Source of the DNA: Styela clava
Lineage: Eukaryota
Assembly (NCBI RefSeq): GCF_964204865.1
Contig: NC_135251.1
Span: forward strand, 17,236,001 to 17,300,000
Length of the DNA: 64,000 nucleotides
Direction: 5' to 3'
The notes under the pieces were generated by a model. It ran no database searches, had not been told where the DNA came from, and saw only the letters and a list, made by a program, of their open reading frames with translations. This document shows positions 1 through 64,000 of this stretch, piece after piece; positions within the stretch are counted from its first letter, which is position 1; every line of letters begins with the position of its first letter. The translations under genes were made by a program, and so were the position numbers.

Positions 1-280
1 TGGCTATGACGTCCTGTTACAATTTCAAATTTGTTATGAAATCTGTTTTAACATATTTTAACAAAGATTTCATTTTATTTTAATTATTGTTTATTCAGTT
101 TTTTTTTACTTCATTTAGTAATGCTCCTGTAGAGGCAAACTATATACAGTACCAATAAATTCCCTTTGTGAATGGGAAAAATAAGAAATATTTGGCTATG
201 GATATTGCTATCCTTGTATATTATATTAAAAAGGTATGTTATATCAAATCAGAAACAGAATAAAAACTATGTGACCTTAC

Positions 281-3200
281 TTTTGTAAATTCTTTAACAG
301 CTGGATAATACTGCCCCATAGTTGCAAGAGAAACTGCTTTCATGAACTGACATGGTTCATTGAATGGTTCGAGAGATGTGCAAGTCTAAGTTTGAATGAA
401 AATGAGTCAATATTACATCTGATGATACATTGGAAAGAAGATTCAACCAAGAAGAAGAAGAATCCCCTAATTTTGTTCAGAACCTTGTAAAAATATTATC
501 GTAATAGTTTTGCCACTGGTCATCTTTCAGTGTGAATCTTAATCACATAAGTGCATATGGTGGGAGCTGACTTCGATGACCGTACGGTCGTATCGCTCCC
601 TTCTGTCCATACCAAAACAATTTTATTGCTGTTGCTATTTTATTGATGACTGTATTTTTTGGTTGACGAATAAAATCTCTCTCTCTCTAATTAGGGAGTG
701 TGCAATCGTATGAAAATAGATGAAAGCATAATTCTGTTGTGAGTTGTGAGACCATAATCATGCAGAGTAGTGGGATGGATATGTTATGATATGATAAATC
801 TATCCGGTCAAGTTCTGATTCATAATCAACCAGTCTCACAAATCTACCAGGGCTAGGTATTTTATGTTTGGCATGAACATTTGCCAATAGCTTTTTGGAC
901 TTATTCTGTTTGACAATTCAGTCTTAAATAAATTCAAACCTATACAACTTAAGATAAATAGAATCAAATAAACGAGATCAAAAAAGTTGTGGTGGACAGA
1001 AAACAGGATAGTACGTGAAAGCTACAATTTTAGTGCTTGTTTTTACATTTTTATGTTCTTGTTTTTCTAGTTTCCAATACGAATTTTAAAATGAGTTTTC
1101 ACATGGGTGGGGCTGTTTTTGCTTTACAATTGAAGTTAAGCTAAAGCGTCCTATCAGCAGCAAATTGTGTGACAACCCCATTGGCCACATGCCCGACAGA
1201 TAGCACCAGAAAGAGGGGCACCCTCTCCAACCTTAATAGAGTGGTCATGAAATTGAGGTTGTTTGCGCCCAAGTACTTTTGGTAAGAATTTTTGGGAACA
1301 AAAAAATCAAACCTTGAAAGATTGTAGAGCATCATCAGCATCCCCATGATTGTATTGTAAATGTCCTTTATAACGATATGATCTTGCATCGGTTGGATTT
1401 ACAGACAATGCTTTGTTGAAATTTTCTATTGCCAAATCGAACTCTCCCAGTTCCCTGTCAAATATAGATGGTAAATTAAGCAATAAAAGAACACATTTGC
1501 AAACCAAATGAAATATCAGAACATGCATAATCAACTATTGAATTTCTACCTGTATGCTTGGCCCAAGCTTTGTATCACCTCTGTATAGTCTGGTTTCAAT
1601 TTTAGAATATCCTGTTATATAAATAAGGTATAAATGGCATATAACTCGAGAAAAATTAGTCTGTAAGGAATCGAATATTCCAATCGATTCAAAATTGGTT
1701 ATATTCGATGTAGCAATTCAGGATTTTAGGGATAATTCAGAATATTTTAAACTGAAAACTTGCTTATTAATCTCAAGCAGGTCACTCAAACCTTGTTTAA
1801 CTTTTGATCAAACAAGAGAGTAACGCTCAAATATATGGACACGAAGATCAAAACATAGTACGGATATCTAATTTTTAACACTACCGATACAAAAAGCGTG
1901 GTCTAGGCGACTTCGACAGACTACTAGATCACAATGGCCACAACTAGAGGTGGAAACTCAAATTTCATGAATTTGCATTGATTTCTTTTAAATTCTCCAT
2001 TAAAACCAGTTTAGCATATATATTACATATTTCATATAAGAAACTAATATTTCAAAATGTATTCATACTAGTACTTCATTCAACTTTGGCTATTGATGGC
2101 TATTAGATTCCAAAGCAATTGGATAAAATAATTTCTCGGTAAAGAAAAGCAATGCATACAGTAACTTCCACAAGTCAGTTTATTATACATTTGCATAAAT
2201 ACAGTAATCCATATTTTTGAATGCAATGAATGACCGAAATAAAAAAATGTTTTTTTCTTATCAAAAATAATAACAAACCTGAAACAAAGTTATGGATTCC
2301 TTCAATCGACCCATATGATAAAGACAAAGAGCTTGATAATGCATTGCTACTGGTTGATCTGGTGTATTATCTAGCGACTTTTGAAAATCATCATGAGCTT
2401 TGCTATATTCCTGAAATAAAACAGTGTTTCCCAAACGGGGAGGAACTTTACTGTTTTTGTAGAAAAAAATTCACTTTTTATCACAATTATACTAATATTG
2501 TCTAGCTCAGGGATATTGAACCCTGTTTAAAGAATGATGAACATTTTCAAAAATTATTTTTTGTGCATTGTTGTCAGTAGCTGCATACTATAGTAGTTCT
2601 AGTATAGTAGCACATATTCTAGATTGAATTAAAGATAATTTGCTGTCAATTTTATTTCTGAAAAGTCAGTATGCTTTTTGCATTGATTCGTGGATTGGCA
2701 GGTCACCGAAAAAAACAAGAGTAGTAACCTGCAGGTAGCGGTCCTCATCCATGGCCTAGCTATTATTACCATTGTAAATTGGACACATTATAAGGATGAA
2801 AATCGGTGCGATTTATGTGCATTGTTAGGTAATGATCCATTAAAAAAGGAACAACAGATGGTAATCAAATCGTTACGTATGTATAGTGAGGGTAGGATAA
2901 ATAGTTTCAAATTAGTCAAAGAGAGAAATGTATGAAAAAGCACAGAAACTGCTGGGTTGTTTTCTGCTGGGTTATTTTCCCTTTTTCTAGGATTCAAATT
3001 AAAATTAGGCATTAATATGTTCAAAAACACACTTATCTTGTTAATTGTAAATAAGGATACATTTTGCCAAGATATATATTAATCATATAGAAATTTACAG
3101 ACTAAATTTTTTATGGGCCGTTTCCAGACATCCATTTGAACAAGGCTCTGTATAAGCAACTTCTGACACATAATGTGCCACTATTTTTGATGGGAACCAC

Positions 3201-6200
3201 TAATTTTGTGAGTATTGAAATCTTTCTGATTGGGCATTGCCTACCCAAATTATCACACCTTTGGGTGTTGGAGTTGATGATCCTGGAGAGGGAATATGAA
3301 ATTTTTAGCTCGCGATGCTAACATAGTGGGGCATAATTCACGTTTAAATTCTCCAATAGCAAAAAATCATTCATAGCCAATCGAAAAAACAAAAATGAAT
3401 CATAATATTTGAAACAAAAAAATTACTTGGTGTATCTTACTCACCTCCAACAGAAACAATACACTTCCTCTGTGCATATAAATATTAGGATCTGATAAAT
3501 TGTTTTTTAAAATTCTTGAATAGTCATTATTTGCTTCATGTAATCGTCCCATTGCTTGATATACCTTGAAAAGAATAAGCATCTTATTTCTATGTACCTA
3601 ACTAAGACTGTGGAAACACCAAAAGTTTTTACAGATTTATGTATTATTTTATATACCAATGACACATTGCCAAGCAGTGTTTCTGTTCTGTTATGAATCA
3701 TACATGTTGGCACAATGTCGTCCTCAACTGACTCCAAATTATAGTAGAGGTGTTCAATGAAAACTTGCCCACAGAAGAGATTTGAAACCATATTTGATTC
3801 AAACCATATATATACAAAATTTGGGAGGATTTTAAGATTCACACAAAATTAAAATAAATATTGTGCATGCCACATCAGTGGTCGAAGATTTAACAACTGC
3901 ATTTTTAATTGAAATTAATATTTTAATGGATGTTAAGAATTTAGACAGTCCTACTCTATTTCAGTTATTTATATCACAAATGAGTTAAGATGTGAGCTTA
4001 TAAAAGCGAATGAGAAATACAGGGTGAACCCAAAAACAGAAATCGGGTCATTTGGAACATATTATTGGAGAAGATACCTTTTGTGCAAAGAATCCTGGAT
4101 TACTGAAAGTTTTGGGTACAATCATACATGAACAGAAGTCAAATAAATTTTCTTCATTTCATAGAAGTAATTGAGAAATTGATGGGTTCTGTTTCTTTGG
4201 GGTCACTGTGTGGTATAAAATAATCATTGAAAAACAAGGTTTTATTCACTCACTTCCGCTCTCCTTTCCAATATAGCAAGAGCAGCTTCTTCACTTTTAA
4301 TATACTTCAGAGCAGTATTGTAGTCATTCAATGCATTTTCTGCATTTCCTTGTTGTGACAATCCACTTTTTGCATATGCTAATGCTCTTCCATAGTAAAT
4401 GGCTGGACAGGAAACATCCTCCTTTTGTATCATGAAAATAGGAAAAGAATATTCAAATTATTTTTGAGCTTTCTCCACACAGAGGTTAGAAGCACAGAAC
4501 TGTTAATGTAATTACGTTATGATGGGCAGTTATCGCTGTAAAGATTCTTTTCTGGAGCGAAAAAGTAAACATAAAATAAAGTTGGTTTACTTATTATTCA
4601 CCCTCGGAATGTGTTACTCTCTTATGTGAAAATACATGCACGGATGTGACAATGTATATCACTGACAATCATTTATTAAATTGAATAAGTTGTCTTATTT
4701 CCATGTAGTGGCTGCATCAGTTTATTCCACTAAAGATAAACAAACCCCATGACAGAATATTCAAACAAATATTCTTTTGATTCATTCAGAGATATATATA
4801 TAATATGAAGTCCTATAACAGGTAAAAAGTACCAGTGACATCTTGTTGTAATGATTGTATGCTTCGGTTGGATATCCCATTGCAACTAAGATGATGCCAA
4901 CAGCTGAAATAAAACATATAACTTAAATACAAACAGCATTATTTCGGCCTCTCATCTGGTAATGTCTATGCAGAATATGCAGATAGTTAACCAATTATTC
5001 ATTGCAGATGTATGGACTTGATAATGGAGGAAGCCATAACCAAACAGAGGTTACATAGACCATCCTATGATGATGAGTCCATCAATTATCTCGCATATGA
5101 TCAATCCTCACAAGATTTAAATTCGCAAGTCCGCGCGTAGTCAGATGTGCCATGACAAACGTGATTTCTTAAAGATTATTCAGCCATTAAACCAAGCAAT
5201 TTGAAAAAAATTCTTCTGTGTTATTTATTTATTGTCTGTGTCATAAAAATAAATGTTATATGAAATACACATTCTTATCATTGACAGTGAAATTAACTAA
5301 AAATAAAAACTGACCTAATTCTTCACTGTTTCTTCCATCACTGCATTCAACAGGAAGCAACTTATTTTTAACCAGTTCATTAGCGAAATGCTGAAATTTA
5401 GAATATATATAAATAAGCACAGTTGATTAAAAAAAATCTTCAATGTTAACTTTTACTGCATGGGCATATAATTCGAATAATCCCCCTTACAGAAATGGGC
5501 CATTGATTCAAAAAAGCACAATCTCTATTCTAGTTCGACAATCAAGCCAAACAAATGTCTTCACAAAAGTTATATTTAACCAACAAAAATACCAGAAACC
5601 GAAGCAAAGACATTGTAATTTAAAAATAAACACTCACACGAATAACGTCATAATTCAATTTATCAGGAGGACATTTGACATCACGATATGAGAGTGATTT
5701 ATAGACAGAAGGTCCTAGAATAGAAGGACCATCCCCACCCATCGACCATTCTTCTCGTGAAGGAGCTAATGTAGGTTCAAGGCATGATTTGGGAAGATAG
5801 ATGACATGATCAGACATCCGTCCATACCCTGTTCAATGAAAGGAAAATAATTTACAAACATGCAGCAGTTGCAGTTGGAAAAGAGAATATAAAGGGGGCA
5901 GAAATGGGAATATGCTTGTCTTTTGACTTGTCTTTCGTTGAAAATATGACTAAAGAAATACCGTAGTCTTTTTGTGTTAAAAATAAACCGTTCAAAACAT
6001 ATGATCGTTAGTTTGCCTTTCAAGATTAAAATATGAAACTGGAACTATTTTATTTTCGTTTTGAAGTCAAGGGCCAATTATTAAATGATGTCTCATGATA
6101 ACTGCTTCTCTGACATTTACCGCTTTGACATTGACTCTTTTTCACAAACGTGTTACAAAGTTTCCATAAGATTTTGATTTTTCTGAACAAACATTGAGTG

Positions 6201-6990
6201 GCAATATGACAGTACGAGTTATATTTCAGGACTTTTTACTCATTCAACAAGATATTTCTGTTTTCCCTTCGATCGGGTTGCCTTATTACTGTATTAGTTT
6301 GAATATGAAAATCCTATCCTGCTGAAAAGCTATATCTGCTTCGAAGTAAGATGTGCCATCTACGGGTCTATTGCACACTATGCTGTTATTGCAATATTGG
6401 AAGAAAATAGTCCAGCAGGTGGAGAGAAATACATCAGTCAGTCAGCTCAAGTCATTAATTACAGAATTAGATAAAGTATTGGACAAATTCACAGGCAAAA
6501 GCTGAACTAACAAACAGACAAAAGCGAGAATATCGGTCGAAGACCGAAAACTCATCGATCGAAACTGCGGTTTCGATTCATTACTCTATAGTGACACCGC
6601 GTGTCCCATCACAAATTAATTACCAACTCGTTAATTATACGACATAATTCATCCAAAATCAATAGGCTTCTGGTCCGAGATATGATGAATGCACATGCGA
6701 AATTTAGAGCAGATTCATCCTCGCTTTTGTGAGATATCCGTGCATCTAACAGACAGACAAATACCTATCAACATACTTACCGATCAAGATTGATAAGTAA
6801 TAAATGATAATAATGAAAGCCAGATATCTCAGTATTTGTATTTGTGTGTTGACTTACCTATGAAAACCCTGGACAGTACTTGTATATTGTGATCATCATC
6901 ACCCGCACTTTGTTTGCATGCTTCTGCACTAATACCAGCTGACACTAGTTTGAAACAGGCCACGAAGCACACGAGAATAGAGGGCTTCAT
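281..6990 (-). CDS. TTC13: Tetratricopeptide repeat protein 13, 5' part; multi-exon, continues past the left edge of the window
   Basis: GT-AG exons: 6858-6990 (MKPSILVCFVACFKLVSAG, signal-peptide-like), ~5638-5829, ~5314-5390 (HFANELVKNKLLPVECSDGRNSEEL), ~4833-4902 (AVGIILVAMGYPTEAYNHY), ~4254-4421 (AIYYGRALAYAKSG...NAENAL...ILERRAE), ~3445-3564 (MGRLHEANNDYS...YMHRGSVLFLLE), ~2279-2410 (EYSKAHDDFQKSL...QPVAMHYQAL), ~1550-1611 (LKPDYTEVIQSLGQAYR), ~1313-1453 (ELGEFDLAIENFNKAL), 281-386 (SLEPFNEPCQFMKAVSLATMGQYY). Order and residues follow vertebrate TTC13 as recalled (AIYGRGIAYGKKG, EDYATAHEDFQQSL, LEPYNEVCQYMKG). Confidence 0.9.
1812..1935 (+). mobile_element. Short relative of the Helentron-associated (HINE/DINE-like) element at 7227-7493
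   Basis: Starts ACAAGAGAGTAACGCTCAAATATATGGACACG, almost identical to the head of the minus-strand element at 7493 (ACAAGAGAGCTATGCTCAAATATATGGACACG). Right end uncertain. Confidence 0.45.
4020..4210. mobile_element. Tc1/mariner-type MITE in a TTC13 intron
   Basis: TA|CAGGGTGAACCCAAAAACAGAA at the left. The right end reverse-complemented reads CACAGTGACCCCAAAGAAACAGAA (imperfect TIR). The right TA target site is degenerate (TG). Confidence 0.5.
6510..6803 (+). mobile_element. Helentron-associated (HINE/DINE-like) non-autonomous element in TTC13 intron 1
   Basis: Subterminal TCGGTC-GAA-GACCGA and ATCGATCGA hairpins, an (ACAG)n tract near the 3' end and a terminal stem ACTTAcCGATC...GATTGaTAAGT. 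Shares an AATAG(G/C)CTTCTGG motif with the 7227-7493 element. Family call is by architecture only. Confidence 0.45.
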
Positions 6991-7226
6991 AATAGTCCTA
7001 TCAACCCGCACATAGCATAATAGGCTAATCCTGACCCAACAGAACAACAGAAAGCGCTAGTCAAACCAAAACAAAACAAGCCGCAGGCAGAAAAGTAGGA
7101 AGAGAGATATCAAGAAATAGATGTCAGTAGGTAATGAGTGCTAACGCAAGTGACACCGAGACGGGTGCTCAAGCAAGATGCAAAAAGTGACGTAACAATG
7201 CTCCCCTTTCGCATCCGCTCAGACAC

Positions 7227-7493
7227 TTTTTGGACACGTAGTGGACATAACGATCGTTTCAATATTATGTTGTTGTTGTTCTTGTTCTTGTTATCCTTGT
7301 TGTTGTTCTTTGACACGTTTTTAAAAAGTCGCTTTTCTCTTCGAATACTGGACCAATTGCTTTGAAATTTTCAGTGGTTGAAGATAAAATTTTTCTCCAG
7401 AAGGCTATTACTTTTTTTTTCGCTATGACGTCATCAAAATTATTGCCATTGGGTGGCGCTACGTGTCCATATATTTGAGCATAGCTCTCTTGT
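7227..7493 (-). mobile_element. HINE/DINE-like non-autonomous element ~240 bp upstream of the TTC13 ATG
   Basis: Subterminal inverted repeat TGGACACGTAG / CTACGTGTCCA, internal (AAC)n-like microsatellite (7268-7310), ends in an A/T run, no TSD. A related head is present at 1812. Confidence 0.55.
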
Positions 7494-7779
7494 CTCACTA
7501 AGACAGATTTTCAAGCGTGGTCGTAAACATTACCTCGTTTTCGCGTTTTTGAACTCTATTCGTTAGTTTTCAGCTGTGTTTCGGAAACTTAAATATGAAT
7601 CAGATAATTCATGATCACTCTGTCTTCCTATGAGTTTTAATTTAATTTAAGTAATAAAAATTAATTCCATGGTTCTTAGTTTTTTACATTTGTCAAATTT
7701 GCATTCTCTCTAAGTTTTTCTTTATTTTTTCTTGTTGTCCTCTCATTTTCTCTCTTCAGTGCATTCTCTCGTGATAGTT

Positions 7780-8052
7780 ATACATTTATTTTGTTAAATA
7801 ATCTGCACAGTAGCCTCAATTATGTATACTGCCGCAACTACTGGTATTCAGTAGTTGTGTCTTATTTAGTTACTTTTTTATACTAACCTGCATCAGCTAG
7901 GTGTCGCTGCTTGAAGACCTTTATAGGTCCCTCGCGACCCTCCAGTCACACAATTAACATGATCAGTATATTTCGTTTGTTGTAACAGTTTTCTATATGC
8001 TTGTTTTTTGTGTTGACAAATGACAAATAAAAGATTGATTGATGGATTGAAT
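7780..8052 (+). mobile_element. Possible 3' tail of a non-LTR retrotransposon (CR1/L2-like)
   Basis: T-rich tract, a GC-rich stem region, then AATAAA immediately followed by a (GATT)n-like tail at 8032-8052. No RT ORF visible; left boundary is a guess. Confidence 0.35.
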
Positions 8053-8416
8053 TAGCGTAGAATTAGCTGTGATAGACTAGGCTAAAATTCTTTACCGGTA
8101 GTTTCAAAATACAGATTGTTGTATGCGATAAATCATAATGATGGTATGAAACACATACGCCATTTTACAGGCGCCAACTCGCAAAAGCACTCTTAAAATA
8201 GCCCCGAAAATTTTGCAATGGTAAAGTATGAGAAAAAATTTTCGGGGGTCAAAGGTCGGGGAAAGGTCCATAGCTGTTGAGAAATGAGAATGGGTAAACG
8301 ACTCACTTCAATGCGATATTACGTCCTTAAAATTCACTATCATGTAGTGACGTAGTCGCTGAAATTTCTTTCAGCGCCGAAAGTTGTTCTATACAAATTA
8401 TCGATATCCTTATTCC

Positions 8417-8944
8417 TAGGCTTACCATACGTCCCGGTTCAGCCGGGACAGTCCCGGTTTTAGCATGTTTTTCTGCCGTCCCGGCGATAGACTTAAATGT
8501 CCCGGTTTTGCAGTATGACAGTCATAATAGTTTTTCTATTCGATAATATTACAAAAAAAATTATTTTTAATGGAGGCAGCCGATTTACCAATGATTTGCG
8601 TCTCACTTCATGACATGAAGTATGAACCATGCGTTAATTTAACACCCAACTGTAATGTCGTTGAATCATCAAAATGCCGGAAACAAAGTGCAAGTTTTCT
8701 AATGAGTTTAAGAATGAGAACAATTCCCATTATTTGAAGCGAAGGCCAATAGAAAGAGAGAGTTTATTTTTATTTGTCAAACCGAGGATTTCGTAGTAAG
8801 ATTTACAGCTAATTTTGATGCCTGCAATCTACCCACAATGGTAGGAAAACGTTTAAACTATTACTAACCCCCAGAATCGAACCAAGTTTGACTTGTCCAA
8901 TCCGCGCCGTCCCGGTTTTTGGCTTCAGAGATATGGTAAGCCTA
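8417..8944. mobile_element. Non-autonomous hAT element (528 bp) that contains the left breakpoint of the triplication
   Basis: TIR TAGGCTTACCATA / TATGGTAAGCCTA, perfect 8-bp TSD CTTATTCC (8409-8416, 8945-8952), subterminal GTCCCGG repeats. Only its right 298 bp recur at 26433-26730 and 44219-44516. Confidence 0.9.
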
Positions 8945-9117
8945 CTTATTCCCCATTCTTGACGTCTGTGCTGGGACCAACTCGTTCAGATCAAATATAG
9001 AGGACTTGCACGGGTCACGTGACTTTGTTACTGGACGGCAATAAAACAAAATCGTCCATTTGGCTCCTGTCAGTTGCAAGTCGGATTATACGTTTCCGTT
9101 TTGTTTGGCTGTTGAAA

Positions 9118-10073
9118 ATGGTTATTTCGTATTGTTCCGTTGGCTGCACGTATAGTATAGACTATAGACAACGAAATGGATCTTCAGTTATATTCCCCTG
9201 TTTTCAAAAGATCCGGAACGTCGCGCAATGTGGATATCATCTATTGGCAGATCTGCTTGGTGTCAAGTCCAGAAGCCATCTCACTTGTGTTTAACTGTTT
9301 GCGGACAGCACTTCGTTGATGGTGAGTCATCATGTGCCGTTATCGAATTTTTAAATATTCATAAGCTCCCTCATTTCAATGGAAAGCAGATGACAAACTA
9401 CTGTTATTGGTAGGCCTAGGCGTAGGCCTACTTGCAGACTTGACTCGTGTAAGGTATTAATCAATAATTGCCATAAGGTATTGTTTTCCTAGTTAGCAGG
9501 TAATCTATTAGTAATTGTGAAAAGTTGAATAGATAACTAAAGTTTAACGCCAGTGCTCATGCAAAAAATAACCAGAATTCAATTGAATTCGCCATCTAAG
9601 AGTACGCTCGCCACCGCATCTCTGATCCCACTGGGAGTTTCACAGCTTCCAATCCCATGCGGGGATAGTTATGTGCGAGTGGATTGCAGCTCTCCTCCCA
9701 CTGAGGGTGGTTCACACGACCGCTGGTCGATTACGACATCCCCCACCATCAAGTATATGCTTCTAAAACAAATAACTGGCTAACTAATCCCGACATAGAA
9801 ATGGTAATCGTACGATGCTGCACCTTGCAATCTGTCCCCAACCAATGATAAATTCTATCCTGAAAACTACCCACATTGGTAGGCATAGTTGCGTTTTAAA
9901 TTGAAAGAAATCTTCATTAATGGTCAAATTGGTCTGATTGTTTTGTTAGTTAGCAGGTAATTTATTACTGATCTGATACACAAACTTGGCACTGTCAAAT
10001 GATGATAAGTGTTTAATTTATTTTCAGGAAAAAGGGAAGATAACCCATTATCAGCTGCTTATATGTCCCATCG
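9118..10073 (+). pseudogene. THAP zinc-finger domain remnant with two exons and frameshifts (also at +17786 and +35572)
   Basis: ATG at 9118; exon 1 ends GAT G|GTGAGT (9321); exon 2 starts TTTTCAG|GA at 10028 (phase 1 matches). C2CH signature, W, HF and terminal YVPS motif present. Frameshift near 9205 and an AT duplication near 10061. Confidence 0.8.
9600..9862 (+). mobile_element. Probable decayed SINE nested in the THAP intron (also at +17786 and +35572)
   Basis: GC-richer island with a degenerate B-box-like GCTTCCAATCCC (~9645-9656), TAAC repeats and an ATTCTATCCT tail. It lies between direct repeats TAGTTAGCAGGTAAT at ~9490 and ~9947. Boundaries approximate. Confidence 0.45.
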
Positions 10074-10260
10074 AAACACATGTAAGATGGCTTCTGGACT
10101 TGACACCAAGCAGTTCTGCCAATACAATAGGCAATGGATGATATCCACATTGCGCGACGTTCCGGATCTTTTAAAATTAGTGGAATATAACTGAAGATCC
10201 ATTTCGTTGTCTATACTATACGTACAGCCAACGGAACAATACGAAATAATCATTTTCAAC

Positions 10261-10463
10261 GGTGACCGTACATTTGAACCTACGTACATTTGAACCCATG
10301 TGTATATTCGCGAGTTCAATCTATATGCGGGTGCTAAACCCATGGGTTAGGGTTAGTATGAGTTCAAATATCCGTAAAACAACAAAAATTTTCATAGGTG
10401 CAATAGTGTGCAGGTGCAATCGTCGTGGGTTCAAATGTACGTGGGTTCAAATGTAATGGAACC
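10261..10463 (+). mobile_element. 203-bp MITE family A (Mutator- or Merlin-like) inserted in the right arm of the THAP fold-back; copies at 28047-28249 and 45833-46035
   Basis: Termini GGTGACCGTACATTTGAACC ... GGTTCAAATGTAATGGAACC, 9-bp TSD ATTTTCAAC. The empty site is visible in the left arm. Confidence 0.9.
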
Positions 10464-10769
10464 ATTTTCAACAGCCAAACAAAACGGAAACGTATAATCC
10501 GACTTGCAACTGACAGGAGCCAAATGGACGTTTTTGTTTCATTGCCGTCTAGTAACAAAGTCACGTGACCCGTGCAAGTCCTCTATATACTACTACGTTC
10601 AGATACATCTTTAAAATATTTTTACTTGGTGTTTCATATCGCCGATAAGCGTTTAAAGCAAATACTAACCAAATGGAGCTTGTATATGTATGCAAATTTG
10701 TTTCAATATATATAAAATACATTGTGAAGATCAACAATGCATAAATATTTATGTAGGTAGATTCTAGAC

Positions 10770-11076
10770 CAGGCACGCTTTTTGGACCGGGTGCCAAAAA
10801 ATTTGTCTACTTAGACTGGCGGCCATGTAAGTGTGACGTAAAAAGTTACATTTTATAAACAATATTTACACTGTTACAAAAGCAAAAGTGGAAAACAGTG
10901 AGCCTCGTGCCAAAACGAAATATAATCCCAATCTCAACAAATTCCTTGAGCTATTTTTAGCCCAACATCAAAATTTGGTTTTAGTTTGGTTGTGGCAGCA
11001 TCATGCGGGCCAGACTGAACTACCCAACGAGCCGGATTTGGCCCGCGGGCCGTAGTTTGCTCATGTCATATGTCTG
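10770..11076. mobile_element. hAT (Charlie-like) MITE; copies at 28556-28862 and 46342-46648
   Basis: CAG...CTG termini, subterminal GCGGGCC/GGCCCGCGGGCCGTAGTTTGC, 8-bp TSD TTCTAGAC / TTGTAGAC (NTCTAGAN-type target). Confidence 0.75.
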
Positions 11077-11567
11077 TTGTAGACGGTTTGCACAAACGAG
11101 TTTGACTAACATTCACTGCCCAGGACGTAACCTGCAACAGCTGAGCTATGGCGCCATTGGTAACCAATTGCCACAGTTGCCCAGATATGAGGATATTTCT
11201 TTATACATTGACTTTGAATTAGATTCTGTGTAGCAACTAATAAAAACGACGGGAATGTTGTTAAACTACTGAGAGGGGTTCTACGTACAATTTGTGAAAG
11301 GCGTAATCATGTTCATTCTAACATTTGTCGTGAGTTGCATAAGCAAATACTCAAACTCATTCACCTAAACTCTCTCTACAAACAGTCACTAAAAATGTTG
11401 AGGTTTTCTATATACAACTTCTCTCTGTGTACTACGCTCTGTACAAGCAACTAAACGAAAATATGGGTGAGTTCATTCACATACCCCTTGAGAGCCAAGC
11501 TTCACCGACTGGCGCTACGTATAGATTTGCAAACCTATAACACAAGCCTACATTTTCTGGTTTTTAG

Positions 11568-11577
11568 TTTATTTATT
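11568..11577 (-). terminator. Candidate polyadenylation signals of the RGS3-like gene (also at +17786 and +35572)
   Basis: Two overlapping AATAAA on the minus strand ~75 nt after the TAA stop. Confidence 0.5.
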
Positions 11578-11651
11578 CAATCAATAGACGAAAGAACATA
11601 TGCAGGAACAAATGACGAAATTGGCAAAAAAACACATCTAAACATTTAAAT

Positions 11652-14600
11652 TTAATTTTGTGAAATATATCGTCTGTAAGAATCAGATTCCATCAACCGA
11701 AATATATGATCTTGAGCTTCCTGGAACATTTCTGAGGTTGGATTCTGCAGCTTTTCTGTTATCATTGAACGTATTTTTGATGTAATATTAACCTGAAAAT
11801 ATAAAAGATTATCCATTAGGCATTGACGTATTTGAATAATTTGGAGCCGGAAGGTTTTTTTTAGACTGAATCAGAACAAACCAACCAACAACCAAATCAT
11901 ATGGGTGGCAATGTTTTCATTGAAAATGGAGGGACCTGAGCCCTGGCAAAGACCAATGAATGACTCGCTCCAGCAGCAGTAGATAAAATTTCAAGGATAT
12001 GATGGATGTTTCGCCTATATATATGGCCGTTCACTCAAAAATCAAAAAAAAAATAGTGCTGATAAAGACTGAATGTCAAATCATACCTCACACTCTGCAT
12101 CAGAGTGGATATATTTTTTGTAGATCGCAGACGCAAGTTTACGTTGTTTTGTTGTCTTCTTATTTTTGTAACTTTCACATTCAGTCCAAAAATCAAGATT
12201 TTCCTCACTGTGCTCTATTGCAAGAAATGCGCGAAAGGAAGCACATTTACCTTCAAAAAATAAAAAATATACATTAATATATATATATGTATTTTCAAAA
12301 CAATGAGAGAGAAAGGTAATAAACCTAACCGCCGAAGAATACTGGCAAATGATAAAATGTAGATTATGTGAAAACAGTTTTAAAACAGAATATTACATTA
12401 ATTCGTATCTGATTATAACCAGGATTAATCTAGGTTTAATTTAAAATCGATTCACGGGAATATTCTACAAACCTTTATCTTTCAAAATAGCTAGCAGTCC
12501 ATTCGCTGACGAAGAATTGGAGGAACAAGACGATACGTTAATAATATTACTTTCCAGTGCTGTGTAGCCTTTCTTCTCCTCGTTCTTATGTTTTCTTGAC
12601 TTGACACGACTAAATTAATGTTGAAAAAATATATTTGAAAAACATTAGAATATATGAGGTAAGAAATGTATCAGCACAAGTGACACAAATAGTTTACACT
12701 TATACAAGTTAAACTTTTTTTCATTTTCAACTTCAATCATTAACATAAAAATAAACTAGCAGCAGCACAGAAGCTACAAGATTTGTGTATGATTTCATAT
12801 GTCAGTTATAAGAAAAGCAAAGAATCTTTTCACTTCAGTAAATGCCCATGTACTGTTCCTAGCAAAAGTGTGTATGCTTCATTTAACTTATCTAGGCTAT
12901 TGCATTTGATCAATACAGGGCACAGGGTTACTAATTCAACAAACCGACTTATGGAACCCTGTACTACAAACATCCAAATATTTCGATTCAAAGTAAGATA
13001 TATTTATGTTTGTCACGGTAAGAGTCAAATAAGGTAAGAAAAAAGACTTTTGTTACTTACAATATCTTTTTAATCTTTTCTGTTTCGATCCAATCAATTT
13101 TACTCGAAATATTTTTGTTGTTTTGTAGTTCTTCTTTCGTTTTCAAATCTGATTCGGAAGAACATGACCGACTTCTTATTCGTTTTGGATCAACATCGCT
13201 TGATGACGTAACACTAACGATTTCCACGCGATCATTGTCATAATTTTGCGACCTCGAGCTATTTATTTCAGATGACACGATATCACTCGGTGCCCCAAGT
13301 TCGAATTTTTGAGGAAAATCTGAAAATGAAAAAATTAAATAATGCAAACTTCCTCACATCGACCCAAGGTGAACGCATGCTTGAATCTACTTACCAATGA
13401 AATCAGGATAATATAAGGTGAACTTCTCATTCCCAGCCTGTAACAAAGAAATTATAATGTTTATATATTATATTTTTTTAATTTATTGGTTCAGTTTGTT
13501 TAAACGTATAGATTCGTCGGAATATTTATAAGATTGCCTTTGCATTGTGCTGTGACGCCGCTTCAATAATAAAAAAATCGAATATCGGAACAATTAGTTT
13601 ATAAAATCTACATACCGATTTTTGCATACGAAAACTCTCCGACTTATTAAAATATCTTTTGCTGCTTGTGCGTTCATATCCGTTAATGCTTCTTTTTGCA
13701 GATCGTCGAAGAATCGGCGATTCACATCCGGGAACCATTTGTCTCAATTGCGCGAGTTGTTTTTTCCCGTCATGATATGTTCGTCTTCGGACTATTCTCG
13801 CCGACTTTTGCAAATTTGCACCGTATGTAACGGACGCCAAACACAGCGGTGTACCGGGAGTGTTGCTAGGACGACAGGGAATGGAGTTACCAGCATATAA
13901 CGGGGGCTTGCAAATTTGAAATGTCTGTTCCTGCTCTTCAGTCAAAAACACATCATCATTATCTTCATCTTCAAATTGTATTGGTTTGATTTGGTGCTTC
14001 ATATCATGTTGTGGTCTGAATGGCGTTTGCTGGTCTATATCATTTTCTATATATCTATACTTTTGTAGTTTTTCTCTCGTTGTAATGAATTGCAAGTTAT
14101 TTTGCGCTGATGTCCTTAGTCGATGTTCGTTCAATTTACGCTTTTTGTGTCGAACACCACCTTTTCTATTAAGTTTACGTTTATATCCGCCTTTTGGTGT
14201 ATTGTTCAATTCTCGGTTGTTTCGATGACTTCTTTGAATTTTCAGCACTACAACACCGGAACAAGATCTATATAGAGGCAAAATACCAGTTGGCAATTTT
14301 GTTCATTGCAAAAATATATAAATAATAACCTAAAAATAACACTTACCTCAGTAAATTTTGAAATTCAAAATTAGTCCGGTTATTAACAATTGACCCATTG
14401 ATTGACAATATTACGTCTCGTTCACGGAGTCCGACGGAATAAGCTTGTGATCCTGAAAATAAAAGGTTTATATACATTTTAATCAAAGTAAACTAGTAAG
14501 AAACGCAAGGCAACAACTCTCTTAGGCTTTAATAAGAAAAGGAGCATTTTGAGTAAAATAGATCAGCTGGTATGTTTTGTATTGATATCGTACGAAAATT

Positions 14601-17600
14601 TACACATCTGACTAAGCTTTAAAAGTCTCATGGTTTTGTGACAAAATTAGTTGCTTGTGCATTAGGATTTTTCGGAAGCGACATCAACTTATTATAAAAC
14701 TCACTCGACTCGGTTAGAACCCCTTACCTTCTGTGACTGATGAAACACATGGTGGCGATTGTGTTTGTGCGCCAAATTGAACATCTCTTACAATGGCATT
14801 AGTCGATAATTGGATCTAAAAATAGAAATATTTTTATTGAATAATGTTATAATATATATTGTCTATCGGCAGAAGAACCGTTCTATGTATCGTACATGAG
14901 TTTGACAGTGTTTGGGGCATAATTAGTGATGAAAGCTTGATGCGTCCGACGTTTCCCAATTTCATGCTTTGAGATTAATAGTAATTGTTCCGAACTAACC
15001 TCCTTATGTTCGATCATTTTTCTGCTCGGCGTGAATCCAGCTTGTGATTTGTCATTTTGTGATGTCTCTGCTGGGAACTGATTATAATTCATTGTCTTTA
15101 CCTTGTTTTCTCCTGATGTCAGAAATGAGAAAGTACATTTATTTATTCATTTTATTCTTATATTATTACGAGTCCCGAGTGAATGAGAGATTTCAAACAA
15201 ATTTGAATCCATGCGTTCCAAGCAAGACTTTTCCGTCGACCTACTTACCAACACATCATTTGCATAAAATATGCGATAAAATTAACATTTTGTATACACT
15301 AAGTTATCATATTTGCATAATAATTATCTTACTGCTGAGGCTTTGATTCGGTTTCACAGCAAGATGTTTTCGTCGTCCTATGTTCTCACCGAGCAAGTAA
15401 TATGAACCTTGAATTATCTGTGAAATAATGTTGAATTAATTGGAATGACTGACATGACACTGACATTTTAAGCAGAAACGACGTATTACCGTTGCTTGAG
15501 ATCAAAACAATAACGATTTGGAATATGTGGTTGTTCGTTTAAAATCGAGAATAACAGTTCAATTTTTGAATATTATTACGTTAATAATAAAAATGATGCA
15601 AGTTACCTCATTATTCGTCATAAACTTCCGAAGTCCAAAGCTTGTGCATCCTTTAAAATTCACCGGAGTCATAGCCTGTGACCAGACTTCAATCAGCAAT
15701 CTTCTATTCAATGCCATCCGAGACAAGTTACTAGAATTTTAATTTTTTCATGTAAATTTTTAATTTAAAACCTAAACTATTAGATCAAGATATTCTTTTT
15801 TTTTCAGCAAAAGGTTCGGCCATTCCGTGTATGTCAAAACTTGACAAATTATAATCGTAATGGTATTATCAGTACTTACAAAGAGACCGTCTCGTGGAGA
15901 ATGGTTTCTTTTGCTGCCATGTGCACCTTCATGATATGTTCAGCATGTGTTTCGCTCTTTTCCGAAATTAGGGAAATCTAAAAATAATATGCGATTACTT
16001 TCACATGTTACCTGAAATTTACGACGAAAATCTACCAGTAAATTTTTGTTGAGCAATTTTAAAATAACAAAGTCCAGATCCTGATTCTAGCATTCATATT
16101 ATCAAATTATCCATTTACATAATATATCTTATTGTCGCGATACAAATGAACATACCAGCATACGTCACTTGATTAGTACAGGTAAGGACGTAATTAAGTT
16201 TGGACTTACCTTTATGTAAATGCTGGATCCTATTGAAGACAAAATGTTTCTAATTCCCAACAGAGTGACAGTCAACTTCTTGGCCGTTCCACATGCCACC
16301 AATTTGATTTGACCTTGATAAATATCAGGTATTATTCCATGATTGAATTTTTGTTTTAGACGGTTAGAAAAAACATGACAAAATAGATTTCGATACATAA
16401 TTCCGAAAGCATCAAATCATGGAAAAAAAATTAGGCATCGCTTAAAAATTGAACATTATTCAATATACTACAAATCATCACTTACCTCGCATTGTTAGGC
16501 GCCAATAACAACAACGTTCCTCCTCACAAATTGCTTAGATAAAATCAGTAAGAAATAATTAAATATAAAACTGCAATGACAACGCATATGTTTAAACATA
16601 CGTCGACAATATTACGAATTAAGTGAAGGTTTGTCTCTGGCACGCTAAATCATATATATCTTTCGCTGATCTGTCTCCTGGATTCGTTTGCTAATACTAT
16701 TTGCACGGAAGCCTGACCTAGGTATCAAATGTCACCTTTCTACTTCGCGATACGTTTCTCCTTGACTAAGCAGTCTAAATAATCGTGAAAAGTAGAACTG
16801 CAAACACTTCGTTGTTTGCGAAGGAAGATGAATCAAGTGACGTCAAAATTTCAAAGCGGATTACACTGCTGGAATCTTTTTGAACCAACTAAATTTTTTG
16901 ATGATTTCTGACATGCTGGGTTTTCTAGTGCTGAAATTTTGTGGCGATGCATGGCGGAAATTGTTTTCTGCTATTCACTGGCAGACTTTCCGTTTTAAGT
17001 TCGGATACATCAAGCCGGGTCAAACAGGATCCACATCTAATAAGCCATATAATACTCGAATATTTTACTTTCACTTAAATTTACATGGTAACCCATTGTC
17101 AAACTAAATCCGAGTTTATTATTTTCACTGCAGCCGCCGTAATATTCCACAATATTATATATATATATTCAATACTTTCTCGATTCGCACTCAATAACTC
17201 TGGTCTAGGTTTAACCTGCCGGCACCCACATTTCAATGAATGAGATACTGTTGAAATCTTCAACTGTCGAAATTGAGAGTACTCAGAGATGTCAGACAGT
17301 GAAAACTGTCTGTGACCCAAATCACGTCAGCGAAAAAAAAGAAGCAACATCTGCCTCAGTTTATTCATATCAAGAGACAATAGCCAACACAACGGGTTGC
17401 CTGAGTGGCAAGGCGGTCATTATACCGTGAAATGAAAACTTCCCAGCAAGGCAGGTGTGCCAAGTTTTTTACCTTTATGTATAATTATGTGTTATCATAC
17501 GCTGATTACTTGCAGTTTTACTTTTATAATGCCAGATTAGCGCACACGTTAAGTTTCACTATCACGAAAAGTCAAATCCTTAATGAACGGGATAACTATT

Positions 17601-19529
17601 TAATAATCGCTAATGATGATTGGCAGAAGTCTGCTTACGTAGAATCAGACTGTCATAATAAATAAAACAATAATTAATACACTATATGTCGAGCAACAAA
17701 ACGAATGATTACGGTATTTACGGTCTATTGTGACAAGACTTGTCGTACGGTTCCATTACATTTGAACCCACGTACATTTGAACCCATGACAATTGCACCT
17801 GTATGCTATTGCACCTATGGATTTTTTTTTGTTTCACGGATAGTTAAACCCATACTAACCCTAACCCATGGGTTTTAGCACCCGCATATAGATTGAACCC
17901 GTGGATATACGCATGGGTTCAAATGTACGTGGGTTCAAATGTACGGTCACCTTGTCGTACGCAATAGCGAAATTTTCAATCGAAAGCCAAGAAACGAATT
18001 ATGTGACGTAATCATTCCGTAAAGAAGGAGCTTCAGGGTTATTGATATTCAGCGACATACATTGCCAACTTTTCGGTTTTACATTTTTGGTTTACTCTGA
18101 CATCTTGCATTCCATATCCTTAGGACGGACTAATGGGCTCTGCGAGATCTAGCAGAATAAAGACATTCCGATGACGCCGTTTCCGAAAATAAATCATTTT
18201 GGCATGCGTATCAATCGCACCTGTTCTTGTGTTATTTGCTTTGGGGAAATCATATAAGTCGGAGGCGCACGTTGATTTTTTCAGTTGGAGTTTCCGTAAT
18301 TATCGCCAACAATCTTAATTTTTCGCAGTTTCGACAACTATCAACAGGTGAATGTCAATACTATCCAACCCGATAATTATCGCGCTTAGACTCTTGATTA
18401 ATTACATCAGACACATCTTTATCTTATTGAAAGTACTTTTGTTTCTCGCAATGTCAAATGACTAAGCGTTTGGCCTAAATAACTAATCGTGATTTACGGA
18501 CTAATATCAGGTCTCAACATTTTGTAAATTTTTCTTCATCATTTTCTATCATAACCTATTTCTTATTTCTATCTACAGCGAAATTACGGTTACGGACTAT
18601 ACAGTTACGGACTACGGTATTGGCAAGATCTGAAATAACATTCGCCCAACACTACTTTCAACAAACTTGCGGTCGAACAATCCACATTGTAGAAACGTTA
18701 ACGTAAAAGGTTTCGACAATCAACAGCAGTTTTACGACTGATAGTGCGACTTTACAACGCCCGAACTCTAAAGAAATGTTCTCTTGCATGTTGAACGTCG
18801 TTCTAAATTGCCATATTTTCATAAACTACATTGACAGAACGTAATTACCCAGTGTATGACTAATGCAATTAAATACACGTAATGTTTGTTCAAATAATAA
18901 TAGTAATACCTTGATTGGGAAGTTTGTTGCTTATGTTTTTATTACTCTCTACTTTTCTCTTCTTTGGAGTAGGGAATACTGAAGATTCTGAATCCGTACT
19001 GTTTGTGCTTCCGCGCATTCTACGCTTGATCATTTCTTGATTCAATGTACTTCCATAATAGACTTCATTAAAATTTGCATATTCGTCGCCAGATGATTCG
19101 GAGTCATGGTCCGTCATTCTGAAATTTCAAAATGCTATTATGTGTTGTATTCGGCGGTTTAGAATTAAACTTTTCTCTGACAAAATCGTGGTGAAGTAGT
19201 TAGATCTATTGATTTCATTGCTGCCTGTTGGGTGAGCATATTACCGTCATGCTACGGATTGTCTTATCATTAGCTAGTGGGTTGTATACTAAGTGTAAAA
19301 TTGAAACTTCAAAAATTTGAGAAATAAATTATAAATTTCACCTTTGATAAACATCAGCGTAAATCTTTCTTTTCGTAACTTCATCTTCTGAAGAAAGACT
19401 TGATGTTGTGCTCTTTCGAATTTCATCCCAATCAAATGATAACTTTGGGCATATCGTTTTCAAGTCAAACTTGAATGAAATCGGTTTTTTGTTTTGTAAT
19501 ACAGTAAATTCATTCGTTTCGCTCGCCAT
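11652..19529 (-). CDS. RGS3: Regulator of G-protein signalling 3-like, long C2-PDZ-RGS isoform (~852 aa, 16 exons), copy 1
   Basis: Phase-consistent GT-AG exons: 19342-19529, 18910-19118, 16486-16533, 16210-16313, 15880-15977, 15607-15730, 15333-15417, 15000-15112, 14728-14815, 14347-14452, 13616-14267, 13395-13437, 13061-13319, 12473-12609, 12087-12250, 11652-11792 (sum 2559 nt). C2: GQIKL...YIKISLI...RRLLIEVW...GCTSFG...GSYYLLGENIGRRKHL. PDZ: SPPCVSSVTEGSQAYSVGLRERDVILSINGS. RGS: FRAFLAIEHSEENLDFWTECE...EVNI...FQEAQDHIFRLMESDSYRRY. The first three exons are joined on splice phase only. Confidence 0.9.
17749..17951 (-). mobile_element. MITE family A in RGS3 intron 2; copies at 35535-35737 and 53321-53523
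   Basis: 203 bp, perfect 9-bp TSD TTGTCGTAC (17740-17748, 17952-17960), reverse orientation. Confidence 0.92.
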
Positions 19530-20138
19530 TGTAACATATGTGGTGACATAAATTTTGTGGATCTTGTTTATATAACCGATTATATCTTTCGTGGGAAAAT
19601 TAAAAAACTGATAAGAAATGTGTTATACATCTTATCAGCAATTGAAAGGATTGCTGATCAATCCTTTCATTTAGTAAAATTAAAAGAAATTCTCGATTGC
19701 TACTCAGATAGTACTTGATAACGATTACCGTATCTTTTAAAAATTTGCACTCAGGTTGAAAATATAGACATAGATATCAAGACAAAATGTAATCAAAGGT
19801 ATGAAATGTTGATCAAATCAAGTAAAAATTTGAGTGTTCCGAAACTTTGTAATTACATTCGCACATATATTTTGTTATATCATGATATACAACTGAAAAG
19901 CCAGAAAAGTTTTCCGGTATAAAAACCTATTTTTCGCGACACAAGAGTACCTAACGTAAGGCAAGATGTAGCAGAGCGACAATGCTGCTAAATATTAGGC
20001 GAAACTTGTTTTTATGCCTGTTCTCTAATTGAACACTCCAAGTAAGTGGTCGAAACCTAGACATTTTGTTTCTGTTGACCTGAGCAATGAGCATCTCATC
20101 AATACACGTGCATTTGATTAAGTGAATATATATATACT

Positions 20139-20314
20139 CAGTGGTGGGATTCAGCCGGTTCGCACCGGTTCTATAGAACCGTCTCGTGGAATTTTATGAG
20201 TACAGCGAACCGGTTAGCATCCCTGAAAAAACATGACTTTTTGTAACAGAAACGGCTGAAAAATATGACTTTTGTGATGGAACCGGCTGACAAAAAATTT
20301 GAATCCAACCACTG
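20139..20314. mobile_element. hAT (Tip100-like) MITE ~600 bp upstream of the RGS3 ATG; copies at 37925-38100 and 55711-55886
   Basis: TIR CAGTGGTGGGATTCA / TGAATCCAACCACTG, GAACCGG subterminal repeats, perfect 8-bp TSD TATATACT. Confidence 0.9.
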
Positions 20315-20558
20315 TATATACTGTATATATACATGGCATATACTTGGACTATGTTTGCAAAATCGAAGAATATAACAATGCTCATGGCAGCTATTTTTAG
20401 GTATAGAATCACGGCGGTGGTTCGCAACCAATGGGGATTTAGGGGTTGTTAACGGGAAACAAACTCACACACAGTAAACACAATGAAAATCATAATACAT
20501 GACACAGGGAGAAGAAAGCTGCCTATGCTGTCACAACTACACAAGAGTTTGATGAAAC

Positions 20559-20599
20559 GTCCTGATGGTGTGATGTGTCATAATTGCGAAACGGTCGAC
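20559..20599 (+). ncRNA. Degenerate minimal type I hammerhead ribozyme motif (Penelope/retrozyme type); copies at 38345-38385 and 56131-56171
   Basis: GTC-CTGATGGT-GTGAT(loop)ATTGC-GAAAC-G-GTC-GAC. Stem I GTC/GAC, core CUGAUG(G instead of A), stem II 5 bp with two G-U pairs, GAAAC, GUC cleavage triplet. Confidence 0.45.
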
Positions 20600-20718
20600 A
20601 CCAAATGACCACAAAATTCGATCTCCTAGATTGCTTCGAAAATGGCCTGTCTCCTGGCAGAGAGGTGTCACCTTTCCTCGCGATTAATACCAAAGCAAGC
20701 AAAAATTCCGCATACCTA

Positions 20719-20891
20719 GATCAAAATAACGAGCACAATGGTGATAAAAACAACGAGCACGTGGTGATCAAAACAACGAGCACACGCCACACATCAATGA
20801 AGTATTTCTGGAATGGCCAACCAGTCAGAGACTAAGAGCCGCATTTCGTACTTCATTACCGCGAAGAGCCACATTATAAACAAGAGCACAT
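20719..20891 (+). repeat. Short imperfect tandem repeats (3x ~23-bp GAT(C/A)AAA(T/C)AACGAGCAC, then 3x AAGAGC(C/A))
   Basis: AACGAGCAC at ~20728, ~20752 and ~20775; AAGAGCCGCAT, AAGAGCCACAT and AAGAGCACAT at ~20833-20891. These resemble transposon subterminal repeats. Confidence 0.55.
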
Positions 20892-20961
20892 GAACATCAG
20901 ATATACCTTTATTCATCTCTGCTAGAATGATAGTTTTTTGTGAATGTCACTAACCACGAAC

Positions 20962-21113
20962 TTTCTGTAAGCCACGCCCTTCCACCAGTTGGTTGGCATA
21001 AAAACAGTTGAACATCCGACGCACAGCACGACTGTTTGAGCGTGACTGAATACCGTCGTAATCTTATAGCAACCTGGGCACTTTACATCCATGAAATACG
21101 AGTTTGGTTCTTG
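20962..21113 (-). pseudogene. RPS27: 40S ribosomal protein S27 internal fragment, frameshifted; copies at 38748-38899 and 56534-56685
   Basis: [37 protein letters not shown], then a +1 T shift into [14 protein letters not shown]-terminus and the final GCSFRRK are missing. Confidence 0.93.
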
Positions 21114-22428
21114 TGACATCTGGTCCCTACCATTAAAGCGCAATTGAGCTGGTCTTCGTCATAAAGATTTGATCATCTTCAACTCAGTTGCAGCCTCATC
21201 TGAGACTAGAGGGAATTTCAGGGGTGTGCTATTGTTTGATTTCTTCCAAGCATTATTCTTTGAAAACAAGTATAGAATAGGCATTGTGGAGATGAGAACG
21301 TTTCTAGCTCGCCCAACAAAAAAAAGGGACAACAATATACTACGCACAATTTTATTGGAATGTGCTTCGGGAGCACATTCTCCAGGTCCCTTGGAAGTTT
21401 TTATATACTGTATATGTAATTAGTTTTTTACTCTTCCTGTTACCAAGTAACCAATATGGGTCAGCATAATAAATCACTAAAGATAATATGTTTCGATTAT
21501 AAAATGCAGTTTTTTATTTTATCATTTTCATCCGCATCCGAGGTAAATGTGCTTGTCGCTGTCTTTCTGGTATTTTTTTCCAACTTTGCCTTTTTACACG
21601 ATGGTACTTGTAACCTGTGAAAGAAAATTTTAATACAACATTTTTGTAATCTTATAAACCAATGGTTAAATATAGGGAACTTTGTTATCACAATTTTGAT
21701 GTTGGACATTGACAAACGAGTCGAACTAATAGCGTACTCGAAATTTTATTTTGAAATGATGGCAATTTTCTCAAAGTGTTAATAGCACATCATAAAACAT
21801 AGCTCTGAATAAGAAGCAACGGATATGTGAGAAGCTATCGTGTATGTAAATGAAACACATTCTAGATTTACAATGTGTCCTGATTATTGGGCCCGAAGTG
21901 TTAATATGGTGTGTTTTGCTAAATTGTTGTTGTTGACTTGTTGTCTCCATAAAATAATGCACCAATCGTTTTCAAATTTACAGCACTTAAATATCGTTTA
22001 TTCCTCTAGAAGGCTATCACTTTTATATTTTCCCGACGCCTATAAAATTCGATATTTCATGCAAAATTTTGTTATCACTGCAAATACTGCGCCGCCGCGT
22101 GGCGTCACTTCAAATCTCCCTCACATCTTTCCGACAAAGTCTTTGCTGTCTTCTCAACTCCAGTACTACCAATGTTAATGCGGCGGTTAGACTTGATTTG
22201 AAGCTTTCGAATGATCATATAACGGATTTCATTCTAAGTCTCATGGGTACTGCAGTTGGTATTCGTGTTCGTATATTTGAGCATTGTTCTTTTGTTTGGA
22301 AAAAAAATTATGGTTTATTGGACCGCAATTGTAATTATATATATTAGACAACTTCAAAATGCGCTGTAAAAAGAAAATAACCATGTTTTTGAGCATACCA
22401 GTCAAACAGATTATTACTAAACAAAAAG

Positions 22429-22663
22429 GGTACCCTCGTAGTATGTGATCCAAGATGGCGGACACCGGAACGTAGTATGTGTACCAGGTAGGGTTAGGCC
22501 ATAATTTCAGGTACAAATACTACGGGAGTCACTTGGATAGTCCCCGAACTCGTAATAGAACTAAACTAAGGAAAACTGGATTAAAATTATGGCCTAACCC
22601 TAACCTGGTACACATACTATGTTCAGGTGTCCGCCATGTTGCTTCACATACTACGGGAGCGCC
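22429..22663. mobile_element. 235-bp MITE family B (GG..CC termini; Merlin- or Mutator-like) in the last SLC22 intron; copies at 40215-40449 and 58001-58235
   Basis: ~80-bp imperfect TIRs (GGTACCCTCGTAGTATGTG... / ...CACATACTACGGGAGCGCC), 8-bp TSD ACAAAAAG. Confidence 0.85.
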
Positions 22664-25600
22664 ACAAAAAGTGTGAGAAGTACGTTACCTATATTTTTCT
22701 AATGCAAGCGACTCCTCCAGAGTTTCGGGAAGGGGTAGATCTTTTGTTTCGGGCAACAAGAGCGTTACAATTGACGCGACTAGAGCAATACCGCTTAAAA
22801 TCAGAAATGGAACCAACTTCGAACTTTCACCTGTAAATTACGAATAATACCACAATATGCTAGGTTCGGTACATATTAATACAGCGCCCAGTTGTGGCAA
22901 CTCATATAACTGTAATCTTATCCTATGAAGAGTGAATAATCTGGGTCAAGCTTACCAGTGAAAGCAATAAACGGCGCCATCAAACCACCAAAACGGGAAA
23001 GCGTTGCAGAGAATCCAAGTGCCGTGTTGCGGAGTTTTGTTGGAAAAAGCTCAGCTGGATACAAAAAAATCATTGCCATAGTAGATGAAATAAAAACCTT
23101 TCCGAGCATTGCAAACGCAATACTTACTGCGTTATCTGCAATAGGAAGTAAGATGATCAAGCTCATTTCAAACAACCTTGGAATAGCATTTCGAGTCTTT
23201 CGCTAAGCTATTCATGAAAATCCACAGTTTATCAACCAGAACAATATTCGCTACATATCTGATACTTTTTACCATATCATTACACAGTAGGCCCACGGTA
23301 TTATGCAGTAAGTTTAACTCACAGTTGCCAAACACCGGGCAGAGTATTGAGCATAAACATGATATTGCATATGCTGCGGATAACGTAGATCTTCTACCAA
23401 ATTTTTGCAGAAAATAAGGAGCAAAAATCCAGCCAGGAAGTTCTGCAGCGGCGGAAATAAAACAGTTCCAGTATTTGTTTCCTTCAAGGTTTGACGTATT
23501 AAATCCAAAACCATAATAAGATGTCAAAGTCGCGGTGCTATAACAATAGGAAATCAGGAGTTAACTAAAAATCTCCGTTTCTGACAAAGCTGTCCAATCT
23601 ACGACAACCATTATTTATCCTATGTAATTTTAAAGTGGAAAGTCTTACATAATCCAACTGATAATGAAGCATCGCTTCAGCAATACTCGGTTTCTTAAAA
23701 GTATGATGAAATGAGTCTCCTTTGAATCCTTACTTTTTGTAGTCTGAATTGTGAATAGATTTGGTCAACACTAGTTTTAACGTGCTCTTTAATAATTGAA
23801 AACTAATACCTACACTAGATTTTGCGGGTGACGAAATCAAAAATATATTTTGCCTCAAAAGCTTTTGATTTGTCGTATTTTTTCGCATGATGAATTTCAT
23901 GACTTTTGTAGCTTCAGCAATGCGACCCTTACTTGCAAGCCATCTTGGAGATTCAAAAATAATCCTTCATAACAAAATAAGTAATTATATATAGAAAAAC
24001 ATATTTAACATGATGAATAAAATGGTTCGAATAAGCTGGTACGCGTGGTTCCAAATCTAGTATGGCTATGATTGTTCTCAAACATACTATTGTGAAATCA
24101 TTTTTTTGTTTTCAACCTCTTAACATCGGGCTCAAGCTTAAATTCGCTATTTCAACTTACATTATTTGAAGACTTACCAACAAGAAGGAATGTACAGAAT
24201 ACCAATCAAGCCAACGACTCTCAAAATCCATCGCCAATCTTGACATAGATATGCGATTGCTGGGACCAGCATGTACGAGAAAGATTCAAAAGAATAAATA
24301 AGACAGCTGATTGTAGCTCGTTTGTCAGTTTTGACCAATTCTTGTACTGATAAATTAAATTTATATGATAAATTCCGACAAGGCAAACCAGCTACATTGC
24401 TGAAAAGAACAGGGACCTCGTGACTCAGTTTCGGAGTTTCGAGTTTTGAAAAATGTGTAGCGTGATGCTTTATTTCCCTGTTTATTTGTCTTGCGGTGTG
24501 TATGACCTACAATTTCGAACAACGAAATTAATCTTTTGTACAATATTTAAAAAAATGCAAGTTGTCAAATTGGGCATAAAGAGAGTTAATTTGGTAACAC
24601 TCTTGATGCAATGTATGTTTGCATTAAACTAAAGCCCTAAAACAATAATAATAAGTAATTTATACCTACAAGCATTTGATTATGTCTTACCATATAAAAA
24701 TGCTGTACAAAATGCTGCTGCGTTGATTGCTCCTAATAACGTAAACCATATGACACAAGATGCAAAGTTTGGCGCAAAGCTATAAGCGATCATCAGTGAC
24801 GATATAATCATACCGTAAATAATTGTTGGCTTCTTCCGTCCAAACCTGGAATTTCGTAAGAGTTATTTTCGATTAATGGTACGTATAACTGGCGTAGTTT
24901 TGTGCAACAAGGCTTTGGGATTTATCTTTAAATGTTCAAATGTTTCTCCCAGTGATGAGAATGTCCATGGAGTCTATAGAGGCGAAAAATAGCAGCTAGA
25001 AGATTATTACTTTTTAAAAGTTTTTAAGAGTCAATTTTGACTGCTGTGTTTCCATTCATGGGAACACTTTTTATAAAATATGGGCATATGACATTTTATT
25101 GTGTCACTTTTTTATTATATGCACGTGACCATCGTGCTAATGTTTTTGAGCATTCTACTTTTGTTTCCTAGTTAGTTGTTTGTAATCAAGTTGGATTTCA
25201 AGAGATGTGCAGTGTTTAGCAAATCGCTGTAGCCTACTTTATAATCGGCGTTTTTACTGTAATGTTAAAATTTCTAGAAAAGTAAAAATGTTTTTGTTTT
25301 GAGAGACATTTGTTGCTTAAAATAAATCTTGCATTCAACTTCATAGTTTTTTTTATGGTATGCAAATTGAACAAACCTGTCAACTATCATCCCTGCAATC
25401 AGACCACTAAACATTGGCCCTGCTGAAAATCCAAGCGTCAGAAGAATTCTTTGCCAATCATCATTACAGACCAAGTCAAACTAAAAACGAATCATGACTC
25501 CTGGTTGAGCTGAGAGGATGACTATTTAGGAAATATAAAAACACCATTTACAATCTTTTATCGTCGACTCATATAATATTATTTCTTAGCAGATGATTTG

Positions 25601-25883
25601 AAGGAAAATGTAATTTTAAATGCAGTTAAGCGTTTTAGCAGGGTTAATAGATTGCTCTTTACCTCCTCTGTCCCAGTTTTTACCCCATCTTTTGCATTGT
25701 ATACCCATCCGTCTTTGCAATATTCATTAGCATAGCTCCCGGTGGTGTTAAGTGTGATGTTGTGGTTTGAAACATTGACATACCTAAATTTAACTGTGAC
25801 GTTTTACGTTTACCGGATATCCCAAAAAAAATCTCTTCTAGAATTGAACATTGTTGTATATATATATATATATATATATATAT

Positions 25884-26086
25884 GGTGACCGTACATTTGA
25901 ACCCATGTACATTTGTACCCATGCGTATATCCACGGGTTCAATCTATATGCGGGTGCTAAAACCCATGGGTTAGGGTTAGTATGGGTTTAACTATCCGTG
26001 AAACAAAAAAAATTCCATAGGTGCAATAGCATACAGGTGCAATTGTCATGGGTTCAAATGTACGTGGGTTCAAATGTAATGGAACC
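25884..26086 (+). mobile_element. MITE family A inserted in a (TA)n microsatellite in SLC22 intron 2; copies at 43670-43872 and 61488-61690
   Basis: 203 bp, same termini, flanked by (TA)n on both sides. Nearly identical to the reverse complement of 17749-17951. Confidence 0.92.
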
Positions 26087-29000
26087 TATATATATATATA
26101 TTCGCATAATATCATGTTTGAGGCAGCTACTGAATTATGATGCCACAAAAGCCAACAGAATTTAAGATCGAAACGCAAATACAATGAAATAAACATAGCA
26201 TATATCATCAAAAACATACCTTTTGCATTTTGAAAATTCATTCCCATTCGGTCCCTCATGTGGAATGTAACGTAACAAGATTGATCTCGAGATATTCCTT
26301 TCTATCTGAAAACATGTTTGCATTTTTTCAAATGTAGTTAAAATAATATAAAGGATGTCGGCTCCGAGGGCCACAAAATTATTTTTGCATTGTTCGCGAG
26401 CCACAATAGTGCCAAGAATAGGTAAAACAGTGCAACTGTAATGTCGTTGAATCATCAAAATGCCGGAAACAAAGTGCAAGTTTTCTAATGAGTTTAAGAA
26501 TGAGAACAATTCCCATTATTTGAAGCGAAGGCCAATAGAAAGAGAGAGTTTATTTTTATTTGTCAAACCGAGGATTTCGTAGTAAGATTTACAGCTAATT
26601 TTGATGCCTGCAATCTACCCACAATGGTAGGAAAACGTTTAAACTATTACTAACCCCCAGAATCGAACCAAGTTTGACTTGTCCAATCCGCGCCGTCCCG
26701 GTTTTTGGCTTCAGAGATATGGTAAGCCTACTTATTCCCCATTCTTGACGTCTGTGCTGGGACCAACTCGTTCAGATCAAATATAGAGGACTTGCACGGG
26801 TCACGTGACTTTGTTACTGGACGGCAATAAAACAAAATCGTCCATTTGGCTCCTGTCAGTTGCAAGTCGGATTATACGTTTCCGTTTTGTTTGGCTGTTG
26901 AAAATGGTTATTTCGTATTGTTCCGTTGGCTGCACGTATAGTATAGACTATAGACAACGAAATGGATCTTCAGTTATATTCCCCTGTTTTCAAAAGATCC
27001 GGAACGTCGCGCAATGTGGATATCATCTATTGGCAGATCTGCTTGGTGTCAAGTCCAGAAGCCATCTCACTTGTGTTTAACTGTTTGCGGACAGCACTTC
27101 GTTGATGGTGAGTCATCATGTGCCGTTATCGAATTTTTAAATATTCATAAGCTCCCTCATTTCAATGGAAAGCAGATGACAAACTACTGTTATTGGTAGG
27201 CCTAGGCGTAGGCCTACTTGCAGACTTGACTCGTGTAAGGTATTAATCAATAATTGCCATAAGGTATTGTTTTCCTAGTTAGCAGGTAATCTATTAGTAA
27301 TTGTGAAAAGTTGAATAGATAACTAAAGTTTAACGCCAGTGCTCATGCAAAAAATAACCAGAATTCAATTGAATTCGCCATCTAAGAGTACGCTCGCCAC
27401 CGCATCTCTGATCCCACTGGGAGTTTCACAGCTTCCAATCCCATGCGGGGATAGTTATGTGCGAGTGGATTGCAGCTCTCCTCCCACTGAGGGTGGTTCA
27501 CACGACCGCTGGTCGATTACGACATCCCCCACCATCAAGTATATGCTTCTAAAACAAATAACTGGCTAACTAATCCCGACATAGAAATGGTAATCGTACG
27601 ATGCTGCACCTTGCAATCTGTCCCCAACCAATGATAAATTCTATCCTGAAAACTACCCACATTGGTAGGCATAGTTGCGTTTTAAATTGAAAGAAATCTT
27701 CATTAATGGTCAAATTGGTCTGATTGTTTTGTTAGTTAGCAGGTAATTTATTACTGATCTGATACACAAACTTGGCACTGTCAAATGATGATAAGTGTTT
27801 AATTTATTTTCAGGAAAAAGGGAAGATAACCCATTATCAGCTGCTTATATGTCCCATCGAAACACATGTAAGATGGCTTCTGGACTTGACACCAAGCAGT
27901 TCTGCCAATACAATAGGCAATGGATGATATCCACATTGCGCGACGTTCCGGATCTTTTAAAATTAGTGGAATATAACTGAAGATCCATTTCGTTGTCTAT
28001 ACTATACGTACAGCCAACGGAACAATACGAAATAATCATTTTCAACGGTGACCGTACATTTGAACCTACGTACATTTGAACCCATGTGTATATTCGCGAG
28101 TTCAATCTATATGCGGGTGCTAAACCCATGGGTTAGGGTTAGTATGAGTTCAAATATCCGTAAAACAACAAAAATTTTCATAGGTGCAATAGTGTGCAGG
28201 TGCAATCGTCGTGGGTTCAAATGTACGTGGGTTCAAATGTAATGGAACCATTTTCAACAGCCAAACAAAACGGAAACGTATAATCCGACTTGCAACTGAC
28301 AGGAGCCAAATGGACGTTTTTGTTTCATTGCCGTCTAGTAACAAAGTCACGTGACCCGTGCAAGTCCTCTATATACTACTACGTTCAGATACATCTTTAA
28401 AATATTTTTACTTGGTGTTTCATATCGCCGATAAGCGTTTAAAGCAAATACTAACCAAATGGAGCTTGTATATGTATGCAAATTTGTTTCAATATATATA
28501 AAATACATTGTGAAGATCAACAATGCATAAATATTTATGTAGGTAGATTCTAGACCAGGCACGCTTTTTGGACCGGGTGCCAAAAAATTTGTCTACTTAG
28601 ACTGGCGGCCATGTAAGTGTGACGTAAAAAGTTACATTTTATAAACAATATTTACACTGTTACAAAAGCAAAAGTGGAAAACAGTGAGCCTCGTGCCAAA
28701 ACGAAATATAATCCCAATCTCAACAAATTCCTTGAGCTATTTTTAGCCCAACATCAAAATTTGGTTTTAGTTTGGTTGTGGCAGCATCATGCGGGCCAGA
28801 CTGAACTACCCAACGAGCCGGATTTGGCCCGCGGGCCGTAGTTTGCTCATGTCATATGTCTGTTGTAGACGGTTTGCACAAACGAGTTTGACTAACATTC
28901 ACTGCCCAGGACGTAACCTGCAACAGCTGAGCTATGGCGCCATTGGTAACCAATTGCCACAGTTGCCCAGATATGAGGATATTTCTTTATACATTGACTT

Positions 29001-29437
29001 TGAATTAGATTCTGTGTAGCAACTAATAAAAACGACGGGAATGTTGTTAAACTACTGAGAGGGGTTCTACGTACAATTTGTGAAAGGCGTAATCATGTTC
29101 ATTCTAACATTTGTCGTGAGTTGCATAAGCAAATACTCAAACTCATTCACCTAAACTCTCTCTACAAACAGTCACTAAAAATGTTGAGGTTTTCTATATA
29201 CAACTTCTCTCTGTGTACTACGCTCTGTACAAGCAACTAAACGAAAATATGGGTGAGTTCATTCACATACCCCTTGAGAGCCAAGCTTCACCGACTGGCG
29301 CTACGTATAGATTTGCAAACCTATAACACAAGCCTACATTTTCTGGTTTTTAGTTTATTTATTCAATCAATAGACGAAAGAACATATGCAGGAACAAATG
29401 ACGAAATTGGCAAAAAAACACATCTAAACATTTAAAT

Positions 29438-32400
29438 TTAATTTTGTGAAATATATCGTCTGTAAGAATCAGATTCCATCAACCGAAATATATGATCTTG
29501 AGCTTCCTGGAACATTTCTGAGGTTGGATTCTGCAGCTTTTCTGTTATCATTGAACGTATTTTTGATGTAATATTAACCTGAAAATATAAAAGATTATCC
29601 ATTAGGCATTGACGTATTTGAATAATTTGGAGCCGGAAGGTTTTTTTTAGACTGAATCAGAACAAACCAACCAACAACCAAATCATATGGGTGGCAATGT
29701 TTTCATTGAAAATGGAGGGACCTGAGCCCTGGCAAAGACCAATGAATGACTCGCTCCAGCAGCAGTAGATAAAATTTCAAGGATATGATGGATGTTTCGC
29801 CTATATATATGGCCGTTCACTCAAAAATCAAAAAAAAAATAGTGCTGATAAAGACTGAATGTCAAATCATACCTCACACTCTGCATCAGAGTGGATATAT
29901 TTTTTGTAGATCGCAGACGCAAGTTTACGTTGTTTTGTTGTCTTCTTATTTTTGTAACTTTCACATTCAGTCCAAAAATCAAGATTTTCCTCACTGTGCT
30001 CTATTGCAAGAAATGCGCGAAAGGAAGCACATTTACCTTCAAAAAATAAAAAATATACATTAATATATATATATGTATTTTCAAAACAATGAGAGAGAAA
30101 GGTAATAAACCTAACCGCCGAAGAATACTGGCAAATGATAAAATGTAGATTATGTGAAAACAGTTTTAAAACAGAATATTACATTAATTCGTATCTGATT
30201 ATAACCAGGATTAATCTAGGTTTAATTTAAAATCGATTCACGGGAATATTCTACAAACCTTTATCTTTCAAAATAGCTAGCAGTCCATTCGCTGACGAAG
30301 AATTGGAGGAACAAGACGATACGTTAATAATATTACTTTCCAGTGCTGTGTAGCCTTTCTTCTCCTCGTTCTTATGTTTTCTTGACTTGACACGACTAAA
30401 TTAATGTTGAAAAAATATATTTGAAAAACATTAGAATATATGAGGTAAGAAATGTATCAGCACAAGTGACACAAATAGTTTACACTTATACAAGTTAAAC
30501 TTTTTTTCATTTTCAACTTCAATCATTAACATAAAAATAAACTAGCAGCAGCACAGAAGCTACAAGATTTGTGTATGATTTCATATGTCAGTTATAAGAA
30601 AAGCAAAGAATCTTTTCACTTCAGTAAATGCCCATGTACTGTTCCTAGCAAAAGTGTGTATGCTTCATTTAACTTATCTAGGCTATTGCATTTGATCAAT
30701 ACAGGGCACAGGGTTACTAATTCAACAAACCGACTTATGGAACCCTGTACTACAAACATCCAAATATTTCGATTCAAAGTAAGATATATTTATGTTTGTC
30801 ACGGTAAGAGTCAAATAAGGTAAGAAAAAAGACTTTTGTTACTTACAATATCTTTTTAATCTTTTCTGTTTCGATCCAATCAATTTTACTCGAAATATTT
30901 TTGTTGTTTTGTAGTTCTTCTTTCGTTTTCAAATCTGATTCGGAAGAACATGACCGACTTCTTATTCGTTTTGGATCAACATCGCTTGATGACGTAACAC
31001 TAACGATTTCCACGCGATCATTGTCATAATTTTGCGACCTCGAGCTATTTATTTCAGATGACACGATATCACTCGGTGCCCCAAGTTCGAATTTTTGAGG
31101 AAAATCTGAAAATGAAAAAATTAAATAATGCAAACTTCCTCACATCGACCCAAGGTGAACGCATGCTTGAATCTACTTACCAATGAAATCAGGATAATAT
31201 AAGGTGAACTTCTCATTCCCAGCCTGTAACAAAGAAATTATAATGTTTATATATTATATTTTTTTAATTTATTGGTTCAGTTTGTTTAAACGTATAGATT
31301 CGTCGGAATATTTATAAGATTGCCTTTGCATTGTGCTGTGACGCCGCTTCAATAATAAAAAAATCGAATATCGGAACAATTAGTTTATAAAATCTACATA
31401 CCGATTTTTGCATACGAAAACTCTCCGACTTATTAAAATATCTTTTGCTGCTTGTGCGTTCATATCCGTTAATGCTTCTTTTTGCAGATCGTCGAAGAAT
31501 CGGCGATTCACATCCGGGAACCATTTGTCTCAATTGCGCGAGTTGTTTTTTCCCGTCATGATATGTTCGTCTTCGGACTATTCTCGCCGACTTTTGCAAA
31601 TTTGCACCGTATGTAACGGACGCCAAACACAGCGGTGTACCGGGAGTGTTGCTAGGACGACAGGGAATGGAGTTACCAGCATATAACGGGGGCTTGCAAA
31701 TTTGAAATGTCTGTTCCTGCTCTTCAGTCAAAAACACATCATCATTATCTTCATCTTCAAATTGTATTGGTTTGATTTGGTGCTTCATATCATGTTGTGG
31801 TCTGAATGGCGTTTGCTGGTCTATATCATTTTCTATATATCTATACTTTTGTAGTTTTTCTCTCGTTGTAATGAATTGCAAGTTATTTTGCGCTGATGTC
31901 CTTAGTCGATGTTCGTTCAATTTACGCTTTTTGTGTCGAACACCACCTTTTCTATTAAGTTTACGTTTATATCCGCCTTTTGGTGTATTGTTCAATTCTC
32001 GGTTGTTTCGATGACTTCTTTGAATTTTCAGCACTACAACACCGGAACAAGATCTATATAGAGGCAAAATACCAGTTGGCAATTTTGTTCATTGCAAAAA
32101 TATATAAATAATAACCTAAAAATAACACTTACCTCAGTAAATTTTGAAATTCAAAATTAGTCCGGTTATTAACAATTGACCCATTGATTGACAATATTAC
32201 GTCTCGTTCACGGAGTCCGACGGAATAAGCTTGTGATCCTGAAAATAAAAGGTTTATATACATTTTAATCAAAGTAAACTAGTAAGAAACGCAAGGCAAC
32301 AACTCTCTTAGGCTTTAATAAGAAAAGGAGCATTTTGAGTAAAATAGATCAGCTGGTATGTTTTGTATTGATATCGTACGAAAATTTACACATCTGACTA

Positions 32401-35400
32401 AGCTTTAAAAGTCTCATGGTTTTGTGACAAAATTAGTTGCTTGTGCATTAGGATTTTTCGGAAGCGACATCAACTTATTATAAAACTCACTCGACTCGGT
32501 TAGAACCCCTTACCTTCTGTGACTGATGAAACACATGGTGGCGATTGTGTTTGTGCGCCAAATTGAACATCTCTTACAATGGCATTAGTCGATAATTGGA
32601 TCTAAAAATAGAAATATTTTTATTGAATAATGTTATAATATATATTGTCTATCGGCAGAAGAACCGTTCTATGTATCGTACATGAGTTTGACAGTGTTTG
32701 GGGCATAATTAGTGATGAAAGCTTGATGCGTCCGACGTTTCCCAATTTCATGCTTTGAGATTAATAGTAATTGTTCCGAACTAACCTCCTTATGTTCGAT
32801 CATTTTTCTGCTCGGCGTGAATCCAGCTTGTGATTTGTCATTTTGTGATGTCTCTGCTGGGAACTGATTATAATTCATTGTCTTTACCTTGTTTTCTCCT
32901 GATGTCAGAAATGAGAAAGTACATTTATTTATTCATTTTATTCTTATATTATTACGAGTCCCGAGTGAATGAGAGATTTCAAACAAATTTGAATCCATGC
33001 GTTCCAAGCAAGACTTTTCCGTCGACCTACTTACCAACACATCATTTGCATAAAATATGCGATAAAATTAACATTTTGTATACACTAAGTTATCATATTT
33101 GCATAATAATTATCTTACTGCTGAGGCTTTGATTCGGTTTCACAGCAAGATGTTTTCGTCGTCCTATGTTCTCACCGAGCAAGTAATATGAACCTTGAAT
33201 TATCTGTGAAATAATGTTGAATTAATTGGAATGACTGACATGACACTGACATTTTAAGCAGAAACGACGTATTACCGTTGCTTGAGATCAAAACAATAAC
33301 GATTTGGAATATGTGGTTGTTCGTTTAAAATCGAGAATAACAGTTCAATTTTTGAATATTATTACGTTAATAATAAAAATGATGCAAGTTACCTCATTAT
33401 TCGTCATAAACTTCCGAAGTCCAAAGCTTGTGCATCCTTTAAAATTCACCGGAGTCATAGCCTGTGACCAGACTTCAATCAGCAATCTTCTATTCAATGC
33501 CATCCGAGACAAGTTACTAGAATTTTAATTTTTTCATGTAAATTTTTAATTTAAAACCTAAACTATTAGATCAAGATATTCTTTTTTTTTCAGCAAAAGG
33601 TTCGGCCATTCCGTGTATGTCAAAACTTGACAAATTATAATCGTAATGGTATTATCAGTACTTACAAAGAGACCGTCTCGTGGAGAATGGTTTCTTTTGC
33701 TGCCATGTGCACCTTCATGATATGTTCAGCATGTGTTTCGCTCTTTTCCGAAATTAGGGAAATCTAAAAATAATATGCGATTACTTTCACATGTTACCTG
33801 AAATTTACGACGAAAATCTACCAGTAAATTTTTGTTGAGCAATTTTAAAATAACAAAGTCCAGATCCTGATTCTAGCATTCATATTATCAAATTATCCAT
33901 TTACATAATATATCTTATTGTCGCGATACAAATGAACATACCAGCATACGTCACTTGATTAGTACAGGTAAGGACGTAATTAAGTTTGGACTTACCTTTA
34001 TGTAAATGCTGGATCCTATTGAAGACAAAATGTTTCTAATTCCCAACAGAGTGACAGTCAACTTCTTGGCCGTTCCACATGCCACCAATTTGATTTGACC
34101 TTGATAAATATCAGGTATTATTCCATGATTGAATTTTTGTTTTAGACGGTTAGAAAAAACATGACAAAATAGATTTCGATACATAATTCCGAAAGCATCA
34201 AATCATGGAAAAAAAATTAGGCATCGCTTAAAAATTGAACATTATTCAATATACTACAAATCATCACTTACCTCGCATTGTTAGGCGCCAATAACAACAA
34301 CGTTCCTCCTCACAAATTGCTTAGATAAAATCAGTAAGAAATAATTAAATATAAAACTGCAATGACAACGCATATGTTTAAACATACGTCGACAATATTA
34401 CGAATTAAGTGAAGGTTTGTCTCTGGCACGCTAAATCATATATATCTTTCGCTGATCTGTCTCCTGGATTCGTTTGCTAATACTATTTGCACGGAAGCCT
34501 GACCTAGGTATCAAATGTCACCTTTCTACTTCGCGATACGTTTCTCCTTGACTAAGCAGTCTAAATAATCGTGAAAAGTAGAACTGCAAACACTTCGTTG
34601 TTTGCGAAGGAAGATGAATCAAGTGACGTCAAAATTTCAAAGCGGATTACACTGCTGGAATCTTTTTGAACCAACTAAATTTTTTGATGATTTCTGACAT
34701 GCTGGGTTTTCTAGTGCTGAAATTTTGTGGCGATGCATGGCGGAAATTGTTTTCTGCTATTCACTGGCAGACTTTCCGTTTTAAGTTCGGATACATCAAG
34801 CCGGGTCAAACAGGATCCACATCTAATAAGCCATATAATACTCGAATATTTTACTTTCACTTAAATTTACATGGTAACCCATTGTCAAACTAAATCCGAG
34901 TTTATTATTTTCACTGCAGCCGCCGTAATATTCCACAATATTATATATATATATTCAATACTTTCTCGATTCGCACTCAATAACTCTGGTCTAGGTTTAA
35001 CCTGCCGGCACCCACATTTCAATGAATGAGATACTGTTGAAATCTTCAACTGTCGAAATTGAGAGTACTCAGAGATGTCAGACAGTGAAAACTGTCTGTG
35101 ACCCAAATCACGTCAGCGAAAAAAAAGAAGCAACATCTGCCTCAGTTTATTCATATCAAGAGACAATAGCCAACACAACGGGTTGCCTGAGTGGCAAGGC
35201 GGTCATTATACCGTGAAATGAAAACTTCCCAGCAAGGCAGGTGTGCCAAGTTTTTTACCTTTATGTATAATTATGTGTTATCATACGCTGATTACTTGCA
35301 GTTTTACTTTTATAATGCCAGATTAGCGCACACGTTAAGTTTCACTATCACGAAAAGTCAAATCCTTAATGAACGGGATAACTATTTAATAATCGCTAAT

Positions 35401-37315
35401 GATGATTGGCAGAAGTCTGCTTACGTAGAATCAGACTGTCATAATAAATAAAACAATAATTAATACACTATATGTCGAGCAACAAAACGAATGATTACGG
35501 TATTTACGGTCTATTGTGACAAGACTTGTCGTACGGTTCCATTACATTTGAACCCACGTACATTTGAACCCATGACAATTGCACCTGTATGCTATTGCAC
35601 CTATGGATTTTTTTTTGTTTCACGGATAGTTAAACCCATACTAACCCTAACCCATGGGTTTTAGCACCCGCATATAGATTGAACCCGTGGATATACGCAT
35701 GGGTTCAAATGTACGTGGGTTCAAATGTACGGTCACCTTGTCGTACGCAATAGCGAAATTTTCAATCGAAAGCCAAGAAACGAATTATGTGACGTAATCA
35801 TTCCGTAAAGAAGGAGCTTCAGGGTTATTGATATTCAGCGACATACATTGCCAACTTTTCGGTTTTACATTTTTGGTTTACTCTGACATCTTGCATTCCA
35901 TATCCTTAGGACGGACTAATGGGCTCTGCGAGATCTAGCAGAATAAAGACATTCCGATGACGCCGTTTCCGAAAATAAATCATTTTGGCATGCGTATCAA
36001 TCGCACCTGTTCTTGTGTTATTTGCTTTGGGGAAATCATATAAGTCGGAGGCGCACGTTGATTTTTTCAGTTGGAGTTTCCGTAATTATCGCCAACAATC
36101 TTAATTTTTCGCAGTTTCGACAACTATCAACAGGTGAATGTCAATACTATCCAACCCGATAATTATCGCGCTTAGACTCTTGATTAATTACATCAGACAC
36201 ATCTTTATCTTATTGAAAGTACTTTTGTTTCTCGCAATGTCAAATGACTAAGCGTTTGGCCTAAATAACTAATCGTGATTTACGGACTAATATCAGGTCT
36301 CAACATTTTGTAAATTTTTCTTCATCATTTTCTATCATAACCTATTTCTTATTTCTATCTACAGCGAAATTACGGTTACGGACTATACAGTTACGGACTA
36401 CGGTATTGGCAAGATCTGAAATAACATTCGCCCAACACTACTTTCAACAAACTTGCGGTCGAACAATCCACATTGTAGAAACGTTAACGTAAAAGGTTTC
36501 GACAATCAACAGCAGTTTTACGACTGATAGTGCGACTTTACAACGCCCGAACTCTAAAGAAATGTTCTCTTGCATGTTGAACGTCGTTCTAAATTGCCAT
36601 ATTTTCATAAACTACATTGACAGAACGTAATTACCCAGTGTATGACTAATGCAATTAAATACACGTAATGTTTGTTCAAATAATAATAGTAATACCTTGA
36701 TTGGGAAGTTTGTTGCTTATGTTTTTATTACTCTCTACTTTTCTCTTCTTTGGAGTAGGGAATACTGAAGATTCTGAATCCGTACTGTTTGTGCTTCCGC
36801 GCATTCTACGCTTGATCATTTCTTGATTCAATGTACTTCCATAATAGACTTCATTAAAATTTGCATATTCGTCGCCAGATGATTCGGAGTCATGGTCCGT
36901 CATTCTGAAATTTCAAAATGCTATTATGTGTTGTATTCGGCGGTTTAGAATTAAACTTTTCTCTGACAAAATCGTGGTGAAGTAGTTAGATCTATTGATT
37001 TCATTGCTGCCTGTTGGGTGAGCATATTACCGTCATGCTACGGATTGTCTTATCATTAGCTAGTGGGTTGTATACTAAGTGTAAAATTGAAACTTCAAAA
37101 ATTTGAGAAATAAATTATAAATTTCACCTTTGATAAACATCAGCGTAAATCTTTCTTTTCGTAACTTCATCTTCTGAAGAAAGACTTGATGTTGTGCTCT
37201 TTCGAATTTCATCCCAATCAAATGATAACTTTGGGCATATCGTTTTCAAGTCAAACTTGAATGAAATCGGTTTTTTGTTTTGTAATACAGTAAATTCATT
37301 CGTTTCGCTCGCCAT
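29438..37315 (-). CDS. RGS3: RGS3-like gene, copy 2 (complete)
   Basis: Copy 1 shifted by +17786; no differences seen. Confidence 0.88.
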
Positions 37316-39282
37316 TGTAACATATGTGGTGACATAAATTTTGTGGATCTTGTTTATATAACCGATTATATCTTTCGTGGGAAAATTAAAAAACTGATAA
37401 GAAATGTGTTATACATCTTATCAGCAATTGAAAGGATTGCTGATCAATCCTTTCATTTAGTAAAATTAAAAGAAATTCTCGATTGCTACTCAGATAGTAC
37501 TTGATAACGATTACCGTATCTTTTAAAAATTTGCACTCAGGTTGAAAATATAGACATAGATATCAAGACAAAATGTAATCAAAGGTATGAAATGTTGATC
37601 AAATCAAGTAAAAATTTGAGTGTTCCGAAACTTTGTAATTACATTCGCACATATATTTTGTTATATCATGATATACAACTGAAAAGCCAGAAAAGTTTTC
37701 CGGTATAAAAACCTATTTTTCGCGACACAAGAGTACCTAACGTAAGGCAAGATGTAGCAGAGCGACAATGCTGCTAAATATTAGGCGAAACTTGTTTTTA
37801 TGCCTGTTCTCTAATTGAACACTCCAAGTAAGTGGTCGAAACCTAGACATTTTGTTTCTGTTGACCTGAGCAATGAGCATCTCATCAATACACGTGCATT
37901 TGATTAAGTGAATATATATATACTCAGTGGTGGGATTCAGCCGGTTCGCACCGGTTCTATAGAACCGTCTCGTGGAATTTTATGAGTACAGCGAACCGGT
38001 TAGCATCCCTGAAAAAACATGACTTTTTGTAACAGAAACGGCTGAAAAATATGACTTTTGTGATGGAACCGGCTGACAAAAAATTTGAATCCAACCACTG
38101 TATATACTGTATATATACATGGCATATACTTGGACTATGTTTGCAAAATCGAAGAATATAACAATGCTCATGGCAGCTATTTTTAGGTATAGAATCACGG
38201 CGGTGGTTCGCAACCAATGGGGATTTAGGGGTTGTTAACGGGAAACAAACTCACACACAGTAAACACAATGAAAATCATAATACATGACACAGGGAGAAG
38301 AAAGCTGCCTATGCTGTCACAACTACACAAGAGTTTGATGAAACGTCCTGATGGTGTGATGTGTCATAATTGCGAAACGGTCGACACCAAATGACCACAA
38401 AATTCGATCTCCTAGATTGCTTCGAAAATGGCCTGTCTCCTGGCAGAGAGGTGTCACCTTTCCTCGCGATTAATACCAAAGCAAGCAAAAATTCCGCATA
38501 CCTAGATCAAAATAACGAGCACAATGGTGATAAAAACAACGAGCACGTGGTGATCAAAACAACGAGCACACGCCACACATCAATGAAGTATTTCTGGAAT
38601 GGCCAACCAGTCAGAGACTAAGAGCCGCATTTCGTACTTCATTACCGCGAAGAGCCACATTATAAACAAGAGCACATGAACATCAGATATACCTTTATTC
38701 ATCTCTGCTAGAATGATAGTTTTTTGTGAATGTCACTAACCACGAACTTTCTGTAAGCCACGCCCTTCCACCAGTTGGTTGGCATAAAAACAGTTGAACA
38801 TCCGACGCACAGCACGACTGTTTGAGCGTGACTGAATACCGTCGTAATCTTATAGCAACCTGGGCACTTTACATCCATGAAATACGAGTTTGGTTCTTGT
38901 GACATCTGGTCCCTACCATTAAAGCGCAATTGAGCTGGTCTTCGTCATAAAGATTTGATCATCTTCAACTCAGTTGCAGCCTCATCTGAGACTAGAGGGA
39001 ATTTCAGGGGTGTGCTATTGTTTGATTTCTTCCAAGCATTATTCTTTGAAAACAAGTATAGAATAGGCATTGTGGAGATGAGAACGTTTCTAGCTCGCCC
39101 AACAAAAAAAAGGGACAACAATATACTACGCACAATTTTATTGGAATGTGCTTCGGGAGCACATTCTCCAGGTCCCTTGGAAGTTTTTATATACTGTATA
39201 TGTAATTAGTTTTTTACTCTTCCTGTTACCAAGTAACCAATATGGGTCAGCATAATAAATCACTAAAGATAATATGTTTCGA

Positions 39283-42200
39283 TTATAAAATGCAGTTTTT
39301 TATTTTATCATTTTCATCCGCATCCGAGGTAAATGTGCTTGTCGCTGTCTTTCTGGTATTTTTTTCCAACTTTGCCTTTTTACACGATGGTACTTGTAAC
39401 CTGTGAAAGAAAATTTTAATACAACATTTTTGTAATCTTATAAACCAATGGTTAAATATAGGGAACTTTGTTATCACAATTTTGATGTTGGACATTGACA
39501 AACGAGTCGAACTAATAGCGTACTCGAAATTTTATTTTGAAATGATGGCAATTTTCTCAAAGTGTTAATAGCACATCATAAAACATAGCTCTGAATAAGA
39601 AGCAACGGATATGTGAGAAGCTATCGTGTATGTAAATGAAACACATTCTAGATTTACAATGTGTCCTGATTATTGGGCCCGAAGTGTTAATATGGTGTGT
39701 TTTGCTAAATTGTTGTTGTTGACTTGTTGTCTCCATAAAATAATGCACCAATCGTTTTCAAATTTACAGCACTTAAATATCGTTTATTCCTCTAGAAGGC
39801 TATCACTTTTATATTTTCCCGACGCCTATAAAATTCGATATTTCATGCAAAATTTTGTTATCACTGCAAATACTGCGCCGCCGCGTGGCGTCACTTCAAA
39901 TCTCCCTCACATCTTTCCGACAAAGTCTTTGCTGTCTTCTCAACTCCAGTACTACCAATGTTAATGCGGCGGTTAGACTTGATTTGAAGCTTTCGAATGA
40001 TCATATAACGGATTTCATTCTAAGTCTCATGGGTACTGCAGTTGGTATTCGTGTTCGTATATTTGAGCATTGTTCTTTTGTTTGGAAAAAAAATTATGGT
40101 TTATTGGACCGCAATTGTAATTATATATATTAGACAACTTCAAAATGCGCTGTAAAAAGAAAATAACCATGTTTTTGAGCATACCAGTCAAACAGATTAT
40201 TACTAAACAAAAAGGGTACCCTCGTAGTATGTGATCCAAGATGGCGGACACCGGAACGTAGTATGTGTACCAGGTAGGGTTAGGCCATAATTTCAGGTAC
40301 AAATACTACGGGAGTCACTTGGATAGTCCCCGAACTCGTAATAGAACTAAACTAAGGAAAACTGGATTAAAATTATGGCCTAACCCTAACCTGGTACACA
40401 TACTATGTTCAGGTGTCCGCCATGTTGCTTCACATACTACGGGAGCGCCACAAAAAGTGTGAGAAGTACGTTACCTATATTTTTCTAATGCAAGCGACTC
40501 CTCCAGAGTTTCGGGAAGGGGTAGATCTTTTGTTTCGGGCAACAAGAGCGTTACAATTGACGCGACTAGAGCAATACCGCTTAAAATCAGAAATGGAACC
40601 AACTTCGAACTTTCACCTGTAAATTACGAATAATACCACAATATGCTAGGTTCGGTACATATTAATACAGCGCCCAGTTGTGGCAACTCATATAACTGTA
40701 ATCTTATCCTATGAAGAGTGAATAATCTGGGTCAAGCTTACCAGTGAAAGCAATAAACGGCGCCATCAAACCACCAAAACGGGAAAGCGTTGCAGAGAAT
40801 CCAAGTGCCGTGTTGCGGAGTTTTGTTGGAAAAAGCTCAGCTGGATACAAAAAAATCATTGCCATAGTAGATGAAATAAAAACCTTTCCGAGCATTGCAA
40901 ACGCAATACTTACTGCGTTATCTGCAATAGGAAGTAAGATGATCAAGCTCATTTCAAACAACCTTGGAATAGCATTTCGAGTCTTTCGCTAAGCTATTCA
41001 TGAAAATCCACAGTTTATCAACCAGAACAATATTCGCTACATATCTGATACTTTTTACCATATCATTACACAGTAGGCCCACGGTATTATGCAGTAAGTT
41101 TAACTCACAGTTGCCAAACACCGGGCAGAGTATTGAGCATAAACATGATATTGCATATGCTGCGGATAACGTAGATCTTCTACCAAATTTTTGCAGAAAA
41201 TAAGGAGCAAAAATCCAGCCAGGAAGTTCTGCAGCGGCGGAAATAAAACAGTTCCAGTATTTGTTTCCTTCAAGGTTTGACGTATTAAATCCAAAACCAT
41301 AATAAGATGTCAAAGTCGCGGTGCTATAACAATAGGAAATCAGGAGTTAACTAAAAATCTCCGTTTCTGACAAAGCTGTCCAATCTACGACAACCATTAT
41401 TTATCCTATGTAATTTTAAAGTGGAAAGTCTTACATAATCCAACTGATAATGAAGCATCGCTTCAGCAATACTCGGTTTCTTAAAAGTATGATGAAATGA
41501 GTCTCCTTTGAATCCTTACTTTTTGTAGTCTGAATTGTGAATAGATTTGGTCAACACTAGTTTTAACGTGCTCTTTAATAATTGAAAACTAATACCTACA
41601 CTAGATTTTGCGGGTGACGAAATCAAAAATATATTTTGCCTCAAAAGCTTTTGATTTGTCGTATTTTTTCGCATGATGAATTTCATGACTTTTGTAGCTT
41701 CAGCAATGCGACCCTTACTTGCAAGCCATCTTGGAGATTCAAAAATAATCCTTCATAACAAAATAAGTAATTATATATAGAAAAACATATTTAACATGAT
41801 GAATAAAATGGTTCGAATAAGCTGGTACGCGTGGTTCCAAATCTAGTATGGCTATGATTGTTCTCAAACATACTATTGTGAAATCATTTTTTTGTTTTCA
41901 ACCTCTTAACATCGGGCTCAAGCTTAAATTCGCTATTTCAACTTACATTATTTGAAGACTTACCAACAAGAAGGAATGTACAGAATACCAATCAAGCCAA
42001 CGACTCTCAAAATCCATCGCCAATCTTGACATAGATATGCGATTGCTGGGACCAGCATGTACGAGAAAGATTCAAAAGAATAAATAAGACAGCTGATTGT
42101 AGCTCGTTTGTCAGTTTTGACCAATTCTTGTACTGATAAATTAAATTTATATGATAAATTCCGACAAGGCAAACCAGCTACATTGCTGAAAAGAACAGGG

Positions 42201-44091
42201 ACCTCGTGACTCAGTTTCGGAGTTTCGAGTTTTGAAAAATGTGTAGCGTGATGCTTTATTTCCCTGTTTATTTGTCTTGCGGTGTGTATGACCTACAATT
42301 TCGAACAACGAAATTAATCTTTTGTACAATATTTAAAAAAATGCAAGTTGTCAAATTGGGCATAAAGAGAGTTAATTTGGTAACACTCTTGATGCAATGT
42401 ATGTTTGCATTAAACTAAAGCCCTAAAACAATAATAATAAGTAATTTATACCTACAAGCATTTGATTATGTCTTACCATATAAAAATGCTGTACAAAATG
42501 CTGCTGCGTTGATTGCTCCTAATAACGTAAACCATATGACACAAGATGCAAAGTTTGGCGCAAAGCTATAAGCGATCATCAGTGACGATATAATCATACC
42601 GTAAATAATTGTTGGCTTCTTCCGTCCAAACCTGGAATTTCGTAAGAGTTATTTTCGATTAATGGTACGTATAACTGGCGTAGTTTTGTGCAACAAGGCT
42701 TTGGGATTTATCTTTAAATGTTCAAATGTTTCTCCCAGTGATGAGAATGTCCATGGAGTCTATAGAGGCGAAAAATAGCAGCTAGAAGATTATTACTTTT
42801 TAAAAGTTTTTAAGAGTCAATTTTGACTGCTGTGTTTCCATTCATGGGAACACTTTTTATAAAATATGGGCATATGACATTTTATTGTGTCACTTTTTTA
42901 TTATATGCACGTGACCATCGTGCTAATGTTTTTGAGCATTCTACTTTTGTTTCCTAGTTAGTTGTTTGTAATCAAGTTGGATTTCAAGAGATGTGCAGTG
43001 TTTAGCAAATCGCTGTAGCCTACTTTATAATCGGCGTTTTTACTGTAATGTTAAAATTTCTAGAAAAGTAAAAATGTTTTTGTTTTGAGAGACATTTGTT
43101 GCTTAAAATAAATCTTGCATTCAACTTCATAGTTTTTTTTATGGTATGCAAATTGAACAAACCTGTCAACTATCATCCCTGCAATCAGACCACTAAACAT
43201 TGGCCCTGCTGAAAATCCAAGCGTCAGAAGAATTCTTTGCCAATCATCATTACAGACCAAGTCAAACTAAAAACGAATCATGACTCCTGGTTGAGCTGAG
43301 AGGATGACTATTTAGGAAATATAAAAACACCATTTACAATCTTTTATCGTCGACTCATATAATATTATTTCTTAGCAGATGATTTGAAGGAAAATGTAAT
43401 TTTAAATGCAGTTAAGCGTTTTAGCAGGGTTAATAGATTGCTCTTTACCTCCTCTGTCCCAGTTTTTACCCCATCTTTTGCATTGTATACCCATCCGTCT
43501 TTGCAATATTCATTAGCATAGCTCCCGGTGGTGTTAAGTGTGATGTTGTGGTTTGAAACATTGACATACCTAAATTTAACTGTGACGTTTTACGTTTACC
43601 GGATATCCCAAAAAAAATCTCTTCTAGAATTGAACATTGTTGTATATATATATATATATATATATATATGGTGACCGTACATTTGAACCCATGTACATTT
43701 GTACCCATGCGTATATCCACGGGTTCAATCTATATGCGGGTGCTAAAACCCATGGGTTAGGGTTAGTATGGGTTTAACTATCCGTGAAACAAAAAAAATT
43801 CCATAGGTGCAATAGCATACAGGTGCAATTGTCATGGGTTCAAATGTACGTGGGTTCAAATGTAATGGAACCTATATATATATATATTCGCATAATATCA
43901 TGTTTGAGGCAGCTACTGAATTATGATGCCACAAAAGCCAACAGAATTTAAGATCGAAACGCAAATACAATGAAATAAACATAGCATATATCATCAAAAA
44001 CATACCTTTTGCATTTTGAAAATTCATTCCCATTCGGTCCCTCATGTGGAATGTAACGTAACAAGATTGATCTCGAGATATTCCTTTCTAT
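39283..44091 (-). pseudogene. SLC22-family transporter, 5'-truncated duplicate, copy 2
   Basis: As copy 1, offset +17786; junction at 44219-44221. Confidence 0.88.
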
Positions 44092-44218
44092 CTGAAAACA
44101 TGTTTGCATTTTTTCAAATGTAGTTAAAATAATATAAAGGATGTCGGCTCCGAGGGCCACAAAATTATTTTTGCATTGTTCGCGAGCCACAATAGTGCCA
44201 AGAATAGGTAAAACAGTG

Positions 44219-47200
44219 CAACTGTAATGTCGTTGAATCATCAAAATGCCGGAAACAAAGTGCAAGTTTTCTAATGAGTTTAAGAATGAGAACAATTCCC
44301 ATTATTTGAAGCGAAGGCCAATAGAAAGAGAGAGTTTATTTTTATTTGTCAAACCGAGGATTTCGTAGTAAGATTTACAGCTAATTTTGATGCCTGCAAT
44401 CTACCCACAATGGTAGGAAAACGTTTAAACTATTACTAACCCCCAGAATCGAACCAAGTTTGACTTGTCCAATCCGCGCCGTCCCGGTTTTTGGCTTCAG
44501 AGATATGGTAAGCCTACTTATTCCCCATTCTTGACGTCTGTGCTGGGACCAACTCGTTCAGATCAAATATAGAGGACTTGCACGGGTCACGTGACTTTGT
44601 TACTGGACGGCAATAAAACAAAATCGTCCATTTGGCTCCTGTCAGTTGCAAGTCGGATTATACGTTTCCGTTTTGTTTGGCTGTTGAAAATGGTTATTTC
44701 GTATTGTTCCGTTGGCTGCACGTATAGTATAGACTATAGACAACGAAATGGATCTTCAGTTATATTCCCCTGTTTTCAAAAGATCCGGAACGTCGCGCAA
44801 TGTGGATATCATCTATTGGCAGATCTGCTTGGTGTCAAGTCCAGAAGCCATCTCACTTGTGTTTAACTGTTTGCGGACAGCACTTCGTTGATGGTGAGTC
44901 ATCATGTGCCGTTATCGAATTTTTAAATATTCATAAGCTCCCTCATTTCAATGGAAAGCAGATGACAAACTACTGTTATTGGTAGGCCTAGGCGTAGGCC
45001 TACTTGCAGACTTGACTCGTGTAAGGTATTAATCAATAATTGCCATAAGGTATTGTTTTCCTAGTTAGCAGGTAATCTATTAGTAATTGTGAAAAGTTGA
45101 ATAGATAACTAAAGTTTAACGCCAGTGCTCATGCAAAAAATAACCAGAATTCAATTGAATTCGCCATCTAAGAGTACGCTCGCCACCGCATCTCTGATCC
45201 CACTGGGAGTTTCACAGCTTCCAATCCCATGCGGGGATAGTTATGTGCGAGTGGATTGCAGCTCTCCTCCCACTGAGGGTGGTTCACACGACCGCTGGTC
45301 GATTACGACATCCCCCACCATCAAGTATATGCTTCTAAAACAAATAACTGGCTAACTAATCCCGACATAGAAATGGTAATCGTACGATGCTGCACCTTGC
45401 AATCTGTCCCCAACCAATGATAAATTCTATCCTGAAAACTACCCACATTGGTAGGCATAGTTGCGTTTTAAATTGAAAGAAATCTTCATTAATGGTCAAA
45501 TTGGTCTGATTGTTTTGTTAGTTAGCAGGTAATTTATTACTGATCTGATACACAAACTTGGCACTGTCAAATGATGATAAGTGTTTAATTTATTTTCAGG
45601 AAAAAGGGAAGATAACCCATTATCAGCTGCTTATATGTCCCATCGAAACACATGTAAGATGGCTTCTGGACTTGACACCAAGCAGTTCTGCCAATACAAT
45701 AGGCAATGGATGATATCCACATTGCGCGACGTTCCGGATCTTTTAAAATTAGTGGAATATAACTGAAGATCCATTTCGTTGTCTATACTATACGTACAGC
45801 CAACGGAACAATACGAAATAATCATTTTCAACGGTGACCGTACATTTGAACCTACGTACATTTGAACCCATGTGTATATTCGCGAGTTCAATCTATATGC
45901 GGGTGCTAAACCCATGGGTTAGGGTTAGTATGAGTTCAAATATCCGTAAAACAACAAAAATTTTCATAGGTGCAATAGTGTGCAGGTGCAATCGTCGTGG
46001 GTTCAAATGTACGTGGGTTCAAATGTAATGGAACCATTTTCAACAGCCAAACAAAACGGAAACGTATAATCCGACTTGCAACTGACAGGAGCCAAATGGA
46101 CGTTTTTGTTTCATTGCCGTCTAGTAACAAAGTCACGTGACCCGTGCAAGTCCTCTATATACTACTACGTTCAGATACATCTTTAAAATATTTTTACTTG
46201 GTGTTTCATATCGCCGATAAGCGTTTAAAGCAAATACTAACCAAATGGAGCTTGTATATGTATGCAAATTTGTTTCAATATATATAAAATACATTGTGAA
46301 GATCAACAATGCATAAATATTTATGTAGGTAGATTCTAGACCAGGCACGCTTTTTGGACCGGGTGCCAAAAAATTTGTCTACTTAGACTGGCTGCCATGT
46401 AAGTGTGACGTAAAAAGTTACATTTTATAAACAATATTTACACTGTTACAAAAGCAAAAGTGGAAAACAGTGAGCCTCGTGCCAAAACGAAATATAATCC
46501 CAATCTCAACAAATTCCTTGAGCTATTTTTAGCCCAACATCAAAATTTGGTTTTAGTTTGGTTGTGGCAGCATCATGCGGGCCAGACTGAACTACCCAAC
46601 GAGCCGGATTTGGCCCGCGGGCCGTAGTTTGCTCATGTCATATGTCTGTTGTAGACGGTTTGCACAAACGAGTTTGACTAACATTCACTGCCCAGGACGT
46701 AACCTGCAACAGCTGAGCTATGGCGCCATTGGTAACCAATTGCCACAGTTGCCCAGATATGAGGATATTTCTTTATACATTGACTTTGAATTAGATTCTG
46801 TGTAGCAACTAATAAAAACGACGGGAATGTTGTTAAACTACTGAGAGGGGTTCTACGTACAATTTGTGAAAGGCGTAATCATGTTCATTCTAACATTTGT
46901 CGTGAGTTGCATAAGCAAATACTCAAACTCATTCACCTAAACTCTCTCTACAAACAGTCACTAAAAATGTTGAGGTTTTCTATATACAACTTCTCTCTGT
47001 GTACTACGCTCTGTACAAGCAACTAAACGAAAATATGGGTGAGTTCATTCACATACCCCTTGAGAGCCAAGCTTCACCGACTGGCGCTACGTATAGATTT
47101 GCAAACCTATAACACAAGCCTACATTTTCTGGTTTTTAGTTTATTTATTCAATCAATAGACGAAAGAACATATGCAGGAACAAATGACGAAATTGGCAAA

Positions 47201-50200
47201 AAAACACATCTAAACATTTAAATTTAATTTTGTGAAATATATCGTCTGTAAGAATCAGATTCCATCAACCGAAATATATGATCTTGAGCTTCCTGGAACA
47301 TTTCTGAGGTTGGATTCTGCAGCTTTTCTGTTATCATTGAACGTATTTTTGATGTAATATTAACCTGAAAATATAAAAGATTATCCATTAGGCATTGACG
47401 TATTTGAATAATTTGGAGCCGGAAGGTTTTTTTTAGACTGAATCAGAACAAACCAACCAACAACCAAATCATATGGGTGGCAATGTTTTCATTGAAAATG
47501 GAGGGACCTGAGCCCTGGCAAAGACCAATGAATGACTCGCTCCAGCAGCAGTAGATAAAATTTCAAGGATATGATGGATGTTTCGCCTATATATATGGCC
47601 GTTCACTCAAAAATCAAAAAAAAAATAGTGCTGATAAAGACTGAATGTCAAATCATACCTCACACTCTGCATCAGAGTGGATATATTTTTTGTAGATCGC
47701 AGACGCAAGTTTACGTTGTTTTGTTGTCTTCTTATTTTTGTAACTTTCACATTCAGTCCAAAAATCAAGATTTTCCTCACTGTGCTCTATTGCAAGAAAT
47801 GCGCGAAAGGAAGCACATTTACCTTCAAAAAATAAAAAATATACATTAATATATATATATGTATTTTCAAAACAATGAGAGAGAAAGGTAATAAACCTAA
47901 CCGCCGAAGAATACTGGCAAATGATAAAATGTAGATTATGTGAAAACAGTTTTAAAACAGAATATTACATTAATTCGTATCTGATTATAACCAGGATTAA
48001 TCTAGGTTTAATTTAAAATCGATTCACGGGAATATTCTACAAACCTTTATCTTTCAAAATAGCTAGCAGTCCATTCGCTGACGAAGAATTGGAGGAACAA
48101 GACGATACGTTAATAATATTACTTTCCAGTGCTGTGTAGCCTTTCTTCTCCTCGTTCTTATGTTTTCTTGACTTGACACGACTAAATTAATGTTGAAAAA
48201 ATATATTTGAAAAACATTAGAATATATGAGGTAAGAAATGTATCAGCACAAGTGACACAAATAGTTTACACTTATACAAGTTAAACTTTTTTTCATTTTC
48301 AACTTCAATCATTAACATAAAAATAAACTAGCAGCAGCACAGAAGCTACAAGATTTGTGTATGATTTCATATGTCAGTTATAAGAAAAGCAAAGAATCTT
48401 TTCACTTCAGTAAATGCCCATGTACTGTTCCTAGCAAAAGTGTGTATGCTTCATTTAACTTATCTAGGCTATTGCATTTGATCAATACAGGGCACAGGGT
48501 TACTAATTCAACAAACCGACTTATGGAACCCTGTACTACAAACATCCAAATATTTCGATTCAAAGTAAGATATATTTATGTTTGTCACGGTAAGAGTCAA
48601 ATAAGGTAAGAAAAAAGACTTTTGTTACTTACAATATCTTTTTAATCTTTTCTGTTTCGATCCAATCAATTTTACTCGAAATATTTTTGTTGTTTTGTAG
48701 TTCTTCTTTCGTTTTCAAATCTGATTCGGAAGAACATGACCGACTTCTTATTCGTTTTGGATCAACATCGCTTGATGACGTAACACTAACGATTTCCACG
48801 CGATCATTGTCATAATTTTGCGACCTCGAGCTATTTATTTCAGATGACACGATATCACTCGGTGCCCCAAGTTCGAATTTTTGAGGAAAATCTGAAAATG
48901 AAAAAATTAAATAATGCAAACTTCCTCACATCGACCCAAGGTGAACGCATGCTTGAATCTACTTACCAATGAAATCAGGATAATATAAGGTGAACTTCTC
49001 ATTCCCAGCCTGTAACAAAGAAATTATAATGTTTATATATTATATTTTTTTAATTTATTGGTTCAGTTTGTTTAAACGTATAGATTCGTCGGAATATTTA
49101 TAAGATTGCCTTTGCATTGTGCTGTGACGCCGCTTCAATAATAAAAAAATCGAATATCGGAACAATTAGTTTATAAAATCTACATACCGATTTTTGCATA
49201 CGAAAACTCTCCGACTTATTAAAATATCTTTTGCTGCTTGTGCGTTCATATCCGTTAATGCTTCTTTTTGCAGATCGTCGAAGAATCGGCGATTCACATC
49301 CGGGAACCATTTGTCTCAATTGCGCGAGTTGTTTTTTCCCGTCATGATATGTTCGTCTTCGGACTATTCTCGCCGACTTTTGCAAATTTGCACCGTATGT
49401 AACGGACGCCAAACACAGCGGTGTACCGGGAGTGTTGCTAGGACGACAGGGAATGGAGTTACCAGCATATAACGGGGGCTTGCAAATTTGAAATGTCTGT
49501 TCCTGCTCTTCAGTCAAAAACACATCATCATTATCTTCATCTTCAAATTGTATTGGTTTGATTTGGTGCTTCATATCATGTTGTGGTCTGAATGGCGTTT
49601 GCTGGTCTATATCATTTTCTATATATCTATACTTTTGTAGTTTTTCTCTCGTTGTAATGAATTGCAAGTTATTTTGCGCTGATGTCCTTAGTCGATGTTC
49701 GTTCAATTTACGCTTTTTGTGTCGAACACCACCTTTTCTATTAAGTTTACGTTTATATCCGCCTTTTGGTGTATTGTTCAATTCTCGGTTGTTTCGATGA
49801 CTTCTTTGAATTTTCAGCACTACAACACCGGAACAAGATCTATATAGAGGCAAAATACCAGTTGGCAATTTTGTTCATTGCAAAAATATATAAATAATAA
49901 CCTAAAAATAACACTTACCTCAGTAAATTTTGAAATTCAAAATTAGTCCGGTTATTAACAATTGACCCATTGATTGACAATATTACGTCTCGTTCACGGA
50001 GTCCGACGGAATAAGCTTGTGATCCTGAAAATAAAAGGTTTATATACATTTTAATCAAAGTAAACTAGTAAGAAACGCAAGGCAACAACTCTCTTAGGCT
50101 TTAATAAGAAAAGGAGCATTTTGAGTAAAATAGATCAGCTGGTATGTTTTGTATTGATATCGTACGAAAATTTACACATCTGACTAAGCTTTAAAAGTCT

Positions 50201-53200
50201 CATGGTTTTGTGACAAAATTAGTTGCTTGTGCATTAGGATTTTTCGGAAGCGACATCAACTTATTATAAAACTCACTCGACTCGGTTAGAACCCCTTACC
50301 TTCTGTGACTGATGAAACACATGGTGGCGATTGTGTTTGTGCGCCAAATTGAACATCTCTTACAATGGCATTAGTCGATAATTGGATCTAAAAATAGAAA
50401 TATTTTTATTGAATAATGTTATAATATATATTGTCTATCGGCAGAAGAACCGTTCTATGTATCGTACATGAGTTTGACAGTGTTTGGGGCATAATTAGTG
50501 ATGAAAGCTTGATGCGTCCGACGTTTCCCAATTTCATGCTTTGAGATTAATAGTAATTGTTCCGAACTAACCTCCTTATGTTCGATCATTTTTCTGCTCG
50601 GCGTGAATCCAGCTTGTGATTTGTCATTTTGTGATGTCTCTGCTGGGAACTGATTATAATTCATTGTCTTTACCTTGTTTTCTCCTGATGTCAGAAATGA
50701 GAAAGTACATTTATTTATTCATTTTATTCTTATATTATTACGAGTCCCGAGTGAATGAGAGATTTCAAACAAATTTGAATCCATGCGTTCCAAGCAAGAC
50801 TTTTCCGTCGACCTACTTACCAACACATCATTTGCATAAAATATGCGATAAAATTAACATTTTGTATACACTAAGTTATCATATTTGCATAATAATTATC
50901 TTACTGCTGAGGCTTTGATTCGGTTTCACAGCAAGATGTTTTCGTCGTCCTATGTTCTCACCGAGCAAGTAATATGAACCTTGAATTATCTGTGAAATAA
51001 TGTTGAATTAATTGGAATGACTGACATGACACTGACATTTTAAGCAGAAACGACGTATTACCGTTGCTTGAGATCAAAACAATAACGATTTGGAATATGT
51101 GGTTGTTCGTTTAAAATCGAGAATAACAGTTCAATTTTTGAATATTATTACGTTAATAATAAAAATGATGCAAGTTACCTCATTATTCGTCATAAACTTC
51201 CGAAGTCCAAAGCTTGTGCATCCTTTAAAATTCACCGGAGTCATAGCCTGTGACCAGACTTCAATCAGCAATCTTCTATTCAATGCCATCCGAGACAAGT
51301 TACTAGAATTTTAATTTTTTCATGTAAATTTTTAATTTAAAACCTAAACTATTAGATCAAGATATTCTTTTTTTTTCAGCAAAAGGTTCGGCCATTCCGT
51401 GTATGTCAAAACTTGACAAATTATAATCGTAATGGTATTATCAGTACTTACAAAGAGACCGTCTCGTGGAGAATGGTTTCTTTTGCTGCCATGTGCACCT
51501 TCATGATATGTTCAGCATGTGTTTCGCTCTTTTCCGAAATTAGGGAAATCTAAAAATAATATGCGATTACTTTCACATGTTACCTGAAATTTACGACGAA
51601 AATCTACCAGTAAATTTTTGTTGAGCAATTTTAAAATAACAAAGTCCAGATCCTGATTCTAGCATTCATATTATCAAATTATCCATTTACATAATATATC
51701 TTATTGTCGCGATACAAATGAACATACCAGCATACGTCACTTGATTAGTACAGGTAAGGACGTAATTAAGTTTGGACTTACCTTTATGTAAATGCTGGAT
51801 CCTATTGAAGACAAAATGTTTCTAATTCCCAACAGAGTGACAGTCAACTTCTTGGCCGTTCCACATGCCACCAATTTGATTTGACCTTGATAAATATCAG
51901 GTATTATTCCATGATTGAATTTTTGTTTTAGACGGTTAGAAAAAACATGACAAAATAGATTTCGATACATAATTCCGAAAGCATCAAATCATGGAAAAAA
52001 AATTAGGCATCGCTTAAAAATTGAACATTATTCAATATACTACAAATCATCACTTACCTCGCATTGTTAGGCGCCAATAACAACAACGTTCCTCCTCACA
52101 AATTGCTTAGATAAAATCAGTAAGAAATAATTAAATATAAAACTGCAATGACAACGCATATGTTTAAACATACGTCGACAATATTACGAATTAAGTGAAG
52201 GTTTGTCTCTGGCACGCTAAATCATATATATCTTTCGCTGATCTGTCTCCTGGATTCGTTTGCTAATACTATTTGCACGGAAGCCTGACCTAGGTATCAA
52301 ATGTCACCTTTCTACTTCGCGATACGTTTCTCCTTGACTAAGCAGTCTAAATAATCGTGAAAAGTAGAACTGCAAACACTTCGTTGTTTGCGAAGGAAGA
52401 TGAATCAAGTGACGTCAAAATTTCAAAGCGGATTACACTGCTGGAATCTTTTTGAACCAACTAAATTTTTTGATGATTTCTGACATGCTGGGTTTTCTAG
52501 TGCTGAAATTTTGTGGCGATGCATGGCGGAAATTGTTTTCTGCTATTCACTGGCAGACTTTCCGTTTTAAGTTCGGATACATCAAGCCGGGTCAAACAGG
52601 ATCCACATCTAATAAGCCATATAATACTCGAATATTTTACTTTCACTTAAATTTACATGGTAACCCATTGTCAAACTAAATCCGAGTTTATTATTTTCAC
52701 TGCAGCCGCCGTAATATTCCACAATATTATATATATATATTCAATACTTTCTCGATTCGCACTCAATAACTCTGGTCTAGGTTTAACCTGCCGGCACCCA
52801 CATTTCAATGAATGAGATACTGTTGAAATCTTCAACTGTCGAAATTGAGAGTACTCAGAGATGTCAGACAGTGAAAACTGTCTGTGACCCAAATCACGTC
52901 AGCGAAAAAAAAGAAGCAACATCTGCCTCAGTTTATTCATATCAAGAGACAATAGCCAACACAACGGGTTGCCTGAGTGGCAAGGCGGTCATTATACCGT
53001 GAAATGAAAACTTCCCAGCAAGGCAGGTGTGCCAAGTTTTTTACCTTTATGTATAATTATGTGTTATCATACGCTGATTACTTGCAGTTTTACTTTTATA
53101 ATGCCAGATTAGCGCACACGTTAAGTTTCACTATCACGAAAAGTCAAATCCTTAATGAACGGGATAACTATTTAATAATCGCTAATGATGATTGGCAGAA

Positions 53201-56200
53201 GTCTGCTTACGTAGAATCAGACTGTCATAATAAATAAAACAATAATTAATACACTATATGTCGAGCAACAAAACGAATGATTACGGTATTTACGGTCTAT
53301 TGTGACAAGACTTGTCGTACGGTTCCATTACATTTGAACCCACGTACATTTGAACCCATGACAATTGCACCTGTATGCTATTGCACCTATGGATTTTTTT
53401 TTGTTTCACGGATAGTTAAACCCATACTAACCCTAACCCATGGGTTTTAGCACCCGCATATAGATTGAACCCGTGGATATACGCATGGGTTCAAATGTAC
53501 GTGGGTTCAAATGTACGGTCACCTTGTCGTACGCAATAGCGAAATTTTCAATCGAAAGCCAAGAAACGAATTATGTGACGTAATCATTCCGTAAAGAAGG
53601 AGCTTCAGGGTTATTGATATTCAGCGACATACATTGCCAACTTTTCGGTTTTACATTTTTGGTTTACTCTGACATCTTGCATTCCATATCCTTAGGACGG
53701 ACTAATGGGCTCTGCGAGATCTAGCAGAATAAAGACATTCCGATGACGCCGTTTCCGAAAATAAATCATTTTGGCATGCGTATCAATCGCACCTGTTCTT
53801 GTGTTATTTGCTTTGGGGAAATCATATAAGTCGGAGGCGCACGTTGATTTTTTCAGTTGGAGTTTCCGTAATTATCGCCAACAATCTTAATTTTTCGCAG
53901 TTTCGACAACTATCAACAGGTGAATGTCAATACTATCCAACCCGATAATTATCGCGCTTAGACTCTTGATTAATTACATCAGACACATCTTTATCTTATT
54001 GAAAGTACTTTTGTTTCTCGCAATGTCAAATGACTAAGCGTTTGGCCTAAATAACTAATCGTGATTTACGGACTAATATCAGGTCTCAACATTTTGTAAA
54101 TTTTTCTTCATCATTTTCTATCATAACCTATTTCTTATTTCTATCTACAGCGAAATTACGGTTACGGACTATACAGTTACGGACTACGGTATTGGCAAGA
54201 TCTGAAATAACATTCGCCCAACACTACTTTCAACAAACTTGCGGTCGAACAATCCACATTGTAGAAACGTTAACGTAAAAGGTTTCGACAATCAACAGCA
54301 GTTTTACGACTGATAGTGCGACTTTACAACGCCCGAACTCTAAAGAAATGTTCTCTTGCATGTTGAACGTCGTTCTAAATTGCCATATTTTCATAAACTA
54401 CATTGACAGAACGTAATTACCCAGTGTATGACTAATGCAATTAAATACACGTAATGTTTGTTCAAATAATAATAGTAATACCTTGATTGGGAAGTTTGTT
54501 GCTTATGTTTTTATTACTCTCTACTTTTCTCTTCTTTGGAGTAGGGAATACTGAAGATTCTGAATCCGTACTGTTTGTGCTTCCGCGCATTCTACGCTTG
54601 ATCATTTCTTGATTCAATGTACTTCCATAATAGACTTCATTAAAATTTGCATATTCGTCGCCAGATGATTCGGAGTCATGGTCCGTCATTCTGAAATTTC
54701 AAAATGCTATTATGTGTTGTATTCGGCGGTTTAGAATTAAACTTTTCTCTGACAAAATCGTGGTGAAGTAGTTAGATCTATTGATTTCATTGCTGCCTGT
54801 TGGGTGAGCATATTACCGTCATGCTACGGATTGTCTTATCATTAGCTAGTGGGTTGTATACTAAGTGTAAAATTGAAACTTCAAAAATTTGAGAAATAAA
54901 TTATAAATTTCACCTTTGATAAACATCAGCGTAAATCTTTCTTTTCGTAACTTCATCTTCTGAAGAAAGACTTGATGTTGTGCTCTTTCGAATTTCATCC
55001 CAATCAAATGATAACTTTGGGCATATCGTTTTCAAGTCAAACTTGAATGAAATCGGTTTTTTGTTTTGTAATACAGTAAATTCATTCGTTTCGCTCGCCA
55101 TTGTAACATATGTGGTGACATAAATTTTGTGGATCTTGTTTATATAACCGATTATATCTTTCGTGGGAAAATTAAAAAACTGATAAGAAATGTGTTATAC
55201 ATCTTATCAGCAATTGAAAGGATTGCTGATCAATCCTTTCATTTAGTAAAATTAAAAGAAATTCTCGATTGCTACTCAGATAGTACTTGATAACGATTAC
55301 CGTATCTTTTAAAAATTTGCACTCAGGTTGAAAATATAGACATAGATATCAAGACAAAATGTAATCAAAGGTATGAAATGTTGATCAAATCAAGTAAAAA
55401 TTTGAGTGTTCCGAAACTTTGTAATTACATTCGCACATATATTTTGTTATATCATGATATACAACTGAAAAGCCAGAAAAGTTTTCCGGTATAAAAACCT
55501 ATTTTTCGCGACACAAGAGTACCTAACGTAAGGCAAGATGTAGCAGAGCGACAATGCTGCTAAATATTAGGCGAAACTTGTTTTTATGCCTGTTCTCTAA
55601 TTGAACACTCCAAGTAAGTGGTCGAAACCTAGACATTTTGTTTCTGTTGACCTGAGCAATGAGCATCTCATCAATACACGTGCATTTGATTAAGTGAATA
55701 TATATATACTCAGTGGTGGGATTCAGCCGGTTCGCACCGGTTCTATAGAACCGTCTCGTGGAATTTTATGAGTACAGCGAACCGGTTAGCATCCCTGAAA
55801 AAACATGACTTTTTGTAACAGAAACGGCTGAAAAATATGACTTTTGTGATGGAACCGGCTGACAAAAAATTTGAATCCAACCACTGTATATACTGTATAT
55901 ATACATGGCATATACTTGGACTATGTTTGCAAAATCGAAGAATATAACAATGCTCATGGCAGCTATTTTTAGGTATAGAATCACGGCGGTGGTTCGCAAC
56001 CAATGGGGATTTAGGGGTTGTTAACGGGAAACAAACTCACACACAGTAAACACAATGAAAATCATAATACATGACACAGGGAGAAGAAAGCTGCCTATGC
56101 TGTCACAACTACACAAGAGTTTGATGAAACGTCCTGATGGTGTGATGTGTCATAATTGCGAAACGGTCGACACCAAATGACCACAAAATTCGATCTCCTA

Positions 56201-59200
56201 GATTGCTTCGAAAATGGCCTGTCTCCTGGCAGAGAGGTGTCACCTTTCCTCGCGATTAATACCAAAGCAAGCAAAAATTCCGCATACCTAGATCAAAATA
56301 ACGAGCACAATGGTGATAAAAACAACGAGCACGTGGTGATCAAAACAACGAGCACACGCCACACATCAATGAAGTATTTCTGGAATGGCCAACCAGTCAG
56401 AGACTAAGAGCCGCATTTCGTACTTCATTACCGCGAAGAGCCACATTATAAACAAGAGCACATGAACATCAGATATACCTTTATTCATCTCTGCTAGAAT
56501 GATAGTTTTTTGTGAATGTCACTAACCACGAACTTTCTGTAAGCCACGCCCTTCCACCAGTTGGTTGGCATAAAAACAGTTGAACATCCGACGCACAGCA
56601 CGACTGTTTGAGCGTGACTGAATACCGTCGTAATCTTATAGCAACCTGGGCACTTTACATCCATGAAATACGAGTTTGGTTCTTGTGACATCTGGTCCCT
56701 ACCATTAAAGCGCAATTGAGCTGGTCTTCGTCATAAAGATTTGATCATCTTCAACTCAGTTGCAGCCTCATCTGAGACTAGAGGGAATTTCAGGGGTGTG
56801 CTATTGTTTGATTTCTTCCAAGCATTATTCTTTGAAAACAAGTATAGAATAGGCATTGTGGAGATGAGAACGTTTCTAGCTCGCCCAACAAAAAAAAGGG
56901 ACAACAATATACTACGCACAATTTTATTGGAATGTGCTTCGGGAGCACATTCTCCAGGTCCCTTGGAAGTTTTTATATACTGTATATGTAATTAGTTTTT
57001 TACTCTTCCTGTTACCAAGTAACCAATATGGGTCAGCATAATAAATCACTAAAGATAATATGTTTCGATTATAAAATGCAGTTTTTTATTTTATCATTTT
57101 CATCCGCATCCGAGGTAAATGTGCTTGTCGCTGTCTTTCTGGTATTTTTTTCCAACTTTGCCTTTTTACACGATGGTACTTGTAACCTGTGAAAGAAAAT
57201 TTTAATACAACATTTTTGTAATCTTATAAACCAATGGTTAAATATAGGGAACTTTGTTATCACAATTTTGATGTTGGACATTGACAAACGAGTCGAACTA
57301 ATAGCGTACTCGAAATTTTATTTTGAAATGATGGCAATTTTCTCAAAGTGTTAATAGCACATCATAAAACATAGCTCTGAATAAGAAGCAACGGATATGT
57401 GAGAAGCTATCGTGTATGTAAATGAAACACATTCTAGATTTACAATGTGTCCTGATTATTGGGCCCGAAGTGTTAATATGGTGTGTTTTGCTAAATTGTT
57501 GTTGTTGACTTGTTGTCTCCATAAAATAATGCACCAATCGTTTTCAAATTTACAGCACTTAAATATCGTTTATTCCTCTAGAAGGCTATCACTTTTATAT
57601 TTTCCCGACGCCTATAAAATTCGATATTTCATGCAAAATTTTGTTATCACTGCAAATACTGCGCCGCCGCGTGGCGTCACTTCAAATCTCCCTCACATCT
57701 TTCCGACAAAGTCTTTGCTGTCTTCTCAACTCCAGTACTACCAATGTTAATGCGGCGGTTAGACTTGATTTGAAGCTTTCGAATGATCATATAACGGATT
57801 TCATTCTAAGTCTCATGGGTACTGCAGTTGGTATTCGTGTTCGTATATTTGAGCATTGTTCTTTTGTTTGGAAAAAAAATTATGGTTTATTGGACCGCAA
57901 TTGTAATTATATATATTAGACAACTTCAAAATGCGCTGTAAAAAGAAAATAACCATGTTTTTGAGCATACCAGTCAAACAGATTATTACTAAACAAAAAG
58001 GGTACCCTCGTAGTATGTGATCCAAGATGGCGGACACCGGAACGTAGTATGTGTACCAGGTAGGGTTAGGCCATAATTTCAGGTACAAATACTACGGGAG
58101 TCACTTGGATAGTCCCCGAACTCGTAATAGAACTAAACTAAGGAAAACTGGATTAAAATTATGGCCTAACCCTAACCTGGTACACATACTATGTTCAGGT
58201 GTCCGCCATGTTGCTTCACATACTACGGGAGCGCCACAAAAAGTGTGAGAAGTACGTTACCTATATTTTTCTAATGCAAGCGACTCCTCCAGAGTTTCGG
58301 GAAGGGGTAGATCTTTTGTTTCGGGCAACAAGAGCGTTACAATTGACGCGACTAGAGCAATACCGCTTAAAATCAGAAATGGAACCAACTTCGAACTTTC
58401 ACCTGTAAATTACGAATAATACCACAATATGCTAGGTTCGGTACATATTAATACAGCGCCCAGTTGTGGCAACTCATATAACTGTAATCTTATCCTATGA
58501 AGAGTGAATAATCTGGGTCAAGCTTACCAGTGAAAGCAATAAACGGCGCCATCAAACCACCAAAACGGGAAAGCGTTGCAGAGAATCCAAGTGCCGTGTT
58601 GCGGAGTTTTGTTGGAAAAAGCTCAGCTGGATACAAAAAAATCATTGCCATAGTAGATGAAATAAAAACCTTTCCGAGCATTGCAAACGCAATACTTACT
58701 GCGTTATCTGCAATAGGAAGTAAGATGATCAAGCTCATTTCAAACAACTTTGGAATAGCATTTCGAGTCTTTCGCTAAGCTATTCATGAAAATCCACAGT
58801 TTATCAACCAGAACAATATTCGCTACATATCTGATACTTTTTACCATATCATTACACAGTAGGCCCACGGTATTATGCAGTAAGTTTAACTCACAGTTGC
58901 CAAACACCGGGCAGAGTATTGAGCATAAACATGATATTGCATATGCTGCGGATAACGTAGATCTTCTACCAAATTTTTGCAGAAAATAAGGAGCAAAAAT
59001 CCAGCCAGGAAGTTCTGCAGCGGCGGAAATAAAACAGTTCCAGTATTTGTTTCCTTCAAGGTTTGACGTATTAAATCCAAAACCATAATAAGATGTCAAA
59101 GTCGCGGTGCTATAACAATAGGAAATCAGGAGTTAACTAAAAATCTCCGTTTCTGACAAAGCTGTCCAATCTACGACAAACATTATTTATCCTATGTAAT

Positions 59201-62037
59201 TTTAAAGTGAAAAGTCTTACATAATCCAACTGATAATGAAGCATCGCTTCAGCAATACTCGGTTTCTTAAAAGTATGATGAAATGAGTCTCCTTTGAATC
59301 CTTACTTTTTGTAGTCTGAATTGTGAATAGATTCGGTCAACACTAGTTTTAACGTGCTCTTTAATAATTGAAAACTAATACCTACACTAGATTTTGCGGG
59401 TGACGAAATCAAAAATATATTTTGCCTCAAAAGCTTTTGATTTGTCGTATTTTTTCGCATGATGAATTTCATGACTTTTGTAGCTTCAGCAATGCGACCC
59501 TTACTTGCAAGCCATCTTGGAGATTCAAAAATAATCCTTCATAACAAAATAAGTAATTATATATAGGAAAACATATTTAACATGATGAATAAAATGGTTC
59601 GAATAAGCTGGTAGGCGTGGTTATTTATTTGGATTTCATCTCCCAAAATACCATGACGGAGACAGCCACGTTGTAAAACCAAATCTAGTATGGCTATGAT
59701 TGTTCTCAAACATACTATTGTGAAATCATTTTTTTGTTTTCAACCTCTTAACATCGGGCTCAAGCTTAAATTCGCTATTTCAACTTACATTATTTGAAGA
59801 CTTACCAACAAGAAGGAATGTACAGAATACCAATCAAGCCAACGACTCTCAAAATCCATCGCCAATCTTGACATAGATATGCGATTGCTGGGACCAGCAT
59901 GTACGAGAAAGATTCAAAAGAATAAATAAGACAGCTGATTGTAGCTCGTTTGTCAGTTTTGACCAATTCTTGTACTGATAAATTAAATTTATATGATAAA
60001 TTCCGACAAGGCAAACCAGCTACATTGCTGAAAAGAACAGGGACCTCGTGACTCAGTTTCGGAGTTTCGAGTTTTGAAAAATGTGTAGCGTGATGCTTTA
60101 TTTCCCTGTTTATTTGTCTTGCGGTGTGTATGACCTACAATTTCGAACAACGAAATTAATCTTTTGTACAATATTTAAAAAAATGCAAGTTGTCAAATTG
60201 GGCATAAAGAGAGTTAATTTGGTAACACTCTTGATGCAATGTATGTTTGCATTAAACTAAAGCCCTAAAACAATAATAATAAGTAATTTATACCTACAAG
60301 AATTTGATTATGTCTTACCATATAAAAATGCTGTACAAAATGCTGCTGCGTTGATTGCTCCTAATAACGTAAACCATATGACACAAGATGCAAAGTTTGG
60401 CGCAAAGCTATAAGCGATCATCAGTGACGATATAATCATACCGTAAATAATTGTTGGCTTCTTCCGTCCAAACCTGGAATTTCGTAAGAGTTATTTTCGA
60501 TTAATGGTACGTATAACTGGCGTAGTTTTGTGCAACAAGGCTTTGGGATTTATCTTTAAATGTTCAAATGTTTCTCCCAGTGATGAGAATGTCCATGGAG
60601 TCTATAGAGGCGAAAAATAGCAGCTAGAAGATTATTACTTTTTAAAAGTTTTTAAGAGTCAATTTTGACTGCTGTGTTTCCATTCATGGGAACACTTTTT
60701 ATAAAATATGGGCATATGACATTTTATTGTGTCACTTTTTTATTATATGCACGTGACCATCGTGCTAATGTTTTTGAGCATTCTACTTTTGTTTCCTAGT
60801 TAGTTGTTTGTAATCAAGTTGGATTTCAAGAGATGTGCAGTGTTTAGCAAATCGCTGTAGCCTACTTTATAATCGGCGTTTTTACTGTAATGTTAAAATT
60901 TCTAGAAAAGTAAAAATGTTTTTGTTTTGAGAGACATTTGTTGCTTAAAATAAATCTTGCATTCAACTTCATAGTTTTTTTTATGGTATGCAAATTGAAC
61001 AAACCTGTCAACTATCATCCCTGCAATCAGACCACTAAACATTGGCCCTGCTGAAAATCCAAGCGTCAGAAGAATTCTTTGCCAATCATCATTACAGACC
61101 AAGTCAAACTAAAAACGAATCATGACTCCTGGTTGAGCTGAGAGGATGACTATTTAGGAAATATAAAAACACCATTTACAATCTTTTATCGTCGACTCAT
61201 ATAATATTATTTCTTAGCAGATGATTTGAAGGAAAATGTAATTTTAAATGCAGTTAATAGATTGCTCTTTACCTCCTCTGTCCCAGTTTTTACCCCATCT
61301 TTTGCATTGTATACCCATCCGTCTTTGCAATATTCATTAGCATAGCTCCCGGTGGTGTTAAGTGTGATGTTGTGGTTTGAAACATTGACATACCTAAATT
61401 TAACTGTGACGTTTTACGTTTACCGGATATCCCAAAAAAAATCTCTTCTAGAATTGAACATTGTTGTATATATATATATATATATATGGTGACCGTACAT
61501 TTGAACCCATGTACATTTGTACCCATGCGTATATCCACGGGTTCAATCTATATGCGGGTGCTAAAACCCATGGGTTAGGGTTAGTATGGGTTTAACTATC
61601 CGTGAAACAAAAAAAATTCCATAGGTGCAATAGCATACAGGTGCAATTGTCATGGGTTCAAATGTACGTGGGTTCAAATGTAATGGAACCTATATATATA
61701 TATTCGCATAATATCATGTTTGAGGCAGCTACTGAATTATGATGCCACAAAAGCCAACAGAATTTAAGATCGAAACGCAAATACAATGAAATAAACATAG
61801 CATATATCATCAAAAACATACCTTTTGCATTTTGAAAATTCATTCCCATTCGGTCCCTCATGTGGAATGTAACGTAACAAGATTGATCTCGAGATATTCC
61901 TTTCTATCTGAAAACATGTTTGCATTATTTCAAATGTAGTTAAAATAATATAGAGGATGTCGGCTCCGAGGGCCACAAAATTATTTTTGCATTGTTCGCG
62001 AGCCACAATAGTGCCAAGAATAGGTAAAACAGTGCAA
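44219..62037 (+). repeat. Tandem segmental repeat, copy 3 (30 bp longer; distal 3.3 kb diverged)
   Basis: Offset +35572 up to ~59.6 kb, then +56, -18, -6 and -2 bp indels. Ends at GTGCAA (62037), followed by unique TACAAAAC. Confidence 0.98.
47224..55101 (-). CDS. RGS3: RGS3-like gene, copy 3 (complete)
   Basis: Copy 1 shifted by +35572; no differences seen. Confidence 0.88.
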
Positions 62038-62775
62038 TACAAAACAAACACCTTTATTGTGCAAACACATAGTTATCAGGCATAGTCATTCTAGGCTAAT
62101 AGAATCCGCATTCGATTTTTAGTTTTCCTATATTGTTTGCATATATTCCCGACCAAAAAGTTAAAAAGCCAGATAACAATTTGGACCGCCAAGCACATCA
62201 TTCAACTTCGCTAGTTTCCCCAACTATCCATAACACTATTTAATTCAGTGATAATAGTGATGACAATATGTCAAAAAAATTTTCTGATTAATTTTATGAC
62301 GAAACAACATGAAATGCGATTTTTTGATTACTCTCCGAATGTGACGCGGGCCACAGATAATGAAGCGGTGGGCCACATGTGGCCCGCGAGCCTGGGTTTG
62401 GACCACCCTGATATAAAGCATAACAAATAAATATAAAATAACAAATAAAGGCCGTTCATGGAGCCAACGGATAACTGGTTCACTTGATGAGGCTCTTCCA
62501 AGCATTTGAGTGATGAGTGCCTTTAGTGTTGAGACGGAAACTATAACCTTTGTCATACCTTCAGTGGATCAATCAGTAAACATTACATATATACATACCT
62601 CATCGACAGCTGGAATGTAGCATCTATGATCTGGTATATCAAAAATGAAGACCGATGTAAAATTTATTGCTCCAACTTGAATTGCAATCAGAAATATTGA
62701 TAGAATACCAAACTTGTGATGCAAGTTGAAACCATCACAATTCTCAAATATTGACTCAATGTCAATGGACAACAT
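57069..62775 (-). CDS. SLC22 (organic cation/carnitine transporter-like, MFS) gene, complete, 12 exons
   Basis: Exon 1 62599-62775 (MLSIDIESIFENCDGFNLHH...PDHRCYIP), exon 2 from 61907. Motifs: CKDGWVY, FDLVC, DRFGRK, ELVK, DWRW, FESPRWL, YYGFGFNTSNL, ELPG, KFGRR, AELFPTKLRNTALG, LPETKDLPLPET. Last exon RLQVPS...CIL*. Subfamily cannot be assigned by eye. Confidence 0.92.
61956..62410. mobile_element. hAT (Charlie-like) MITE in SLC22 intron 1 with damaged left end; contains the right breakpoint of the triplication
   Basis: Right end GGGCCACATGTGGCCCGCGAGCCTGGGTTTGGACCACCCTG followed by ATATAAAG (62411-62418). The left flank is ATATAGAG here and ATATAAAG in copies 1/2 (26346-26353). GGGCCAC/GAGCCAC subterminal repeats on both sides; left TIR missing. 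Confidence 0.7.
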
Positions 62776-64000
62776 TCTACCCTTAGGTATATATATATAT
62801 ATATGTTTTTATCTTTTAAAATTCACGTCTTTGGGAAATCATAACAAATTTGTGGAAGGAAAACGCCCAAGCGATAGTTAAAAAAGAGTGACATTGAAAA
62901 TCAAAACTACGTTGTCCTAAATTTTCCTTCTGTTAGCCTTGCAAGACCTGACTTCTTCCAGCGATTACATAAGATAAGGTCTCTCTCAATAAATTAAAGA
63001 TGATTTGAGAATATATTATTTGATCGTTATTAACTTGTGAAATGATATCAAACAACAATTCATAAACTGTGTGCTTTTTCTTGCTGCTGAAATCCACAAT
63101 CCAACCCGACGGTGTAACACCCGCTTATACAAGCTGTTTTTACTGTATCAAATCTGAAAACGATAAGCGTAACAAATCAATCGTTTCCTCGAATGGCGCT
63201 ACGTAGCCTGCCCTAAGTGATGACACGCTGCCAAACGAAGTCAACTGCATGTGCGACAATTATTAGGGCATTATAAACCATAAGTAAACACCGTAATAGG
63301 CTGTTAGAATAATATATTTGTATATATAAGAAATATATTAATTTTTTTTGTTGGTTGTGTTATTGAGGATAGTTTTTCTTTGGCCGTTACGACAACGATG
63401 ATCACGGTACTGCCGTATCAATACCTATTCTCCAAATCTTCATCAGTTACTTCGAAGATACAGTTTGGAGCGAGCTGCGGTCGCTATGCAGTTCTTTGCA
63501 ATATAATATAATGTTTCGGTGCTGTATTACTATAGAGGAAGATGGGAGCAGTCCAATCCTTAGCTTGATCGCACCATCTTTCTGCGCTTGCCTGATTTTC
63601 ACTCCCAACAAAAAAATACAAAGGTATCAGACTTCTTCAGCACACAATGGATATTTATATTATTGCCAATCTGATCGTCACAATGCTACAGTAACTCATG
63701 TATATATACTGTTCTTTTCTGTCTGTATGATTAATTCCAGTAGAGTGCTTTGCCCTACCTAATTGACCCTCAATGTGAGCTGTAATTCATATTAATGCTA
63801 TATGTTTATATTACCCGTCTCATATGTATTTTACCGTGTGGCCTTCAAACACACCCCTTTAACATTAACGCAAAGCAAATGACTGTGGTAACTTACCACT
63901 CAGGCTCAATTATTTTACTCAATTCAGCATTTTTTGGGTCTCGTGTATTTTCTTACCTCAATTACTTACTAGAAAACTCATTGTCATCGCCACAGACGTT

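What the first reader, a model, noticed from the sequence alone, without database searches (positions are those of the whole stretch)
8647..62037. Very young 3 x 17,786-bp tandem amplification that triples one intact gene, a C2-PDZ-RGS (RGS3-like) regulator
Seen: three head-to-tail copies with identical junctions, identical ORFs and identical (TA)n lengths between copies 1 and 2. Between 44.2 and 58.7 kb I found only one substitution (G>T at 46393), from spot checks rather than a full alignment. RGS3-like is the only complete gene in the unit, with upstream region and polyA signal. Knowledge: RGS3 proteins are GAPs for Gi/Gq alpha subunits. Inference: a recent copy-number variant that could triple the dose of a GPCR-signalling brake. 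The second junction was probably copied from the first by unequal crossover or rolling-circle replication.
Basis: partly seen in the sequence, partly recalled or inferred. Interest (0 to 1): 0.75.

Follow-up and report, generated by a model that had tools for sequence, protein, structure and literature searches.

The report
Young 17.8-kb triple tandem duplication
The assembly really holds three head-to-tail, almost identical 17.8-kb copies that each carry a whole RGS3-like G-protein-brake gene, but the reads I could reach did not show whether the animal truly has three copies, so for now it is an ordinary, unverified copy-number variant.

Summary
Copies 1 (8647-26432) and 2 (26433-44218) are identical at all 17,786 bases. 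Its last 3.3 kb has 9 substitutions and 4 indels. Both internal junctions are the same non-homologous join, with 3 bp of microhomology (CAA), between two unrelated dispersed repeats.

The unit carries, all on the minus strand:
- a PDZ + R4-type RGS gene; the C2 domain is only weakly supported;
- a frameshifted RPS27 pseudogene;
- an SLC22-like transporter that lacks exon 1, which lies only in the right flank.

The reads did not settle reality. My single read-laying run covered a junction without a single-copy flank. The Hi-C reads were about 1x. No listed contig bridged the junction. The call did show that copy 3's tail letters are alleles present in two other samples.

The most likely reading is a real, very young microhomology-mediated duplication, expanded by unequal crossover and private or polymorphic. 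The copy number is unverified. This is a known kind of event and of low interest. The scan's only other notes on it come from this same window; the word look-ups I made turned up none on other DNA.

The parts
8647..26432 (+). Copy 1 of the 17,786-bp unit
   Evidence: Identical to copy 2 at 17,786 of 17,786 positions. The left boundary is set by the first mismatch, at 8646.
26433..44218 (+). Copy 2, flanked by the junction on both sides
44219..62037 (+). Copy 3 (17,819 bp, counting the 3-bp CAA that it shares with the right flank)
   Evidence: It has 1 substitution in its first 14,530 bp, and 9 substitutions plus 4 indels in its last 3.3 kb.
26420..26445 (.). Junction 1 (26432|26433): unit tail joined to unit head, with CAA microhomology
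   Evidence: Both internal junctions have the same 80 letters. CAA also follows the tail at the right flank (62035-62037).
44206..44231 (.). Junction 2 (44218|44219), the same letters as junction 1
8408..8949 (.). Dispersed repeat B (about 535 bp) that contains the left breakpoint (8646|8647)
   Evidence: Copies lie elsewhere at 98% identity (C8 and two on C3) and at 74-94%.
61954..62415 (.). Dispersed repeat A (about 460 bp, at least 37 copies at 89-93%) that contains the right breakpoint (62034-62037)
   Evidence: A and B share no significant similarity; the best match is 12 nt at E = 0.024.
11577..19622 (-). RGS3-like gene, copy 1. RGS exons lie within 11655-11870 and 12084-12392, a PDZ half-domain exon at 14346-14492, and candidate C2 exons at 15562-15738 and 16168-16416. 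The stop is TAA at 11652-11654 and AATAAA starts at 11577. The 5' limit is approximate.
   Evidence: Pfam RGS at 3.4e-10 and 6.7e-13, PDZ at 1.1e-3. Nearest PDB hits are R4-type RGS proteins. PDZ PDB hits. Weak C2 hit. Stop and polyA signal.
29363..37408 (-). RGS3-like gene, copy 2 (copy 1 + 17,786)
   Evidence: Identical to copy 1. RGS matches at the shifted places.
47149..55194 (-). RGS3-like gene, copy 3 (copy 1 + 35,572)
   Evidence: No difference from copies 1 and 2 inside this range. RGS matches.
20925..21158 (-). RPS27-like pseudogene fragment; also at 38711-38944 and 56497-56730
   Evidence: Pfam S27e at 6.8e-18 but covering only profile positions 1-36 of 55. The frame shifts after ...CVGCSTV. 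It is one of 17 S27e-like matches in the genome.
22688..25803 (-). SLC22/MFS-like transporter, exons 2 to last, copy 1 (no exon 1); copy 2 lies at 40474-43589
   Evidence: MFS_1 and Sugar_tr exon hits. The exon at 25277-25480 best matches OCTN2/OCT1 residues 133-168.
58260..61413 (-). SLC22-like exons 2 to last in copy 3, the only copy that continues into exon 1
   Evidence: Coordinates shifted according to the indels.
62572..62775 (-). SLC22-like exon 1 (begins MLSIDIESIF...), in the right flank only
   Evidence: ORF. The best PDB hit is OCT1 residues 4-58 at E = 0.14, weak but correctly placed.
58749..62037 (+). Divergent tail of copy 3, holding 9 substitutions and 4 indels
   Evidence: The copy-3 letters are seen in contigs of samples S1 and S2.
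59623..59678 (+). 56-bp stretch present only in copy 3
   Evidence: Contigs of X2 and X4 carry 35 and 86 unaligned letters at the matching place.

Best explanation
This is a real and very recent tandem amplification on the assembled haplotype. The proposed history has four steps. (1) A non-homologous join formed between a break 84 bp inside dispersed repeat A (in intron 1 of an SLC22-like gene) and a break inside the unrelated repeat B (downstream of the RGS gene). It used 3 bp of microhomology (CAA), as in replication template switching or end joining, and gave a two-copy direct duplication. (2) Unequal crossover or sister-chromatid exchange between the two identical copies added a further copy carrying the same junction. 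(3) The last 3.3 kb of the distal copy, together with the right flank, comes from another allele. This arose either by ordinary recombination with a non-duplicated haplotype or by a haplotype switch in the assembly. (4) Each unit carries a whole PDZ-RGS (RGS3-like, R4-type) gene with its flanks, so the dose of a presumed G-alpha GTPase-activating protein could rise. The two proximal SLC22-like copies have no exon 1 or promoter and are probably silent. What is shown: the anatomy, the junction, the gene content, and the allele status of the tail letters. What is inferred: the order of events, expression, dose effect, zygosity, and that the count of three is right.
For: Copies 1 and 2 are identical at 17,786 of 17,786 positions, and copy 3's head has 1 difference in 14,530. 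The two junctions are identical, with CAA shared by the unit head and the right flank. The breakpoints lie in two different dispersed repeats with no similarity to each other; such a specific chimeric join is hard for an assembler to invent twice. There is no N or gap between the copies, whereas false duplications are typically separated by gaps (PMC9516828, passages). Copies 1 and 2 show 0% divergence, far below the 1.72% heterozygosity reported for Styela clava (PMC7540406, passage), so they are not two haplotypes laid side by side. All three copies share G at the place matching 44317, where three runs of other samples show A and three other repeat-B copies have A. This fits an amplification on one particular haplotype. 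One contig that fits a single other locus (the C19 copy of repeat B) has depth 5.93 in X1, against 19.1-20.1 for the unit. Equal depth is unlikely (p about 0.005) if that locus is homozygous.
Against: No read or contig was shown to cross the junction. None of the 24 listed pieces, out of 85,232, bridges 44218|44219, and no listed loose end, out of 1,008, sits there. No unit-versus-flank depth was measured, because my stretch had no flank. The Hi-C raw reads gave about 1.07x in the unique bins, against a nominal 5x per copy, and 0 reads at the variant sites. The majority letters flip between two runs of one sample: X1 shows copy-3 letters at 7 of 7 sites and X2 at 1 of 7. That fits a 1:1 ratio better than the 2:1 expected for three homozygous copies (likelihood ratio about 4 if the reads are long). 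In X4, contigs from other loci (667-1140) and the unit (810-1082) have similar depth, which hints at no amplification in sample S2, although that list is selected for support. Identical 17.8-kb copies are about as long as typical long reads, so an assembler can miscount them.
Confidence: 0.55

Rival explanations
1. The duplication is real but the copy number is wrong. The animal carries the junction, but with two copies (tail type 1/2, then tail type 3), or with more than three. The middle copy would then be an extra or missing turn of an assembly-graph loop through identical sequence.
For: Copy 2 has no letter of its own: it equals copy 1 throughout and copy 3 over 14.5 kb apart from one site. 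Its existence therefore rests on reads of at least 14.6 kb. The two tail types appear at roughly 1:1 in sample S1, since the majority flips between X1 and X2, as a two-copy homozygous array or a heterozygous single copy would give. Depth hints range from about 1.6 to 3.3 locus-equivalents, depending on the zygosity assumed for the calibrating contig.
Against: S1 and S2 are probably not the assembled haplotype: they show A at 44317, and one contig fits no copy in the assembly. Their ratios may therefore say nothing about the assembled animal. From general knowledge, not tested here, assemblers more often collapse than expand identical repeats.
Confidence: 0.25
2. This is a pure artefact. The locus is single-copy, and the junction comes from chimeric or concatemeric library molecules or from an assembly error. 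The two tail types would simply be the two alleles.
For: The junction was not seen in any read or contig listed. Both tail types occur in other samples as alleles, in a mosaic in S2 where 2 of 6 scorable sites carry copy-3 letters. The perfect identity of copies 1 and 2, including the TA repeats, is also what a re-used consensus would give. An earlier scan note (s1-817508, not checked by me) reports an identity between neighbouring genes seen only in this assembly.
Against: A precise join of two unrelated repeats with 3-bp microhomology, used twice, is typical of a biological rearrangement. There is no gap, N or contig end at the copies. The locus is 17 Mb inside a 31-Mb contig. Copies 1 and 2 do not show haplotype-level divergence. 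In 200 kb sampled around the window, no other near-identical block of at least 1.5 kb appeared, apart from a satellite.
Confidence: 0.12

Closest known systems
Microhomology-mediated tandem duplications that are then expanded by unequal crossover. The replication template-switch and end-joining models of copy-number variants, and the insecticide-resistance gene amplicons of insects, are recalled from general knowledge and were not read here.
   Same: The copies lie head to tail. One novel junction is reused at every internal boundary. The junction has 3 bp of microhomology and no extended homology between the breakpoint sequences. Both breakpoints lie in repeats.
   Different: Neither the copy number nor the population frequency is verified, and no phenotype or expression data exist. 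The last copy's tail carries a different allele.
Vertebrate RGS3 long isoforms (PDZ-RGS3, C2PA-RGS3). The domain layout is recalled. The PDB entries 2oj4 (RGS domain) and 3fbk (C2 domain) were seen only as hits.
   Same: The RGS domain is nearest to R4-type RGS proteins, including RGS3 at E = 2.3e-7. A PDZ half-domain exon lies upstream. One upstream exon's best PDB hit is the RGS3 chain 3fbk, followed by PKC C2 domains.
   Different: The C2 hit is not significant (E = 0.28), and Pfam C2 is not found. RGS5, RGS4, RGS18 and RGS16 score better than RGS3 on the RGS exon. No tree or full-length comparison was made. GAP activity is untested.
False duplications in genome assemblies (Ko et al. 2022, PMC9516828; passages read)
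   Same: Adjacent duplicated genes in a single assembly of a highly heterozygous species. One copy's tail differs at allele-like sites.
   Different: There is no gap between the copies. Divergence between copies 1 and 2 is 0% rather than haplotype-level. A defined chimeric junction is present. The depth criterion could not be applied.

Membership tests
RGS3-like (C2-PDZ-RGS) regulator | RGS domain (Pfam PF00615) | tested here: met
   Two exons match at 3.4e-10 and 6.7e-13, covering profile positions 12-66 and 65-110 of 117. The same matches appear in all three copies.
RGS3-like (C2-PDZ-RGS) regulator | RGS domain of the R4 type and orthologous to RGS3 | tested here: inconclusive
   17 of the 24 PDB hits are R4-type proteins by my recalled classification (RGS1, 2, 3, 4, 5, 8, 16, 18). 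The best are RGS5, RGS4 and RGS18 (4e-9 to 8e-9), with RGS3 at 2.3e-7. This rests on one exon only, and no tree was built.
RGS3-like (C2-PDZ-RGS) regulator | PDZ domain N-terminal to the RGS domain | tested here: met
   The exon at 14346-14492 matches Pfam PDZ at 1.1e-3 (19.7 bits, below the 23.2-bit cut-off because only half a domain lies in the exon). By their names or my recollection of the families, the 60 PDB hits shown look like PDZ-bearing proteins, the best at 5.7e-4.
RGS3-like (C2-PDZ-RGS) regulator | C2 domain at the N-terminus | tested here: inconclusive
   Pfam finds no family for 4 candidate exons at E up to 10. None of the 103 genome-wide C2 matches lies in the unit. The exon at 15562-15738 has as its best PDB hit the RGS3 chain 3fbk at E = 0.28, followed by PKC C2 domains. 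The exon at 16168-16416 has no C2 hit.
RGS3-like (C2-PDZ-RGS) regulator | GTPase-activating activity on G-alpha i/q | not testable with these tools
   This needs a biochemical assay.
Recent tandem copy-number amplification | Head-to-tail copies with one reused novel junction | tested here: met
Recent tandem copy-number amplification | Junction without extended homology (microhomology only) | tested here: met
   Repeat A against repeat B: the best match is 12 nt at E = 0.024. CAA is shared at the join.
Recent tandem copy-number amplification | Read depth over the unit about N times that of the flanks | tested here: inconclusive
   One search covered no flank. One contig from another locus gives a ratio of about 3.3 in X1, with its zygosity unknown.
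Recent tandem copy-number amplification | Independent reads crossing the junction | tested here: inconclusive
   None of the 24 listed contig pieces crosses it, but 85,208 pieces are not shown. All unique contigs stop at 44171, where repeat A begins. Hi-C depth was about 1x.
False duplication of an assembly (criteria of PMC9516828) | Gap or unsupported sequence between the copies | tested here: not met
   0 N in 64,000 bases. The copies abut at a defined junction.
False duplication of an assembly (criteria of PMC9516828) | Haplotype-level divergence between copies (heterotype) | tested here: not met
   Copies 1 and 2 have 0 differences in 17,786 positions. Only copy 3's last 3.3 kb differs (0.27% substitutions plus 4 indels).
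False duplication of an assembly (criteria of PMC9516828) | Half or low read depth on the copies | tested here: inconclusive
   One search gave no usable baseline.

The most novel reading that the evidence does not exclude
A private or low-frequency triplication, less than about 10^4 generations old, of an RGS3-like brake on G-protein-coupled receptor signalling in an invasive sea squirt. It would raise expression about threefold. It would also place two promoter-less SLC22-like transporter bodies directly downstream of RGS genes on the same strand, where read-through could make RGS-transporter chimeric transcripts. That would be a fresh dosage and gene-fusion variant caught before any divergence, possibly under selection.
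Probability: 0.08. Interest if true: 0.5.

Novelty: new member of a known kind. Interest (0 to 1): 0.2.

Why it matters
If real, this is a clean, datable example of how a gene amplification is born. One microhomology join between two unrelated mobile-element relics is followed by unequal exchange. A complete signalling gene is tripled, and a neighbouring transporter gene is copied without its first exon. It would be a convenient marker for copy-number polymorphism in this species and a natural dose series for an RGS3-like gene. If it is an assembly miscount, it matters only as a caution against reading gene gains from single assemblies of highly heterozygous animals. In either case the kind of event is well known.

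Tried and rejected
1. RPS27 as a second complete gene in the unit: rejected. The match covers only profile positions 1-36 of 55. The frame shifts after ...CVGCSTV. Upstream letters do not resemble S27. The genome has 17 S27e-like matches.

2. Homologous recombination between the two breakpoint repeats: rejected. Repeats A and B are unrelated.

3. Haplotypes laid side by side as the source of copies 1 and 2: rejected, because they show 0 differences.

4. Dating the event from copy 3's differences: rejected. Those letters are alleles seen in samples S1 and S2. Only the identity of copies 1 and 2 was used. Zero differences give under about 8,400 generations at an assumed 1e-8 per site per generation, ignoring gene conversion.

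5. Depth calibration led nowhere firm. Contigs of other repeat copies range from 5.9 to 11.9 (X1), 11.4 to 43 (X2) and 667 to 1140 (X4). Their copy number and zygosity are unknown, and the listing is selected for support. Only one of them could be tied to a locus (the C19 copy).

6. X5 Hi-C reads: about 1.07x in 15 unique bins and 0 reads at the variant sites, so they were uninformative.

7. A base-rate survey of near-identical blocks was cut short, because the fetch from genomes returns 10 kb per stretch. In the 200 kb sampled with holes, the only hit was a satellite.

8. C2 domain: Pfam on exons, a genome-wide Pfam C2 search and PDB searches gave only one weak hit.

9. Literature. 'Styela clava' + 'copy number' found 18 papers, and none of the 10 listed deals with gene copy-number variants (listing only). 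'RGS' occurs 0 times in the main text of PMC7540406.

10. The organism name, Styela clava, comes from earlier scan notes and was not tested by me.

The large protein searches, structure prediction and the protein atlas were not used.
Full report
**What is in the sequence**

The window has no N. It lies at G000:C2:17,236,001-17,300,000, inside a 31.3-Mb contig of a 377-Mb, 380-contig assembly. The repeat finder shows families spaced 17,786 bp apart. Self-BLAST aligns 8647-41836 to 26433-59622 at 99.979% over 33,190 bp with no gap.

A full three-way alignment gives these results:
- Copy 1 (8647-26432) and copy 2 (26433-44218) are the same string, including every TA microsatellite.
- Copy 3 (44219-62037) differs from them by 10 substitutions and 4 indels.
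- The other 9 substitutions, a 56-bp insertion, an 18-bp deletion and two TA-length changes all lie between 58749 and 61953.

The unique parts of the unit occur nowhere else in the assembly. The assembly therefore holds exactly three copies and no alternative haplotig of this locus.

**The junction**

Both internal junctions read ...GTAAAACAGTG|CAACTGTAAT.... The left flank enters the unit as ...TTTAACACC|CAACTG. The last copy leaves it as ...ACAGTG|CAATACAAAA. The three letters CAA are therefore shared by the two parental sequences.

- The right breakpoint lies 84 bp inside a roughly 460-bp dispersed repeat (61954-62415), which has at least 37 further copies at 89-93% identity.
- The left breakpoint lies inside a different repeat of roughly 535 bp (8408-8949), with copies at 98% on C8 and twice on C3 and others at 74-94%.
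- The two repeats share nothing beyond chance 12-mers.

I did not test that note's 'hAT MITE' label.

**Gene content (all on the minus strand)**

I searched exon by exon only.

(a) An RGS gene.
- Two exons match Pfam RGS at 3.4e-10 and 6.7e-13, and the same matches recur in all three copies.
- The nearest solved proteins are R4-type RGS proteins: RGS5, RGS4, RGS18 and RGS16, with RGS3 at 2.3e-7.
- An upstream exon carries half a PDZ domain (Pfam 1.1e-3; the PDB hits shown look like PDZ-bearing proteins).
- The stop is TAA at 11652-11654, and AATAAA follows 75 nt downstream.
- The C2 domain is not verified. Pfam finds nothing on four candidate exons. None of 103 genome-wide C2 matches lies in the unit. 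The only support is that the exon at 15562-15738 has the RGS3 chain 3fbk as its best PDB hit at E = 0.28, followed by PKC C2 domains.
- No difference between copies falls within 11577-19622 or its equivalents. The three gene copies and at least 3.5 kb upstream of each are identical.

(b) An RPS27-like piece (20925-21158). It matches only profile positions 1-36 of 55 and then shifts frame. It is one of 17 such matches in the genome. I read it as a pseudogene.

(c) An SLC22/MFS-like transporter.
- Exons 2 to last lie at 22688-25803.
- The exon that begins the protein (62572-62775) lies only in the right flank. Its best PDB hit is OCT1 residues 4-58 at E = 0.14, which is weak but correctly placed.
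- The right breakpoint therefore sits in intron 1. Copies 1 and 2 of the transporter lack exon 1 and a promoter, and only the copy in unit 3 is whole.

The left flank holds TPR-like exons on the minus strand. This is my reading of the translations, not a family scan. The left breakpoint looks intergenic.

**Reads**

One search found four runs kept as Logan contigs (X1-X3 from sample S1, X4 from sample S2, one study) and one raw Hi-C run (X5, sample S3, another study).

I laid X5, X1, X4 and X2 on window 40201-46200, that is copy 2's tail, junction 2 and copy 3's head. This choice gave no single-copy flank, which I now regard as a design weakness.

- **X5.** It gave a mean of 1.07x over the 15 unique bins, where the letters read (1,890 million on 377 Mb) would nominally give 5x per copy. 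It gave 0 reads at the variant sites. It is uninformative.
- **The junction.** In X1, X2 and X4, the unique contigs all stop at 44171, where repeat A begins. None of the 24 listed pieces (of 85,232) bridges 44218|44219, and none of the 24 listed loose ends (of 1,008) lies there. The junction is therefore neither confirmed nor refuted.
- **Variant sites.** The numbers of scorable sites carrying copy-3 letters are given below. In S2 (X4), the copy-3 letters are at 41394 and 41424 only.

| Run | Sample | Sites with copy-3 letters | Contig depth |
|---|---|---|---|
| X1 | S1 | 7 of 7 | 19-20 |
| X2 | S1 | 1 of 7 | 36-38 |
| X4 | S2 | 2 of 6 | about 810-1080 |

- **The 56-bp indel.** Contigs of X2 and X4 carry 35 and 86 unaligned letters just left of 41837, where copy 3 has its 56-bp insertion.

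From this I conclude that copy 3's tail letters are standing alleles that recombine in the population. They are not mutations that followed the duplication.

The flip of the majority between two runs of one sample fits a 1:1 ratio better than 2:1 (probability 0.065 for X1 under a 1/3 share). This holds only if the reads are long and the sample carries the array, and neither is known.

All three runs show A at 44317, where all three assembly copies have G. One X2 contig (44274-44394, 2 other letters, no gap) fits none of the assembly's repeat-B copies. S1 and S2 therefore carry a head variant that is absent from the assembly, and they are probably not the assembled haplotype.

One X1 contig (depth 5.93) fits the C19 copy of repeat B: 3 substitutions in 44220-44311, with mismatches beyond both ends. 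Against it, the unit's depth of 19.1-20.1 is about 3.3-fold. Equal depth has p about 0.005, a ratio of 2 has p about 0.19, and a ratio of 3 has p about 0.52. This rests on a single 156-nt contig of unknown zygosity, so I give it little weight.

**Reading**

The join is specific, occurs twice and uses microhomology between unrelated repeats. No gap separates the copies. Copies 1 and 2 have zero divergence, in a species reported to have 1.72% heterozygosity (PMC7540406, passage; the species name comes from earlier scan notes, and I did not test it). These points argue against the usual false-duplication artefact, which shows gaps and haplotype-level divergence (PMC9516828, passages).

I think a real duplication is most likely: a microhomology-mediated first join, then unequal exchange that reused the junction. 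The distal tail would have been brought in by allelic recombination or by a haplotype switch of the assembler.

Zero differences in 17,786 bp put the last exchange under about 8,400 generations ago, at an assumed 1e-8 per site per generation (the rate is assumed and gene conversion is ignored).

The count of three is the weak point. Copy 2 has no letter of its own, and identical 17.8-kb units are about the length of typical long reads.

My probabilities:
- real and as assembled: 0.55
- real but miscounted: 0.25
- pure artefact: 0.12

**Comparison and verdict**

The mechanism matches known microhomology-mediated tandem duplications expanded by unequal crossover (recalled from general knowledge). 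The gene resembles vertebrate RGS3 in having PDZ plus an R4-type RGS domain. Orthology and the C2 domain are open.

I found no paper on this locus. Searches were listings only, and 'RGS' occurs 0 times in PMC7540406.

This is a new instance of a well-known kind of event, seen in one assembly with an unverified copy number. Interest is low unless population and expression data show a dosage polymorphism.

Noticed in passing
L030 and L031 (G000:C3:18509060-18510592 and 18486287-18487819): Two copies of repeat B lying 22.8 kb apart on C3 are 99.48% identical over all 1,533 bp fetched, including 500-bp flanks on each side (8 mismatches, no gap). This is probably another recent segmental duplication, somewhat older than the one in the window.
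   Followed up: partly
G000:C5, around 12.60-12.64, 13.87-13.92, 16.61, 18.79-18.87 Mb: 28 of the 45 exon-level RGS-domain matches in the genome lie in clusters on C5. This suggests a local expansion of small RGS genes, separate from the C2 locus.
   Followed up: no
window 44317 (equivalent to 8745 and 26531): All three assembly copies have G here. All contigs laid from three runs of two other samples show A, as do three other 98% copies of the repeat. This may be a private variant of the amplified haplotype.
   Followed up: partly
L015:4338-8241 (G000:C2:17160338-17164241): A satellite-like tandem array with a period of about 80 bp. Shifted self-matches are 84-89% identical over up to 3.9 kb.
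   Followed up: no
window 1310-4457, minus strand: Exons of a TPR-repeat-like gene in the left flank, for example ...AIENFNKALSVNPTDARSYRYKGH... This is my reading of the translations; no family scan was run.
   Followed up: no
window 8996-9645 (also 26782-27431 and 44568-45217): A roughly 650-bp element at the unit head has at least 36 further copies at 93-96% identity across the genome.
   Followed up: no
genome-wide: There are 17 RPS27-like (S27e) matches. Several have internal stops or cover only part of the profile, so this genome carries many RPS27 retrocopies or relics.
   Followed up: no
run X5 on window 40601-43600: The Hi-C run labelled as the same species covers unique sequence at only about 1x, where 5x per copy would be nominal, while dispersed repeats are well covered. 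The cause is unknown; it may be the library's nature, sample divergence or other DNA in the sample.
   Followed up: no
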